Assembly: GCF_052425735.1 (NCBI RefSeq)
Contig: NC_135763.1
Coordinates: forward strand, 33,914,001 to 33,978,000
Direction: 5' to 3'
DNA: 64,000 bases
Source: Oculina patagonica
Lineage: Eukaryota
Part shown: in pieces, positions 1 to 64,000 of the stretch
Layout of the letters: each line of letters begins with the position of its first letter
Position numbering within the stretch: position 1 is the stretch's first letter
Notes under the pieces: generated by a model
Databases searched by the model: none
The model's input: only the letters and a program-made list of their open reading frames with translations
What the model was told of the DNA's origin: nothing
Made by a program: the position numbers and the translations under genes

Positions 1-680
1 CGTTGTTGTTCAGTTTCTGTTTGTATTCTGTCTGCTGTATTTTGTCGAAGTCTCTGTAATCGTGCAGTTCGTTGTTGTTCAGTTTCTGTTTCTATTCTGT
101 CTGCTGTATTTTGTCCGTTACTAGGCAACAATAACCCAGAGCTTCGCGAGGCCCTGCGAGTCACGTATTACTAGTATGCTCGTATTCTTCTCTCACTATT
201 TTTAATAATAGTTGTAAATTTTGCCTTTGAAAGAACAGAAAATTCATAGAAAAATTCCAATTTTGGCTACTTGTTTTTGTTTATCGATTTTTTGTTATTA
301 AATACAAACATGTTTTCTGTTATTTAAATTTGCCAACCAGGCCTTGGTTGTTTAGAGGATGAATAATACTGTCCACCACGGGTAAATCACTATCCAGTGG
401 ATAGCATAGTTTTTTTGTCGACACTTATCCACTGGAAAGTGATTCATCTGGGCCAGGTTTTTCAAAGGGTGGATACTGCTATCCTTTGGATAAATCACTT
501 TTTTAGTGGATAAGTGTTGACAAAACAAACAGGCAAACTTCTCCTTATGGGGAACCTCTATAATACTAACACTTTGCCTATTTACAGACAGTTCACCTGG
601 TCTGAAAGAGACCAACATTCATACAATCTCCACCTCTGTAATATGGACACCTCCATAATACAGACACACTTTCCTGTCCC

Positions 681-1269
681 TAGGGCTTTCCACAAGTTGC
701 TCGGCAACTTTTTGGCAACTTTTCATGTTTCGAGCAACTTTTTCCCATTCGAGCAACTTTTTTCCTCTCGAGCAACTTGTTGCATTTTAAGCCATTTCCA
801 GACCGAACGATCTCCGAAGATTATCCGAGTGTTGTTCAAAGGCAATATGAACGTTTCCGATGATTTACGAAGTTTGCCGAAGACTTAAGAGAAAGATCTG
901 AAGACATTCCAACTTTCGGCTACAAAACTCGTCAGCAAACGTGACGTCATGGATATCTTGACGATTTTTCTCAGTTAAAGAAATCTTTGTTGTTTAACAA
1001 ATTTTCCCCTTAATATGTCATTTAGATACTTCTTTTGCTGTAAAATTGCATTAAACTGCTTAGAAATCTTACTCTCAAAGGGAAATTAGCATATATTTAG
1101 AGAAATTCTCGTGACTAGAAGCAGCGTTTCGGATATTTTGGAGCATCTTTTGAGCAACTTTTATTATCAGAAGCAACTTTTTTGGATTTTTGAAGCAACT
1201 TTTGAGCAACTTTTTGAGAAATTACGGGCAACTTTTTGGGAAATCTCGAGCAACTTGTGGAAAGCCCTA
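681..1269. mobile_element. Non-autonomous hAT-type MITE (TAGGG termini, 8-bp TSD)
   Basis: TIR TAGGGCTTTCCACAAGTTGCTCG at both ends; TSD CCTGTCCC at 673-680 and 1270-1277; empty site in the duplicate copy (~6342-6349); second family member at 46679-47284. Confidence 0.92.
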
Positions 1270-2020
1270 CCTGTCCCTTCAGTGTCCCTTCATAAAATGG
1301 CTATCTAGTGTGTAAGTGTTGACAAAACAAGCTATGTTATCCACTGTATAGTGTTTTATCTGGTGGATAACATTATTCATCCTTTGAACAGCTGAGGCCT
1401 GGTGGACAGTATTACCCACCCTTTTAAATGGGGCTCAGTTTTAATAACACTTTAATTAAACAGCTGGGACACTAACAACAATAGGTGGTGGCAATAGGTT
1501 GATGGCCATTATAACACATCTGTATAGTGTAGCCTCACAAATTATAAGTGTAGTGATCGTTAGACTTAGTCCTTATGCAGGGCTGCAAATAATTTTTTTT
1601 CACTTGAAAGAACATATGTCCTACTAAGACTCCATCTTGGTCGTACAAAACAAAATAATTGTGATTGGACAGAGTTTTATTCATCATTGCCGTTAATGAT
1701 TTACGATAAAAAAAATTGTCCCGACATGTGTCCGACCACACTTGGGATTTCGTCGAACATGAGCAAATTCTGGTCAGTCAATGTGCGATGACCGACTTAT
1801 TTGCAGCCCTGTTATGTTGTTAATAGAAGACAGGCTGGGCAAGTGGTTAGGGTACAGGACTTACAATACAATACAATACAATACAATACAATACAATACA
1901 ATACAATACAATACAATGTTTAATGTGGTCATACACTTAGCTATGGTTTCGATGCGTCCCGCAGATATGGTTAGCAAAATCTGCGGGAACGCACCAGCTA
2001 GTTTACAGGTAAGCCACAAT

Positions 2021-3061
2021 GTGTGGTTCCAGAAAATATCCATACCCCCACCACGGAGGGTATTTCACGTAAGACCCCCCACCTCTCTGGAATTTCCGTT
2101 TTTGTTAAGAAAAATAAACCCCCCCACCCCTCCGGAATTTCCAAAAGTATATTGCGTACCCCCCAGCCCCTCTGGAAAAAAAGATAAATTGTACAATGCT
2201 CTAAATTTTAGGCCACCTCTCTTGTAAACAGTTACAGTGTATAACTGATCGATCGGAAGATATGTTAGAACGATACATACGTTTAATACATGTACTGCTG
2301 AAGACAAAATAAGAAATTTCCTCAAAAGTAAACAAACAAAATATCTGGTAGTCACTTGTCAAATTACCTTGTTGTATAACCATCCATCCCTTTTCATTCC
2401 AATCGCTTTAGAAAACCGCTATTAAAATGTATCAGAACACGGATTTGAAGTGTTGATATAAACCATAAACATTCACCGTAAACGTGATCTCAAAATCGCT
2501 AATGCTCGCTGAGAAAGCAAAATTTAACAGGAAAATTACAAACAAATAGCCAGAAATAACAAAACCATGTTAATCTCGAGTTTCTGACATCATTACACTT
2601 TTTTCATCGCTAATAAACATGAAACTTTTCACAAACAAGGACGATTTTCCTTCGATCGAACGTGAAACAAGCAACCCTTGACACCAGTGCCTTTCGGTCA
2701 AACCACGTGACAAGTTTCGGGGGACTGGTAACAAGTAATGGCGGACGAACGAACATGGAGGATTTCAGTGAAATTATTTGCTTTCAGTGTGCTTTCAGGA
2801 GAAAGAAAACCCGTTTTAAATGTAAAGCGATTGTGAATCAAGAACCCAGAGTGCTATTTTTGCTATGTAAAACACTTGTAGAGTAGGTAAGAAACGATTT
2901 TTGAAACTAGTTTGCACTGCATCAAACTTGACCGTCTGGAAACATAATTCCACTGGCAACCCCCCTCCTCTTCGGAATTTCCTGGGCCCTTGACCCCCCC
3001 ACCCCCCTGGAATTTCCAATTTCCTCCGTGGTGGGGGTATGGATATTTTCTGGAACCACAC
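2021..3061. mobile_element. MITE inserted in LINE 3' UTR (superfamily unassigned)
   Basis: ~35-bp TIR GTGTGGTTCCAGAAAATATCCATACCCCCACCACGGAGG, flanked by AAT on both sides. Confidence 0.8.
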
Positions 3062-3212
3062 AATGAAAATAAAAAATAAAAAAATAAAATAAATAAATAA
3101 AATAAAATAAAATAAAGTGAATAGAATTCTTCAAAGCTTTAAATATGTGCGACATTTCCTGATTAAAAATGAGCTAAAAGTTATAGAATATATACAATTA
3201 TTTAATTAAAAA

Positions 3213-4310
3213 TTACAAATGACAACTAATATCTACAGCATTTAACGCCTTTCTAAAGGTTTTATAGCATATTGAAGTTCTGGCAGTGTCTGAGAGGCTA
3301 TTCCATAATTTGGGGGCGAAATATCGCCAAGATTTGAGTCCGTGCTTGGTAGTTTGCACTTTAGGTAGATTGAGAATATTTTGTCCTCTTAAGTTGTAGG
3401 AAGAGTTTCTAGGTTGTATCAGCTCACGCAAGCAGGGAGGGCTAGGACCGTTTATTGTTTTGAAGATTGAGCTAGCAATTTTGTATACTCGTTGCTCGGC
3501 CAAGGTTGGCAGGCCAAGGGCTTGTAGAAGGTCCCTGTAAGGGGTGTTCTTGTCCTTGAAAACAAAGCGAATGGCCCTTTCGTTAACCTTCTCTAGCTTT
3601 GTTGCAGAGGTTTTGCTGCAGAAGTGCCATGTCTCTGCGCAGTAATTAAAATGCGGAGCAATAAAAGACGTATACATTGTCTTTCTTATTTCGTACGGTA
3701 GCATTTTCTTCATACGCTTTAATACTGCAACTTGTTGAGACACTTTCCTACAGACTTTAGTGACATGCCTGTCAAACTTGAGTTTGTCGTCCACAGTTAC
3801 ACCAAGTAGATCAAAATCCTCGGCAATCGGAATAACTGCATTTTCACAGCGAAATAATGGTTTGTTCTGCGTTTTACCCATCACAATCGCTTGGTACTTG
3901 GAATGGTTTCTTTTCATACCATTGTCAGTATACCACTTGTCAACGTGGTATAGATCAGTATTGATTGTGTCTTGAACTTTGGCGGGATCTTTATCAGCGT
4001 AGAAAATTTGTGTGTCATCTGCATAAGCAGATAGTTTACTTTGCTTTACAACATAGGCTAGATCATTCATAAATATATTGAAAAGCAGAGGTCCGAGTAT
4101 GGAGCCCTGCGGAATGCCAGCTTCTATATCTTGCCATGTGGAGAAATTGCTGCCGATCCTTACCCTTTGTCGCCGATTCGAGAGGTAATCCTTAATGAGT
4201 TTAACGGTTTTATCATCAGCCCCGTACATTTTTAATTTCGATATTATCAAATCGTGAGGTACCGTATCGAATGCTTTAGATAAGTCCATAGACACAAGAC
4301 CAATCACTTG
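3213..4310 (-). CDS. LINE ORF2 C-terminal part: reverse transcriptase domain (5'-truncated, uninterrupted ~365 codons)
   Basis: Motifs DLSKAFD, GIPQGSILGPLLFNIFMND, YADD, LGVTVDDKLKF in ORF 3213..4361; the ORF-track N-terminus upstream of ~4310 is flanking DNA. Confidence 0.9.
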   Translation of the reverse strand, partial: QVIGLVSMDLSKAFDTVPHDLIISKLKMYGADDKTVKLIKDYLSNRRQRVRIGSNFSTWQDIEAGIPQGSILGPLLFNIFMNDLAYVVKQSKLSAYADDTQIFYADKDPAKVQDTINTDLYHVDKWYTDNGMKRNHSKYQAIVMGKTQNKPLFRCENAVIPIAEDFDLLGVTVDDKLKFDRHVTKVCRKVSQQVAVLKRMKKMLPYEIRKTMYTSFIAPHFNYCAETWHFCSKTSATKLEKVNERAIRFVFKDKNTPYRDLLQALGLPTLAEQRVYKIASSIFKTINGPSPPCLRELIQPRNSSYNLRGQNILNLPKVQTTKHGLKSWRYFAPKLWNSLSDTARTSICYKTFRKALNAVDISCHL

Positions 4311-4427
4311 TAATTGAAACTGTAATTGAACTTGAAACTGGAAGGTTTTTTTCAGGTTCAAGTCCCATTTTGACCACTTACTGGGGTTGTTTTATGATAG
4401 ACCTAAGTTCAATTCTTCCACAACAGT

Positions 4428-4735
4428 TGATAAATAGTGAAGAAATTCTTCAACATGACATGAGCGTGGGACAGAGAAAAAATCTGAGTCCCCGACGGGA
4501 ATCGAACCATTGGCCTCCCAGATACCGGTTCGGCGCTCTAACCAACTGAGCTACGAGAGAGTCGTTGTGAGCTTATAGGCCATTTACTAGGTTGATATGT
4601 GACATGCGTCCTGCATACTGCTATGTCGAAAACATCAAATGTGTAGTACCGGTAAATAATAAAGATGGTAAATTTCAAGCTTGGTGATAAATAGTGAAGA
4701 AATTATATGAACATGACACGAGCGTGGGACAAAGT
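4428..4735 (-). repeat. tRNA-derived tandem repeat element (~260-bp unit), copy 1
   Basis: Minus strand ~4486-4563 reads TAGCTCAGTTGGTTAGAGC...CCGGTAT...GGTTCGATTCCC (A and B boxes); flanking sequence is repeated in tandem. Confidence 0.7.
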
Positions 4736-4749
4736 TATTTGCAATAAAT

Positions 4750-5662
4750 CAGGGCTCGAGACTAACTTTTTTGCTAACTAGCCTAGTGACAGCTTTGATT
4801 TCACTAGCCGAAACCAATTTTCTACTATCATAACTTTCAAGCATGGCTTTCATTTTTTTCCAAGTCACCTAAGGCAAAAGCCAATGACAAATCAGACAAA
4901 ATTGGTTTTTCCTCACGTTTTTGCTCCTACCCACCGCAGGATAATCTCAGGTATCCATCGGAACCGCATCTTACATGTGCACATGAAAGCTTTTTTAAAA
5001 GAGTTCACGGATGCAACCTCTCGTCCTCGTTGTTCATGCAACCTTACCCAATCACTGATTATACTGTGCCTGTTATAGGACTGAGTTTAACTTTTTTTGA
5101 AAGTACGCATGAACAAAGTACTATAATTTTTTCGTAATATAAGTACGTTAGTACGGCACAATGTTATACAGTTGAAACGTTAGTAATGTAAGAACGTTAG
5201 TACGGCACAATGTTATACAGTTGAAACGTTCATAATGTAGGTAGATGTAAGTACGTTAGTAATGTTAAACAGTTAATAAGTTTAGAGTTAATGTTATACA
5301 GTTAACAAGTGAACTTGTGGTATAGATTTACAGTTAATAAGTTCGTGAGCAGCATTTTGTCACTGATTAACATTAAAACCTAAAGTATGCTCGATTTCCC
5401 ACGGCGGAAAATAAAAGCAGAAACAGTTTTCTTTCACTTGTTGATTTCGTCACTGGAAAGTCCAAAAAAAAGTTATCGTTTGTTCGCTTTTCGGTAACTT
5501 AAGCTTTTCCATATTCTTTGATATACATCAACTGTGTTAGTTCTGTTCTTTCAGAGTCAATTTCAATTTTTCTTTTCTCAAAACTGCCTGAAACTTCAAC
5601 TAGCCATTTTGGCTAGTGAAAGCCCAAAATCTACTAGCCAAAACTGCATTTCTACTAGCCTT

Positions 5663-5695
<33 letters not shown>
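4750..5695. mobile_element. hAT-like MITE (CAGGG termini), copy in duplicate 1
   Basis: TIR CAGGGCTCGAGACTAAC / GTTAGTCTCGAGCCCTG; flanking AATAAAT on both sides; internal ACTAGCC subterminal repeats. Confidence 0.8.
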
Positions 5696-6505
5696 AATAA
5701 ATAATAATATAGTTCTATTCACACCTTGTATTTGTTGAGTACAGCTGTTTAAAGTGGGTGCAGTTGTATATTTATTTTTTATTCTGATGCATAAAAGAAC
5801 TGTTTCCCTTCAACGTCCAACTTCCTCTGTACCTATATGCTCGTATTCTTCTCTCACTATTTTTAATAATACTATAGTTGTAAATTTTGCCTTTGAAAGA
5901 ACAGAAAATTCATAGAAAAATTCCAATTTTGGCTACTTGTTTTTGTTTATCGATTTTTTGTTATTAAATACAAACATGTTTTCTGTTATTTAAATTTGCC
6001 AACCAGGCCTCGGTTGTTTAGAGGATGAATAATACTGTCCACCACGGGTAAATCACTATCCAGTGGATAGCATAGTTTTTTTGTTGACACTTATCCACTG
6101 GAAAGTGATTCATCTGGGCCAGGTTTTTCAAAGGGTGGATACTTCTATCCTTTGGATAAATCACTTTTTTAGTGGATAAGTGTTGACAAAACAAACTACA
6201 GGAAAACTTCTCCTTATGGGGAACCTCTATAATACTAACACTTTGCCTATTTACAGACAGTTCACCTGGTCTGAAAGAGACCAACATTCATACAATCTCC
6301 ACCTCTGTAATATGAACACCTCCATAATACAGACACACTTTCCTGTCCCTTCAGTGTCCCTTCACCAAATGGCTATCTAGTGTGTTAGTGTTGAGAAAAC
6401 AAGCTATGTTATCCCCTGTATAGTGTGTTATCTGGTGGATAACATTATTCATCCTTTGAACAGCTGAAAACAAGCTAAATTGTTGTCCACTGTATAGTGT
6501 TTTAT

Positions 6506-6807
6506 CCCAGGGGGGTACTTGCAGTATACATGACGGGGAGGTTCGACGTATTTTTTTGGGTTGGAAATTTACACCCTCCGTATTTTTTTGGGTCAAGAGA
6601 TCTGTCATGTATTTTTTTAGGTTTAAAGTCTGTTTGATTGAATAAATCAGTATCGAGGTGCTAGGTCTTGTACTTTTTGGGGTAGAAAATTTTGATGCCA
6701 GGTATTTTTTTGGGGGTGTAAAATTTCAGGCTCATTTATTTTTTTGGGTTTGCAATATGAAGCTCCGTTGGACCCCCCATCATGTATACTGCAAGTACCC
6801 CCCTGGG
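6506..6807. mobile_element. MITE with 8-bp TSD
   Basis: TIR CCCAGGGGGGTACTTGCAGTATACATGA; TSD TGTTTTAT (6498-6505, 6808-6815); empty site at ~1351-1362 in copy 1. Confidence 0.85.
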
Positions 6808-6913
6808 TGTTTTATCTGGTGGATAACATTCATCCTTTGAACAGCTGAGGCCTGGTGGACAGTATTACCCACCCTTTTAAATGGGGCTCAGTTTTAATAA
6901 CACTTTAATTTAA

Positions 6914-9900
6914 AGTGGTACTATGATCAAAATTTTACTTTCCCTTTTCTCTTCGGTTTTTGAAAGTACGTACATTAAATAGTAACCTTGCCAAATTTTA
7001 AGTTCAAATTCGAATTGGAAGACCACTTATTTCACGCGTAAACTTCGGCTTTGGCTTGCCGCCATTACTAGATTCAAAAATGTCCGAGGACCAAATAGAG
7101 ATCTGGAACTAGTTGGGGCGAGAGCATGCTGACGTCATATGCGCATCAACAAAATGGCTTCTTCGAAGGCTGGAGTGACCGATCTGGAAAACATTGGTTT
7201 TCTTTTTAATCTGTAGTGATGTAGAAGCCGTATCTACTGCGCAAATGTTTTTTAAACATACTTCAGGGCATCTCCATGTCACTTTTGCACAACATAGTGG
7301 CAGAAAACATTTCAATAGGCGGAATTTTTAACTCGCCCGAACCACGCAAGATGAATAATAGATCGTCTGATAACTTTGAGGGAAACTTGTACTCTTGGAA
7401 ATGCTTTATAGATATTTCTCCCTGCAACCTTTGTGAGGTTAACTTCTTCAACTATCCAAGGGAAGTGAATAGAATAGAACGCTTCGAATTATCTACAGTG
7501 AGTTTATTTTGGCGTAATTTACTTCTGTTGCTCAAGCTCTCGTGTTCTAGAATAGTCATTTTTAAATTTATTGTAAATACTTCATGTCAAAAAGGTAATT
7601 TTTGGGCAAATCGGCCTGTATGTTCCTGAATTATATCCTCTATTGTACAAATAAACTTAAATAAATTTGCACGAGGCGGTACATTATGTGAAAGAACATA
7701 CAGAGGATGCAAAGCTTAGCAATATCTTTTTACTGATTATGTACTGAAAATGTTTCCATTGTAGTCCTCTGTATACACTGTAGTCTTAATAAACTCACCA
7801 GCACGTCTTCAGTGTTGGTCACTTGTTTATTTCTGCATGCAATATAAAACACTACAGTAGGACTGTACTTCATTGTGCACTTATAGTATTCATAAACATT
7901 TTTTGAGAAGTAATCTCAGGATAGAACAGTGTTAGCCTGTCTCAGAGACACACATGCTATCCCGATTTTACTCAGTATATCTTTATTATATTTAAGTACA
8001 ACAGGGGCCATGAGCTATAATTATGACCTGTGCCAATCACTCATGCTGTGTGCAACAGAGCACCGTTGAAATCCTAGCTACTCTTTATTTTAAGTTTGCA
8101 ATATATTTATTTTTGAGAATGTAGTAGCCAACAATAAATCATGTGAATGTCTCAGAGAATCCCTGAGCTGCTGATCCATCATAATTTCTAACACAAGTAC
8201 AGTCAAATCTGTACCATAAATAAAAATGTTGTATTGATTGAGGTGAGGTGGCCTTAGTGTAAGTTGTCGGACTCCGGATCAAGCGGTTCAGGTGTGGACT
8301 CTTACTGGTGTCATTGTGCTGTGTTCTTGGGCAAGACTACTCTCATGGTGCCTCCTCTCCAAGTGTAGAATGGGAACTGGCAAATTGATGGTGTGACGAG
8401 GGCACGCAAGTCTAGTTGCTTGGTGGGCAACTAGACTTGCATGCAGACCTTGCCTTTTTCTAACAAGGGGGCAATTTTGAGGTCACACAGGACCCTAGCC
8501 TGCGAGAGCAGACGCATTTCCGGCCGTCGATTCTCTCCGCCGAAAAATATTTTTCGGCGGAGAGAAGCGACGGCCGGAAATGCGTCTGCTCTCGCAGGCT
8601 AACAGGACCCTTGCAACCATTAGATATGTATTTATTTAAAGAGTATACACGAACTGCGAAGCCGACAACAAATACAGTCAAACCTGTACCAAAATAAAAA
8701 TGTTGCATAGCAATGGGGTAGTTGTTTTGATTTAGGTGCGGTGACCTAATGGTCAGTGCGCAAGACTCTGAATCAAGCTGTTTAGGTGTGAGCCCAGACC
8801 AGTGTCATTACATGTATGTGGGGGGAGTGGGGAGGTTAAACCTGTGATGCAATTGTACTTCCATCTCATCCAGGTTGCTTAATCCTACTTAAACCAAGAT
8901 ATGCTTTGGCCTGATGGGCAAGCAGGCTTGCATGCAGACTTTGCCTTTTTGCATCAAGGAAGCAATTTATTTAGGGTGGTACACAGAGCTGGCTTGTTTA
9001 CAGTCACGTTAAGTTGACACAAGATTAGTCCCAAAATTGAACTCTCAATTACATACACATACTGCAGATGCACAATGTACTGCCAGTGATATTCTCTAGA
9101 AAGAGCCACTGTCATATTGCATATGATACCATAAAAAAATATTTTCTTGAGTAGATGCCAGACCCCGACTCAACGCAGGCTTCATTTAAATGCCGGTTCA
9201 AAACTGGAAACGTTTGATCAAGGTCCCAGTGTTTGTTTGAGGTCCAGGTGTTCCCGTTTATGAACTTAAAACTTTATACCCTTAATATTATTTTACTTGT
9301 TCCCATGTTGTGCATATATTGTTTCAGTTATTTTTATCATCAAAAAATCACGGGGCCAAGAGGAAAACAAATGGGTGAAATGAATAAGAAAAACTACTCC
9401 TACCCAGTTTTGCATTATCAGTAAATAGAGTGAAGGACTCTATACAGCATTCAAATGGTTTTCTTATTTTAAGAAACAGGAATACTGAATGCTGGCTGAA
9501 GCTAGATGTCTGAAGTGTTATTACCCATTAAAACACTTAGTTTTAAAAAGGTTTATTACCTGTATTGTAGTCAAGGAAGGTAAAACTGTATAAAACTCAA
9601 GGAGCTAAATCCATTGATCACCTGCACCATCTTGTTGACTTTAATTTTTCTGTATAAATTTTACATTATTTCATGTTTATAAAGCTTTTTTCGAAAAAAA
9701 ACAGCTGAGATAGATTTTATGCCCATGGCGTGTATGATAGATTACAAGAATGAAAACAACAGTAAAGATCATTTCAATCCTTCGCAAACGGCAAAAGCAA
9801 CCTTCATGTATATATATGCAGAGCTCTCTATTAATTCAAACATTGCAGACATTTTATCCTAACTATTCAATGTCGTTCTCATCATACCATGTATTCAAAC

Positions 9901-10455
9901 GTATGTAGTCCATGAATCGCCGTTCCTCTTCGTTCTTCGAGGCTTCTTCGATCGGTGCTTCGATTGTACAGCGCCAAAACCTCATCGAATGAAATAAATA
10001 TTGAAGTATTTGCATACAAACATTGCCCTTTAGACCGACGTCAAACGGCTTTAAATTCTCATTATAAGAAATGATGCCGCTAAATTGCAATGTCTCTTCG
10101 TTGCGGCTCTCTTGGGTTTTGCCACCGGGCAAACTAGACGAAGAATTTGTCGAAGAAATATCTTTTATAACCCTGTTAATTCTCAGTATATTCTCTCTTG
10201 GAACACTCGAAGCTCGAAGCGACGATGCGCATATGACGTCACGGACCAACTCATGCGTAAATCCGCTTTTCAGTACAGTCGCTGGCTCACTTTAGACGTC
10301 CGAGTAATGGCGGACGGGTTTTCCAAGCTATTTCAAGGCTTATATTGCTCGCAACGTTCTAAATTCTAGCGCGCTAGTTAAATATAGACTTATTGAACAA
10401 ATTGACTTTAGAAAAAGACGAAAAGAAAAACAAAAATTTTGGTCATAGTAGCACT
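6914..10455. mobile_element. 3.5 kb Kolobok-type DNA transposon (TTAA TSD, AG...CT termini), decayed/non-autonomous
   Basis: TTAA|AGTGGTACTATGATCAAAATTTT ... AAAATTTTGGTCATAGTAGCACT|TTAA; absent at the paralogous site (~1450-1465). TTAA plus purine-purine termini fit Kolobok rather than piggyBac. No intact transposase ORF seen. Confidence 0.75.
8496..8601. mobile_element. Hairpin MITE, TAG...CTA termini, 9-bp TSD (AcademH-like non-autonomous)
   Basis: Almost perfect 106-bp palindrome; TSD ACAGGACCC at 8487-8495 and 8602-8610. Confidence 0.8.
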
Positions 10456-11104
10456 TTAACAGCTGGGACACTAACAACAATAGGTGGTGGCAATAGGTTG
10501 ATGGCCATTATAACACATCTGTATAGTGTAGGCTCACAAATTATAAGTGTAGTGATCGTTAGACTTAGTCCTTATGCAGGGCTGCAAATAATTTTTTTTC
10601 ACTTGAAAGAACATATGTCCTACTAAGACTCCATCTTGGTCGTACAAAACAAAATAATTGTGATTGGACAGATTTTTATTCATCATTGCCGTTAATGATT
10701 TACGATAAAAAAATTGTCCCGACATGTGTCCGACCACACTTGGGATTTCGTCGAACATGAGCAAATTCTGGTCAGTCAATGTGCGAAAACCAACTTATTT
10801 GCAGCCCTGTTATGTTGTTAATAGAAGACAGGCTGGGCAAGTGGTTAGGGTACAGGACTTGAAACTGGAAGGTTTTTTTCAGGTTCAAGTCCCATTTTGA
10901 CCACTTACTGGGGTTGTTTTATGATAGACCTAAGTTCAATTCTTCCACAACAGTTGTAAAATATCCAGCTGGTGTGCCACTCGCCAGTCAGGATTCCTTA
11001 TTTGTTATTTTCTATTGTTATCTTCTATTTTTAATATTTGCTTCTGATCAACGTTTTTTTCATGATCCCTGCAAAGCCCCTCATGGGGAGAGGATAATTA
11101 AGTT

Positions 11105-11450
11105 GTAAATAATAAAGATGGTAAATTTCAAGCTCGGTGATAAATAGTGAAGAAATTATTCAACATGACACGAGCGTGGGACAGAGAAAAAATCTGAGTC
11201 CCCGACGGGAATCGAACCAATGGCCTCTCAGATACTGGTTGGGCGCTCTAACCAACTGAGCTACGAGAGACTTGTTGTGACCTTATAGGCCATTTACTAG
11301 GTTGATATGTGACATGCGTCCTGCATACTTCTAGGATCAGCAATGTCGAAATCATCAAATGTGTAGTAAATAATAAAGATGGTAAATTTCAAGCTCGGTG
11401 ATAAATAGTGAAGAAATTATATGAACATGACACGAGCGTGGGACAAAGTT
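11105..11450 (-). repeat. tRNA-derived tandem repeat element (261-bp period), copy 2
   Basis: GTAAATAATAAAGATGG... repeated at 11105 and 11366; tRNA-like A/B boxes on minus strand ~11195-11272. Confidence 0.7.
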
Positions 11451-11463
11451 ATTTGCAATAAAT

Positions 11464-12345
11464 CAGGGCTCGAGACTAACTTTTTTGCTAACTAGCCTAG
11501 TGGCTAGTGACAGCTTTGATTTCACTAGCCAAAACCAAATTTCTACTAGCCATAACTTTCAAGCATGGCTTTCATTTTTTTTTCCAAGTCACCTAAGGCA
11601 AAAGCCAATGACAAATCAGACAAAATTGGTTTTTCCTCACGTTTTTGCTCCTACCCACCGCAGGATAATCTCAGGTATCCATCGGAACCGCATCTTACAT
11701 GTGCACATGAAAGCTTTTTTAAAAGCGTTCACGGATGCAACCTCTCGTCCTCGTTGTTCATGCAACCTTACCCAATCACTGATTATACTGTGCCTGTTAT
11801 AGGACTGAGTTTAACTTTTTTTGTAAGTACGCATGAACAAAGTACTATAATTTTTTCGTAATATAAGTGTAGGAAACGTTAGTACGGCACAATGTTATAC
11901 AGTTGAAACGTTCATAATGTAGGTAGATGTAAGTACGTTAGTAATGTTAAACAGTTAATAAGTTTAGAGTTAATGTTATACAGTTAACAAGTGAACTTGT
12001 GGTATAGATAATACAGTTAATAAGTTCGTGAGCAGCATTTTGTCACTGATTAACATTAAAACCTAAAGTATGCTCGATTTCCCACGGCGGAAAATAAAAG
12101 CAGAAACAGTTTTCTTTCACTTGTCGATTTCGTCACTGGAAAGTCCAAAACAAAGTTATCGTTTGTTCGCTTTTCGGTAACTTAAGCTTTTCCATATTCT
12201 TTGATATACATCAACTGTGTTAGTTCTGTTCTTTCAGAGTCAATTTCAATTTTTCTTTTCTCAAAACTGCCTGAAACTTCAACTAGCCATTTTGGCTAGT
12301 GAAAGCCCAAAATCTACTAGCCAAAACTGCATTTCTACTAGCCTT

Positions 12346-12378
<33 letters not shown>
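11464..12378. mobile_element. hAT-like MITE (CAGGG termini), copy in duplicate 2
   Basis: Same TIRs and interior as 4750-5695 at the homologous site, so it predates the segmental duplication. Confidence 0.8.
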
Positions 12379-13042
12379 AATAAATAATAATATACAGTCG
12401 AAGCTCGTAAGCGGACACCCTCGGGACGCCAAAAAAGTTTCCGTAACTGGAGCTGGCCGCTACGAGATTGGTTCTCGTAAGCGGCCACTAGGGCGTAGGG
12501 GATATATGGCCGCTACGAGCTGCCCAGCTAAATGACGGACGGATGAAAAAACAGAGTGAAATGTGGTTTTGTAATTACTGTAAAATCATTGTCACGAATG
12601 GCGACGTGAAGTTGACTGATAAAAACAATTTACAGAGTTTTAACATATTTTCTTTGGGGTGTCCGCTTACGGGAGCTTAAAAACAAAGAAAAAGTCTAGT
12701 CGTTTTGAAAGTGTCCGCGGCCGCTTACAGGAATGTCCGCTTACGAGTTTGTATGGGAGTTACAACGGGGTTTCAAACAAGGCGGCCGTAAGTAGAGCTG
12801 TCCGCTACGAGAGTGTCCGTAGAGAGCCGATAGTTCTATGTATATTAATAATTAGTAAATCAGCTTGTTCTAAGGAATCCGCGAATCTGATTTTCTCCCA
12901 CTGATTCTATTCGCGGAAAAAATTATTTTTTCTCAAAGTGAAATAGTATTTTGACCAATCCTTAGAGTCACTAGCGCCCTGACTATTTGCGCAAGAAAAC
13001 TGGGCTCGTAGTCTAATTGTTAATTATTATTACTTCTTTCAG

Positions 13043-16000
13043 GGAGCACCAACAAAGAATGCAATCTATGATGGGTGGCTTTCATGACCCATTTTCACAT
13101 TTTGGTTACCCTGCAGCACTCCCCGGTGTTGAACATGGCGGTCGACCTGGCAGGTTAAATCTCGGTGGCCAACAGTTAGCACGACCCAATGATATGTTTG
13201 GCAGCATGTTTGGTAACATGTTTACAAACATGAATTCTATGATGGCAAACATGCACAGAAATTTTGTAAGTGTGTTTAGCAATCATTGATTACTAAGCTG
13301 ACTGATTGGAGAAATAATGGTTTTGCAATGGGCAAAGACAATGTCTAGCAAGCAAGACAGTTATTAATTTGGTTCTTGTCCAGCTTTTACAACAATAAAT
13401 AAACCACAAGATACTGTAAATTCTGACCACTAAAAAAATTTCAATGTCTGGTGACCTGTTCATTATGTGACAGCATGTGGATTATTCTCATTTCTCAAAA
13501 ATGTGCAACAGTGTTCAGGATATTTATGCATAAATTTCTTTGATGCAGAAGTTGAATCAGAATTGTTTTTATACATACACTTAAACTTGAAAAAGGTATT
13601 CCAAACTTCTACCTAATAGAGAACTCTTTTCTTATAACAGTGTTTCAAAAAAGCAGATCAGTGAAACTATTAAATTTGCGAACATTCACATATGTTTATC
13701 TTAGCAGTCCATATTGTAAATAAATTTAATTTAGACTGCTCAGGAAACCAATCAAAATACTCCATTTTAAAATAGTTAGCCAATGTAATTGTCACAGATG
13801 TCCAGCGTGACAAACCATGTACAGGCATGCGCGCCCAATGCATTATGTAATCTCTCATTGAGTTGAGCACCTCACGATTAAAGAAGACTTCAAGCAAATC
13901 TTAAGTGGTGTCTGCGTTCCATTTTGCCACAGTAAGTCATGTGTAATTGTAGATGTGTTTTTTTCATTAGGAACAGATGGCAAATAATCCCAATACCTAC
14001 AGTTACTCCTCATCAAGTGTTATGTCATATTCAAGTGATGGACGAGGGGAACCTAAATATTTTCAAGCATCTAAATCGACCAAGAGAGCACCTGGAGGGG
14101 TGAGTACCGCAAACCTGTAAAATGTCGCTAAAGTTGTGTCTATGAAATGAATATATCAAATTCATATATTTGTACTGCGGATATACATTTTAAGCAAATG
14201 ATTATCATTGAGTACATTACTGCGATGATCTTTCATTTGCTTAAAAAGTTGTTTCTGTAGTCGTATTAAGTTTCTGTATGTATTGTTTAGATGCGTCAAT
14301 CTGCTTTAACATGTTTACTCGATTAAGCGCTGCCCCCGAAAAAGCGCCGCCCTCGAATAAGCGCCGCATTTAGGAAAAAAAAGTTAATAAGCGCCGCCCC
14401 CAAGCAAGCGCCGCTGTCCCGATGCGGCGCTTATTCCAGAAATTCCGTTTAACCAATCACAGCACTACAAAGCAACTTTAAAACAAACTTGAACATTTCT
14501 TTCTATCAAAAGCGATGTTTTGCAGTTCAAAGTGATTGTTTTACCACTCGCCCATTAGGCCTCCAACTTTGCTAGGACAGCTAGCGCCACTTCTCTCTTG
14601 AGCAAGAGACGAATACTGACAATCAAAAGATGCTATTTTCAATTACTGTAAAAGATAAGATTCTTTGTGGGTCCAAATTTCAAATATGCGCTGCCCTCAA
14701 ATAAGCGCCGTCCTCGAATAAGCGCTGCACTTGAGGCACGAAAATTTTATTAAGCGGCGCGGCGCTTAATCGAGTAAATACGGTATTGTTGATTCCTCTG
14801 GCCAGAACAAAGGCATAAAAATATCACTTTCCCAATTTGCTGGTAATGGTTTAAATCTACACATACTAATTTCTTTCCCATTTCTTTTCCTTTCCATATA
14901 TTAAACTCAAGGTTAAAGAGACACATCATGCTGTGCGTGATTCTGAATCAGGATTGCATCGCATGGCAATCGGCCACCATCTTGGTAAATAAATATTATA
15001 ATTATTATGTTTTATCATAAAAATCAAGCTTTAGGAAGATCAAGTCCTTGCATTCTATTCTTTGTAATTTTGAGTAATCATGTTGTATTCTTTGATGTGA
15101 CATTAAGAACCTTTCCTTTAACAACTGAATACTATTTATTTAGATATTGCTTTAGAGATCACACATTGATATGTCTTCAGTTTAATGTGCCACTGTCGTC
15201 TTCAACAAAATGTGTCCCTGTTCAAACAAACTACTTGATAGTTTCTTCCCTCCTTCCCACAGATGATCGTTCTCATGTGATTGAGCGATCAATGAACAGA
15301 AGAACTGGGGATGAAGAAAGAAAACAGGATTTTATCAACATTGATGAAGGTGAGTTTCATTGTTCTGTTTGTTTGTTTTATTATAAGTGGTGGTTTGTCA
15401 CAAACTTGTTTTAATGTTATTATTACTGAACAGCTAATATGTATAAAATTGCAAGTTTAAATTTGACAGTATTTGCAAACCATAACAAAAAGCCTTTTTT
15501 TGCAACATGGTTCTTAACGCACTGGACTCCAGATGGCCTAGCCTCAACACGTCGTTTCTTCTTTCTCTTTCGGGAAAAAAAGGAGGCTACAGATGGCCTA
15601 GTCTGGGGTGGAATCTTGGCTGGGATCTTGGTCAAAACACTTCATTTGATCCCAGTGCCTCTTTACAGAAATCTGTGTAGCATCACTGATGAGCTTTTAG
15701 TTGTGCAAAAAACATGCTTGGAATTAATGCATCTTTGAAGAGCTGTTTTTTTGGTTAAACGATGGGCATCTGCTTTGAGGGGAAAATAAAATCAGTAATC
15801 AATCATTTTAAGCCCAACTGGCTCATAGCTTGTGGCACTTAACTCTGGTTTCGATCTGTAGCATGAAGCAACTAGGAGTATTGCTACTCCTCCCTGGATG
15901 GGATGCTAGTCCATCGCAGGGTTCCCCTAGCATTCTGGCAGGCTGTCCCAACAATTCGCCGGTACCCATTTATTCACCTGGGTGGAGAGAGGCACTGTGA

Positions 16001-16109
16001 GAGTATTTAAAGTGTCTTGCCCAAGAACACAACAAGGTGACCCTAGCCAAAGCTCGAACCTGGACCATTCGAACTGGAGTCCAGTGCACTATTAAAGTGA
16101 TTTCTTCTT

Positions 16110-16147
<38 letters not shown>

Positions 16148-17653
16148 TTATTTTTTTTTTTTAAAAAAAATTTGGCAAAATTAAACCATTAGGCCACCAC
16201 ACCTCTCTTTGCAGAGGATAAATTTATCACAAAAAACTGTGACATCTTGAAGTTTCATTGTTTGACTTGTAAAAATGCAGTGAGAACACTATCAACATTG
16301 TCTAGCAGTGACAAAAGCTTTGTTGTTATCGGATAGGTGATGCGGCAGCTTTTAACCAAGAATGGAGGCAACGAACCAGGCATCCCTCCAACATTTTAAG
16401 TGACAGACAAAGAACAACACTAAGAGCTCTTGAAGGTATGTGTCTTACACAGCGGGAGAAGGGTTGGGTATGCAACTTACATTCAAGAGGAAACTACAAA
16501 AGACCCTACTTAAGCCATTTTTAGAGTAGAGTTCTATTAACAATTATTCACCGAGGTGGAGGTGAATAGTGGTGGATATGTACCGAGCTGCCAAGTGGCA
16601 AGGTAAATATCCACCACATTCACCAACACTGAGGTGAATAATTGTTTTAGTATATACCACACAAGTTGAATAACTAGCGGACTAAAACATCACTTTCGGT
16701 AAACAAAGCGGCACGCGAAGGAAGTTTGTTTTTCTTTAGCTGCTCGGAGGTGAATAGCACTTTGCTAATCACCTCCGACTTAACCAATCAGCATGCGCGA
16801 AAAGCACTATTCACTTGTGTGGTATATACTAAATAGAATTATAGATCGATTTTTAATTTTTTTTATTTTTATTCATGTTGCAGTTGTACATATCACCGAA
16901 AAGCCCCGTTGGGGGAGTGTTATTAAAGCTATTATTAATATTATTATTTAATTAAAGTGGAGGTGTACTGTTAAATGTTTTAATAGCCTGAAACAGACAT
17001 GGCACTTCCTTCTCTTCCTCTCTTGACTGGGACCAAACACCCAACCCCTGCTTGCAGAAATAATTTTGCCCAACACTTTCATTCCCAGAGTTTATTAGTA
17101 TAATATCTGAATGAAAACTTAGTGTGTGACCATTCATATGAAAGCTTGCATGTGTACAGCTCTTTTATGACACACTTTCTCCTGAAGAACTGCACAACGC
17201 CCTATCTTTTGAATCTGTTGATGAAACCCTAGTTGAAAACTATTGAGCAGTACCGTAATTTAGTACTGTTTACTTGTATTATGCTGTGCACACATGATCG
17301 CTGCTAGGGGAATTCTTTTTATACGCAGTCAAATTCTTTCAACAGAGTCTAGAGAAAGACCTTCCCATCAACATGTCCATCACAACCGCCATACAGGAAT
17401 TCCGGCACCCGCTAGGAAAGACGACGGGACTGTACGAGATAGGGACAGGCTGAGAGTCAATGGTGAGGCAACAGGGACACACAGAGAGTTTGAAAACAGG
17501 CACCGTGACCATGGAGCAGCACGAGATAGGGACTGGGGATCAGGAGATTTCGATCGAGCGAGAGGAAGTCACAGAGCTAGACAGGACCGCGAGAAGCATG
17601 TGCGAGTTAACAGCAGACCAGTGAATAGACATGAGCCGCGTGGAGGGCTGTAG
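13043..17653 (+). CDS. MLF: Myeloid leukemia factor (MLF1/MLF2-like), 5'-partial, 6 coding exons visible
   Basis: GT-AG exons 13043-13265, 13971-14099, 14912-14984, 15263-15349, 16337-16435 and 17346-17653 join in frame. Met/Phe/Gly-rich N-region, SYSSSSVMSY, PKYFQASKSTKRAPGGVKETHHAVRDSESGLHRMAIGHHL, ERSMNRRTGDEERKQDFINIDE and FNQEW are MLF-domain motifs. Start-codon exon not found in the window. AATAAA ~18189. Confidence 0.92.
14310..14783. mobile_element. Tc1/mariner-pogo type MITE (TAAGCGCC repeats)
   Basis: Right end GGCGCTTAATCGAGTAAATACGG|TA; same family as 31051-31539; left end decayed. Confidence 0.75.
15815..16207 (-). mobile_element. tRNA-derived SINE (Meta-domain-like core) in MLF intron
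   Basis: Core GCCGGTACCCATTTAT..CTGGGTGGAGAGAGGCACTGTGAGAGT..GTCTTGCCCAAGAACAC shared with 18296-19010 and with decayed + strand copies at ~8240-8460 and ~8733-8950; B-box remnant near 16050-16065. Confidence 0.7.
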
Positions 17654-18295
17654 GAATGTGGAGGGCTGTGTAAATGAGGCATTTCTGTTACTCTTTTGGT
17701 GTGTGAAAACTGTTCAACAGTTTGAATTGACTCATCTAACTACACTCAAGTGCTGTTTTATAAACTACTGGACTTTTGGAAAAGCTGTAGTGTGCTTGAA
17801 GAGTTTCGATTTGCGCTTTGATTAAAAAAATTAAATGATGTATTAAATTTAAATTATTACCAGAGTTTAATGCCGGATGAAATTTTATATACTAGAGAGT
17901 TCCTCTGTGTAGCAGTAGTTTTATTTAAAAGCCTTTTTTAAACAAAAGGAAGTATTAAGCTGTATGGATTTGTAAAATGCACCTTGTTGCTATGTTTTGT
18001 AAGGGAGTTAGTTGTCAACACAGAGATTCTCCTTATTGGACTCCATACATTTTTTAAGTTACTGGTTGGGAGAATTTATAAAAATGTAAGAAGAAAGTTA
18101 ATGTTGATCACTGTTTGTTAGTTATCCTCACATTGTTTGTGACTTGTTACTGGCCACGTTGTGCTTTCCAGTTTACACTCTGTAACTAAATAAAGTTGTG
18201 ATTTTAAATAACCTTGTCTTAATTTGACCTGTGGATAAGGTACCTTAAAGGACAGTAAGGGGAGGGAGGGGAGGGGAGGGGAGTCCACGTTCTGA

Positions 18296-19010
18296 CCAAG
18301 GAGCCCATCAGGCCAGAGCTTATCCCGTTTTCCATAGCATGAAGCGACTAGGAGTATTTCTACTCTTCTCCCTGCATGGGATGCTAGTCCATCGCAGGGT
18401 TACCCCCAGCAGTAAATTCGCCGGTACCCATTTATACATCTGGGCCCAGTTGTTCAAAAGGTGGATAACGCCGGTTAAAGAGGATAAACGGTAAGAGAGT
18501 GAATCCCCCATATTCCAAAGGTAATCCCTCTTAAATTATTTCAAGTCTCCGCGGAACAACGCGCGTTGCGTGGATGTTCTCGCGCGTTTCCGTGGAGAAT
18601 ACAAAGGCCAAAACATGGTTGGCGGCGGATTGGGATAATTCTGGTATCCCCCTGAAAACTTACCTGAGATCATGCCCTCCCTCTTTGCAAGGGGAAAAAC
18701 GCCTGGTCGCAGGTTACCTGAAAACGCGCGAGAACATCCACGCAACTCGCGTTAACATCCGCTGAAGTACTGGGTACCATGTCTGAAAACAACTTTTGAG
18801 GGATTTCCTTTGGAATAAGGCCCGTTTTGAGAATTCACTCTCTTACCGTTTATCGTCTCTTGTCGCTATCCAGGGGATAACTGTTAACAAAACATACTGC
18901 GCTATCCAGCGGATAGTGATTTATCCTGTGGAGAGAGATACCCATCTTTTAAACAACTGGGGCCTCGGTGGAGAGAGGCACTGTGAGAGTAAAGCGTCTT
19001 GCCTAAGTGA
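18296..19010 (-). mobile_element. SINE copy interrupted by two nested MITEs
   Basis: SINE core is split at ~18442/18965 by a GGCCCAGTTGTT...AACAACTGGGGCC MITE, which is itself split by an element with TIR AAGAGGATAAACGGTAAGAGAGTGAAT (~18478-18861). Confidence 0.7.
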
Positions 19011-19804
19011 CTAGGGCTCGAAGTCTTCCCAAGGCCTTGGGTGTATCAGTGCTGAAAAGGTTTCTACCGTACTCAAAAAATTTTTTCAGGCTTAAAAATG
19101 CATTGCTTAAATTGCTAACACGCTGCGAGGATCATTTCATCATTTATCCGCATTCAATACAGTCTCTCATATATTTATTTTTAATAATTCATCAATTAAA
19201 AAACATCATTAACACGACAGTGGTTTGAATATCTATCTTAATAAGTAGGGATTTTGACGATTTTATTTCTTCTATTTCTTAGTCTTAGTTTCAACTGAGA
19301 ACATATATCAAGCAGTGTATCATCCCATTTGCAAATCGTTCATTTCGTCAGATGTACTCCACCATCCGTCTATTTTCAACTGTCTTCTCGGTGACTGAAA
19401 TGTAATAAAATATCTCTACAACTCCAGACCCAGAAAAAGCGTAAACAATGACGGTAACGTCCAGAAAAGGCGCGAAATTGGAATGAGAACTGGAATGTGC
19501 TTTTTGTTACTAGAGATTTGAGAATCCACCACGCGCGAAAAAAAAACCTTCTGGTACCCAGGGTAGTTGGGACGACACCGGGGGGGAAATGGAATTTGTG
19601 AAAATTTGGGCTAGGAAACGTGATTGATAACTCCCTCCCCATTTAGGACCCTCTACATATTTGCCACCGCACAAATCACATAGGATACGATTACTTCCCT
19701 TCAAAATAGTTTAAAGACGAGTCATGCGATATGCTTTCAGTAATTTTATTCAAGCTCCATTCTTAATTTATTACAGCTCTCCAATTAGTGTCTGTTTAAG
19801 TTTA

Positions 19805-20347
19805 TTATGAATAATACAATGCTAACAAGGCATTTGCCGTACCAATTATATCTCCAATCGTTTCTCGCACATCTTCAACAAATTTCCCATTATACGTATT
19901 CTCCTCATCGAACACCGCTCGAATTTCCTTCCTCAGATCTTTCAGGTACTTCTGCACGTGCGCAATGCGAGGCACGCTGGCTTTGCTAAGCCGCTGTACC
20001 GTTTGATTGAGTTCGCTGTTATTGCTGTTCAAACTCGGTGTGATGTCACTGCATCCTTCTTTCACCGATCGCAAAACCGGAACACCACTGTGCCCTCGCT
20101 CTGATTCGTGTAAGATTTTAATCCATTCGTCCATCGTCGCTACCAGGAAAAGAAGATCGTCGCGCTGTTTTTTCATTGGACCCTGCATCTTCTCCAGTCT
20201 CCCCACGGTCTTTTGTAGACGCTGTTTATTGGTGCAGATCATTTTCATGGACAGGGCGTGGCTAGTTTCCAGTCCGTCTCCGGTGGTGCCGAGTTGCCTC
20301 GGGTGAAGAGAGTTGCTTGAGAACTCCACTGCAACTGTTCCGCTCAT
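19805..20347 (-). CDS. Uncharacterised alpha-helical protein, paralog 1 (180 aa)
   Basis: Single coding exon; ATG at 20347 lies ~20 nt after a polypyrimidine/TAG acceptor; aligns with 22770 and 26254 (DLxF..W..R..GVP..R..KE.C, VP..V, F.E..R...G...G). Confidence 0.85.
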   Translation of the reverse strand: MSGTVAVEFSSNSLHPRQLGTTGDGLETSHALSMKMICTNKQRLQKTVGRLEKMQGPMKKQRDDLLFLVATMDEWIKILHESERGHSGVPVLRSVKEGCSDITPSLNSNNSELNQTVQRLSKASVPRIAHVQKYLKDLRKEIRAVFDEENTYNGKFVEDVRETIGDIIGTANALLALYYS

Positions 20348-22448
20348 TTTATGTAAATTTGCACTATCTACAGGAGAGACAAAATAAGAACTTTTCAATT
20401 TTTCTGTCGTTTAGAAACGCCATATGAAGCATTAGTTGCAGTTTTGTACAAGGTAAATAAAATGGTTTATTCTGTGTTAAAATATGAGAAATAAAATATA
20501 TTTGCTTGAGTTTCTTCGATGAAGATTAATTTATTTTAAAATATAAGCGAACAAAATTATTAGAAGGGAGTTGACATCGTCGAAAACACGTATACTCCTT
20601 AAAACATTCGCGCTTGCAATAAAATTGAAATTTAAATAAATACCTTCGTCCCTTTCTTCGAGTTGTAAGCTTGGCCGATGATTTTTCCTCGGAAATTCGC
20701 CGTTTTCGACTTTTTTCTTTCAATTTTTGAGGTAGAAAGAGCTGAAAATTCAGCTATGGGCAAGTGAAATCGACCACAAAAAGAAAGGTTGATCAAGCCT
20801 TCATTTTCAGACAACCTTCCACTCCCAGAATTGTTTTGAATTGGCTTCCGTCAAAGCAACCAATAAAACTCGAGATTATTTCAAGACAAACTATGAGCAG
20901 CTGGAAAAAAAAGCCATTCAAATGCCAGACTTTGATATGCAAATGATTCGAAAAGACTTGAAAGGGGTTCATGTACTTACTGAATTAGCTGCGTAAAAGA
21001 GGATTGTGCCGGTGAAAATTAAAATCCGCGGTATTTGAAAACGAGAAGCGTATTTAAGTTCGCATTCAGTAAGCATCGGCAAAAGAGCCTTGCCTTGCGT
21101 TTAGATTAAGATAAGCAAAAATATTTGGGTTTAAAATGACTCTTTTTTGCTCGACATGTACAGGAAATAAATATTTCATTAAGGATTTTAATAACCCCTG
21201 TGAAGAAGCAATTCCAAGCAGTAAAAATAATCCAATTTAATTATAAAAGCAGTAAGATGTTGAAGGTTGCTTCGTCCTAAGGCAACGCATTATTAAAGAA
21301 AAAAATACCAAAAATCTTCAATGAAGAACCCTGCTCAGTGATTTCAGACAAAAGCCCACGCGTGCAATAATAAAGTGAAATAAGACATTTATTTCATGCA
21401 CCTGTCCGTGTGAACCAATCAAATTTACTCGCGCACTCGTATGATGGTAATTTGGCGCCAGAAACTCATAGCATTGCTTTTGGCATTTACTATTTAGCAT
21501 ACTGTCGCCCCAGGGGTTTAGCGATGTCTGGCAGCGCCCAAACTATACTAAAACATAACAAGAAACGGTGAAATCACTTTGTTTTGTTGGCCGGTTTTTG
21601 ACAGAAAGAAACCTTTTTCACCCAAAACGGTAAGTTTCTCAGTGAATATACTGCCCGAGAATATCTCCCTGGCAACTTTGAACGATAGCTTAAGTGCTTT
21701 GTACACTAGTTTAGAGCTTTTAAGCCGAGGATAGGAATTCACGGCGGTTTTTTGATACTAGCCTTGCTCTACTGATCTCTTAGCCTCCCGCACCGTGGAG
21801 AAAACCGATGTAACAAATGGAGCAAAAATTAAGTTAATCGAAGGTATTATTTATTTGGTACTTTATCGAAAAGAAAATTTCAAAGGCAACCAGTAAACCA
21901 GAATCCAAATTTTTCTTTAAAATTTCGAATCAGTCGATCGACTGTCAGTATATTATTTCACTTGACTTTGTTAATCGGATCGCGAATGTCTGAATATGCA
22001 AATTGCTAAGGTTGTTCATATCTAGAGAATTTTTAAACATTTTTTATCATTCTGAAAAATTTTAATCCTGTTTTCTTTATAATACGGAAAATGTAACGAC
22101 AGTTTTAACATTGGAACTTGCCGTTGAATTCTCCGATCATGAAATATATTTTCTTTTAACTGTATTAAATCATTTAATACAGTATGAACGAATATAGTAT
22201 ATTCGTTGTTATCTGACAAATGAAAATGGCGACTAAAAAATAAAACAACGGTAGTATATTTTTGCAACAAAAGGCGTAAAAACACGAACAATTTAAGTTT
22301 ACATTTGCTATTTATTTTTGTACAATCTTTCAGTGGAGGAAACTGATCAAAAAAAGTTGACACAATATGCGGTTTTTTGCGCATCAGGGAGGCATGAATT
22401 TTTAAACAATCGACAGGGGATGAACATTTGGAAATGATCTTTATACAC

Positions 22449-22617
22449 TAGACTACGAGCAGTCCCTATTTTTTCGCTGAGTCCGTCGAGCTTGAAGCGA
22501 ACGAAGAGTTCGTCGAGCCCCGCCCCCCCCCGCGCGTATTTTCGCTATAAGCCGGCTCTCGAAAATTTCGCTTCAAGCTCGACGGACTCTGCGAAAAATA
22601 GGGACTGCTGTAGTCTA
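22449..22617. mobile_element. Hairpin MITE, TAG...CTA termini, 9-bp TSD
   Basis: TIR TAGACTAC(GA)GCAGTCCCTATTTTT; TSD TTTATACAC at 22440-22448 and 22618-22626. Confidence 0.8.
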
Positions 22618-22769
22618 TTTATACACTAGAATGTGTGATAAGTTACTATCTTAGGGTTAGGGTTAGATTTGGCCTGTTTATTTTCTAAGTTTATTTATTT
22701 TGGCCCGAACATCTTCAAATTTAACTAGTTTTAAAATAATCATGAATTGCTATTGTTTTCACAGTTAAA

Positions 22770-23273
22770 ATGGAGACACCAATTTACTTGAATGGAACAA
22801 ATTCTACAAGCGGGAAGAGCGTTTCGCTTAAACGAGTCCTTAACCACAAGCAAGACCTACAAAAGGAAATCGCTGATTTGGAAAAACTGCAGAATACCTT
22901 ACTTCAACAACGCCACGACCTCGATTTTCTGAACGAGAACATAAAAAGCTGGGCACAGAGCTTTGACAAAATTGAACGTAACAGTCAAGGAGTTCCTTTC
23001 GTGAGAAACGTAAAAGAAATTTGCGCATCGATTGAGAATCATTTGAATGACATCCATGGTGATTTTTACTTCAGAATGCAGAATCTGGTCACCGGGGATG
23101 TTCCCTGCTTTCAACAGGTTTACGAAGCTTTGGAGCTGTTGAAAAAACAAGTCTCGAAAATTATTCGAGATGACGCCACTTATAAAGCTTCGTTTATTGA
23201 AGAAATTCGACAGCTTCTTGGTCGGCTGACTGGAATTACTGACACGATGATGGAAATTTATTTTGAGCAATAA
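22770..23273 (+). CDS. Uncharacterised alpha-helical protein, paralog 2 (167 aa)
   Basis: Single coding exon; TTTTCACAG acceptor 5 nt before ATG; conserved motifs shared with the two paralogs. Confidence 0.88.
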   Translation: METPIYLNGTNSTSGKSVSLKRVLNHKQDLQKEIADLEKLQNTLLQQRHDLDFLNENIKSWAQSFDKIERNSQGVPFVRNVKEICASIENHLNDIHGDFYFRMQNLVTGDVPCFQQVYEALELLKKQVSKIIRDDATYKASFIEEIRQLLGRLTGITDTMMEIYFEQ

Positions 23274-26253
23274 TCTTCATGCAAAAATTGTCAAAATGCG
23301 ACTGAGAGAAATTTACAAGAAATTATTTGAAAACTGTTCCATGTCGTTTTCACAGAACTTTATTTTTGTATATATTTTTCGTTCTGTTTTAGGCTAGTCT
23401 TATAAAAAAAATTGTATTTTCATCGTACAAGGAAATTGTACTTCTTGTTAAAGAAATAATTATTGTCAATTAATTCAAGTAGAAAATAAGAGACCGTATG
23501 ATAGCGTATTTCTAGGAAACGATTCTGGTCTGAAAGACTTATCTCGAAGAAAGAGATTCACCTTCGAAATGTTTGTAAGGTACGAATAAATTAAGATGAA
23601 TATGGTATGTAGTTAGTAGCAAAATATAATTAAAAATAAGTAATGTGCATTGTGAATTTGTTTCTCAGTTGTTTTGTTTACCTATGTTTTTATTTTTCAT
23701 GGTAAAACATATAACAAATAAAATATATACTGTGCTGGCATACGGAACAATGCTATAACATCAAATCAAACAAGAATTATCGATCAACTTTCGCAGGAAG
23801 ATCAAAATCTTTCTTATGCAACATTGTATACTGGTCTAAACTAAGAGCAGGGCCAGGTGTGTGAGTTATAAATTAAAGAAGGCGTTTATGTTAGCTTTGT
23901 TTCGCTAAGCCACAGAACAGAAGAAAACGTTTGTTTCAAAGATGTCATTGTGAAAAAAATAATTGATCCTGGCGGTGCCAGCATTCAACTCAACAAGATC
24001 GATTGAATTGACTCAGAGGAATCAATAAAATCAGTTAAAAACAAGTAGATGAAGTTTCAAGTGTTGTATTCATGCTACACAATTCGTGCTGAGTTTGCAA
24101 CAAAACCTGATATACGTAAGTATGAAGCTGAAAATATGAACTTGTTGGTGTTTCGCTTGATGAGCATACACTACCAAAATAAACCCACAACTGATATTAA
24201 GTTGCTATGCGACAATTTAATGTTCATGAGTTCGCAGTATTGTACAGCCAGATATGCGGTGAAACCGATGGGCAAACAAATTTGTTTTTGTGATAAGAAA
24301 ACAAAGAAAATGCGACCGATTTTGTTTGATATTGTTTTATCAGTCAGTGTAATCTGTTTACCTAAACTCGTACTTATTTGTGGAAAATGTAGTTACATTT
24401 TTGTAAAGTTGAAAGTAAACTAAAAATAAGTACGATAATTTTACTGATTATACACGAGGATTTTAAATAAAAACCAAAACAGCCTTTTAGAACTTAATAG
24501 CTAACCACCTGCGTTTAAGCTCAACAAAATACGCCTCTTGAAAAAAAAAAAAATAAACACATTTTAAATGAGTTATACTTTTTCCTGAACTCAATATTTC
24601 CTTCTCTACATCAAAAAAAAAAAAAAAATCTATGGATTCTACCGATGCACAATTTACAATGTTGCTTGCAACAGACGAATTTGTACGAAAAATTGGAAAT
24701 GAATAATTAAAAGGCGGCTTACTGATTCAAAGCGTTGAACCATGATTCAATATGTTGTGTGATACCTATATATGGTATGATTTACTATCGGGTTTAACTC
24801 TCGAAGAATATTACAATTAAAGGCTTTTTCTCTTTGTCTCTCATAGAATTTTCTGTCAAACAACGCCTGATTAACAATTTGCATAAGGAAAAGTGGAAAA
24901 AAGCGAAGTTGAGTCAAGTAACACCTGCGTTCGTTTCAACCAATCACAATCGAGATTACACCGTTTTTAACCAATCACATGAAGGCATTGTTTGAAATGC
25001 AATCATGCGCATTTGGTAGAAAATGGGTGGATCACTGAAAGCGGTTTAGCCTTGAAATATATCAGTTGAAATTTTTATGATTTTCTGAGGGATAATTTGC
25101 CATCTCCGTGATCTAACTCATTCTGCAAGGATTTCTAAAAGGATTCGGTCGTACTTTCGCTGGCAAGGTAAGAAAACGCTCATTCATTTTTTTTTTCGTG
25201 GGATAAAATTACTGAGTAACGCATCCCTACTATAATTTAAGGTTTACAGTACCAAATAAAAAGATCAGACGCTTTTTAATATGTACAGGATCGTTTCTAT
25301 TTAAGCCTTCTCAAATTTAAAATATTTTTCTACGCTCGGTTGAAACTGTAAGCAAGATTTCCCACTAGTTTTTTGATACACTTTTAGTGGCATGAAACTT
25401 AGAATGTACGTTTAGTATTTTACACATATCTAATTTTACATTCGATATATTTGTTTTAATTCATTCATCCGAGGGTCAAGGAACGCATGTATATGCAAAT
25501 TGTGAAGTGACCAGGCTGATCTCAAAGCGTTATTAAAATGACTCGAGATAATGTACAGTGAATAACTGAGTGAACATGTGATCTAGCCTGTTTCTGCTTT
25601 TATGATGATAAAGAACCGACGCAATAGAACGGTGCTCGCGAAAATTGACATCTTGACACAGTCGTGCACGCAGTCTATTTCGCCCACGCGTCTGTTTCGA
25701 AAATTCTCCACAATCCGCCATGAGCCTAAAACATGTCGCGTGTGATTTGCAGAAAAAAAGGGAATCTTCTTATGTTTTTAAAAGATTCGATAGATATCTC
25801 CCTGTGATAATTATAGGTGACCTAAAAATATATATCAATCTTTTGGGCTACATTTTATAAAACTATAGAATACATTTTAAAGGTTTAGAAAAGAGGCCTG
25901 AATGGGTAAAATGGGAACTGGGATTTGGGCAGATTTTTACTGGAAAAATTGGATCTGGAAAATTTGGGAAAACAATAGACTGGGAAATGGGATTTGGACA
26001 AAATTTGACCTGGGAAAACGGGATTTATACTGCCCCCGTATTCAGGACCCTCTTGGAAGACTATAACGATTTCAATCTATTTCTACTCCTATTTTTTAAC
26101 AGAACTTGGCGTCGCCAGTTTTCGTCAGCTTTTTTAACAACGCACAAGAGAGGCGAAATAAAACTCCATGCATAGACCGTTGTTGGATGAAAAATATTTA
26201 CTCTTACCAGGAGCCCAGCTCTTACTAATTAATATTATCCATTCTTCAGGAAC

Positions 26254-26748
26254 ATGGCGGCGGTGGCAAACGACGGGGTCCGAGAGCTAACGACACGCAC
26301 CGAGAAATTATCGATTACTTCCATTAACAAGGGCACAAAGCAGTTCAAAGCTCAAATCAAAGAACTGGATAAACAGTATGAGACGATGCAACAGCAGCTG
26401 GAAGATCTACAGTTTATCCTTGAGGTCATCCTGAAATGGGACGAAGACTTCAAGAAAGTGGTCCGATTCAGCCAAGGTGTGCCCCACATGAGGAGCACAA
26501 AGGAAATCTGCGCCAACATCAAGACAGCCATGATCCCCAGCAGCGAGTTTGACCGTACAGTGCAGATTCTTGTCAGGGAAGGCGTGCCATGTTTTTCCCG
26601 GGTGACGGGGCTTTTTGAAAAGCTGAAATCCCGTCTAGATGAAAGATCTCCCAACGCGAAGTTCTCCGAGGAGATTCGTCAACTGCTCGGAGAGATAATC
26701 GGAACTTTGTGTACAATTATGAATTTCTTCTACGACCAGGAAGTGTAA
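26254..26748 (+). CDS. Uncharacterised alpha-helical protein, paralog 3 (164 aa)
   Basis: Single coding exon; TTCTTCAG acceptor 4 nt before ATG; candidate donor AG|GTAAGA at ~25168 and two AACCAATCACA boxes at ~24937 and ~24969; SQGVP/KEIC/VPCF/EEIRQLLG shared with paralog 2. Confidence 0.88.
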   Translation: MAAVANDGVRELTTRTEKLSITSINKGTKQFKAQIKELDKQYETMQQQLEDLQFILEVILKWDEDFKKVVRFSQGVPHMRSTKEICANIKTAMIPSSEFDRTVQILVREGVPCFSRVTGLFEKLKSRLDERSPNAKFSEEIRQLLGEIIGTLCTIMNFFYDQEV

Positions 26749-27037
26749 ACGGTTTTAGGAATTTTAGTTTAGAGAATATTCGGTCAAGTGTCATAAGGTG
26801 GGGGAGATAGGGGGCGGGGGAAGGGTGTTGTTGAAGGATTCTTCTCTCCTCCCCTCGAATCAAAGTTGTATTGCACAAGGTGACTGTGTCCGACAATATC
26901 AAATGACGGAATAAAGTAATTTCTTAAATAATTCTGAGCTTTTTTAAAACAATCATACCGATTGGTGAGCAGACTGCAAACAGTCCATATTGTTTTATAA
27001 ACCTTTAGCAGGGGAAACAGAAAGAAACGGTTCCTGG

Positions 27038-27110
27038 TAGCCCGTCGAACACAGACGTATTTTCGGCGGAGAAAAGCGAAGGCCGGAAATACACTTGTGT
27101 TCGAGGGCTA
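27038..27110. mobile_element. Short MITE related to 8496-8601, 9-bp TSD
   Basis: TAGCCC...GGGCTA termini; TSD GGTTCCTGG (27029-27037, 27111-27119). Confidence 0.75.
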
Positions 27111-27827
27111 GGTTCCTGGTGGCTTGTCGAAGATTGTGTTCAATGGTTTGTGATTGAGTTGGGTCTATTCGCGTTCTAATTTTGTCTAGACAGGGATTTT
27201 AGTGTAATTTTTTCCCCCGACTGAGCCGCGAATGTCATTTGGCGCGTCACGCATGGTAGCCGGAAGAAAGATTGCGTGACGAGACGAATTTGGCAGCTGT
27301 TAATTAAAGTTGGTGATTATGCCCGTGATTATGCACGAAAATCAAATCGACAACTCTTGCTTTGAAATAACAAAATCTTAGATCATGTAAATTTGTAGCG
27401 GTGTCTCTGTATTCTTTATTGCTAACAAGTCAACCATTTAGCCTTTTTGCTGATTTTGTTCAATGCATGTATTGTCCGTCCAATTACAATGTGACAATTA
27501 AAAATGCTCAAGCCTGTTATTATGCACGTTTTAATCATGAATTTAAATTAAATATTAAAATAAATTTTACAGAATCCATAAAGGCAGTGATATGTCTAGG
27601 AATTAAATTAATTCTACTCAATATAATCCGATATTAAAATTAATAATGAACAGCATTTGTACACTTTCCGCCTGTCTATTGAGTTCAAATAAAAACTGTC
27701 CACAAACAACTAGGCGCTAAAATTGAAGTGCCCTCGCTAAGTGCAAACGTCCGTGACGAGAACACTAAAACAGGATTAACTCCAAAGACACTGACCACGG
27801 TGTCATTAATAACGAAGGCTCACAATT

Positions 27828-30800
27828 ATGGCGTTGAATTATCACTTGTTGTTTAAAATCGTCCTTGTTGGCGATCCTGAAGTCGGAAACGCGGCCGTAT
27901 TACATCAGTCAGCCAGCGACTGCTCATGTCCGTCGACAGTCGGCGTAAATTTCCTCAAAAGGAAATTAGAAATGGGTAAGTTTTGTGGTCTTTTGTGAAG
28001 AGCATCACTTCGAAATTTCGCCTCGACTTGTCATGACTTCATCAGTCTTTTAACAGTTGTATTCCCCTACAAGTTTTGCGTTATTGTTTCAAAGTGCAGG
28101 AAAGACTTTAACTGTTTATAGTTCTGCCCGAAGACAGGCATTTCGTTTGATGCAGATATTTTGCCTGGCGTAAGCGGAATTCATTTAAAAGCTTGTCGAA
28201 AAGCTGTCATCGTACCATCTCCGTTCACGTATTAATCCAGTGCTAGCTATCCGAGGAAATTAAAGTTCGACGTATTTGACGCCTCTAACGTTCTCAAACC
28301 AGACACCCATTTATCCTGTCAGAGTATCTGCATCTCTCTGTATAAATAAATATACGAACATTGTTATTTCGAAATAACTGTTTGAAAGTTCTTTGTAATT
28401 CCAGCGAGTATGAGAGGTTTTTAATCTGAAAGCCAATATTCTGCCTGATGGGGCGGAAGTTAATGAACAAACTTTATCGACAAGCTGTCATTTTAGCTTT
28501 GACACTTATTTTAATTTAACTACTTGTACTTTATTTTTCACTTTAAAACTTCAGATGGAAAGCGAATAAAATTGCAGATTTGGAATATTGCAGGCCAAGA
28601 AAGGTAAGAGAGATGTTTCGAATTATTTGGGCAATAAACAGCTGCCGTGATGTGGGTCACGCGATCGTTGTCACGCATTCAAGCGGTCATTTTGTTAAAA
28701 AATAGAATTCGCGCGACGAAGTTCCAGTTAGGAGAGCACAAGCTATCAATCTCCCTTTCACGAAACTTCCATGAAAAAAGAAAATTTTCAAAGCAAATGA
28801 TGCGAGATTGTGACATTACTAATTGCAGGCTTTTATCTGACGTGTTTTAGTAAACGTTTCAGCTCACCGTACCAGGAAAATACGACATTTAGCACGTTTT
28901 TGTCTCATGTCACGTCATCTCGTGTCACGTGATCCGTTTTTGTGTGGACTTTAAAGTCTACACATTGTTGTCATGCAGTTTTTTCCGATTGGGGGGTCAC
29001 TTTCCGTGATAACTCGCGTTAGTGCTTTCGGAAGTTTTCGACAGTGATCGGAGAATCCGAAGTTTCGGTGAGATGGGCAGCCAAGGCAGTAAACCCAGAA
29101 ATTCGATCAGTATCGAGTAAGTCGCACTTTATTCTTGAATCTAGAAGCCTTTTTTGACACAGCTTTCGAAGAACGTGTGGTGGCTTGAAAGTATACATCA
29201 AGGAACAACTTCAAAGGCAGCGGTGGCGTAGATGAAAAGTGAAATAACAATCACGACGGCTGAAATCTGCATATCTAATGAGCTGAACAACTGCGGTCAT
29301 AGGTCACGTTTCTTGTTTTTCACACTTTTGACTCACTTTCCACAGTTTTTGTTTCTCTGTGCGGCTTGAGCATTTTTGATTCGCATATTAAAACGAATCA
29401 AATGTCTGGTTATTTATTTATTTCAGCTTTGCCAAACACAATGAATGCACAACGAGTTGTATCAAAACAAGTTCGCTGATCATGTTGTTTTACTTGTCTT
29501 GGACTCCGGGATATAATTCACCAGCTCCATTTCTCTCAAGTAGTATATTTAACAAAAGACCGATGTCGAATTCAGGTAGAACTGAACTAAAACATTGTCA
29601 TGAAAAGAATAAAAATAACATCGAACCGTAGAATATGCATATATCCAAACCGTGCGACAAAATAATTTAATTGTCGGTTCAAATAACGTCCTTCGCCGCC
29701 TCTCAAAACACCGACTTCAACTGAATATTTCGTAAACAGAAAAATATATTTCTCCGCCTTTCTACGCAAGCTACTAAGAAATTATTTGTGAAAGCTTATT
29801 GAAAAGTTCTAATTCCAAAAAGGTTAAAAAAGAACTCATTGAAAGAAAATAAGTTTTTCGATGAGTTGTTTACACAAGCTTTACACAAAAAGTAAGGGTT
29901 GTGTAAACAAGCGATGCGAGACAGTTCACATGCTCCACGCAACATTTCTCTTTTTAATGAAAATAGTATCCTATCTTGCTAGCGGTAAGGAAAGGCTTTT
30001 GGTCTAATAACTGCTGTTCTTGTAGGATTCTAGGTTTTTATTTGCATGAAAAAAGGCATTTGTCGTGAACGACGTGACAAAGGGTCACACCACGCTCCTT
30101 CACATTGCGTGACATCTCAAGCGGCAATGGTAACGTTTGTTTCTTGAAGCGACAAGTAATAGTACACTTTGTTCTTCCAACAGTCTTGTAAATAATAAAT
30201 TGATTGACAAGTTCTTTGTTTTTTCGCCTTGTATCTCGAATTACTCGATTCGAAACTTGAAGTTGTTGACTGCTACAGAAACTCATTGATTAATTCATAA
30301 TGTCAACTTTTATTCAAATGAAAGTCCACACATGTTCGCATAGCGGACTCACTTTTACTGTTATTCATCTTTTTGATGACGTGCTGTCAGGAAGGCTACA
30401 GTAACGAACTATTCACAAAACGATGCGAAAAAATGCAAACAACATCGAATGAAAGGTCATAATTTCGTCCTCGAGTAACTTTATGTGCACGTGCTCGCAT
30501 TCAGCGGTATCTTTTTTCCCTCCGATGAACCTTTTATCAAAATCGTCTAACTCAAAGAAAATAATTTGTACACCAAAACTATGTAATTAAAAATATAGGT
30601 CACTGAGCCCTGTTAACAAAATGACGATTTATCTCCCAACCGAGAAAAAGCCGCCATTCTGTTTATGCGAGCGCGCTCACGCGTACAGGCATTCTGCGTA
30701 GTAAGGATGTGTAATGCAAAACTGAGGAATCACTTTAAATGCTCGTTCTTCCTAATGGAAGGGTAGTGAGTGGATGTAACACAACGTGAATAGTCTATCG

Positions 30801-33271
30801 AAACCAGGACCAAGCCTTGGCTTCTGGAAACCTAAACCAATGCCCTGTAATCCTGAGTCGTAATTTCTTACTTCAGCTTTACTAAAGTGTTAGAAAAATG
30901 CTACAGAATGTACAGAACCCAACTGAGGTCGAGTTGATCGTTGCGTGACGACACTCATCTCGTACCCAGATCTCTCACCAAGAGTAGGAGATCTGAGTAT
31001 GGGATTATGACAAAACAATCAACAGCTACTAACTTGACTACGGAACCATACCGTATTTAGTCAAATAAGCGCCGCCCTCGAATAAGCGCCGCATTTGGGA
31101 CAAAAAAGTTAATAAGCGCTGCCCCCAAATAAGCGCCGCAGTCCTGATGCGGCGCTTATTCGAGGAATTCCTTTTAACTAAAACAGCACTACAAAGCCTC
31201 TAAAGCAAACTTGGACATTCTTTCCATCTAAAGCGATGTTTTGCAGTTCAAAGTGTTTGTTTTAGCACTCGCCCATTAGTTTTTATATCCAACATTCTTA
31301 CAATACTTAGTTACGTAAATGTTGTTAAGGCCCCGAACTTTGCCTGGACACCTAGCGCTACTTCTTTTTTTCAGCAGGAGACGAATACTGTCAATCAAAA
31401 GACGCTATTTTCAGTTACTTTAAAGGGTTCGATTCTTTGTGGTGTCCAGATTTTAAATAAGCGCCGCCCTCGAATAAGCGCCGCACTTGAGGAGTCAAAA
31501 ATTTAGTAAGCGCCACGGCGCTTATTCGAGTAAATACGGTATGTATCCTGGCCAAAACTCATCTCCGTTTTTTTTATGTATCTCAACAACTTGAGCTGAC
31601 TGCATATGTTTTAGTTTGACTTCATATTCGGTATCCCCTGTTAATTTTCAAGAATTACACGTCTCAGGTTAAGGCGGGGGTTCACGTGAAAGCCGTTTTT
31701 CCACCGTTTAATGTGGGTTTAATGCGAATATCTCGTTAAATTAGAATTTGAATTTTTAAATTAGTAGATGGACACCAAAACAGTCCCCTGACAACCTGGA
31801 ATGCTCTTGCGTGGGGGTCGACTGTTTTGTGGTGTTTCAAAAACAATTTTCTTTCTCCGTTCTTTTCTTTAAAGGAGAAGTTCACTCCAGAATGGCCATT
31901 TATTTTCTTTACGCCAATTAAATGTTTATACAAAGATATGTTATTCACCAAAATTTCAGAATCCAACGTGTGCTATAACCCTACGAAATCTTTCCCAAAA
32001 CTCGACAACTGAACGCCGCCATCTTGAAGCTGGTAATGTATGCGTGACGTCAAAGAGCTCAGCCTGAAGTTTGGAGGAAAAATTTAAATACTCGAAACTC
32101 CTTTTTTCTTCGTAGTAGCTTTTGTCTGTTAAAATGCTTGTTTGTGCAGCTCCATTTTGCTCAAACAGAGCTCCAAGAAGTACAAAAACCAAGGAATTTC
32201 GACTATTAAAATTTTCTCGCCAAACTTCAGGCTGAGCTCTTTGACGTCACGCATACATTACCAGCTCCAAGATGGCGGCGTTCAGTTGTCGAGTTTTGGG
32301 AAAGTTTTCGTAGAGTTATAGCGAACGTTGGAGGCTGAAATTTTGGTGAATAACATATCTTTGTGTAAACTTTTTATTGGCGTAAAGATAATAAATGGCC
32401 ATTCTGGAGTGAACTTCTCCTTTAAACCTAAAAGTTTACTCAAATTCACGTGAATTCTTTCTTTCTTATGCCAACAGCGTGGCCACATACCATGCCCCCT
32501 GTCCTTTCTGCTACAGTTATTAGGGACGTTCAGATCGGTGAACGAGATAGAGTATACGACTTTAGGAATTCAGTCCAACCAGTTATATTGTTAGAGCCCT
32601 TACTCCTTGCTGTTCCTGAGCAGTTCAAAAGGAGTCTGTCGGTACGGGATTGGTGTGAAATGTGATAATCGAAAGTTTAATGCGTACATGTAGGTTTGAA
32701 AAATCATAATCGTACTCTAATGTGAAGGTCCCCAATCTCAGAGGTGGGGCTCCCACTCTGCTTTCCAACCCCCTCACCGTCTCTGCTGATTCTCTATCCC
32801 ACGAATCTATCCGAGTCGCAGAATGGTAAAATGTTGTAATGTTTTAGTTCCCAGGCCTTAACGACCAGTTACTATCACGGAGCGCAAGGGTTTATGCTTG
32901 CCTATGACGTCACCGACAGAACATCGTATGACAAGATCCCGGAATGGTTGCGCGTTATCGAAACTCACGCCAGCGAGGACTTTCAAAAGATACTGGTTGC
33001 AAACAAATGTTGGTGTAACGAAAGAAACCGCGTAATCGAAAAGAAAGAAGGCGAGAAAATCGCGCGGGAGTACGGCATGCGATACGCAGAGCTGGATGAC
33101 CTGCAAAGCTCGGAGATTGACAGGGTCCTCAAGCTGCTGATTCAAGACATCTTACACAACGCGGGCTCGCATGAAAGAGAGGAAGAAATGGAAGCTTGCA
33201 ATTTCGACGCGGGAGAAGTAGGAAACAATAATAAAGGAGTTGAAGGAGACGAAGAATTGCTTTTAGCTTGA
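27828..33271 (+). CDS. Rab8/10/13-derived protein with degenerate G-boxes (candidate pseudo-GTPase), copy A, 206 aa
   Basis: Exons 27828-27975, 28555-28603 and 32848-33271 join in frame with the same intron positions and phases as the neighbouring Rabs. MALNYHLLFKIVLVGDPEVGNAAVL..STVGVNF..KLQIWNIAGQES..YYHGAQGFMLAYDVT..ILVANKCW..YAELDDL..; no C-terminal Cys. Confidence 0.8.
31051..31539. mobile_element. Tc1/mariner-pogo type MITE (TA TSD)
   Basis: TA|CCGTATTTA...TAAATACGG|TA with AATAAGCGCC subterminal repeats. Confidence 0.85.
31873..32421. mobile_element. Long-TIR MITE with TTAA TSD (Kolobok-type)
   Basis: TTAA|AGGAGAAGTTCACTCCAGAATGGCC...GGCCATTCTGGAGTGAACTTCTCCT|TTAA; ~210-bp inverted arms. 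Confidence 0.85.
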
Positions 33272-33787
33272 TCATTCGTTCGCTACACTTGTAGCTAGCA
33301 GTGATTAAATGTAATGTAGCGTTTTTTATAAAACATTTTTAAGACTTTCAGTAGAGCTATGGATCTCGCGCGCTATCAGGTAATCCGTGAAAAAGTGTTC
33401 ATTTTTTACACCATGTTTCAGGGGCTTTGTCACGGTATTTTAGGCAATTTTATTTTGTTAAGAGCTCTAAACTTCATATTGGCAGATCAAAAGTCTTGTA
33501 TTGGCTAAATTACGGCCACATAACAAACAGGGATGATTTCCGAGCATTGTAAATGACACTTTCATACAAATTAGGATAAACTTCAAAAAAATTCGGGCCG
33601 ACGTTTTTCAAGTTTACCCGAACGCAATCCGTTTTAATCTTCGTGAATGTTGCCCATCCATGCCCCTTTTGGCCTTTCTGTGTTTGTTTTGAGTTTTTCT
33701 ACAGTTTTAAGCCGTTGTTGTGATATTTCAGTTAATTCTATGACCAGTTGGTCAGTGGTGAAATTGCCTAAAATTGCGTGACATATA

Positions 33788-34683
33788 GGTGGATTTCCAC
33801 TGTCGCGTTTTTGTTTACGCACGTTAACGCGCGTAAAAATTATAAACGTACGTAAAATGAAATTTTACGCGCGCGATTACGCGCGTCGAATTTACGTTGT
33901 CCAATTTCCAATGCCACGTTTTTTTCCAGGTATTTACGCACGTGACGCTCACGTTTACGCACGTAGCGATTTTGGGGGTTTTGAAAAAAGTTGAACCGAG
34001 TTCAACTTTTTCGCGGCTGTCTGCGGTTACGCAACGATTTACCCAATCATACTTTTGGATTTCGTCACATGACACCACTTACCATGTGGAAAACCATTTT
34101 GTTTTAAATCGCCCATCGATTTACTTGGAAAAACATTCAGATGTAGAAACACTTTTCATCGAGAAAGTCTTAACATTTCAAGAAAGTAATCTATAGAACT
34201 GACTACAGAACCAAATTACACGAACGCAGTAGTGAATGAAAACGCCTGGCGTCAGGTCACGTAGGCTTTGACACCGGGAATCCGGGAACGTCGCCTCAAA
34301 TCTTCTTTTACTTGATGGTGTCTTTCGGAAGTATTTATAAAATGCCTCTTGGTCATATTCACGCATTTCTAGCGTGTGGTACAAAGTGTTTTCATGGCAG
34401 CCATGTTGGAAGAGTCAAACAACAAGATATTTGCATAAAAATGTTAATGATTTTTTCCCAAAGGAAAAACAATTTATTGTTTCACTCCTCCAATATGGCC
34501 GACAATCACGCACTCTATTCACCAACTTGATAATTCAGTATGGCGGGCATTTACGCACGTTCAACGCGCGTAAAAAGGAAACGCTTTTTATTACTTTTTA
34601 CGCGACAGTGGAAATTTGCCTACGTATCTTTTTTTACGCCCGTTTTACGTACGTAAATATTTACGCGTCAGTGGAAATCCACC
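33788..34683 (-). mobile_element. PIF/Harbinger-like deletion derivative
   Basis: TIR GGTGGATTTCCACTG; internal minus-strand peptide YHTLEMREYDQEAFYKYFR resembles the N-terminus of Harbinger/HARBI1-type transposases; sits near the right end of another IR element starting ~33420. Confidence 0.6.
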
Positions 34684-36242
34684 TATAGCCTCTTCAAACG
34701 CAACAGGCGCGCAGTAATAAGAGACCTTGAGGACCGCGGGACCACGGGGATTTGAAAACGTATTGAGGAGTTAAACCACGGCTACACTTCTTACCCTTCG
34801 GACAGATTAATCAAATACCATTAATTTACGTTTGTTTTTTAAATAAGCCCCGGGTTTGTATTTGCTCCACGTCCCTTTATTAAAGATGGACGTATTTTGT
34901 GGTTTATTTTCGGGGGGGGGGGGCTTATATACGGGGGGAGGGGGGCTAATTTTTGGGTAGAAATTTGCGTTTCAAAAATCTGTGGGTTTCACATAGGATA
35001 ACATGAGTTTCGTATAGGATAACATGACTGACATTTGTTGGTGCATACAAAATACCGAAAACAGTCACTTTGAGCGTTATAACACAAAACAAGTTCTACT
35101 ATAGGAGCTTATTATTGGCATGAAGTTTAATAAGCTCATAGGTTTATTTTCGGTAGGGTTTATTTTAGGGAGGATTTTGGCGTCAAATTTTGGATGCATA
35201 GTTTCTTTTTTTTGGGGGGGGGGGGGAGGGGAGGGGGTTATTTTCCGGAGGGGAGATTTTGTAGCATTTTAGAGTAATCTCCCTCCGACGACCCAATTTT
35301 ATGTGACTTTGCGTTCTCGAGATAGAAATTTTAATAATTTAAGAAACTTAAATGTGCAAGGCACTGTCTGCCAATCGTATATTTTTCATATGAAATATGA
35401 AAACGTTATACCTCGGCACGCATTGCATTCAGAATGAAAATGTACTCTCTTGTCCAAGGTGGGGTCATGGGGAGGGGAAAAATGAAAACGCAAATGCTAA
35501 ACCTTTCAGAGAATCCATGGGGTCCATTAATTTCAGAGAGATTTTAAAGAAACGTGTCAGGTTAATGACTGGTTCAAAAAGGAAAGTATATAATATACTG
35601 GTCATAACTGACAATGTTGTTATGGGTTTATATCAAGAACAATATTTGTACTCGAAATTTAAATCATAGACAATATTTGTATAAAAGGTGGATTGTCTAT
35701 GAATTTAGAGTAAAAATAAATGAGTAGAAATCTTGTCGCGCCATTTTGGACTTCAACACCCAGGGGACCCTGGTTGGGTACGTACTGTCGGCTAAAGATG
35801 AACACAAAGGGCTCTCGAGTGGGGTAGACCATTTAGCGTTGTCTGGTAACCCCGGCCGGAAATGTATACGATGTTTATGGTCATTTTGATGAAGCGAGAT
35901 ACGATAGTCTAACCAATTTTTGGCATTTTGTCAGCTAGTTCTAAGTTCAGTAATAGTAATTCTGGCTTTAACCTGAGAAAATTACTAAATTTGGCAGGAT
36001 ATAAACATATTTCTTTCAAATTGTGATCTGTCCTTCAGTTTCGGAAGCTTTTCTACCTAAGTGAAAGGATGTATTTTATATCTCGATTATTGTTCATTTT
36101 TGACGGTCGCATAAACCGCTACCGGAATGACAATCTGATGAAAACCGTTGCCATGCTATATGTCACGCGATGTATACGATCAAAGGTTCTAGAAAGTGAA
36201 ACATTATCCAAGGGATAACTGATTAACTGCTTTCTACGCAAC

Positions 36243-36911
36243 ATGGAGAAACAGTTCGACTTTTTGTTCAAATTACTTCTTATCGGCGACAGCGGTGTCG
36301 GTAAGACATGTATAATATTTCGATTTGTGGAAAATAAGTTTAATCCAACTTTCATCACAACTATTGGCATAGATTTCAAAATCAGGACGGTGGAAATCGG
36401 TGAGTAGTTAGGATTTTATAATTAACGGGGACTCTGGCTTCTTGAGTAAAGGAATATTGACGACACAAGCTTGAACACTTTTCAGACAGTAACACACTCA
36501 AGCCAATATATTCGAGTCTTTTCTCTTGGCAATGCCAAAGTTATTGCAGACTCACAGTCATTTGTAAATTGTTCGTCGAAACGTTTAAAGGTTAATCATT
36601 GTGTATTTTGATCAGTGATTGTTCATATCATTGTTTACGCAATCGCTATACTGATCTATATTTGTAAATGCTTTAATAACTCAGTCCAGGGTCGAATCCA
36701 AAGAACAGGGTCACACCACTTTAGCGCGCAGTAGGAATACAAACAAGCCGAAAAGAAATCAGCAAAAATAGTCAAATGTAGACTTTAGATCATGATTATC
36801 ATATTTTGCCCCCTACGCAGAAGTTCTTTGAATTCGTCACGCAAAAAGATTGCGTGACAAGCCCAAAGAGCGTGTTGCAGCTTGCATGATTGAAGGTTAT
36901 GCACCTTTTTT

Positions 36912-36950
<39 letters not shown>

Positions 36951-37764
36951 TAACTCCCCCCCCCCCCCCCCCCCCCCCCCAGGTGATTACTTCAGCTTGT
37001 ACAATAACGAATTAATCTGTAATTTAATGCTTATAAATCATGTTTGTTATTATATAGCTAAATGTGTTCCATTGAATGAATATTTCTGTTTCATTTTCGA
37101 TAAGTTTCGAATTCTCCGGGGGAAGGGGGTAGGGGGTAGGAATAGGCAGCAAAGCCAGCTATCACCCAGTATTTTTTGCGCGCGTTGAAAGTGCGCGCTT
37201 TTCACAAGGCCTTCTCGGCATTTATATTCATTTATTCGTTCTATTTTGTGCATCAGGTGGAAAAAGAATCAAGTTACAAATCTGGGACACTGCCGGCCAG
37301 GAAAGGTAAATGAAATCCTTAATTTATATTGAAACAACAACGAAACATTTGCAATAAAGTGCGCATTTTCTTGTAGATTCCAGACCATCACGGCCACATG
37401 TTACCGTGGAGCCCAGGGTATAATGTTGGTGTATGACGTCACCGACGAAAAGTCTTTCAAGAATATTTCAAAATGGGTGCAAAAAACACAGGAGCTCGCC
37501 AACCCTAACGTTCAAAAGATGTTGGTTGCGAACAAATGCGATCTCAAAAAACAAAGACTGGTCACAAGAGAGAAAGGAGAACTGCTCGCACAAGATCTTG
37601 ACATTCGATACGCGGAAATTAGCGCTCTGTCAAATTTGAACGTAGAAGATGCATTTGCCACATTGACACAAGACGTTTTAAATAATTTTGTTTGTTCTTC
37701 CGCGGAGAGTTGGGCCACTTTAACGGTAGAGGAGACGACTAAACAGCCTTGCTGTGCACAATAG
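36243..37764 (+). CDS. Rab8/10/13-family small GTPase, copy B, 197 aa
   Basis: Exons 36243-36399, 37257-37305, 37377-37764; [35 protein letters not shown]-terminal CCAQ. Confidence 0.93.
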
Positions 37765-37948
37765 AATATTCACCAGAATTGTATGATAATAAATTATAAA
37801 TAAATGAAAATAATAAAACATTTTTAACCAAAAAATTAGAAATTGAAGTCTCCAAGTAGATAGACTCTAGGCTAGAAATGTTTGAGCTAAAATATATGTT
37901 GACTGAAAATTTCGCCTAGAGCAGGTCTGGATAGGCGCTATAAAAATG

Positions 37949-37950
<2 letters not shown>

Positions 37951-38025
<75 letters not shown>
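37951..38025. repeat. (TAT)n microsatellite
   Basis: About 25 TAT units. Confidence 0.95.
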
Positions 38026-38026
<1 letters not shown>

Positions 38027-38305
38027 ACATAAAATGAAAAAAATGCGTACACAACAAAACCGAAACTGAGAAAACAAATTTATCTAGGGATTTAACAGAT
38101 GTAAGTTCCAGCAATGGAATGAATACGCGAACCATAATGCAAAATAGAATCCCGATTTCTTGAAGCCTCGATTTCTCCAAACTTTCGATTTCTCGAACTA
38201 CTTTTCGTTTCGCTTGAATTATTGTCCTTCTCTGTAATTTTACTCCCGATTTCTCGAAGCAATTGCCCCTCAAGAGGTTCTTGAGATCGGGAGTCTGCTG
38301 AAGAG

Positions 38306-39079
38306 TAGTCCAGTCCCTGAACTCTCTCTTCCGCGCGCTTTATAGGGGTGGAACCCAGGCGCGCGAAGAGAGAGTTTGGAAAACACAAAACAGAATTCTC
38401 GTCCCCATAGCCCTTTCGTTTCTCTTAGCCGGCTTAGCACGAGAAAACGGAGGGCTCTGGGGACATAGGATTGATTGGCTGTTTGGAACAAAGAATTTCT
38501 AAACGGAAGTCGAAAACGTAACGACTCCCTCATACATTCTTTTGAAACGTCATGACTGCATACATGAAGACCGGAAGTCCTAGAATCCAGGACTGGAAAT
38601 CCTTTGTCCCCAGAGCCCTTTTTTTTCTCGTGCCAAGGCCCAGCCGGCTTAGAGAAACAAAAAGGCTATGGGGACAAGAATGATAAAACAGGTAAAGAGA
38701 GAGTCCAGGATAACTTGCATGTGCAAGCGCCGATGCGCGCCAGTTTTCCATATTTGGAAGCACTTTTGTAAACGCGTGCACAGATGAGGAGTTCAATTAC
38801 GCGACCATGTACTAAAGCAAGATCACCGAAATAACGTTAACAAAGCCTAGCTTTCTAGTCAGTGTCTACTAAAAGTTAACGGCCAAAACACAAACCGCTA
38901 TCCGTCAATTTTTTTCTAGTGTTTTGTACCTTTATATTGAATCGGTTTTTCTTGCACTGCTCAACACTGATTGATTCGTTCTGGGTATGCGCATGCAAGT
39001 TATCCTGGACACTTTCTTCATGCGCATGGGTTCAACCCCTATAAAGGCACGCGGAAGAGAGAGTTCAGGGACTGGACTA
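38306..39079. mobile_element. TAG...CTA MITE with a nested second MITE (38394-38681)
   Basis: Outer TIR TAGTCCAGTCCCTGAACTCTCT; inner TIR ATTCT(C/T)GTCCCCATAGCC with 9-bp TSD ACAAAACAG/ATAAAACAG. Confidence 0.75.
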
Positions 39080-40689
39080 ACTGCAGAGCTGATAGAAGGG
39101 TCTGAATGGGTAAAATGAGAACTGAGATTTGGGCAAATTTCACTGAGAAAATGGGATTTGGGTCACTGGGACTACGAATCTCACACAAAAATAGAACTGG
39201 GACCGAGATTTGGAAAATCGGGAAACAAAAGCCCCAGTCAAAGCCTGAATAATGATTATTATTAAAAACTAGCAATGGTATATTGCTATTCGACCTGCGT
39301 TCTGATTGGTAACGCGCAATGGTATATGAGCTCTTATATCATCAAAGTAAGTACCACCAACGTTGGTTAGGTTAAAATTACAAAAACTGAAATTAAAATT
39401 TTGCTAAGAAAGGGTACGAGCGCAAATATGAATTAATCACAAGAAACCTCTGTTGCTTGAAGAAATAGCTGCCGTGAGACGTGTACCTGAAATCGAAATG
39501 ACATTGAAAATGACATAAAAAGCATAGCACTACAGACGTATCATGCAGGGACGAGGAGTTTCATCAGCGACTGAAGTCGTGAAAACAAGTGGAAATCAAA
39601 TGTATCTTTACGATGTAGTCATGCAAAAGAAGTTAATTCGTTTCGCTTGAAAACTGTCAGTTTATTTTATCCAAAGAGTGGGTTGAATAAGAATCAAAAA
39701 TTGTTTTCTCGAATCTTTGAGTGTGACATATTTTGTTACTCATGGAATATTGTTAGGCTTTTTGGCCTGGAATTTATTGCAAGCTTACACGTTGTCACCA
39801 AGAATAAAAAGTTTATTTACGTGCTGTGCCTGTATTTTTGAGGTCATTTCTGGTAACCGTCTATTGCCTTCAATACCCGAACTCGTTTATGTGTTATAAA
39901 TGTAAGTGTAAACTTTAATAGTCATCTGCCCACAGAGATTTCAATAACGATTTACAATTAAAAAACAAAACAAACAAAACTACTCAACTCTAATATAGAC
40001 AAATAAAATTGAAATTAAATGAAATAATGATTAAAAGTTTAAAAGAAGATGGTTCCTCAGGTTCGTTTTAAAAGAGTTCAGAGATTTAGCGTTTTTTTTT
40101 ATTTTAATATCATCAGTTCCATATGTTTACGGCTTACGGCTGAATGTTCTTTGGCCTGCTGGGGTCCTGAACAGCAGAATTTGCAAGCTTTGATGTTGGC
40201 GGGTTTATTTTATTTTATTTTTAAGTACTGGTTTTTAGTGGCGCACCCCCTAATTACTTACCAAAATTGGGGCGGCCCACACCTTGAGTGGATGGCCGCA
40301 GCTACAAAATTAAGCAAGCGTATAGAGTTTCTTGGAATTATCTCTAGCAGTCGCTAATCAGAGAGCAATTTGTTAGTCATGACCATAAAGAAGATAGCAC
40401 CTAGTTTGGTCCTTGTGGCACGCCTGTTTTCGAGGGTAACAAGTCCGAAAGCGTCCCTACGACTCTCACTGCTTGGTTGGACTCCGCTTATTCTAGATTA
40501 TTGCTGTTAAAAACTAAGTAAACAAACAAACAAAGGCGGGGACAGTCTAGTGCGAAATATTACCAGTCTAAATTTTGAGATCGGGAAGCAATATTTCTCA
40601 CGTGATTCCATTTGGGACAAAAAGTTCACGTGACTATGCAAACACGCTTGTAAGTAACGCAATCCGCTGTCACATGCCTGCTACAAAAC

Positions 40690-40761
40690 ATGGCGAAAAA
40701 TTACGATTACTTAGTTAGAGATAAAGATAGTGGTGTAGGGAAGACTTGTATACTGATTTAA
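40690..40761 (+). pseudogene. Rab exon-1 remnant, copy C
   Basis: [23 protein letters not shown]; preceded by the same ~65-bp upstream block as copies D (50611) and E (57541); internal deletion and premature stop. Confidence 0.85.
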
Positions 40762-42403
40762 GAGAAAATCCGCCAGGACTTCGAGTAGTTATTGGACAAA
40801 ATTATGTACCAAAACTACTTACACCTGATTGCAAGCTTTTGTGTTACTGCTTCAAATATCTTATCGAAAGAAATCTTTTCTAACAACACCAAACATCGAA
40901 AACTAATTTCGAAGTTCCACTAAATTCCCATGAATCGCTTAAAAGATGTGAGCTTTTGACCATAGCTTGTGAACTTTGAATATCATTTTCTCAGACTCTG
41001 ATAAGAAATTGTTGTACCAGAATTATTTACACCTTATTGCAAACTTTTTTTGTTACTGCTTCAAATATCTTATCAAAAGAAATCTTTTCTAACAACACCA
41101 AACATCGAAAACAAATTTGGAAGTTCCGCTGAATTCCACTGACTCGCTTAAGACGAATTTACAAAATGGCTACACGTGCGATTTTGCCTATACCTTGTGA
41201 ACTTTGAAATTTATTTTCTTAGACTCTGATAAGAAATTGTTGTTGGTGTTATCACGGATAATTACTTACATCTTTACCTTTTATCAAGGGTAGGAAATAA
41301 CGCAATAGGATTTAAATTATTCTGGTTCCTAGTGGATTCCGTCTTAATTCGTCAAAAACACCTAGCTTTCTGTCCGACTTCGATCCGACTTTGACCGCTA
41401 CTATTGGATCACAATTCCAGATTAGATTTTAGGAACTCGGTAGAAAGTCCTGACAATCAATTAAAATCAATGAAAATTCAAATATCGAAAATCACTCAAC
41501 ACAGTGGCTTTGATTTTTATTGATTTTTAATATCAATCAATTGATTACTATCAGGAGCCCATGTTACTATTTATTTTAATTGATTACTATTGATTCTATT
41601 TATTATTGATTCTTATTGATTGAAATCGTCGGGTATAAAGTAGATAATGACCCATGACTCATGACTCACGCATGATGAAATATACGTACACAAAGCGTCA
41701 GGTCGGTTGTTTAAGGGTGCGTTTCTTTGGGAAAATCCAAAATTGGATTATTAATCTCAGATCACACGGATACTTTGCTCCCAAAGAAACGAAGAATCCG
41801 AAAACGGATTGTTTACGCGTCGCTATTTATGCACGTTGGTTCGCTGTGATTGGTGCATCCGACTAACAGATGCTGTTCCCTCAGAGGTCCGCTTTGTAGT
41901 TGAACGGCTGTTATGCTTTCTGATCGTAGGTATCCATGCTTGAGTCTTGTGTCATGTTTTTTTTGGCGCCCCGAGCCCTTCAAAAGCCCTTATTTTGCGA
42001 GATCATTTAGCGACCGGTCAAAAAAAAAGAGAGGAAGGGAAGGGAGAACTGCCTTCTCTCTCTCTTCTATTGGGAAAAGGACGGATAAGGAAGGAAGAAC
42101 GAAACAGAGGAAGGAAGGAAAAGAGAAAAGAAACGCGCGCGATGAAATCCTCTTTTATTTGTGTAGTTGCCCCCGCAGGGTTTTGGGCCCAGAGGCCAAA
42201 ACCCGAGGAGGCACCTTAGGAGTGACAATAGAAAGCAAGGGACCGCGGACGAAAATGCTGCTGTGTACGTAGGAGCTGGCGACAGCTCTAATCAGCCAAA
42301 AATAAAAATACAGAGACAAGAAAAGCAAGGCTGACACTACGTAGAAATGAAAAAACCTTAACGGGACAACGACATGATAGAGTCCAAACTGAAAGTTAAA
42401 AAT

Positions 42404-42458
42404 GCAAACTCTGGACAGCTGTTTCGACCTGATTGGGTCTCTTCAGCAGAGTGTATGC
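42404..42458 (-). ncRNA. Type I hammerhead ribozyme, mirror copy
   Basis: Exact reverse complement of 43230-43284 in the left arm of the palindrome. Confidence 0.88.
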
Positions 42459-43229
42459 CGCACAGAATAGAACAACCAGCGCAAAGACAGTTGTCTATAA
42501 AGTGCTCGTGGTAATGACAATCCGGATGGGCTCAAATTCAAACACTCGCCCATTGATCACAGCCGCGTGGCTGTTACTCAATAGGTCAAGAATTCGAAAT
42601 ATCATGTCGTTGTCTCGATAAGGAAAGTGAGAATAGACAGAACTATCCTTACACTGAAAACATGGACAAAACCATGTGAAAAACAACACTGCAAACATGG
42701 ACAGAACCATGTGAAAACAGTGAAAATGTACAGCATATCGGATCTAAAAGATCTACGGTCCAAATAAAACTAAAAGTGACAATAGAAAGCAAGGGACCGC
42801 GGACGAAAATGCTGCTGTGTACGTAGGAGCTGGCGACAGCTCTTAGAGCTGTCGCCAGCTCCTACGTACACAGCAGCATTTTCGTCCGCGGTCCCTTGCT
42901 TTCTATTGTCACTTTTAGTTTTATTTGGACCGTAGATCTTTTAGATCCGATATGCTGTACATTTTCACTGTTTTCACATGGTTCTGTCCATGTTTGCAGT
43001 GTTGTTTTTCACATGGTTTTGTCCATGTTTTCAGTGTAAGGATAGTTCTGTCTATTCTCACTTTCCTTATCGAGACAACGACATGATATTTCGAATTCTT
43101 GACCTATTGAGTAACAGCCACGCGGCTGTGATCAATGGGCGAGTGTTTGAATTTGAGCCCATCCGGATTGTCATTACCACGAGCACTTTATAGACAACTG
43201 TCTTTGCGCTGGTTGTTCTATTCTGTGCG

Positions 43230-43284
43230 GCATACACTCTGCTGAAGAGACCCAATCAGGTCGAAACAGCTGTCCAGAGTTTGC
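43230..43284 (+). ncRNA. Type I hammerhead ribozyme (minimal, palindromic stem III)
   Basis: ACTCTG-CTGAAGA-GACC(CAATCA)GGTC-GAAA-CAGCTG-TC-CAGAGT: stem I ACTCTG/CAGAGT, core CUGANGA, stem II, GAAA, GUC cleavage triplet ending at 43274. Confidence 0.88.
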
Positions 43285-43705
43285 ATTTTTGACTTTCAGT
43301 TTGGACTCTATCATGTCGTTGTCCCGTTAAGGTTTTTTCATTTCTACGTAGTGTCAGCCTTGCTTTTCTTGTCTCTGTACCTTAGGAGTCCCCGGGTGTA
43401 TACATACAAGGACAAAGAATATTTGTTGAAAAAGTAAGAAATGTGTTTGTAATGGGCGAAGCGTTCTCGTTTGACAAAACTAGGCGCGCACGGTCGTGAC
43501 GGGTAATATTTTAGCAAGCGCGCACGGTGGTGTCGGGTACTTGCAACCACGAGGTCGCGTTTCAACCTCGTCCCCAGGGCTATCCGCGTGGTACCCCCCG
43601 ACGAATGGCCCTGGTGGAGGCTGCAAAAATCTCCAGAAATCTTGGAGATTGCCTCGTTTCTAAATTGTCGCATGAGGTATGGGTCGAGTTCTTGCTTTAA
43701 AAAAA

Positions 43706-44222
43706 ATGGCGGCCATACCCCTTCTTCGAGCCTTGAACTTTGCAGTGGCGAGAAGCAATATTTTTGTGTTAGTAGAAAGTTCGTGCTCTAGAAGCAGTAT
43801 ATTTAGGTCGGGATATTCTCTGAGTGTTACCGACCAGTTTTGATTTAAGTCCTGATTTGAATTGGTTGCTATAGTACGAATGGTTTCAGTTGTGAGGAGT
43901 CGAGGTGAATATTGCGAAGAGAGACGAACTCCAAATCATGCCACATCGCTCATTGAAAAGGGACTTCCTGTGAAGTGGAAAGGTCGAGTTAGCAGGACAA
44001 GATGACCGCAGCTCGAGTGATACGATTTCGAGTGATGAAGAAGTTCGCGTTGAATTCGATCTACTTGTGCACAGAAATTAAGGGTGAGTTGCGTGTGTTG
44101 TTTGCACATCCAGAGGCGATCGTCGCTTCAAAGCAAGGGAGGTCCCTGCTCCAATCTCAGGTCTTTCAGACCATAGTGGTTGCCTGTGTTGTTGACAAAG
44201 CACATTGTATTGATAATTGGCG
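43706..44222 (+). pseudogene. RecQ-like SF2 helicase fragments
   Basis: LEAVYLGRDIL*VLPTSFDLS (43788-43850; decayed motif I, LPTGxGKS) and RVLFAHPE...VVACVVDKAHCIDNW (motifs Ib/II, DEAH); stops and frameshifts. Confidence 0.75.
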
Positions 44223-45042
44223 AGCATTGAAATAAATTTTGTTTACAAATGATCTTGGACTACATTTGTTTTTGTGTGAAGCTTAATGCCACAAGAAAAA
44301 TCGATATAGGCCCCGAGAACATAAAATTTAAAAATAGGCATTCCGACAATCTTATGAAATCACTATGATAATGATCAACATAGGCCTGCATTTTTTTTAT
44401 ATTAATGCTCTTCGTTGTCATAAATCTCCTACATTCACACTAAATGAATGCCATGCACTCTTCAGTTCGTACAGGAACCCATTATTTTCAATCAATCACT
44501 GAATTTTAACAAAATGATACGGCAGGCCTTATTTTCTGACCAAATGTGTTAGCAAGTGACAAACCTCTATATATCTCATGATCTGTCAAAGAGGTTGCAG
44601 GTTACAGCCTGCCAAGGTTTTCAATGAAATTAAAAGTACCTGGGAGCTATTTAATTAAGAAACTTCTCTGTAAAAATTATTGAGAGTACTAGGTTGCAGG
44701 TTGAACTGAGAATACTGAAAACACTGGTTATCTAAGAATTAGGCCCTTACAATTATGAAAGATGAACTGGGGTAATTATCATGATGTACACAAGACATGA
44801 AACCAAATATCAAACAGCTTTGAAAGTTTTCATAATGGAAAATAAATTCATTCAATGCCCAACAAGTTCATGAAGTGTTTTAATTAGTAACAAAAAGACA
44901 GAGACCAGTGTTCACTTACTGATAAGAATAAAATTTGATTTTTTTATCTCATTCTGACTGCTGACCATTATGTTTTGTACAAGTTACTGGGGGTAGTTCA
45001 CTCTAGCCCACTCCTCTTGACAGCTTCATGCAAAGTTCAGTG

Positions 45043-45892
45043 CATAGGCGTACGAGGCGGGGGGGCGAGGGGGGCTGCAGCCCCCCCAGCGCCGAAATTT
45101 TTCGGGCAAAATGCTCAGAATTCGGGCAATAAGCCAGGGAAAAAATTGAAAATAAGCCGACAACACGAATTACATCAACAAATAAGTATTGGAAATATAC
45201 CAAACTTTGTGGTTCAAAAGTCTAAATTTCTCATACCGCATACCATATCTTGTCTGCTTTCGTTTGCTCTCGCAAATTGCTATAATCATGTTCAATTTCT
45301 CTCGAAAATTCTGTGTGACCCCTCAGTTTGATTCAGTTGTAATCATTTTGAAGTAAGTGGGAAATTGGCAAGGGCGACCAGAAGTTAGGATTTTCCATAG
45401 CTTAAGGGCTTGCGCACGATGGATCCAGTGTAAGACGTCCTTACAACAAAGCTGTTAAAAATGTGATGGAGCTAATACTCTGATAATGCTTTTGACTCAA
45501 ACGTTTAGTTAGTTCTAAGGGCTAGCCTAAAACTTTCAACGAATATTTTAACCCATTTACCCCTCAATGTTTCAACCGCTTTTCTATAACTTTCAAGTGG
45601 GCGAAAACAATGTAAATTGGCTCCCCCAAAAAACTTTAATTAATATTTTCTGAACTAGAGTGAATAAATAAAATTTTTCCGAAGAAAAAGGATTCAGTGC
45701 ATTGACATCTTCGTACAAGGTCGCGAATTTAATTAGAGAACTTTAAGCAGGCAAGGTTTTTACACAACTATTTCAATGCATTTTTTTTGTCCATTTTATA
45801 TGCCTCTTTATTCGCGTTCAACGCATGCCATTTTTTTTTTCGGGCAATAAGGTCTCCGCCCCCCCAGGTCCGAAGCTGCCCGTACGCCTATG
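45043..45892. mobile_element. hAT-type MITE, 8-bp TSD, nested in AcademH-like element
   Basis: TIR CATAGGCGTACG; TSD GTTCAGTG (45035-45042, 45893-45900). Confidence 0.85.
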
Positions 45893-46512
45893 GTTCAGTG
45901 TGTTATATTTCAAGATATTTTTGTGCCACAAGTTGTTCATGTGATTCTGAAAAAGAGTCACAGTACTATGTGTCTTGGTACAATAACCTGCAGGACAACA
46001 CTATTTATAAATTTTAGTTTTATCTTGGATAACAGCTTTTACATGGGAATTAAGTTCCCCCTGCTATTATCCTTCCACTAGTAGTTATTATATATTTTAT
46101 TATTTTTAATTGTAAATATTTATTTTTATGGGGAATCTTTTAAATAAATAAATAACACAAAAACGAACCAATAAAGTGTAAGCAAATTGTTATCTATGAC
46201 ATGCAACCAGGTTATTTTAGCTGCAATGACTGTATGCAGTTTGGGGGGAAGGGGTAAGACATAAACAACAAACCAATATTCACAACTTTTTAATTTATGC
46301 CATCTTTACTTGTTAAGTCGTTCCCATATTACTCAGTGGGTGTTACAAAAAGAACTATAATGTAGTACTTGGAGTATCATCTGGTCAAATCACCTACTTT
46401 AGATACTTTTGGGCATTTACCCTTCACAGCAAGTAAAGAAGTCCATTGCATAATCTTACAGTTTCACAGGCTTCAAATGAGGTCATGAATCTTGGTTTTA
46501 AATTATTTCTAA

Positions 46513-47402
46513 GAGACCGGCCATTATTTATTCAGAGGGGGGAGGGAAAAAAGAAGGGGGGTCAAGGCTATTTCATACAGGAGGTCAAGGCTATTTTAAG
46601 AGGGGGGCTTAAAACAGTTAAATGGTAAAGTGAAATGTCAGTAATGCTAAATTTTACAATTTTATGCTAATTCTATTGTAGGGCTTTCCACAAGTTGCTC
46701 GAGATTTCCCAAAAAGTTGCCCGTAATTTCTCAAAAAGTTGCTCAAAAGTTGCTCCAAAAATCAAAAAAGTTGCTTCTGACAATAAAAGTTGCTCGAAAG
46801 TTGCTCCAAAAAATCCAAAGCGCTGCTTCTAATCAAGATAAATTCTCTAAATATATGCTAATTTCCCTTTGAGGGTAATATTTCTTAGCAGTTTTATGCA
46901 ATTTTACAGCAAAAGAAGTATCTTAATAACATATTAAGGGGAAAATTTGTTAAATAACAAGGATTTCTTTAACTGAGAAAAATCGTGAAGATATCGATGA
47001 CGTCATGTTTGCTGACGAGTTTTGTAATGGTTTAAACCAGATAGAGCAGAAAGTTAAAACGTCTTCAGATGTTCCTCGGAAGTCTTCGGCAAACTTCGTA
47101 AATCTTCGGAAACGTTCGTATTGCCTTTGAACAACACTCGGATAACCTTCGGAGATCTTCGGTCTGGAAATTGCCCAAAATGCAACAAGTTGCTCGAGAG
47201 GAAAAAAGTTGCTCGAAGGGGAAAAAGTTGCTCGAATCCTAAAAAGTTGCTAAAAAGTTGCCGAGCAACTTGTGGAAAGCCCTATTCTATTGTTTTCTTT
47301 TTTTTTTAACTCCACCATTATGTACAACTTAGTGATTTGTATTTTAAAGAAATACTGTTTGCTCTCTAAACTCCATTGTTATCTCAAATTTTAGTTACTG
47401 AA

Positions 47403-47434
<32 letters not shown>

Positions 47435-47873
47435 TTTATAATTATCTGCTAATATTTGGTTTGACTGAAATTATTTTCTTTTAACAAAATGATTGTCACT
47501 GCAATAGCCCAAGAAGTAATTAAACATGATATAACAACAAGAAAGAAGTCCTTTTTAATACAACTGTAGGAAAATAATAGGAAAAAACTATATTTTGCAT
47601 GGTTATTACATTTGTGTTCACCATGAAAGCATAATTTGTAATATCTGTCACTTTTCCAAAGTTTAGAAAACTAATCATTTTATAATTGTATGTAATATGC
47701 ATTTAAATAAGAGGAGCTATGAGGTGAGGGAGGAGGGGGCATCACATAAATTTGAATAAAGATGGGGGTCACTTGCTACTTACATGACCTGGAGGGGTGC
47801 CTTACAGAAATTTTTGATCTTTTTAACATATTTTTCCCTCCCCCTCCCCTCTACATAAATAATGACCGGCCCC
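46513..47873. mobile_element. PIF/Harbinger-type MITE (TAA TSD) nested in AcademH-like element
   Basis: TAA|GAGACCGGCCATTATTTAT...ATAAATAATGACCGGCCCC|TAA; contains the hAT MITE 46679-47284 and a short (TTAGGG)n run at ~47403-47434. Confidence 0.7.
46679..47284. mobile_element. hAT-type MITE, same family as 681-1269, opposite orientation
   Basis: TIR TAGGGCTTTCCACAAGTTGCTCG; TSD TTCTATTG (46671-46678, 47285-47292). Confidence 0.92.
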
Positions 47874-50178
47874 TAATACTGTTAGGGAGATATTCTAAAA
47901 AATTGTTTACCACAAGATGTCTTCCAAATTGAACCTTGCTATCATGGTTAAAATAAACTCACTACAACACATTTTTATATGGAATATGTTATTTTTAGGC
48001 CTTATTTTGAATAGAATAGAATGGTAGTGGCCTGCCATCTTACAATTTTTTATGTTATGTTTATATTAGCTGACTGATGTTTAACTGATCTTTTTAAACC
48101 AACAATTGACAGCTGTGACTACTCTTTTTCTTGTAAACCAGTGTTCAAATGAGGGGACGCAGTCCAGAGGACTACCACTAAACTAACCAGTAACCAAGAG
48201 ACAAGGAGTTTCTAATAATACCTCTCTTTATTGCTTAATTTACGGATAGATACATGCATTAAGTCAATAAATACACTCTGATGGTTAATTTTGCCAAGTA
48301 CTTGTGGTCCAGCTGCATCTGCAAAATATTAAATGCAAAATACATCACCAAATATAAATAAATAAAATATGCTATGAAACGCAAAGCAAAAATAGTTCTG
48401 TGCATTCGAAAGGAACGAATTTCGTTCGTATATGATTTCTCTTCCAGCAGCATTTTAACCACCTGTTAAGGAAGGACTCCAAAGCCAGTGTTTTAAGCCG
48501 AATACCACATCAAAAATTCGTGATTTTGATATTCAAAGAAGTTCTTGCCCTTTCAAATCGAGTCAGCCTACGAAGCAGACCTACGAGCGAATATCGCGGA
48601 ATCAAATGCTGACATTTTTCTTTTGATAAGGTCCATGTAAACAAAATTTGGCAGACCTAAACTTTAACTCATCTTCAACTAATCAGCAGTTTTTCTTTTC
48701 CAGTGGACAGCATTCCTGTTATTTCTAAAGGCTGACAAACTTGTGGTTTCTAAAGCTGAATTGCATGGGAAATTGAAATTGTACCATCAGGCACCGTGCC
48801 GACTTGGATAATTTAATCGGTGGTACACCTTGAAAACGTCTAAAACTCTGCCAACGTAAAGTATACAAGTGGAACTTTCACTAGCTGATCGGAATTCAAA
48901 ATTGCGAAACAGTAAAATATAATCAGATTTTATGAACACCAAACTCTCGAGCTCTTGACAATAGAAAATGTTTTTGGCATTTTTGTCGAGTGATACTGTC
49001 AATTTGTGAGCACAAGATACACAATTTTACGCGATACTTGCGAGGCTAATTAAATCAAACTTAATTAAGTTAAAGTTACAGGAGCCAGTTAAAAATTTAA
49101 CTTACCCGTAAAACAAACGTCTCTTGGTTTCGTTCCTATACGTATGGCGTGGGAATTTCGTCTTAACTCTTTTTCATCTTGATTATTGTTAACACAAAAA
49201 AGCGAACGGCATTATCGGCGCTTAAAACAAAATTGGGTTGTGATCCCAAACGAAGTTCTCTTACTTCAGCTTGAATTACTCTTCTCATTGAAGTTGTCGT
49301 AACTTTTTGTCATATCTGCCCGGAATCTTTTCCTTTCGAAGTTGAAGTCAAAACACCTTGGAAGCTTCCCGAGTCGCAAGCACAATTTTGGATAGCCAAT
49401 CCTCGGCCACAATATATTTTACACACCATCCGATACCATCTACCAATCACCAAGCTCGATATATCACCCTGCACCAGGGCTGTTTGTCGGGGGCACCACG
49501 CGGACAGTCCTGGGGACGAGGTTGGTCGTCGGTTGGTCGCGTTTCGTCACCTTCGAGCTTCGCCATCTTCTAGCAGCATTTCGTTTTCCGGTTTTGGTTT
49601 ACGCGTGTTCACAGATTTGTTCGAGCGGTTTGTCTGCTTTAAGTGATATTTGAAGCAGTTGTTAGTAATACGTCGAAAGATTTCGAGCAATTGGTTTCGT
49701 GTTCTTGACTACGTGTGTTCCAAGAGCTGGTTCGAGCGTCAACGTTTGCTTTCGGGGGTTTGTATCGTATACGAGTAATAAACAAAAATGTAATACAGGG
49801 TAATTCGTTTCGCTAACAAACTGTCAGATTATTTGATCCAAAGAGTGGGTTGAATAAGAATCAAAAATTGTTTTCTCGAATCTTTGAACTGTGTCATATT
49901 TTGTTACTCGCGGAATTTTTAGGCTTTTTGGCCTGGAAATTATTGTTAGTATTAAAGTTAATTTTGAATGTTATAAGCCAGGAAATAAGCTTGCGTGTTG
50001 TCACCACGAATAACGTGTTGTGTGTATTTCCGCTAGGTTAATATTTCCGCGCGCTAGGTAATATATTCGACTTGAACTTGTGAATTAATATTTTTAGGAT
50101 TCAACGGTGTCACACAACAAGAAATTCCGCAGCAAACAATGTCATGACAACAAAAGACTCCACTAATCCTAGATTATT

Positions 50179-50394
50179 CAGGGTCAGCCAGGGTTTTTGG
50201 GTATACGGTATACAGGGCAATTTTAAATTGGGTATACAGTATTTTACGCTAAAATTGGGCCTTTGTGGGTATTAAGTATACTGCGATTTCCCAAATTTTG
50301 GTATTTTGAATGATTTTGGGGGAAAAATTTGGGTATACTGGGAACAGGTTTTTCAGGTATATTGGTATACCACTTACCCCCCTGGCCGACCCTG
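50179..50394. mobile_element. CAGGG-terminal MITE with 6-bp TSD
   Basis: CAGGGTCAGCCAGGG...CCCTGGCCGACCCTG; TSD ATTATT; empty site at ~40493-40507 (CTAGATTATTGCTG); sister copy 58067-58283. Confidence 0.85.
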
Positions 50395-50610
50395 ATTATT
50401 GCTGTAAAACAAATTATAAAAAGGCGGGGGCAGCTTTATAGTGAGAACTATTACTAGTAAGTAGAAGACAATAGAGATCATACATAATTAATTATTCTGC
50501 ATGCATACTAATGTTGGGGCTGTGCGGAAATTCTTTCGAAAAAAGTTCACGTAATTATGCAAACACGCTTGTAAGTAACGCAATCCTCTGTCACATGCCT
50601 GCTACAAAAC

Positions 50611-51723
50611 ATGGCGAGCGCGAAAAACTACGATTACCTCGTCAAGATTGTGTCTGTCGGAGATTTGGGGGTGGGGAAGTCTTCTATAGAAATACGATTC
50701 GTCGAAAACAGGTTCAGTCCGCATTTGTTCTCGACAATAGGCTGCGATCTCAGGATTAGATTTCTGAAGCTCGGTAAGTAGATCATGCATGACTCATGAG
50801 GAAATATATACAGCAAGTCGGTTGTTAGTTTTGCGATGTCTCGAAATACCCAGAAAATAGTCAAGGAAAGAAATATTCTTTTAATGTTTGTTTCAATTTC
50901 TGAAGATGATTTAAATATTTTCGCCCATCCATAGATCACTGACTTCCTGTGAACACATTTGGAACTAATGTGAAATTGACATTAATTCGCAATTGTTTCG
51001 ATCAAGAAAGATTGTTTCGCCTCGAGGCTTCGTCCTGTATTTTGTCTAAGTTTTTTTATTCATATCACATACGTTTTAATGCTAGAACGATCTTTGCTTA
51101 TTGTTTCTTTCGGCTGAGAAAAATCACGCACCGTTTAGGGAAGGTGCGTTTTTTTTCCTGGCGAGGGAGGACTAGCATGGGGACATCAGTGAAAGGGAGG
51201 GGAGGGTAATAGCTCTTTATAAGCTGGCTATTATGGAGAATTCAAGGGGAGGGTCACACATCTTTCCCAGTATTTTTTAATGAGAATTTTGGTGATTCTG
51301 CTTTCCATTTTTTTAACAGATGAAGTTCTTCTTTCCCCTACTTTGATTTAATTTGTTGTATTACTATAGCTGCAAGGATACATTTCTACATGTATATAAT
51401 TATGCCATAGCACATAGTTTTCTCGGAGGACTTGTGTACTTTTCCGTCCTTATCAAGACATACAATTTCTTGTTGTTGACTATTCACTGCCTGATCTACT
51501 GAGTCGTTTAGTTCTGCGCTCCACCCTATAAAACGTAAACTACTCACTATAAAATCATAAATGTAAACAATGTTGTGAGGTTTCTACAGCATGGAACATA
51601 TATGTACAATGATGTAATGTATATGAAATTTTTCATATATGAACTGCGGATGGATATGAAAGTGATAAATGATCGTCGCAGTGAATTTCCAATTTAAGAA
51701 ATTGGATGCATCGCACCGGTATC

Positions 51724-51757
<34 letters not shown>

Positions 51758-54355
51758 TGAACTTTTTTAGGCTTCTTTATTCCAATTGCTTAAATTGGAA
51801 ATTCACTGCGACGATCATTTATTACTTTCATATCCATCCGCAGTTCATATATGAATTATTTCATATACATTACATCATTTCACTCCTCTCACGGGTAAAA
51901 ATGAATATGAATTCACAATTGACCTCGCTCCCAATGTGTGGCTTCAATAGCTCAGTTAGTAGAGCATCGCACCGGTATCGCGGAGGTCACGGGTTCAAAT
52001 CCCGTTGAAGCCCTGAATTTTTTTCAGGCTTCTTTATTCCAATTACTTAAATTGGAAATTCACTGCGACAATCATTTATCACTTTCATATATGTACAATG
52101 TAGTAGTGAAGGAAGGGTCGTACTTTTGTCAGTCACCTAAAGGTTGAGGGGGGGGGGGGGGTCAGGAGTTTTTATCATTAAAATGCAGGGGAGGTCCAAC
52201 CCTTTTATTGAAAAGAAAAAAATTCCTAGCCACCCCCCCTCCCCAACCCCAAGAAAAAACGTACCTTCCCTTATTATCTAACAAATGTATATAGATCCCG
52301 GCCTTCCCCCAGCCAACGGGTTCCCCCAGGATTAAAGAGTTTCTCTCAGATTTTAGAAAGGCTTTCCTAGGCCAAAAAACCTATTACCGGTATCACAATA
52401 TGCTTGATAAAAGTAAAAAAAGTAAATGTTGTAAATTTGTCTGTGGTTGTATGTAAAGCGATTGATTTGTTTGTTAACTTTTGATTATTTTTTTAGGGGA
52501 AAAGATAATCAAGCTACAAATTTTCCATACTCAGGGACAGGAAAGGTAAAGTAGTCTCTCCGAGATAACATGAGTTTTACTACAACCCCCCCCCCCCCCC
52601 ACCGGGGATGATTCTGTCTATTGACACGGCTGGAAATGCAGTAAATACCCTCTATCCTCCGCAGAGGTTCCCGATGGGGCATTCGTTGTAAAAATTCGCT
52701 GGGCAAAGTGAGTGCAGGCGCAAAAGATAGAGATCCACTTCGCTCCAATCTCGAGCCCAGAGTCCGTCAGTCAGCGGTATTGGACGGATGTCCCGGCGAC
52801 CTTACCGATGAGCAACCGCTGACAGATCGAGGAGCCGGGGGACACTCTGGGCTCGAGATAGACTTTCTCATTTTATTTCGCTTGCGCTCTTTTCGTACAG
52901 CGGACTCTCCCCACCGAAAACCTCTCTGGGGAGCCTCTGCGGAGGAGAGAGGTAAATACCGTGTGGCACTCACTTTCTGCAGATTCTAATTCTTTTGCCA
53001 AATCTCGAACCCAGATCTTCTCAACCCTCGGAGAGAACATCTGGTAATTATGGGTTAGAGACTGTTGTGAGTGTTTTGTTGACAAATACACGCACGCGCT
53101 GGTCGCACAATAAACGAGAAAATTTCAATACTGCACTGCTGGCCTCACAATGAACTCGTGCAGTATTGAAAGTCTCTAACCCATAAATATTGCTCGCGTC
53201 AAATGTGTCAGAAGTCTGACACACAACGCGACTACGCATGCTCGGCAATTTTTTGGATGAAAGGCTCACTTGGCCGCTGTAAATAGGTCACGGTAATTAA
53301 CGGCAGTCAATCTAGACTACAAACAGAGAAATTTGGCGTACCACAAGGATCTGTTCTTGGTCCTCTACTTTTTGCATTGTTCTGCAGCGATCTGCCAAAT
53401 ATAACCGATGGTAGTGAAGGAGAGCTACACATGTATGCTGATGACACAACCATCTACGTCGCCGCCACAAGTCCGGACAAGGTAGCCACCGTGCTAAATT
53501 ACATCTTACGGAAATTATATCGCTGGTGTTGTCAACATTGATGACACCACACCCGGAAAAAAACGAATATATGCTGTTATATCGAAGATCGTTTACTGGC
53601 CCTTTACAAAGCATTAAGCTTGGGGAAAATAACATTAGGCAAGGACAGTGCGCTCAAATAGAACATTCATGTCAAAGAACTGTGTAAACGTTTCACCCAG
53701 AAACTGAACCTTTTGAGATCATTGTATTTTTGCCAATTCCTGCGAGAATTGACTTTTATTTTAAAGTAATTTTACCATCTTTTATGTACGGTATGGTAGT
53801 CTGGGGGTCGTGTGGCTCAACACTTTTCAGGGACTTAGAAAAAATCCATGTGCATGCCACCAAGTTAATTTTCGACTTAGACTGGTTCACCCCATCAGAA
53901 GACGTACTGCGTCAAGCAAAGTGGATACTATTTAGGCAAATGTACATCCGCAGGGTACTTTGTTTTGTCTTCAAATGTGTATCTGGAGGTGTTCCTGTCC
54001 AATTACAACGTGCGGAAACAAAGTTTGCATCATCCGCGCGCAAATGCTGAAGCTTTCCATCAGCCAATCAGATTGGCGAACTGAACGCATTTGACCAGAT
54101 GTGTACTACCGTGGTAAATAGGCATCTGGGTACGAGATTATCTTTTGCCATATGGTGCAGTTTCCTTCACATGTGCCAGTTTTTTTCCCGCCAACACGCT
54201 CCCACCCAACCCAACCTCCAGTTGTTTCCCGTCACAGCTACCTGTTTTCCCGCCATAATACCGGTGTTGTCTGTTGTGTCCGTCAGTTTCCAAGTTTTCT
54301 CGCTATAAAGAGTGACAGCACAGTTGGTTTTTCCGCCATCAATCAATCAATCAAT

Positions 54356-54430
<75 letters not shown>

Positions 54431-55735
54431 CGATTTAAATTAAGTAAAAAGAGAAAACTTCCATATCATATCGACGTCCGTCAAAACTTCTATTTCGGTT
54501 TCCCGCTGCATGAAAACCTGTGGGACAGAGGTCCAAAATTCATAAGTTTGAAAAAAGTATTTCTCAGTATTTGCACAGGTAGCCCAGGTTCGATATATGA
54601 GTAGCTTATTTATGATGACCGTTGCATTATTCTGATTATTAAGTAATTCGAGCGATTTTCATTATTACAAGGATTTGTATGGGGAAATAAATAAAACCGA
54701 AAAAGTAACTGTTGAATTACAATATAAACTGCTCATCTGAACTCCTGTGTTGATTTGTTTGAGTTACGGCTCCAACGGTTTCTTCTCCATATATGGAGAA
54801 AAAACCGTTGGGACCGGCAAAGAAATCGCTCCAAATCCGCTTTTAAACCACACAGTTCACACAAAGAACAACATAGGAGTTCAGGTGAGTGATTTTTATT
54901 AGAATTCCAATGTTATTTTTCATAATTTTCGGCTTTATTTATTCCCCATACAAATCCTTATAAAAATGCAAATCGCTCGAATTATTATTATTACTGGCAC
55001 CAAGGGTACATTTCTAACAGTCAAGTACTATTTTAAAATTAGAGGTGATTTTGTTTTCAGTTCGAGCTGAAATCACATTCCATTTTGTCCCCTAGATTTG
55101 ATTTTATGAGAAAAGATTTCTTCCGTGGGGCCAGTGAGGCTCATGTATAAAATTGTGACAATAATAGGCTTGAAATGAAGTACAAAAACAAAACTGTCAA
55201 AACTTCTATTTGCAGAACAGCCTGCAGAACAATTTCTATTTAAAGTACTATTTTAAAATAACTGATGATTTGTTTTCAGTTCAAGCTTATATTTCATCCC
55301 ATTTTGTTCTTTAGATTCAATACCCTCCCAACAGCTTATTACCGTGGGGCCAGGGGTATCTTGGTGGTGTATGACGTCACCAACGAGAAATCCTTTCATA
55401 ACATCTCAAAGTGGATGAGAAAAATCGAGGAGCACGCGATCGAGGATGTGGAGAAAATTCTGGTTGCAAACAAATGTGACCTTGAGGAAGAGAGAGTAAT
55501 TACGAAAGAAAGAGGAGAGATGCTAGCCCAAAATCACGGCATTCGATACGTGGAGACCAGCGCACTTACAGGCGAAAATATCGAACAAGCTTTTACTCTT
55601 CTAACGCAAGACATTTTGAACAAAGTACTCTTGACGCCTGTTAAAGAGGAGAATATGAAAGATGGGAAGGACAAGAAGAAAAGAGTGAACTTGAAGGGAT
55701 CAAGCTCGCCTCATAAGTCATGCTGTTGTCATTAA
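50611..55735 (+). CDS. Divergent, chimeric Rab8/10/13-family GTPase, copy D, 210 aa
   Basis: Exons 50611-50773, 52497-52545 and 55315-55735 in frame; GDLGVGKS, TIGCDL, QIFHTQGQER, NKCD, ETSA, C-terminal SCCCH. Confidence 0.85.
51138..52270. mobile_element. PIF/Harbinger-type MITE (TTA TSD) in Rab D intron 1
   Basis: TTA|GGGAAGGTGCG...CGTACCTTCCC|TTA; absent from the homologous Rab F intron (~61540). Confidence 0.8.
51612..52085 (+). repeat. tRNA-like tandem + inverted repeat insertion with 15-bp flanking direct repeat
   Basis: Cloverleaf-like 51940-52012; ~256-bp period (51708/51964); ~51608-51706 is inverted relative to 51781-51879; CATATATGTACAATG at 51597-51611 and 52086-52100. Confidence 0.75.
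52650..52951. mobile_element. MITE with 9-bp TSD and a nested smaller IR element
   Basis: CTCTATCCTCCGCAGAGG...CCTCTGCGGAGGAGAGAG; TSD GTAAATACC; inner ATCTCGAGCCCAGAGT/ACTCTGGGCTCGAGAT. Confidence 0.7.
53230..54010 (+). pseudogene. Decayed LINE reverse-transcriptase fragment in Rab D intron 2
   Basis: GVPQGSVLGPLLF (~53335-53375), YADDTT (~53454), downstream FYFKVILPSFMYGMVVWG; multiple frameshifts. Confidence 0.8.
54338..54429. repeat. (ATCA)n microsatellite
   Basis: About 22 ATCA units. Confidence 0.95.
54644..54988. mobile_element. Fold-back MITE-like inverted repeat
   Basis: TAATTCGAGCGATTT..AAGGATTTGTATGGGGAA mirrored by TTCCCCATACAAATCCTT..AAATCGCTCGAATTA. Confidence 0.65.
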
Positions 55736-57476
55736 AAAGTTCTATGAATGTTCACTGTTCTACCCAATTTTCCAGAAATAGGCCCTATCACAGTTTTCGA
55801 CGCCATTTTGACGAGTAGGCAAAGCGGGTAGATATTACAGTGTTTGTACGGGAATCCGACGGCAAATATCTTCTAGAAAAATTGAATTCTGAACAACTCA
55901 TGAATTGTAAAGTTAAAATACTAGGGAAAAGTTTTTATTCGAATGTATATGTAGTTGGGCTAGAAAGCGTTCAGTTACGTTTTTAATTTCCCATACATTT
56001 GTTTATATTTTTCTGCATGATTGACGCGGTTCGCGGGAAAAATTTTTACTTAGCTAAGACATAGAACACGAAGTTTTCTTATCAGTTTCATGTAGCGCTT
56101 AATAAATTAAATTAATACAGCCATTAATTGCATCTGGTCGAAATGTTTAAATTAAAGGGCCTTTTAAAAACCTAAATGACAGATTTTTATACCCTTTCGT
56201 AACCTAAACTAGTGGAATCCCAACCCTTTTATATACCTAAAGCTTGAAATAGGTACACCTTTCAGACAGAGTCTCCCTGCCCTAGTCCCTTCTCCTCCTT
56301 GTAGGTATCCTGAAATTTGTGATCCAGCTGTCATTTTGTGATTTGTTGGCCGGAAAAGTGCAAACAGATTGCCAATTCTATATATTGACTAAACGCAGGA
56401 GCTAAACGTCGTATACAACGAACGCCGATCCGTGCTTTTTTTTTGGTCCAAATCCGTCAATCCGCCACTATTTTCGTTTCAATCCAAATATGCATTCAGT
56501 TAAAAACTTTGTGTGATATAGTTTCACTGTAAGAGACGTAGTTGTTGTTTTTTTATGCCAGTTTTTTTTTTTGAGATGTTTCGTTTCATTGCTTGTTTTA
56601 GCGACAATTCACGCGCAATTCTGCAATATACAGACCGAACTTTTGTTTCGTTTAGTATCAACGAGCCTAACTTCCTGCCATGTTAAGTCCGGAATCCGGA
56701 CCAAAATTATTCGCTTATGCTCGATTCCGCTCGATGTATCCCAAAAATCCACATTTCGAGCAACCGCCAACCTATTCACCTCGCCCCCACCCCCCCCCCC
56801 CCCAGCATAAAGCTGGTAGCTATAATGTGCATAACAGAAATTTATATTAAAATTTGTACATAATTTGTATTTAAACGATTTCAAATTTCACATTTCCCTG
56901 GTTCCAGAGGTCTTTCTTTTCTAAGCAACGAAAACGACAGCACTCATGATCATGAGAGGGGAGGGGGGGGGGGGGGGAAGGTACAGAATAGGGAAGATTG
57001 AGAAATGGCCAAAAAAATTAGGGAGGAAAGACAACATCGTTCCCAGGGCTTTTCCCTTGGTGATTTGGAACGGGCTAAAAAAGTAGGGAGATTGGAAAAA
57101 TTTTAGCTTAAAAAGTAGGCAGGAGGAAGAATTTAGCACGAAAAGTAGGGAGGAGGGAGAAATTGGCGCAAAATGTAGGGAGGAGGGAGAAATTAAAGGG
57201 AGTTTACCCTCCTGTCCCTCCCCTATCTTATGACTGGTCCGCCCTGAAGAAACGCAGCAAAATATACAGAATATAATTCAAAACCTGTATGATGACAATT
57301 TATATGCCATCAAAAGGTGGCTGGCTGAAAAGGTGCTACAATTAAAATGAACATTTGCCAAGAAACGGTACGAGCGCGAATGGAAATTGAAATATTTTGA
57401 ATATCGGGAAGCATTTGCCAGCGAATAGAACAGTACTCACGTAACCTGAAATCATGCCCTCCCTACCAGGTTTTAC

Positions 57477-57540
57477 TCACGTGATTATGCAAACTCACTT
57501 GTATGTAACGCAATCCGCTGTCACATGCGTGTTACAAAAC
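57477..57540 (+). promoter_or_regulatory. Conserved upstream block of Rab C/D/E with E-box-like sites
   Basis: TCACGTRA-TATGCAAAC-..-GTAACGCAATCC-CTGTCACATG-..-ACAAAAC-ATG at ~40626, ~50547 and 57477; GTCACGTAAC upstream of Rab F (~60700). Confidence 0.5.
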
Positions 57541-59871
57541 ATGGCGAGCGCGAAAAACTACGATTACTTGTTCAGGCTTCTGTTGGTCGGAGATAGCGGT
57601 GTGGGGAAGACTTGTATACTGATTCGATTTGTGGAAAATACCTTCAGTTCCTCATATATATCGACCATTGGAATAGATTTCAAAATCAGGACACTTGAAC
57701 TTGGTGAGTACAATTATACAAATCAGTTGTACGCAGATTCAAGCGGTGAAGAAATTTGCGAACATTTAGGTTTTAAGCCATTCTGAGACAGCGATTCCAG
57801 ACAGAATCTTACTCAATCATTCGTTTATTCACAAATAAGCAGTGAAGCTGTAGTTTTGGTTTGAGCGAATTTTTAAGACAAGAATTTTGAGCTTGTCGCC
57901 GGCAAGGACATTGTAGGTGATGTTACGTGAACTAATTGCATACTATAAGCCACTTGTGGGTTCTAACTGTAGAACTCAAATGACAACTAGTGTTAGTACA
58001 TTCATTTCTAAGGAATAACTTGCTTTTAAAGCGCTCGATGAAAATCATTTTGGAATTATAAAGAGACAGGGTCAGTCAGGGTTTTTAGGTATACCATATA
58101 CATAGGCATTTTAAACTGGGTATACTGTATTTTTACCTAAAATTCGGCCTTTTATGGGTATAAAGTATACTGTGTTATTTCACATTTTGGTATTTTGCAT
58201 GATTTTGAGGGGAAATTTTGGGTATACTGGGTACATGCTTTTCAGGTATACTGGTATACCACTTACCCCCCTGGCCGACCCTGAAGAGAACAAAACATTC
58301 GTTTTAATCCATCGAGACTCTTGCATACTTTAAGCGCGTTTCAGCATAATTTTGAAAGTGAAAGTGACTTTGTTGATTTCTCGCAAGGTTAGCGCTTTTC
58401 TCCCTGTTCTTAGAAGTTGCAATTTAGTTTCAGGAAAACGTTAACAGTACATACCACACGTTTTTTACAAGCAGAAGGGATTAGTGCTATGACCTTGGAA
58501 TGGGAAAATAATGTGAAACTATTCACTTCCGGTCACGGGACATTGCAAAAGGTCCGGAAATGCTGGTGACCTTAGTCATACGTTGTACAAGATTTTTGTC
58601 AATTGTTGTTTTCGTTTTTATTTAATTTCTAGATGGAAAAAAGGTCAAGCTACAAATCTGGGACACTGCTGGCCAAGAAAGGTATCAACGGAAATGTGAT
58701 CAAAGTGTTCGCGCGAAAACCGCGAATTCACACTTATTTCATTTGTGTCGTCACGCAACGCTCTTAGAAGCATTGTGTGACGGTTGAAATAACGGCTGCG
58801 TTGGAGATTAAAGAGACTGTTAAAGTAGCGCGAGTCAAACTGCTACGAAAATGACACCTTGTCAAGTCTGCTCAGCCAAGTCTGGTAGCTGGCGGGCTCT
58901 TTCGCATTTTCTCAGCGTCTTGAAATACCGGCGCTCGCCGCGATTATTTTGCCTTCTCAGTAGACAGTCTAACGTGACAGTGTAACGTAAATCCAATTCA
59001 CTGAATCGCAGCCAAAATAAGAAACGTTTGCACACTGACTCAGGGGGGGCCCCCCTTGGTTAAAATCGGGGGGATAAAGCGGAATTCTGACAGTCATTTT
59101 TATTCGAATAAATCTATTTAAAAAAATACCAAAAAATGGAATGCTAGTCCATCCATTCACCGGCGTATAAATGGATGTCCATCTATACCGGTGGAGTAGA
59201 GTATCTTGTCCAAGAAGGAATTTTCACAGTCTCTCTATTTTTAAGCGCTTAAGAACGAGCGCGAAGCACGAGGGTGTGGAGCCGGGGGAGGGAGGTGGGG
59301 GGGGGGGGAGGTGGCGAGCGACCGGTTCTCTTGAGATCCTTTTTCCCGCGTTCAACGATCAAAGAGAAGTACGAGAAAAATAGAGGGCTGTGGACAGTTT
59401 ATGACCAAGAACACCACAGTTTTGGGCCCTCTCAAGATTACTCCGCTAAATTGTTTTATTGCTTTTCCTAGATTCTATACAATAACATCCACCACTTACC
59501 GCAGAGCCATGGGCATCATGGTAGTGTATGACGTCACAGATGAGAAATCCTTCATGAACATCACAAGATGGATCAGCAAAATACGCGAAAACGCTGACAA
59601 AAACGTGAACAAAATCCTGATTGCCAACAAGTGCGACCTCGAAGAAAAACGCAAAATAACGAGAGAAAGAGGCGAAGAACTGGCTGAAAATCTTGGAATT
59701 CCTTACGTAGAAATGAGTGCTCTGGCAAGCTCAAACATCGACGAAGCATTCATTACTTTAGCAAAAGACATTTTGAGCAGGGTGTTACAGTACGGCGAAG
59801 AAAGAAGCGCAGAATTTGGGGGCGACAAACAAGGGCTTGATGCATCAACAAAGTCTTGCATGTCATGTTAG
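57541..59871 (+). CDS. Rab8/10/13-family small GTPase, copy E, 203 aa
   Basis: Exons 57541-57703, 58633-58681, 59472-59871; [35 protein letters not shown]-terminal SCMSC. Confidence 0.93.
58067..58283. mobile_element. CAGGG-terminal MITE with 6-bp TSD
   Basis: Same family as 50179-50394; TSD AAGAGA (58061-58066, 58284-58289). Confidence 0.85.
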
Positions 59872-60738
59872 CTCCAATATATATTATTATATCATCTGTT
59901 TAGAAATTGAAGTTATCCTCCTGAAGTTATGGAGTTCATAATGCTAGCTTTGTGGTATATTCGTGAGATGACTACCATGGACATATTTATTCGATGTAGA
60001 CTGAATAAATCTACTTTTAAATTGCTCAATTTCTTTTTCCAAATCCTCCCTTATCCTATTATTAGCCTTTATTTGTTACGCAACGCTTCTACCTACCGAA
60101 AAATTGCGTGACGCGCCCAAAAAGGACTAGATCGATTCTTTCCAACGAGTTTTAATATAGCTTTACAAGTAATAGATTGGACAGAGTTCCCTTAGCTTCC
60201 TGGTTGAGTCAGAAAAATAAACGAACAACAAAAAAAAACTTTTATAAAAATTATTGGTTGACCAGATTCAGTGATGGAACATTTTTATCCACGTTCGAGC
60301 GGTATATTGTTTAAATCTCTTTCCTTTTTCCCCGTTATAATATTTAGTTTGATTTTATACTAAATCAAGCCATTATTTTGGACGAGCCAGACACAATCGC
60401 CTAAAATAACATGACCAAAGTTCAGTGTGAATTCCACTACAGCTATATATACAGGACCAGCTTACGAGAGCGACGGCTTTTTGGCCGGACGTAATGCTTA
60501 TTCCCCAGTTTGCGCGCTCGGCTTGCACAGCATCTAATATACGCAAAGATTTTCATGTAAATCAGCCTTGAAAAAGTCTCTCGCTCTGGCTCTTCGTGCT
60601 TCATTTTGTTTATTTAGCCGCGCGTGTGCTATGCGCATTTCCGGTTCCGGTTTGCGAACTAGTAACCATTCCCCACTCCCCAAGTACACGACCCTGACCG
60701 TCACGTAACACAGCGCAAATTTGAAACAATCTCTCGAA

Positions 60739-63730
60739 ATGGCGAAGCCGAATTTTGACTTGTTTTTCAAGCTTCTTCTCATAGGCGACAGCGGAGTTGG
60801 GAAGACGTGCATAATATTTCGTTTCGCCGACAACACATTCAATCCGACTTTTATTTCGACTATTGGAATCGATTTCAAGATTAGAACACTGGAACTCGGT
60901 AAGTAGACTGAAGTAGATTATGAGAAAATATACACGAAGCGGCAGGTAGCTTGTTAAAGTTGTTCGAATGTCTCGAAATATTTCGGCGCTTAAGAAGAGA
61001 ATGAAGAAAAATTATTCACGTCTGTTTGAAACCAGACATGGTAGCCGGTACCTGTATTCATATTTAATGTAAATAACTATATTTCATGGAGTGTTTGCCG
61101 GGAAAACCGCGCAAGTTTTTGTACCGAATGTAATGGCATTTATATATTCACAGATGACTTGAAGTTTGCAATTGCGGTGTCACTTTTGAACATTGCTATT
61201 TACGCAACGAAAGAGAATCGAGATGTCGATTTCTGCTTTCCGACTTCTAGGATATATCGAAAACATAGTCAAGCAAAACATTTTATTCTTTTATTAATGT
61301 TTGTTTCAATTTCTGAAGTCGATTTAAATATTTTCGCACATTCATGGATCATTGACTTCCTGTGAACACATTTGCAACTAATGTGAAATTGACATTCGCA
61401 ATTGTTTCGATCACGAAAGATTATTTCGCCCCAAGGCTTCGTCCTGTATTTTGTCTAAGATTTCTATTCAAAGCACATAAGTTTAAATGCTAGAACGATC
61501 TTTGTTTATTGTCTCAGTCGGTTGAAGGAAAACACCCACCGTTTGTTATCAAACGAGTGTAGATTCTCGTTCTCTATTCTGTATATTGTTATTATGTCTT
61601 CAATGGCATGACATCTGTCACTGCCTGCAGTCAAATGGTTTCTTTTTATTTTACAGTTAACATTAAAAATCATTTTCTGCTATAGCGATAACACGCAAGA
61701 ATAGGAATGCACGATTTTCGGCTAATAAGGAAATGTCTCAGCGAAATATTACGAATTGTTCCTCGGTGAAATAAAAATGACGTCAGCGCCTCAGTGAGCA
61801 ATATTGCATAATTGATGGCTTCCCGTCGAAGAATTATCCAAATATTACGCTAAGCTACGCTTATATATTCAAGCTTATTGATCGGCATATTGGACCTTTG
61901 AAGTTTTCTTGTGGTGTATTAATGTTTGTGTCACGAATCTCGCCTCCTGTGGTTTATAAGAATTTATTGGACTCAATCAGTGTCCACAAGAGTACCGTAT
62001 TTATTCGATTAAACGCCTCCCTCGAATAAACGCCGCACATAAGGCCAGAAATATTAATTAACGCCGCCCGCGAATGATGCGGCTTTTATTCCAATAATAG
62101 AGTCAAGAAGCAAATCCAGTAACAATCAAGTTTGATCAAGCCTCAAAAATATTTTCTTGATTGTGACAAAATGAAAATAACTTTTTAGACAAGCACTAAA
62201 ACATTTTTCTGTTTTTAAAATTCAAATGTTCAGTTACCATACTATTGTTAGCAAGAAGTAAATTGAATTTTAAATAAACGCCGCCCTCGTATAAATGCCA
62301 CCCTCGAATAAACGCCGCAGTCGAATCACAAAAAATTCAATAAACGCCGCGGCGTTTAATCGAATAAATACGGTAATCGATATCTAGTTTCTCCTTAGCT
62401 CTTCTTACACTATCAGTACGTTCTCAAAAAGAAAGGTGATGAGAATAAAGAATTAATCAACTAGGAGATATTGTCTTGATCTACCATCAAATTCTCTCAA
62501 GTTACTTAACTCTCCCCTGTCCACCACCGACGGAGTTTTCCATCCCGACAGGAGTGGAGAGAGGTGGGTTCCTGTTTACGCTCCTGGCATTACAAGTTGA
62601 GGTTGTTTTGCTGCAAATAACAAATGCATACTTTGATCTATAAAAAAAGTTTCTGGGATTTTGCTGTTGTCTTGCACACCGACCGTGATTTTGTGAATAC
62701 AGTTGAACCCCTATTAAGCGGCCACCCTCGGGGAAATGGCAACTGGCCGCTTAATAGAGGTTGGCCGCTTAATAGGGGTTTGTCAGAAATTAGCATAAGG
62801 TCTTTTTAAAAGGTAACATTATTTCAATACAAAATAAGGTGAAAAGGAATAACGAAATCACAGGAAGACGACAATAAACCTGTGTTTGAATGATTTTATC
62901 GGCCGTCACGGTCTGAGATTGTTGGAAATTAATTTAAATATCGTATATAACATTCTTATTGGCCGCTAAATAGAGGTAAAAACAATAGGAGAACGCTCAT
63001 CGGGGCGGCAGAAAGGTGGCCGCGGCCGCTTAATAGGGGTGGCCGCTTTAAAGGGGTTATATTTACAGTATTTTACTGACAATATTTTCGGGTCTTTAGT
63101 AACTGGCCGCTTAATAGGGGTTGGCCGCTTAATGGGTGGCCGCTTAATAGGGGTTCGACTGTATTTCGTTGCTTTTCTTCAGCTCTCAGCCGGCCAAGCA
63201 AATAATAAAGCTCGACCTAACTCTTTGCTTCTTAGTGAGAAAATGGGAGAGAAATTGGTGTATTACGAATCATTCTCGCGAGATCCCCGCATTTACTTGT
63301 GTAAACACACCTGTTAAGCAACGTTTTTTTACCGGATATTTGTTAAGCAACGTTTTTTTACCGGATATTTTCACGGATTTGTGCATTTTTTTTATTATGA
63401 AACCGTAGGATAGATTTAATACCGTTGCGAGCTCCACGGTTTAGTTACGTTTAGTAATCCAACTTTGTGTTTGTATGGAAATGCAATGAATGCAGTTTTA
63501 ATAGTTACCAGAAGGACGAAAGATTTTAGAATAGAAATGACTTGTATTTTTATACTGCTCTTTCTGTAATTGTGCTCAATGTAAGTCATTTCTATTATTA
63601 AATCTTTCGTATTTCTTGCAACTTAAATGTATTCCTTCCATCCTTATCGATTTAATTGTTAACGTTTGATTATTGTTTTAGGGGGAAAGAAAATCAAGCT
63701 ACAAATTTGGGATACTGCGGGACAAGAAAG
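60739..63730 (+). CDS. Rab8/10/13-family small GTPase, copy F (3'-partial; exon 3 beyond window)
   Basis: Exons 60739-60898 and 63682-63730; [69 protein letters not shown]. Confidence 0.92.
61995..62373. mobile_element. Tc1/mariner-pogo type MITE (TA TSD)
   Basis: TA|CCGTATTTATTCGATTAAACGCC...GGCGTTTAATCGAATAAATACGG|TA. Confidence 0.85.
62700..63161. mobile_element. Tc1/mariner-pogo type MITE (TA TSD)
   Basis: TA|CAGTTGAACCCCTATTAAGCGGCCA...TGGCCGCTTAATAGGGGTTCGACTG|TA with internal GGCCGCTTAATAG repeats. Confidence 0.85.
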
Positions 63731-64000
63731 GTAAAGTAGACTTTCCGGGAGTACAAGATTTTTATTTCCCTCCGCCCGGCCATGGATGATACTGTTAATC
63801 GACAAGGCTAAAATCCGGTGAATATTCGATGGTTTCCCACAGGTCGTGTGCAATGGCATTTGTCCACCATAATGTGCAGTGTCATTATGCTCCAGTTTTT
63901 TCCCGCCAACATGTCACCCGACAGTTGTTTTCCCGCCATCATCTTCCCTATTCGTCACAGCTTCCAGTTGTTTTCCCGCCATAATGCTAGTATTGCGTCC

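Follow-up and report, generated by a model that had tools for sequence, protein, structure and literature searches.

A conserved stony-coral Rab paralog with altered nucleotide-binding motifs and no prenylation site is a probable pseudo-GTPase

Results

Gene structure and transcripts

The window analysed here, a 64,000-nucleotide stretch of Oculina patagonica contig NC_135763.1, carries an array of Rab genes in which one predicted coding sequence (exons 27828-27975, 28555-28603 and 32848-33271, + strand) encodes a Rab-fold protein of 206 codons plus stop (621 nt). The frame is open throughout with zero internal stops, and both introns are bounded by GT..AG. Exon 1 (27828-27975; 148 nt, codons 1-49 plus 1 nt), both read and translated from the sequence and recovered in spliced contigs, provides the N-terminus MALNYHLLFK, strand β1, a degenerate P-loop, a shortened switch I and strand β2. 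It is followed by intron 1 (27976-28554; 579 nt, phase 1), by exon 2 (28555-28603; 49 nt), which contributes strand β3 and an altered G3, and by intron 2 (28604-32847; 4244 nt, phase 2), while exon 3 (32848-33271; 424 nt including the stop) supplies switch II onward, G4, G5, helix α5 and a disordered acidic tail. Exon phases are common to the canonical neighbours Rab B, E and F, in which intron 1 lies at the same position, exon 1 likewise ends after codon position 1 and exon 2 is always 49 nt, so that the open codons, GT-AG introns at family positions and 49-nt exon 2 described in an earlier sequence-only reading are all borne out. Compared with its counterpart in Rab B, exon 1 is short by 9 nt, and this difference explains a 3-residue deletion in the protein. 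Intron 2 has been enlarged by high-copy repeats (repeat depth in the thousands at 30932-32499) to 4244 nt, versus ~1.6 kb in locus L006 and ~1.1 kb in Pocillopora. As that reading had also remarked, exons 1 and 2 are missing from the mechanical ORF list, which holds the exon-3 ORF only (32894-33271). The same array also contains broken Rab pieces, for example an exon-1 relic with a stop at 40627-40758.

The gene is real, spliced and expressed. In three runs, representing three studies and three organism labels, one contig per run joins exons 1, 2 and 3 at exactly the two predicted junctions. Contigs from runs X1, X10 and X3 span 27823-27974 and then join 28555, the intron 1 joint (27974 to 28554, skipping 579 nt with GT..AG) being found in all three runs and the intron 2 joint (28601 to 32846) skipping 4244 nt. 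The X1 contig matches the window sequence without a single difference, across exon 3 over 32846-33272, and read depth in this run is 0 at 27992-28187 (part of intron 1) versus 54-80 on the exons. The polyA raw-read run X23 gave 0 reads on the exons, but it is probably a 3'-tag or low-depth library and so uninformative on expression. The gene is single-copy in its own genome, its 206-codon product is identical to the annotated Oculina patagonica "hypothetical protein" P0223, and ortholog mRNA contigs with UTRs were found.

Orthologs and phylogenetic placement

Positional orthologs, auto-annotated as Rab-8B-, Rab-10- or Rab-13-like, are present in Orbicella, Pocillopora, Stylophora, Desmophyllum, Montipora and Acropora. 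Frames are open in at least nine coral lineages, splice sites are conserved in every ortholog read, and the spread of orthologs covers both deep coral clades. Flanking genes are common to the three other coral loci read (L001 of Pocillopora, and L006 and L008 of two other assemblies), where the upstream neighbours are ORFs of ~165 aa that are 82-97% identical and the downstream neighbours are canonical Rabs; L008 carries a member of the Montipora protein cluster, and synteny was obtained via cluster member P0198.

The family is monophyletic (support 100/100) on a stem of length 1.26 and is sister to window Rabs B, E and F (support 90/92). The combined group is placed among Rab10 sequences with weakly supported deeper nodes, and the best sequence matches fall in the Rab10/Rab8/Rab13 subfamily (E = 1.7e-43). 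The family originated as a tandem duplicate of the local Rab10-like array that diverged sharply along one long stem branch. Neither word-indexed searches with the window and Montipora proteins nor an exhaustive profile search of 1.84 billion representatives returned relatives outside stony corals, a restriction that rests on the absence of matches elsewhere and is thus absence of evidence, not evidence of absence. The non-coral matches in these searches were ordinary Rab8/10 proteins, fused tandem-Rab gene models and unrelated protist proteins.

Selective constraint

Pairwise dN/dS among family members ranges from 0.11 to 0.24 (0.08-0.18 for the core). A GY codon model gives an omega of 0.22 with lnL of -2453.9 versus -2534.0 at omega = 1, which is rejected (2ΔlnL = 160); between the same two species, omega for the canonical neighbour Rab B is 0.107. 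This Rab paralog is under purifying selection across stony corals and is not decaying. Alteration of all five functional motifs, together with the broken Rab pieces elsewhere in the array, might suggest a decaying or recently inactivated pseudogene whose frame is still open by chance. This is exceedingly improbable given spliced transcripts, a frame that is open and splice sites that are conserved in all orthologs read across both deep clades, the omega estimate, and derived residues that became common to the members and were then frozen. We consider the pseudogene reading refuted, since the splicing data, the intact frames of the orthologs and the omega test all contradict it; these cover three of the four refuting conditions named in the sequence-only reading, and its proposal of selection rather than random decay came through all three.

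G motifs and C-terminus

The translation contains every alteration to which that reading had drawn attention (G1, G3, G4, G5, a short switch I and a tail devoid of Cys). By alignment, the G1 P-loop (residues 15-22, 27870-27893, + strand) reads GDPEVGNA versus canonical GDSGVGKT, so that in Oculina patagonica both the Lys and the Ser/Thr are gone, while ortholog variants include GDPEVGKS, GDPEVGKA, GDPDVGKC, GDPDVGRC, GDREVGKA, GDTEVGKS, GNSKLRNS and GNAEIRNA. Switch I, preceded by the 3-residue deletion relative to Rab8/Rab10, has the sequence VGVNF. The switch-I Thr, reported earlier as retained, is indeed present in Oculina patagonica, but it is species-dependent and not a family trait, being Ala in 4/9 aligned orthologs. 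G3 (residues 59-64, 28581-28598, + strand) is WNIAGQ versus canonical WDTAGQ, and among orthologs Asp is replaced by Asn in 8/9 and Thr by Ile in 9/9, with the Gly kept in 8/9 and the Gln in 9/9. G4 (residues 118-121, 33002-33013, + strand) is NKCW versus canonical NKCD; the Asp position is occupied by R, H, N or W in orthologs and by D in Acropora only, and close relatives in runs X3 and X10 have NKSR. G5 (residues 147-150, 33089-33100, + strand) is ELDD versus canonical ETSA, and a 5-residue deletion removes the loop in three complex-type sequences (Montipora, the Acropora-type P0224, and P0225). The window protein simultaneously lacks K21, T22, F33, D63, D124 and the S151-K153 loop. No family member combines Walker A, DxxG and NKxD, although single motifs survive in scattered lineages: GxxxxGK[ST] is still matched by L006 and P0225, DxxG by Montipora and NQxD in Acropora, and Phe33 is retained in Montipora only.

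The tail alignment shows that the protein ends in DEELLLA (33248-33268, + strand), with the Cys residues of CC, CXC and CAAX signals all absent; the last Cys is residue 182 and there is none within the final 24 residues. Ortholog tails have LL[GA] ends or, in Montipora and Acropora, are of the ELLSDF type, and a terminal [DE]xxxL[LI][GA] motif is conserved in every robust-clade tail read. An acidic di-leucine [DE]xxxL[LI] as a proven sorting signal was considered and rejected: it fits the robust-clade tails and Montipora but fails in Acropora and P0225. We treat this end as a conserved LL tail.

The sequence-only reading had placed the change chiefly on the binding residues. At 18 nucleotide or Mg contact positions, defined as those with conservation of 97% or more across 108 Rab8/10 proteins, only G15 (1/18) is intact in all nine family members, compared with 26/80 fully kept among other canonical-invariant positions (Fisher p = 0.02). 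The remaining 54/80 of these other positions are changed in at least one member, and the fraction kept does not differ significantly between contact and other positions (Mann-Whitney p = 0.12). Divergence is broad, with ~41% identity between the window protein and Rab8/10, and enrichment at contacts is modest, leaving a confinement of change to contact residues weakly supported. Variability within the family is 2.67 residue types in contact columns versus an average of 2.34 (p = 0.14); contact columns, once invariant, now vary to an ordinary degree and are not hypervariable.

Fold and conserved surfaces

Residues 10-168 match Pfam Ras (PF00071, E = 4.6e-38), and an AF2 model places strands and helices in Rab order with a mean pLDDT of 74; values under 50 are confined to residues 27-38 and 174-206. 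In Foldseek the model matches Rab8a and Rab10 best (TM 0.79-0.86), and among these structures the nucleotide-free Rab8:Rabin8 complex (4lhx, TM 0.86, rmsd 2.6 Å) superposes best, by a small margin over other Rab8 structures. Fixed in the family are the fold core, the interswitch strands (E51, K55, K58-W62), Q67-E68, the F45/W62/Y77 triad and Y78, together with new family-invariant residues on the switch face (H6, V14, K47, I64, S69, A72, F84) and the C-terminal LL motif. Also largely kept are the switch II residues G66, Q67 and E68 and, in the P-loop, G15/V19/G20. Among the RabF motifs KLQIW is intact, VGVNF, YYHGA and LAYDVT are recognisable variants, and RabF3 is replaced by SSQALT.

Both the retained hydrophobic triad and interswitch strands and the slightly better fit to 4lhx would suit a natural dominant-negative, a nucleotide-free mimic that traps an exchange factor or effector of the neighbouring Rab10-like paralogs (a GEF sponge or decoy). 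Mutation of the P-loop Ser/Thr and of G4 is also the classic route to GEF-trapping Rab mutants. However, switch I is shortened and switch II has been rewritten at positions that are invariant within the family (R69S, F70S/T, T72A; also D44N, K46L, I47K), and these are the surfaces read by GEFs and many effectors. The decoy or GEF-sponge role suggested by the sequence-only reading appears not to be supported by the switches, which GEFs contact, and we regard it as quite unlikely. Conservation of the new switch residues themselves points to a new partner, not to mimicry of the parent.

Discussion

These observations suggest that the gene probably belongs to a family of pseudo-GTPases in stony corals that derive from Rab10, are not prenylated and act via nucleotide-independent binding, the lack of nucleotide binding being deduced from sequence. 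On the stem branch the 3-residue deletion took out the guanine-stacking Phe, T64I, R69S and T72A altered switch II, G5 was rewritten and the prenylated Cys tail was lost. Purifying selection has since acted through the whole history of crown stony corals, while the Mg-GTP-binding residues (P-loop Lys and Ser/Thr, switch-I Thr, G3 Asp, G4 Asp, G5 SAK), no longer protected, have drifted independently in different lineages. The protein is most likely unable to hold or cycle guanine nucleotide, as in a class i pseudo-GTPase, and since geranylgeranylation would not be possible it should be cytosolic. Because the fold core, interswitch, triad, switch-face residues and LL tail are fixed, its most likely mode of action is that of a constitutive nucleotide-independent binding module using the old effector/regulator face plus the tail.

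Counting against a nucleotide-blind protein is the conservation of G66, Q67, E68 and the P-loop residues G15/V19/G20, which it would not obviously need, and the surviving Walker A of L006 and P0225, DxxG of Montipora and NQxD of Acropora make a weak or atypical ligand site possible in some lineages. In Ras, moreover, mutagenesis has established that most such substitutions singly only weaken binding. The family might then comprise atypical but still nucleotide-dependent small G proteins (class ii/iii pseudo-GTPases or switches of altered specificity), with weak or constitutive binding, perhaps without Mg or of a non-guanine base, that signal from a locked conformation; Entamoeba 'pseudoRabs' with non-canonical G motifs have been discussed as possibly active (PMC8514894). 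We consider this unlikely, as no ortholog has more than one of Walker A, DxxG and NKxD intact, G5 is rewritten or deleted, Phe33 persists in Montipora only, and the window protein is without K21, T22, F33, D63, D124 and the S151-K153 loop all at once. The P-loop Lys and Ser also vary freely among species, which is unexpected if they bind phosphate.

A more specific version of the favoured binding-module reading is a long shot: a nucleotide-free cytosolic Rab10 derivative, kept in stony corals since before the split of the two major clades, might have exchanged its lipid anchor for an acidic signal of di-leucine type at the C-terminus and act in the Rab10/8 exocytic route as a constitutive adaptor or competitor. 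If true, polarised secretion could have a coral-specific regulator here, and the family would be a natural case of a Rab turned from a switch into a fixed adaptor beside functional siblings. As a family found in stony corals only, it is a candidate for a trafficking component specific to corals.

Pseudo-GTPases have been recognised as a class only recently, and the few well-founded examples are mostly ancient, with no close active relative. Here an apparently dead copy lies beside live paralogs with a traceable history of stem burst, long purifying selection and lineage-wise erosion of the P-loop, G3 and G4, offering a clean natural experiment on why a Rab fold is maintained after loss of the nucleotide switch. 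Among the papers searched none cites any of eleven accession numbers of these proteins or links pseudo-GTPases with cnidarian Rabs; the protein is most likely a dead-switch Rab with a binding role new to the literature. Database annotation also needs correction: in at least ten coral species these proteins carry labels (Rab-8B-, Rab-10- or Rab-13-like, or 'Golgi vesicle fusion') by which analyses of pathways and of expression would be misled.

Comparison with known systems

RABL2, IFT27/RABL4 and IFT22/RABL5 are Rab-fold proteins that lack a prenylation signal and serve as soluble complex subunits; their nucleotide-binding motifs are still functional and they are conserved throughout ciliated eukaryotes, whereas the coral family has lost the motifs and has been found in stony corals only. 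CENP-M is one class i pseudo-GTPase. The class is defined by the absence of both guanine-nucleotide binding and hydrolysis, and the N-terminal domain of AAGAB is another member (PMC12490416). Like AAGAB and CENP-M, which work through protein-protein binding and not a nucleotide switch, the coral protein keeps the G-domain fold and has lost G-motif residues. Proteins of that type are ancient, widespread and without a close canonical paralog, whereas the coral protein is lineage-restricted, sits beside canonical siblings and has a nucleotide-free state predicted from its motifs. The Entamoeba 'pseudoRabs' EhRabX10 and EhRabX3 have several non-canonical G motifs and are proposed pseudo-GTPases, EhRabX3 being discussed as an active hydrolase in the EhRabX10 paper (PMC8514894). 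They belong to an unrelated lineage of independent origin, with no orthology to the coral family.

The closest relatives by sequence and structure are Rab10, Rab8 and Rab13 (5szj for Rab10, 4lhw for Rab8a), which have the same fold, and the coral gene shares its three-exon structure and its intron phases with the canonical neighbour Rabs. The coral protein retains KLQIW, YY, DVTD and the F/W/Y triad of this subfamily, but its G1, G3, G4 and G5 are degenerate, the guanine-stacking Phe is removed by the 3-residue deletion, RabF3 (RFxxxT) has become SSQA with Ala at the Thr72/73 position in all members, and the C-terminal Cys for geranylgeranylation is gone.

Gene model and transcription

Read from the window sequence, the divergent Rab gene has three forward-strand exons (27828-27975, 28555-28603 and 32848-33271) that splice to 621 nt, comprising 206 codons and a stop with none inside, and both introns are bounded by GT..AG, as the sequence-only reading had it. 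The altered motifs described there are likewise present: GDPEVGNA at G1 (the P-loop or Walker A motif), VGVNF in switch I with a 3-residue deletion preceding it, WNIAGQ at G3, NKCW at G4, ELDD at G5, and a C-terminus ending in DEELLLA, with Cys missing from its end. Over residues 10-168 the product fits the Pfam Ras family (PF00071; E = 4.6e-38), and the nearest solved structures by sequence are Rab10 (5szj, E = 1.7e-43) and Rab8a. Intron 2 measures 4.2 kb here versus 1.1-1.6 kb in other corals because high-copy repeats are packed into 28776-32695. Within it, summed contig depth at 30932-32499 reaches thousands in all three contig runs described below, with numerous loose ends.

The locus is a genuine gene that is expressed and spliced. 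Transcript contigs of three runs (three organism labels, three studies) were placed on the region, and the predicted splicing was borne out by one contig per run joining exons 1, 2 and 3. The joints, 27974/28554 and 28601/32846, resolve to GT..AG (cut offsets +1 and +2), exactly the predicted junctions. The 649-nt contig of run X1 is identical to the window at a depth of ~70, and depth is 0 over part of intron 1. The gene is single-copy in its own genome, where no second, intron-less copy was found; the runs, whose RNA nature is only 'guessed', are taken as RNA because of this together with the exon-only coverage and the spliced contigs. An annotated O. patagonica 'hypothetical protein' (P0223) agrees with the product in every letter, so the model is already in public annotation, without functional comment.

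The contigs of runs X10 and X3 both begin at 27823, five bases ahead of the ATG, and that of X1 carries 22 extra 5' letters, not matching 27600-27822, that could come from a 5'-UTR exon further upstream, from a leader or from an artefact of assembly. At G4 itself the contigs of two related organism labels, B and C, depart from the window sequence by C120S and W121R, plus C122F in one; of the five non-synonymous differences listed for exon 3, three fall in codons 120-122 (33008-33015).

The surrounding Rab array

Rab10-like genes sharing a three-exon plan form a tandem array in the window. Canonical Rab B (36243-36399, 37257-37305 and 37377-37764) ends in CCAQ; canonical Rab E occupies 57541-57703, 58633-58681 and 59472-59871, and Rab F occupies 60739-60898 and 63682-63730, its last exon lying just past the window edge. 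The divergent gene and B, E and F all have a 49-nt exon 2, and exon 1 ends in phase 1 throughout. Exon 1 of the divergent gene is 9 nt shorter than that of B, which accounts for the 3-residue deletion.

Two further copies are irregular. At 40627-40758 the array contains a dead remnant, exon 1 of an E/D-type gene, which is interrupted by an in-frame stop and by deletions across its P-loop. In Rab D, exon 1 is rewritten (50611-50773; GDLGVGKS, IGCDL, LKL) and the last exon (~55301-55735), which ends in SCCCH, is canonical; neither tblastn nor a pattern search found an exon 2 (KLQIW) between them, and this copy may be incomplete or use another splicing pattern.

Just upstream of the array lie three paralogs of a single-exon ORF family of ~165-197 aa, at 19805-20398 (-), 22770-23273 (+) and 26254-26748 (+), for which no Pfam family is on record. 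Their mutual identity is 29-36%, each has an ortholog of 81-97% identity at other coral genome loci, and omega is ~0.03 for the ~165-aa orthologs tested. A 382-aa ORF at 3213-4361 (-) contains reverse-transcriptase-like sequence and is probably a fragment of a non-LTR retrotransposon.

Orthologs and selection

Homology searches recovered full-length coral relatives with the same altered motifs, filed under assorted automatic names. They come from Orbicella faveolata (P0200, 74% identity to the window protein, Rab-8B-like), Pocillopora verrucosa (P0002, 63-64%, Rab-13), Stylophora pistillata (P0214, ~60%, Rab-13-like), Desmophyllum pertusum (P0359, 'Golgi vesicle fusion to target membrane') and, each at 49%, Montipora foliosa and M. 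capricornis (P0053, P0193; Rab-13-like), five Acropora species (the P0224 cluster, Rab-10-like) and an unnamed complex-type sequence, P0225. The gene is not tied to symbiosis, since it occurs in Desmophyllum, a coral of deep water that lacks symbiotic algae. At three other coral loci (Pocillopora L001, L006, and L008, whose assembly includes a member of the Montipora protein cluster) the order is kept: members of the ~165-aa ORF family upstream (two in L006 and in L008, 82-97% identical between species), then the divergent Rab, then canonical Rabs. Because gene order is conserved, the divergent Rabs are positional orthologs.

In a maximum-likelihood tree all nine divergent proteins form one clade (100/100 support) on a stem of 1.26 substitutions per site, sister to Rab B/E/F of the window (90/92) among Rab10 sequences. 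Branching within the clade is consistent with the split between robust and complex corals, which published estimates place in the Palaeozoic.

Pairwise Nei-Gojobori dN/dS across six CDSs is 0.11-0.24, and 0.08-0.18 for the G-domain core alone; the acidic tail evolves near-neutrally, its last residues excepted. Under a Goldman-Yang codon model omega is estimated at 0.22 (lnL -2453.9); fixing it at 1 lowers lnL to -2534.0 (2ΔlnL = 160, one degree of freedom). For the same window-L006 pair, canonical neighbour B has an omega of 0.107 and half the dN (0.042 vs 0.088), from which we conclude that constraint on the divergent gene is weaker than on a working Rab, yet very far from neutral. Orthology thus extends over both deep coral clades, purifying selection acts on the gene, and the proposal that it is selected rather than decaying holds.

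Residues kept and lost

The Rab fold is retained while the G motifs are degenerate and the prenylation signal is absent. An AlphaFold2 model built on an alignment of 44 sequences (mean pLDDT 74, pTM 0.71) places its strands and helices in the same order as in Rabs, with low confidence limited to the shortened switch I (residues 27-38) and the tail (174-206). Foldseek's top matches are Rab8a and Rab10 structures (target TM 0.79-0.86); nucleotide-free Rab8:Rabin8 (4lhx) superposes best, by a margin too small to interpret.

Positions at least 97% conserved in 108 Rab8/10 proteins were scored for retention in the nine family members (Rab8a numbering). All nine keep Y5, F9, G15, G42, F45, the interswitch-strand residues E51, K55 and K58-W62, and Q67, E68, Y77, Y78, G83, D89, T91, I106, A110, C123, R129, G136, A140, E149 and I169. 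None keeps G18 (E, D or K), T22 (A, S or C), T150-K153 (rewritten in robust-type, deleted in complex-type sequences) or the terminal Cys; a single member each keeps S17 (otherwise P, A or T), F33 (deleted or changed), D63 (N) and D124 (W, R, H or N), while K21 survives in four (otherwise N or R) and T40 in five (otherwise A). The earlier view that change is focused on the binding residues is weakly supported: contact positions are modestly depleted among those kept by all nine (1/18 vs 26/80 others, Fisher p = 0.02), but a rank test is not significant, and divergence on the stem took in the entire protein as well as the pocket.

None of the nine combines Walker A, DxxG and NKxD. Walker A survives as GDPEVGKS in L006 and GDTEVGKS in P0225, DxxG as DITG in Montipora and the G4 Asp as NQCD in Acropora, and G4 differs even among close relatives of the window species (NKSR vs NKCW). 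Such scattered survival would be expected if nucleotide dependence had been lost early and the motifs had then eroded independently. An atypical nucleotide-dependent role is kept alive mainly by the continued conservation of G66-Q67-E68 and the P-loop glycines. In the window protein the P-loop Lys and Thr, stacking Phe, G3 Asp, G4 Asp and G5 SAK are lost jointly, and judging from established Ras/Rab mutagenesis physiological Mg-GTP binding should thereby be abolished; by the same body of work the protein, having no Cys, should be cytosolic. Without such binding it would count as a class i pseudo-GTPase as PMC12490416 uses the term. The P-loop residues Pro17 and Glu/Asp18 may fill the pocket that nucleotide once occupied.

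The switch face carries new residues that are invariant in the family (D6H, I14V, I47K, T64I, R69S, T72A, I84F) or nearly so (K46L in 8/9, D44N in 7/9), which argues for a re-specified binding surface rather than mere relaxation. All nine have Ala at the equivalent of Rab8a Thr72/Rab10 Thr73 (product residue 70, window ~32858-32860), the LRRK2 phosphorylation site in vertebrates. We propose that the conserved interswitch and switch-II face, together with the LL motif conserved at the C-terminus, may mediate constitutive binding. Acting purely as a sponge for GEFs is less likely than binding a new partner, because the switch regions read by GEFs were first rewritten and have since stayed fixed.

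Relation to known pseudo-GTPases

CENP-M is one example of a pseudo-GTPase. The category is established, with the AAGAB domain and domains of p190RhoGAP as further examples, and 'PseudoRabs' have been proposed in Entamoeba (PMC8514894). Our literature search found no paper mentioning these coral proteins or cnidarian pseudo-GTPases, and the database names of the family are ordinary Rab8/10/13-like ones. Well supported by evolution and expression, the family would represent lineage-restricted, Rab10-derived pseudo-GTPases. Non-prenylated Rab-like proteins are also known as a kind, and the coral family likewise lacks a prenylation signal.

Follow-up and report, generated by a model that had tools for sequence, protein, structure and literature searches.

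The window analysed here, a 64,000-nucleotide stretch of the Oculina patagonica genome, contains six Rab loci (A-F) on the same strand between positions 27828 and 64000, and the array overruns the window end by ~900 bases (Table 1). The loci were searched for by tblastn with the exons of locus B, against the window and then against the window plus 40 kb downstream. This search found no further Rab loci in positions 1-27800 or in the 40 kb after F, so that the "at least six" same-strand loci of the preliminary description are exactly six in this assembly. In five of them (A, B, D, E and F) the three-exon reading frame is intact, locus C being an exon-1 remnant. Splice-aware models bear out the common gene structure previously described for the five non-remnant copies: each has a 49-nt exon 2 flanked by GT..AG introns of phase 1 and phase 2, which fall in identical codons (~54 and ~70, respectively) in all five. 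The models of A, B and D are the same as the deposited GenBank proteins. The deposited E protein (annotated as "Rab-13-like") starts from an upstream ATG and is 221 aa in length; it otherwise equals our E model.

Table 1. Rab loci of the O. patagonica array, with positions counted from the first base of the window.
Locus	Span	Strand	Exons or pieces	Product	Deposited gene	Remark
A	27828..33271	+	27828-27975, 28555-28603, 32848-33271	206 aa	ACROYT_G023548	
B	36243..37764	+	36243-36399, 37257-37305, 37377-37764	197 aa	ACROYT_G023549	
C	40690..41441	+	40690-40755, 41373-41441			exon-1 remnant pieces (tblastn)
D	50611..55735	+	50611-50773, 52497-52545, 55315-55735	210 aa	ACROYT_G023551	
E	57541..59871	+	57541-57703, 58633-58681, 59472-59871	203 aa		
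F	60739..64000 (window part)	+	exon 1 60739-60898, exon 2 63682-63730	208 aa		
F exon 3	64478-64895 (L003:478-895)	+				beyond window end

The C-termini of A (ELLLA, without Cys), B (CCAQ), D (CCCH) and E (CMSC) are as the preliminary description had them, and F adds CCSR. Canonical geranylgeranylation cysteine motifs (CC, CXC, CCX, CCXX or CXXX) are found in B, D and F. Both the type-specific tails and the motif states differ between types and stay constant within a type across species. A haplotig or other assembly-duplication artefact was rejected as the source of the array because the paralogs show saturated dS and other species carry orthologs.

In loci B, E and F, the G1 (GxxxxGK[ST]), G3 (DxxG), G4 (NKxD) and G5 (SAx) motifs are all intact, which is not the case in A or D. 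Precomputed matches to the Ras-family domain PF00071 exist for B, for E and for F-type orthologs in other species, and Oculina F exon 3 matches solved Rab10 with an E-value of 1.2e-44. A CCxx end is shared by the orthologs of B from Porites, Acropora and a related coral. Those of E, which in Oculina also carries the RabF4 motif YRRA, were identified in Stylophora, Acropora and Porites, and all have a CxxC or CxC end. F is the most Rab10-like copy, and its tail, with a VCPP motif followed by a polybasic stretch and the terminal cysteines, is the same in Porites, Montipora and the sea anemones Actinia, Actinostola and Nematostella; its introns are the same in the Porites and Actinia loci, the two that were read as genomic DNA. 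Values of dN/dS are 0.11 for B, 0.13 for E and 0.04 for F. Because all of their nucleotide-binding motifs are intact, we infer that B, E and F are working Rab switches. What sets them apart would be chiefly the hypervariable tail with its lipidation motif (CCxx; CxxC or CxC; polybasic plus CC), and therefore their target membranes probably differ as well. The basic tail probably draws F to the plasma membrane.

Locus A presents a different set of features. Its Ras-family domain is readily recognized (PF00071, E-value: 4.6e-38, 130.8 bits with a cutoff of 21.6), and G1 (GDPEVGNA), G3 (NIAG, within WNIAGQE), G4 (NKCW) and G5 (DDL, within LDDL) are all altered. The tail is acidic, and Cys is absent from its last 12 residues in every species examined. 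These altered motifs are common to at least five genera (Oculina, the related coral, Orbicella, Pocillopora and Desmophyllum), and dN/dS between Oculina and the related coral is 0.25. On its sequence, A combines a GTPase fold with losses of nucleotide-contact residues and retention by selection, the features that define a pseudoGTPase. As G1, G3, G4 and G5 are altered while the copy is conserved and non-prenylatable, A is a candidate Rab-derived pseudoGTPase. With its contacts to Mg/phosphate and guanine apparently lost, along with the lipid anchor, and with purifying selection still maintaining the gene, A most likely serves as a soluble binder of Rab8/10-type partners that is independent of nucleotide (a decoy or scaffold). 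Links of the array to symbiont phagosomes, calcification or cnidocyte secretion were put forward as possibilities in the preliminary description. The A type is present in the azooxanthellate coral Desmophyllum pertusum; thus, photosymbiosis cannot be required for this member. So far it is known only from Robusta, with no copy found in Complexa, including within 10 kb upstream of B in Porites, and its age is consequently uncertain.

The remaining two loci are of another kind. The two pieces of C are split by a tandemly duplicated insert, the second piece (41373-41441) contains an in-frame stop, and tblastn shows neither an exon 2 nor an exon 3 for this locus. The 5' block of C (39621-39779 and 40619-40758) duplicates the 5' regions of D and E: in a self-blastn comparison, 40619-40710 is 89.8% identical to 50540-50637, and 39621-39779 is 88% identical to 49788-49945. 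Locus D is a mosaic in which the promoter and the first ~35 codons are E-like and the remainder, including the introns, is F-like. It scores 185.2 bits against PF00071 (cutoff 21.6). Its switch I reads IGCDL and its switch II FHTQGQE; with HTQG at G3, the switch II Asp has been lost. The tree places D as sister to Oculina F (95/92), the array of the related coral lacks it, and nearly all non-synonymous change lies on the D branch. D and C arose later, in the Oculina lineage only; D derives from F and carries an E-like 5' end. From its sequence, D may be either decaying or acquiring a new role.

Oculina RNA contigs were examined at D, E and F. In three runs from two studies, E is spliced at the predicted GT..AG sites of both introns; the F exon 1-exon 2 junction is present, and D-specific contigs cover D exon 3 together with the 3'UTR. 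Intron depth is zero in Oculina RNA, and no contig joining D exons 1-2 to exon 3 was found among these contigs. One contig from run X1 joined F exon 1 back to D exon 3 and looked like a trans- or back-spliced RNA; it was rejected as a k-mer assembly chimera, in which the bases are those of F before, and those of D after, a stretch of 50 nt that D and F have in common. In other corals, full-length spliced transcripts of the A, B and E types exist. The preliminary description had named a mostly unexpressed array as an outcome that would count against it; E, F and D exon 3 proved to be transcribed, the Oculina data covering these three loci. It could be proposed that most copies are non-functional pseudogenes, with one or two working genes among them, given that the lipidation site and residues of G1, G3, G4 and G5 are lost in A and the switch II Asp in D, and that C is clearly dead. 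We find this very improbable for two reasons. First, A keeps an open frame of 206 codons and canonical splice sites, together with the conservation of its altered motifs and the dN/dS described above. Second, B, E and F combine intact motifs with dN/dS of 0.04-0.13, and transcription was detected at E, F and D exon 3.

In phylogenetic analysis, monophyly of each of the types A, B and E is supported at 100/99-100, and the scleractinian A, B, E, F and D sequences form a clade (95/91). The scleractinian array and the anemone F type together form one clade with moderate support (79/99.5). In the related coral, A, B, E and F lie in the same order within 18.6 kb, without C or D. In Porites evermanni the order is B(+) E(-) F(+), and single Acropora transcript contigs carry E and B convergently. 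The B, E and F types occur in both Complexa and Robusta. Actinia F matches the array in both intron positions and in its 49-nt exon 2, and its downstream neighbour gene is collinear with the Oculina sequence at 79.7-89.3 kb. Outside Scleractinia, no B, E or A types were present among the matches listed by our word-based searches, whose scope lay outside whole genomes of corallimorphs, zoanthids and octocorals. Ortholog dN/dS ranges from 0.04 to 0.25, which indicates purifying selection on A, B, E and F. Separately, an additional exon-2-like piece was observed after F in Porites.

These data bear on the earlier view of the array as a lineage-specific, diversifying product of birth and death. 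Taken at its strongest, this view holds that the array turns over rapidly, is specific to this coral lineage and continually gains and loses copies. D and C fit it: both are young, D is missing in the related coral and is a mosaic of E-like and F-like sequence with accelerated protein evolution, and C has decayed; the exon-2-like piece in Porites may be added to these. The other four loci do not fit. Saturated dS among A, B, E and F, orthologs of each in distant stony corals in the same order, low dN/dS, and tails that vary between types and not within them all argue against continual turnover, and we consider this reading unlikely for the array as a whole. What stands of "birth-and-death" is the young turnover at D and C, as A, B, E and F are old ortholog groups in a fixed order. 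"Diversifying" is not supported, the four being under purifying selection with conserved type-specific C-termini. "Lineage-specific" is correct in that the array is distinct from metazoan-wide Rabs.

Rab8 is a Rab of the last eukaryotic common ancestor (LECA), and Rab10 is a metazoan duplicate of it. The best solved-structure match for every array copy is Rab10 or Rab8A: F exon 3 scores 154 bits with Rab10 and 136 with Rab8A, A is also best matched by Rab10 (human RAB10, PDB 5szj/5lpn), and E and B are best matched by Rab8A at about 244-248 bits. The earlier term "Rab8/10/13-like" is therefore appropriate as far as the Rab8/10 group is concerned, but these are not the coral's own Rab8 and Rab10, which are on other chromosomes. 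Canonical Oculina Rab10 is at C3:6.33-6.35 Mb, and canonical Rab8 was assembled from C2:43.14 Mb. Their introns follow about codons 43, 63, 83, 109 and 141, and the array has none of these. A separate Rab10 is present in Oculina and in all hexacorals sampled, with at least 90% identity across hexacorals. Since the array falls outside the Rab10 clade and Rab8 outside the array clade, tree and loci agree that the array copies are not the species' Rab8 or Rab10 orthologs. The tree, in which Oculina's own Rab8 was the single Rab8 reference, does not fix the placement of the array clade relative to Rab8 and Rab10. One-to-one orthology with metazoan-wide Rabs, which had been set as the finding that would overturn the preliminary description, was thus not observed: the copies form their own clade and the canonical genes are elsewhere.

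The idea that the copies represent orthologs of Rab8, Rab10 and Rab13 (or RabX4), clustered by chance in this coral, draws its support from names. Public records carry automatic labels such as Rab-8A/8B-like, Rab-10-like and Rab-13-like, and the Nematostella F type was filed as "NeVe_Rab10" by Klopper et al. (2012, PMC3425129), who noted that among metazoan Rab duplication histories that of Rab8 is the most complex. Rab13 is a vertebrate duplication of Rab8 (PMC3425129), and this dating means that "Rab-13-like" names are automatic labels only. RabX4 was rejected as the identity of the F type, as NeVe_RabX4 (PMC3425129 supplement) differs from it in a by-eye comparison. With these points added to the conservation of true Rab10, the other chromosomes and introns of Rab10 and Rab8 and the separate array clade, chance clustering of canonical orthologs is scarcely credible. 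As a side observation, NeVe_RabX4 matches, by eye, exon 1 of a gene that lies head-to-head with Oculina Rab8. Our literature search for coral Rab tandem arrays or for the array subfamily found nothing relevant. A profile search of 1.84 billion representatives with the B, E and F types returned mostly fused multi-Rab models and Rab8 representatives, with neither new array-type relatives nor named references, and Rab subfamilies were not separable in an ESM Atlas look-alike search with the Actinia F type.

Based on these results, we conclude with a probability of roughly 80% that the array is an ancient tandem cluster, conserved over time, whose genes belong to a Rab8/10-group subfamily specific to hexacorals, and that the Oculina lineage recently gained two further loci. 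The founder gene is of the F type, which occupies a syntenic locus in both sea anemones and stony corals. This type is Rab10-like, has SAL in place of SAK at G5 and a tail that runs from VCPP through a polybasic run to CC, and has two introns of its own and a 49-nt exon 2, at positions other than those common to canonical Rab8 and Rab10. Next to F, stony corals have the B, E and A types in the fixed order A-B-E-F, and D and C came last, in the Oculina lineage. A more speculative extension, to which we assign a low probability, is that A-B-E-F evolved as an innovation of stony corals from a Rab10-like founder specific to hexacorals, and that this founder itself arose with an exon-intron structure that was entirely new, possibly through retroposition and later intron gain. 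The four might then act as one secretory module, in which the tails of three lipid-anchored switches aim them at different membranes and a soluble, nucleotide-independent A, with its acidic tail and dileucine-like ELLL, regulates them by sequestering shared GEFs, GAPs or effectors; such a module could serve a trait particular to corals, for example exocytosis in skeleton formation.

Rab GTPases define membrane identity, and lineage-specific Rab gains usually mark new trafficking routes. The cluster defines an undescribed anthozoan Rab subfamily that public records mask under misleading "Rab-8/10/13-like" names, and the data show stepwise growth from a single sea-anemone gene to the fixed cluster of four that stony corals have. 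The idea of a whole array in rapid flux is corrected, flux being confined to D and C. With clean gene models available, and with introns, the SAL G5 motif and tail motifs as diagnostic features, several questions become testable, including in which cell types of the coral B, E and F are used, whether their tails send them to different membranes, and whether A is a pseudoGTPase regulator.

The set of Klopper et al. (PMC3425129) also holds divergent cnidarian Rab8-likes (NeVe_Rab8_2/5/6), some with damaged G3 and G4, and describes no subfamily, gene structure, tandem cluster or coral B, E and A types. Compared with Rab10, F shares the switch II sequence ERFHTITT and, after the GTPase core, a DIL..PV.EE stretch, and its last exon is 63-68% identical to those of animal Rab10s. 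The array differs from Rab10 in having SAL rather than SAK at G5, ANKCD rather than GNKCD in scleractinian copies, and different tails and introns. Rab8 (human RAB8A) belongs to the same supergroup; the array lacks its ...AFFTLARDIK.KMDKK tail region and the Rab10-type introns. Known pseudoGTPases and non-prenylated Rab-likes include CENP-M, the p190RhoGAP pG domains and Rab-likes of the RABL2/IFT27 type. Like these, A keeps a Ras-family domain under purifying selection without the nucleotide-contact residues and lipid anchor. Unlike them, A, whose membership in this class is predicted, is a recent Rab10-like derivative inside a cluster of active paralogs.

A tblastn search of the window and the 40 kb downstream, using as query the exons of the most clearly readable copy (three, from three-frame translation), identified six same-strand Rab loci (A to F), with no further Rab locus in the first 27.8 kb or in the 40 kb downstream. 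Splice-aware gene models assembled from junction sequences gave A, B, D, E and F three exons apiece, the second always exactly 49 nt long, with GT..AG at every intron border and open frames of 197-210 codons. In all five, the first intron lies in phase 1 within the codon after 'EL' (~codon 54) and the second in phase 2 within the Arg codon of 'QER|F' (~codon 70). C is a two-piece exon 1 fragment with a stop. Models A, B and D are identical to the deposited proteins ACROYT_G023548, ACROYT_G023549 and ACROYT_G023551, and model E to a deposited 'Rab-13-like' protein. The preliminary description of six loci, of which the five non-remnant copies share their intron sites and a 49-nt second exon, was thus correct, and its list of differing C-termini matches the models; F ends in CCSR.

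Features of the array, related Oculina and Porites loci (G000, Oculina genome; L, individual DNA stretches) and D/F comparisons; unprefixed positions are in the window
Feature	Position	Strand	Observation
Window	C6:33914001-33978000	forward	chromosome-scale contig, Oculina patagonica
Loci A to F	27828-64895	same for all six	Rab loci
A intron 2	31868-32426		self-complementary (foldback) segment, 559 nt, 85.9%
Between C remnant and D	42309-43379	both (ORFs)	1.07-kb near-perfect palindrome, 99.7% inverted match (self-blastn); identical ORFs on both strands
D intron 1	51608-52090		inverted repeat (80%) and tandem pair (95%); peptide HRTGIAEVTGSNPVEALNFF recurs in their ORFs
D intron 2	53300-54050		ORFs with YADDTTIY stretch
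After D intron 2 ORFs	54312-54443		(INQS)n-coding microsatellite
F intron 1	63001-63166		~165-nt element, at least 40 copies, 93-99% identity, on all large contigs
D vs F, intron 1			84.6% identity (self-comparison)
D vs F, exon 2 block			75.9% identity (self-comparison)
D vs F, intron 2 + exon 3			up to 89.9% identity (self-comparison)
Canonical Rab10	C3:6.33-6.35 Mb		six exons
Canonical Rab8	C2:43.14 Mb		FSEDAFNSTF and AFFTLARDIK.KMDKK
Exon 1 matching Nematostella RabX4	L015 (G000:C2:43141001-43150000) 1110-1238	minus	head-to-head with canonical Rab8
Intronless Rab genes	G000:C1:704359-704868 and C1:1723114-1723620 (L016, L017)		one 61% identical to Rab10, long branch in Rab10 clade; other Rab1-like (56%)
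Rab11-like trio	G000:C11:4380483-4404480		three tandem loci; C11:4380528 and C11:4391208 identical over matched part
Porites evermanni exon-2-like piece	L009:23139-23192		second such piece, just 3' of F gene, with F-exon-2 flanks

When compared with all solved structures, every copy had Rab10 and Rab8A as its top matches, with Sec4, Rab1, Rab35 and Rab3 far behind: A scored 152 bits with Rab10 and 151 bits with Rab8A, F exon 3 scored 154 and 136 bits, respectively, and B and E scored ~244-248 bits with Rab8A and 233-240 bits with Rab10. Because of these matches, the array can be assigned to the Rab8/10 group, as first proposed. Rab13, also named in that proposal, arose in vertebrates by duplication of Rab8 (Klopper et al. 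2012, PMC3425129). The array genes are distinct from the ordinary Rab8 and Rab10 genes of Oculina, which were recognized by hallmark stretches (Rab8) and by terminal exons 97-100% identical to the hexacoral Rab10 cluster (Rab10). These canonical genes have common introns after approximately codons 43, 63, 83, 109 and 141, and neither array intron coincides with any of them. RabX4, a Rab8-derived family reported in Nematostella (PMC3425129), was considered as the identity of the F type and rejected: compared by eye, NeVe_RabX4 (PMC3425129 supplement) instead fits the exon found head-to-head with Oculina Rab8. Elsewhere in the genome, the two intronless C1 genes are possible retrogenes, and the C11 trio is another local Rab duplication.

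Using last exons as queries, orthologs of type A were found in Orbicella, Pocillopora and the azooxanthellate Desmophyllum, of type B in Porites, of type E in Stylophora and Acropora, and of type F in Montipora and the sea anemones Actinia, Actinostola and Nematostella. A related coral (ENA ERZ25067872) carries A-B-E-F on a single strand within 18.6 kb, with C and D absent from this array. Porites evermanni has the order B(+) E(-) F(+) with the three-exon structure of Oculina; the piece just beyond its F gene is a partial local duplication. In Acropora, spliced E and B frames lie tail to tail on single transcript contigs, consistent with the arrangement in Porites. In Actinia, the F-type gene is interrupted at both array intron positions and by one further intron, and its exon 2 is again 49 nt long. 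No other Rab gene lies within 10 kb of it, and the gene downstream of it is collinear with Oculina DNA located 15-24 kb past the F locus.

A maximum likelihood tree of 37 proteins (IQ-TREE, LG+C20+F+G4, rooted with a Rab11-like gene) recovered types A, B and E as monophyletic (100/99-100 each), grouped B with E (95/96), placed D as sister of Oculina F (95/92) and united all scleractinian array types, F and D included, in one clade (95/91). In the best tree the anemone F type joins this clade with moderate support (79/99.5); the placement of the array clade relative to Rab8 and Rab10 is not settled by this tree. Derived characters agree with the topology: the G5 nucleotide-binding motif is SAL rather than SAK in all B, E and F types, ANKCD replaces GNKCD in all scleractinian types, and every F type has a VCPP-polybasic-CC tail.

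The locus had been described as a birth-and-death array. In comparisons among A, B, E and F, dS has reached saturation. Between Oculina and the related coral, dN/dS is 0.25, 0.11, 0.13 and 0.04 for these four genes, respectively (dS ~0.35-0.45). The tails differ between types and are stable inside each: B ends in CCxx, E in CxxC or CxC, and F in a polybasic run followed by CC or CCxx, while the acidic A tail ends in [EK][EM]LLL[GA] or similar. Taken together, the saturated paralog divergence, low ortholog dN/dS and stable tails indicate from sequence that the core consists of four old, constrained genes and is not a churning array. Conserved gene order likewise speaks against birth and death for these four, and turnover of that kind was seen only in D and C.

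D matches F across introns and exons, but in self-comparison the ~100 nt at its start, together with the region upstream of them, resemble E (82.6% identity) and the C remnant (89.8%). The D/F exon 3 dS of 0.23 is below species-level dS, in agreement with the lack of D in the related coral. Nearly all non-synonymous change since the split occurred on the D branch (exon 3 dN 0.065 vs 0.002), and the N-terminal part of D has been heavily rewritten (GDLGVGKS, IGCDL, FHTQGQE). D is therefore a mosaic of recent origin, undergoing either decay or a change of function, and locus C is dead. The repeats in D intron 1 are probably a short retroelement insertion. The YADDTTIY ORFs of D intron 2 had no Pfam match at E≤0.01, and their sequence is suggestive of a reverse-transcriptase fragment. 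The F intron 1 element is a young, high-copy, SINE/MITE-like short repeat.

RNA evidence for window positions 55200-61100 came from three runs in two studies, all of which behave as RNA, with zero depth in introns. Both E introns were removed exactly at the predicted sites in 3/3 runs. RNA contigs cover F exon 1 and continue into F exon 2, and contigs with D-specific bases cover D exon 3 and its 3'UTR. One contig that seemed to link the first two F exons to D exon 3 is an assembly chimera, formed across 50 nt in which D and F do not differ.

In every species examined, A-type proteins have lost the Asp of G3 (NIAG) and of G4 (N[KN]C[RHW]), have [DN]DL at G5 and SS or ST in place of RF after switch II, and lack a C-terminal Cys. 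The G1 Ser/Thr position varies freely (S/A/C), and Oculina A has additionally lost the P-loop Lys. Its frame, splice sites and fold signature (Pfam Ras, E=4.6e-38) are retained, and spliced full-length A-type transcripts are present in Orbicella-like samples. Locus A is thus a candidate pseudoGTPase, with a predicted defect in nucleotide binding, and its product probably engages partners independently of any nucleotide switch or membrane anchor. Because the A-type stem branch is very long (2.19 changes per column) and the branches inside the type are short, the tree suggests a burst of change followed by constraint. The presence of A in azooxanthellate Desmophyllum counts against a strictly symbiotic function of this gene; symbiosis, calcification and cnidocytes had been put forward as speculative settings for the array.

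Rab duplicates confined to one lineage are common. A data set of 2012 already includes the Nematostella F type under the name NeVe_Rab10, with the canonical gene as NeVe_Rab10_2 (Klopper et al. 2012, PMC3425129). In the literature searched, we found no account of this subfamily, of how its genes are built, of the cluster conserved in corals or of the candidate pseudoGTPase member. The catalytic and switch residues are all intact in B, E and F, which, judged from their sequences, would cycle between GTP and GDP and be geranylgeranylated. They differ chiefly in the hypervariable tail, the part of a Rab that usually sets its target membrane. The basic tail of F resembles tails by which small GTPases are targeted to the plasma membrane.

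Follow-up and report, generated by a model that had tools for sequence, protein, structure and literature searches.

The window analyzed here is a 64,000-nt stretch of the Oculina patagonica genome (NC_135763.1, positions 33,914,001 to 33,978,000 of the forward strand), and coordinates are counted from its first letter. It contains an intergenic palindrome about 4.4 kb downstream of the last exon of one Rab gene, whose stop is near 37764. A sequence-only reading of this DNA had described 535-bp arms with one mismatch around a 1-nt center, and the coordinates agree: 42309-42843 and 42845-43379, 535 nt apiece, are reverse-complementary around T42844 with a single mismatch. The same reading had deduced a 554-nt unit from a 69-bp redundancy and had recognized an 11-bp TSD. 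Both are borne out, as 42221-42289 repeats 42775-42843 exactly as a direct redundancy with a spacing of 554, and the 11-bp sequence is found at both ends. Together, the 19-nt linker and the 69-nt redundancy make up an 88-nt extension that is absent from the right arm. At the mismatch it is the left arm that has a private change, with A at unit position U447, where the right arm and 42 of 44 family alignments have G. The GC content of the unit is 41.9%. The features are collected in Table 1.

Table 1. Features of the palindrome locus, in window coordinates, with U denoting positions in the 554-nt unit.
Feature	Position	Strand	Description
Left flank, other multi-copy repeat (host)	42136-42212	.	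Approximate extent; very high contig word depth and 88 empty-site matches
Left TSD copy	42213-42223	.	11 bp ACCTTAGGAGT; the final 3 nt double as the start of the element (microhomology)
Left arm	42221-42843	-	623 nt, full unit U1-554 plus a second U1-69; 3' end (B-end) outward at 42221
B-end motif	42221-42243	-	Within the 69-nt redundancy of the left arm
69-nt terminal redundancy	42221-42289	-	Second copy of U1-69; pseudo-LTR; part of the one-sided 88-nt tail
19-nt linker	42290-42308	-	U536-554; left arm only
Sole arm mismatch	42397	.	42397 T versus 43291 G (+ strand)
Type I hammerhead, left arm	42408-42452	-	Rfam Hammerhead_1 RF00163, 50.8 bits; predicted cleavage 3' of C42414, minus strand
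Center	42844	.	Single unpaired T, head-to-head junction; both arms begin exactly at U1
Right arm	42845-43379	+	535 nt, U1-535; 3' end (A-end) outward at 43379
Type I hammerhead, right arm	43236-43280	+	RF00163, 50.8 bits; predicted cleavage after C43274
A-end motif	43353-43379	+	Within the right arm
Right TSD copy	43379-43389	.	11 bp ACCTTAGGAGT; 1 nt overlap with the element end
Right flank, same host repeat	43390-43549	.	Approximate extent; contig word depth and empty-site matches

Each arm was said to carry a complete type I hammerhead, and the Rfam covariance model agrees, with both arms matching model positions 1-45 of 45 at scores above the gathering score of 34. The core is made of CUGAAGA, CGAAA, and GUC, with a helix I of 6 bp and a helix II of 4 bp with a 6-nt loop. 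Helix III in both hammerheads is, as the sequence-only reading had it, just the self-complementary ACAGCUGU. In unit numbering, the predicted cleavage site is U430/431. Helix III is too short to form within one molecule, so the prediction is that the hammerhead must dimerize in order to cut. In folding calculations, two copies joined by an intermolecular helix III of 8 bp reach -31.3 kcal/mol, and the catalytic fold of the monomer has -7.7 kcal/mol versus -13.6 kcal/mol for the MFE fold, which is not a hammerhead. Since the two hammerheads are on opposite strands, any single transcript has just one of them in sense. Dimer-type hammerheads, and opposite-strand pairs of them 100-700 bp apart, have been described in Penelope-like elements (PLEs) (PMC4209133). 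A sequence search of the supplement of PMC7229834 did not find this hammerhead sequence. Among copies of the unit, the hammerhead varies by 0.68% versus 2.7% for the rest of the unit, a 4-fold lower rate.

The locus had been described as having no RT or endonuclease ORF, and the ORF scan, Pfam, and translated comparison all concur. No ORF at the locus exceeds 71 aa, and there is no Pfam match and no tRNA; a dimer of the unit has a longest stop-to-stop frame of 115 aa and no coding remnant; and the unit has no translated similarity to PLE ORFs. Having no RT or GIY-YIG ORF, the element can be at most a non-autonomous passenger. A few other identities were tried and rejected. A match to the miRNA precursor mir-5985, on which a literature search found no paper, scored 59.7 bits where the gathering score is 100. 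Matches to other miRNAs and to coronavirus UTRs were far under threshold, and all of these matches are by-products of a perfect hairpin. A Pol III or tRNA-derived SINE was set aside given the lack of a tRNA and the many internal T-runs in the unit, as read by eye.

The unit belongs to a genome family with about 250 candidate matches (90 scored among 247). The fetched copies are mostly 94-99% identical to the palindrome unit, with a few older copies at 84-89%. Every long copy wraps from U554 directly to U1 with no ORF between, hence the unit is truly 554 nt. Insertions of the family typically show truncation at the 5' end, part of a tandem repeat, an inverted copy alongside, and a tail on one side, and the TSDs, which are 72% AT, are mostly 8-13 bp long with a mode of 11. 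The proposal of a very recent insertion of a non-coding ribozyme retroelement of about 554 nt is upheld by the family identity, the absence of an ORF, and the PLE-type architecture.

How the copies end is informative on the way such elements are copied. In 18 of 20 two-armed insertions, there is one A-end (U531-541) and one B-end (U554 plus 64-81), which is 88 nt further. The neighborhoods of the two ends align with each other over about 40 nt, with 3 of 2000 shuffles scoring equally well, and on this alignment we take the A-end and B-end motifs to be paralogous. Arms of the same locus differ by 0.65% when the old locus L038 is excluded, versus 3.5% between loci, and the arms of locus L010 have 0 differences in 492 nt. 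Because the arms of one locus share variants, we read paired arms as the product of one event on one template. The target sites are symmetric, with RGGC and GCCY on either side of some 11 AT-rich bp, in a consensus drawn from 16 sites counted as 32 half-sites, of which 18 have G at -3 and 18 have G at -2 (p ~5 × 10−6 each).

Long perfect palindromes are a recognized assembly problem (PMC8557442), and no contig piece listed spans the center of this one, so it is to be asked if it could be a fold-back chimera, made in assembly or sequencing, of a single-armed insertion. That is extremely improbable. Both arms together are enclosed by the 11-bp TSD, and the empty site reconstructed with a single TSD copy occurs 88 times in the genome versus 0 for a control, so many occurrences being found because the insertion is nested inside another repeat. 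Contigs of two runs contain the empty form as a joint from 42212 to 43379, with 11 letters fitting either side, a joint that derives from host-repeat paralogs and is not informative on presence/absence polymorphism at the locus. The two-armed layout recurs at no fewer than 18 other loci, each with a TSD of its own and with junctions at different points, and the arms at this locus differ in length by a family-typical 88 nt and carry one mismatch. The sequence-only reading had cited the TSD against a fold-back; with the empty-site paralogs and the family-wide two-armed pattern added to it, the artefact is excluded, and the palindrome is a genuine head-to-head insertion, made very recently and in a single event. 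A near-perfect palindrome with a TSD and without an ORF might also suggest a fold-back or MITE-like DNA transposon, having long terminal inverted repeats and hammerhead-like motifs by chance, but such an origin is hard to credit. The outer ends are fixed, with an 88-nt difference between the two, but the inner junctions vary among copies. Many copies are single-armed, and TSDs can have anywhere from 8 to 13 bp. All of this is what target-primed reverse transcription typically leaves, as opposed to cut-and-paste transposition.

If only heavily 5'-truncated copies had been sampled, the unit could instead be the terminal pseudo-LTR of a coding PLE. As in the pseudo-LTRs of PLEs, the hammerhead is near the 3' end. 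PLEs abound in the genome, where GIY-YIG candidate sites number at least 860, many of them paired in inverted orientation, and the majority of PLE copies are 5'-truncated (PMC8557442). Against this, in addition to the wrapping of each sufficiently long copy straight to U1 and the lack of translated similarity, there is the matter of neighbors. The search for further copies suggested in the sequence-only reading gave many candidates, with partial tandems among them, but not the linkage also proposed there as a check: no copy among those fetched or listed adjoins an RT or GIY-YIG gene, and none of them has a GIY-YIG match within 10 kb. An RT ORF of 1052 aa, 3 kb away from the copy at L033, was considered as part of a helper and rejected, as it is not contiguous with the element. 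The hammerheads at 12 GIY-YIG loci from two PLE families are different, and these loci have nothing in common with the unit beyond hammerhead-level similarity; an autonomous PLE with the family's 3' end was not found in the two PLE families examined, of many in the genome. The terminal repeat of a Penelope element, offered earlier as an alternative, is thus disfavored, and we rate it as quite improbable. Propagation via circular RNA had been mentioned as well. In the published model for animal retrozymes (PMC7229834), tandem transcripts would self-cleave, the 554-nt monomer would be circularized, and rolling-circle reverse transcription would lead to insertion. The exact 554-nt periodicity is in its favor, as are the several arms of more than one unit, of up to 855 nt (L002, L006, L018); at these few loci there are also two hammerheads on one strand, at a distance of 554 nt. 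Self-pairing of the unit RNA is strong (z = -9), and words of the element are present in contigs from one library of poly(A) RNA and in numerous runs that are guessed to be RNA, as assembled contigs from which RNA ends and circularity are not readable. The copy ends, however, do not fit. The 5' ends cluster at U1-30 and the short B arms stop at U1-13, and by hand tally 1 of about 54 arms starts at the cleavage site, 430. The enrichment at U1 is possibly in part ascertainment, since the query began at U1, with the short B arms being less biased. Moreover, no arm exceeds about 1.5 units, the palindrome locus has one sense hammerhead per strand and not the tandem same-strand pair of retrozymes, and a monomeric hammerhead is not predicted to be active. 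The retrozyme cycle is therefore unlikely here, and the pile-up at U1 and not at 430/431 argues for an uncleaved linear RNA starting at U1, not a cleaved or circular RNA, as the usual template.

The reading that we prefer, and think probable with good confidence, is a non-autonomous Penelope-mobilized element of the non-LTR retrozyme class, inserted by twin priming. That PLEs mobilize the family we infer solely from its insertion signature; the GIY-YIG candidate sites of the genome mean that potential helpers are available. A symmetric endonuclease would nick twice, about 11 bp apart, at the RGGC / AT-rich / GCCY targets, and both 3'-OH ends would then prime cDNA on the same RNA species. One cDNA would start at the motif ending near U535 (the A-end), and the other at the paralogous motif ending near U69 of the next repeat (the B-end, at +88 nt). 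At the palindrome locus, both cDNAs would have reached the RNA 5' end at U1 and been joined head-to-head with one extra T, and so would account for the palindrome of 535 nt, for the redundancy of 69 nt, and for a tail on one side only. Twin priming in L1, which Ostertag and Kazazian are said to have put forward in 2001 for inversion-bearing LINE-1 insertions, has the same elements: both 3'-OH ends of a staggered break prime, leaving an inverted 5' segment and a direct 3' segment within one TSD. The coral locus L020, where an inverted U1-103 is beside U101-554, looks just like that. The coral family differs from L1 in that priming usually begins at two sites that are defined and paralogous, and in that its arms overlap, the same RNA region being copied twice, hence the products are true palindromes and not inversions of non-overlapping parts.

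For PLEs, the published insertion architecture is a partial tandem, an inverted 5'-truncated copy, and a one-sided tail (PMC8557442), and the description of the locus in the sequence-only reading as an inverted plus partial-tandem structure of Penelope type fits it. The coral family resembles the EN+ PLEs (Penelope/Poseidon, Neptune, Nematis, Hydra, Naiad) in 5' truncation, a partial tandem with pseudo-LTR, the inverted 5'-truncated copy, a tail at one end only, and TSDs (PMC8557442), and also in having a terminal-region hammerhead that, from its short and palindromic helix III, should act as a dimer (PMC8557442, PMC4209133). It is unlike them in that the whole unit is 554 nt and has no RT or GIY-YIG ORF, and in that the hammerhead has a canonical helix I of 6 bp and helix II of 4 bp and is not the minimal variant with a long helix II typical of PLEs. 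The tail also counts against our preferred reading, having 88 nt where 30-40 bp is given for PLEs (PMC8557442), and ending in a copy of the motif of the other end. Non-autonomous Chlamys/PLE passengers, such as MRC1 of Chlamydomonas (PMC8557442), are likewise short and non-coding, with pseudo-LTRs and head-to-tail multicopy arrangement, and depend on an autonomous PLE. Their 3' ends, however, are common to identified autonomous families, and they are mostly without hammerheads, whereas the coral family has one.

The other class to compare is the metazoan non-LTR retrozymes, which are considered to be PLE derivatives (PMC7229834; preprint 10.64898/2026.07.22.740005), and which have been described in the coral Acropora millepora (Cervera & de la Pena 2020; Li et al. 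2026 preprint). Like them, the coral repeat does not code for protein, is low in GC, carries a type I hammerhead, has a TSD of more than 4 bp, and coexists with PLEs, and the unit size is within their range of 51-972 bp (Li et al. 2026 preprint, 10.64898/2026.07.22.740005). Unlike them, the coral copies are mostly dispersed as single, partial, or head-to-head copies and not as long tandem arrays, and the 554-nt unit exceeds the characterized circular RNAs of 170-400 nt. The family is also in keeping with a recent proposal that traces animal retrozymes to the terminal regions of PLEs (preprint 10.64898/2026.07.22.740005).

Hammerhead-bearing non-coding PLE passengers and head-to-head insertions are already described in the literature. 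What is new at the family level is the pairing of A- and B-ends, the variants common to paired arms, and the symmetric RGGC / AT-rich / GCCY targets. This is a young family with dozens of datable single-event insertions, in which fixed outer ends, variable inner ends, TSDs, and targets are directly readable, and it bears on two questions raised in the literature: how PLE integration yields inverted and tandem structures with a one-sided tail, and what role the hammerhead has. The A plus B end rule, the paralogous end motifs, the variants common to paired arms, and the symmetric target suggest, as a tentative and rather doubtful mechanism, a symmetric dimeric RT/EN of Penelope type that would start cDNA internally at the motif of about 40 nt, twice on one template, acting at both nicks at once. 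If true, it would explain the long-unexplained tail of PLEs together with their inverted and tandem architecture. The dimer-only hammerhead might, in turn, serve the pairing of two templates rather than cutting.

A read-through dsRNA hairpin from the palindrome is plausible. Eight further hammerhead loci turned out to be the same non-coding family. A related family, V, with no listed GIY-YIG site adjoining, is about 70% identical over the hammerhead and the 3' region and takes the form of short head-to-head copies.

The repeat unit of the insertion, U, is window 42290-42843 reverse-complemented to the sense of the hammerhead; it has 554 nt, and Un denotes its position n. Over their common 535 nt the two arms have a single mismatch, T at 42397 and G at 43291 as read on the plus strand. 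This is U447, where 42 of 44 family alignments agree with the right arm, so the change in the left arm is private. The 11-bp direct repeat around the structure overlaps the element ends by 3 nt on the left and 1 nt on the right. The sequence-only reading had described the arms, centre, redundancy and target-site duplication (TSD), and coordinates and alignment confirm all of them. It had also found the locus empty of RT and endonuclease ORFs, and this stands: the longest ORF has 71 aa, the ORFs have no Pfam match, and no tRNA-like gene was found at the locus. The insertion is intergenic, the last exon of the nearest upstream Rab gene ending near 37764. U also contains a tandem duplication and an inverted repeat, the latter predicted to close a long stem when the RNA folds.

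Features of the insertion, its surroundings and related elements (window positions unless a contig, C, of the genome, G000, is named)
Feature	Position	Strand	Content or score
Left arm	42221-42843	minus	U1-554, then U1-69
Right arm	42845-43379	plus	U1-535
Head-to-head centre	42844		single T; both arms meet exactly at U1
69-nt redundancy	42221-42289 = 42775-42843		exact
11-bp direct repeat	42213-42223 and 43379-43389		ACCTTAGGAGT; brackets whole structure
Type I hammerhead, left arm	42408-42452	minus	Rfam 50.8 bits, full length, gathering score 34
Type I hammerhead, right arm	43236-43280	plus	Rfam 50.8 bits, full length, gathering score 34
Predicted cleavage sites	after C42414 (minus strand) and after C43274		
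35-nt tandem duplication in U	42651-42717 / 42971-43037		94% identical
24-nt inverted repeat in U	42356-42379 / 42600-42623		92%, 220 nt apart
Host-repeat flanks	42136-42223 and 43390-43549		contig word depth very high
Direct repeat in right flank	43484-43505 / 43518-43539		34-nt spacing
mir-5985 match	42797-42891		Rfam 59.7 bits, gathering score 100, E = 7.5 × 10−11
tRNA	51941-52012		48.1 bits, 8.5 kb from insertion
Family V copy	L044:1083-1270 (G000:C10:17883023-17883263)		~70% identical to U364-544
47.3-bit hammerhead family	G000:C9:4253229/4253608, C11:7325961/7326338, C13:27945747/27945886, C13:27993481/27993620		
47.3-bit family member	C2:2850679		2.8 kb upstream of same-strand GIY-YIG match

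The palindrome is a true insertion and not an artefact. The empty site, rebuilt as a 28-mer from the two flanks with one TSD copy between them, has 88 genomic matches with at most 2 mismatches, 8 of them perfect; the reversed control has 0. Hence the site of insertion was a member of a different repeat family, and the event itself generated the 11-bp duplication; most empty copies read ACCCTAGGAGT where this locus reads ACCTTAGGAGT. Contigs of two public runs contain the joint 42212 to 43379 with 11 ambiguous letters, but its very high depth assigns it to paralogs of the host repeat rather than to this locus, and it is uninformative on polymorphism here. The right flank itself holds a short direct repeat.

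Both arms match Rfam Hammerhead_1, and these are the only ribozyme matches in the 64-kb window. The two hammerheads proposed earlier are thus present, with the clarification that they sit on opposite strands, so that any one transcript contains at most one in sense orientation. The 6-bp helix I and the 4-bp helix II with its 6-nt loop are both canonical, and helix III is the self-complementary ACAGCUGU, whose intramolecular closure is limited to 2 bp. The catalytic fold of the monomer is predicted at −7.7 kcal/mol versus −13.6 for the non-catalytic minimum-energy fold; for a dimeric hammerhead of two copies, with a helix III of 8 bp, the prediction is −31.3 kcal/mol. Such a dimeric arrangement is typical of most metazoan type I and Penelope-like element (PLE) hammerheads, which have low activity in vitro (PMC4209133). 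Among copies the hammerhead varies fourfold less than the rest of U (0.68% versus 2.7%), a conservation matched by some other segments of U. Folding prediction makes the U RNA strongly structured (z = −9).

A genomic search with the unit, which the sequence-only reading had proposed, gives 90 scored matches among 247 candidates in 529 Mb. None of the copies fetched or listed lies near a GIY-YIG match, and a translated comparison of U with the PLE ORFs at hand found no similarity. Identity to this locus is 94-99% for most of the fetched copies and 84-89% for a few older ones. In every copy long enough to tell, U554 is followed directly by U1, which fixes the length of the repeat unit at 554 nt with no space for an ORF. 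Across 38 fetched loci mapped onto U the 5' truncation points vary, and the 3' ends fall into only two classes, the A-end at U531-541 and the B-end, 88 nt beyond it, which passes U554 and runs from U1 to 64-81. An A-end is paired with a B-end in 18 of 20 two-armed insertions, as at this locus, with TSDs mostly of 8-13 bp (mode 11). Paralogy between the surroundings of the two ends extends over about 40 nt (GTCAGCCTTGCTTTTCTTGTCTCTGTA/TTTTTATTTTTGG versus GTCCCTTGCTTTCTATTGTCACT/TTTAGTTTTATTTGG), with an alignment score equalled in only 3 of 2000 shuffles. Arms diverge by 0.65% within a locus (the old locus L038 excluded) versus 3.5% between loci, and those of L010 are identical over 492 nt although that locus is 3% from U, which indicates that a single event copied both arms from one template species. 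In public runs, more than half of the 31-letter words of U occur under at least 5 organism codes (A, B, C, D, F), so near-identical copies are present in several labelled taxa or samples, reflecting either recent activity in close relatives or labelling.

What the template was can be asked of the arm starts. By a hand tally of mapped arms, about 16 of 54 begin within U1-30, an excess that may be partly ascertainment, the query having begun at U1. Less biased are the short B arms, which were picked up only through their partner arm, and about a dozen of these stop at U1-31; B arms running further start over the entire previous unit. There is a minor cluster at U482-501, and a single arm begins at the cleavage site, U430. 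Judged from these starts, the usual template seems to be a linear RNA that starts at U1 and has not been cleaved. Some templates were longer read-through RNAs, with arms of up to 855 nt. No feature of the copies calls for a circular intermediate.

In the proposed mechanism, nicking at two points about 11 bp apart would give two 3'-OH ends, each with the future TSD. Both could then prime cDNA on a single RNA species, with the A motif used by one end and the B motif by the other. Here both cDNAs would have run to the 5' end at U1 and been joined with one extra T. Twin priming is known for L1; the present case differs in having two defined paralogous sites and overlapping arms. We infer that such priming explains the A/B rule, the tail of 88 nt on one side only, the variants shared by arms and the exact junction of U1 with U1. 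It does not explain loci such as L006, where the B arm stops at U1 and its partner continues, and it gives the hammerhead no demonstrated role. Orienting 16 TSD-bearing two-armed insertions and pooling their sides yields 32 half-sites, with G at −3 and at −2 in 18 each (p ~5 × 10−6 for either) and C at −1 in 14 (p ~1.5 × 10−3), all against genome composition. AT content is 72% in TSDs and 47.5% in flanks. From these 16 sites the preferred target is tentatively symmetric, RGGC, an AT-rich stretch of about 11 bp, then GCCY, which suggests symmetric nicking of both strands.

Much of this has precedent. PLE insertions show strong 5' truncation, partial tandems forming pseudo-LTRs that carry the hammerheads, an inverted 5'-truncated copy often immediately adjacent, and a tail of 30-40 bp at one end only; Craig et al. 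(2021, PMC8557442) call their mechanism and the hammerhead role unresolved. Opposite-strand hammerhead pairs 100-700 bp apart were already seen by Cervera and de la Pena (2014, PMC4209133), who later defined animal non-LTR retrozymes (non-coding hammerhead retroelements), one coral included, and named PLEs as likely helpers (2020, PMC7229834). A 2026 preprint (10.64898/2026.07.22.740005) argues that retrozymes, with units of 51-972 bp, stem from PLE pseudo-LTRs. An autonomous PLE has an ORF, whereas this element has none, and a retrozyme has two hammerheads in tandem, whereas this locus does not. The locus fits a non-autonomous, PLE-mobilised hammerhead element; two PLE families inspected as helpers do not share the ends of U. 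The locus is a very young, single-event insertion of a new member of an already described element class. Its interest is modest, and its usefulness lies in what the family shows about priming sites, template ends and target symmetry.

The genome has at least 860 candidate GIY-YIG sites, with all 150 scored above the Pfam cut-off and many in inverted pairs with spacings of 1-5 kb. Identical 1371-aa open frames of one family occur at no fewer than 9 places, so intact PLE copies are apparently abundant. A first genome pass with Hammerhead_1 gave about 69,000 rough candidates, and several further hammerhead families are present. One, family V, occurs at about 59 places besides the copy tabulated, in most cases as short pairs arranged head-to-head whose outer ends are fixed; its hammerhead, CUGAUGAGGCCUAACAAGGCCGAAACAGCUGUC, is distinct from that of U but has the same helix III, and one copy abuts a 5'-truncated PLE with a different 3' hammerhead. 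Another, scoring 47.3 bits, forms two kinds of pair: on the same strand with a spacing of about 378 nt, a tandem retrozyme-like layout, and on opposite strands 139 nt apart, as mini head-to-head insertions. Its member at C2:2850679 could be the pseudo-LTR of a coding PLE.

Besides the hammerheads, the tRNA is the only above-threshold Rfam match in the window. The palindrome centre matches mir-5985, for which the literature search found no paper, in letters as well as pairing. This is probably a by-product of the perfect hairpin; a further possibility is that mir-5985, an annotated miRNA family, originated at the junction of a head-to-head retroelement insertion in its own host.
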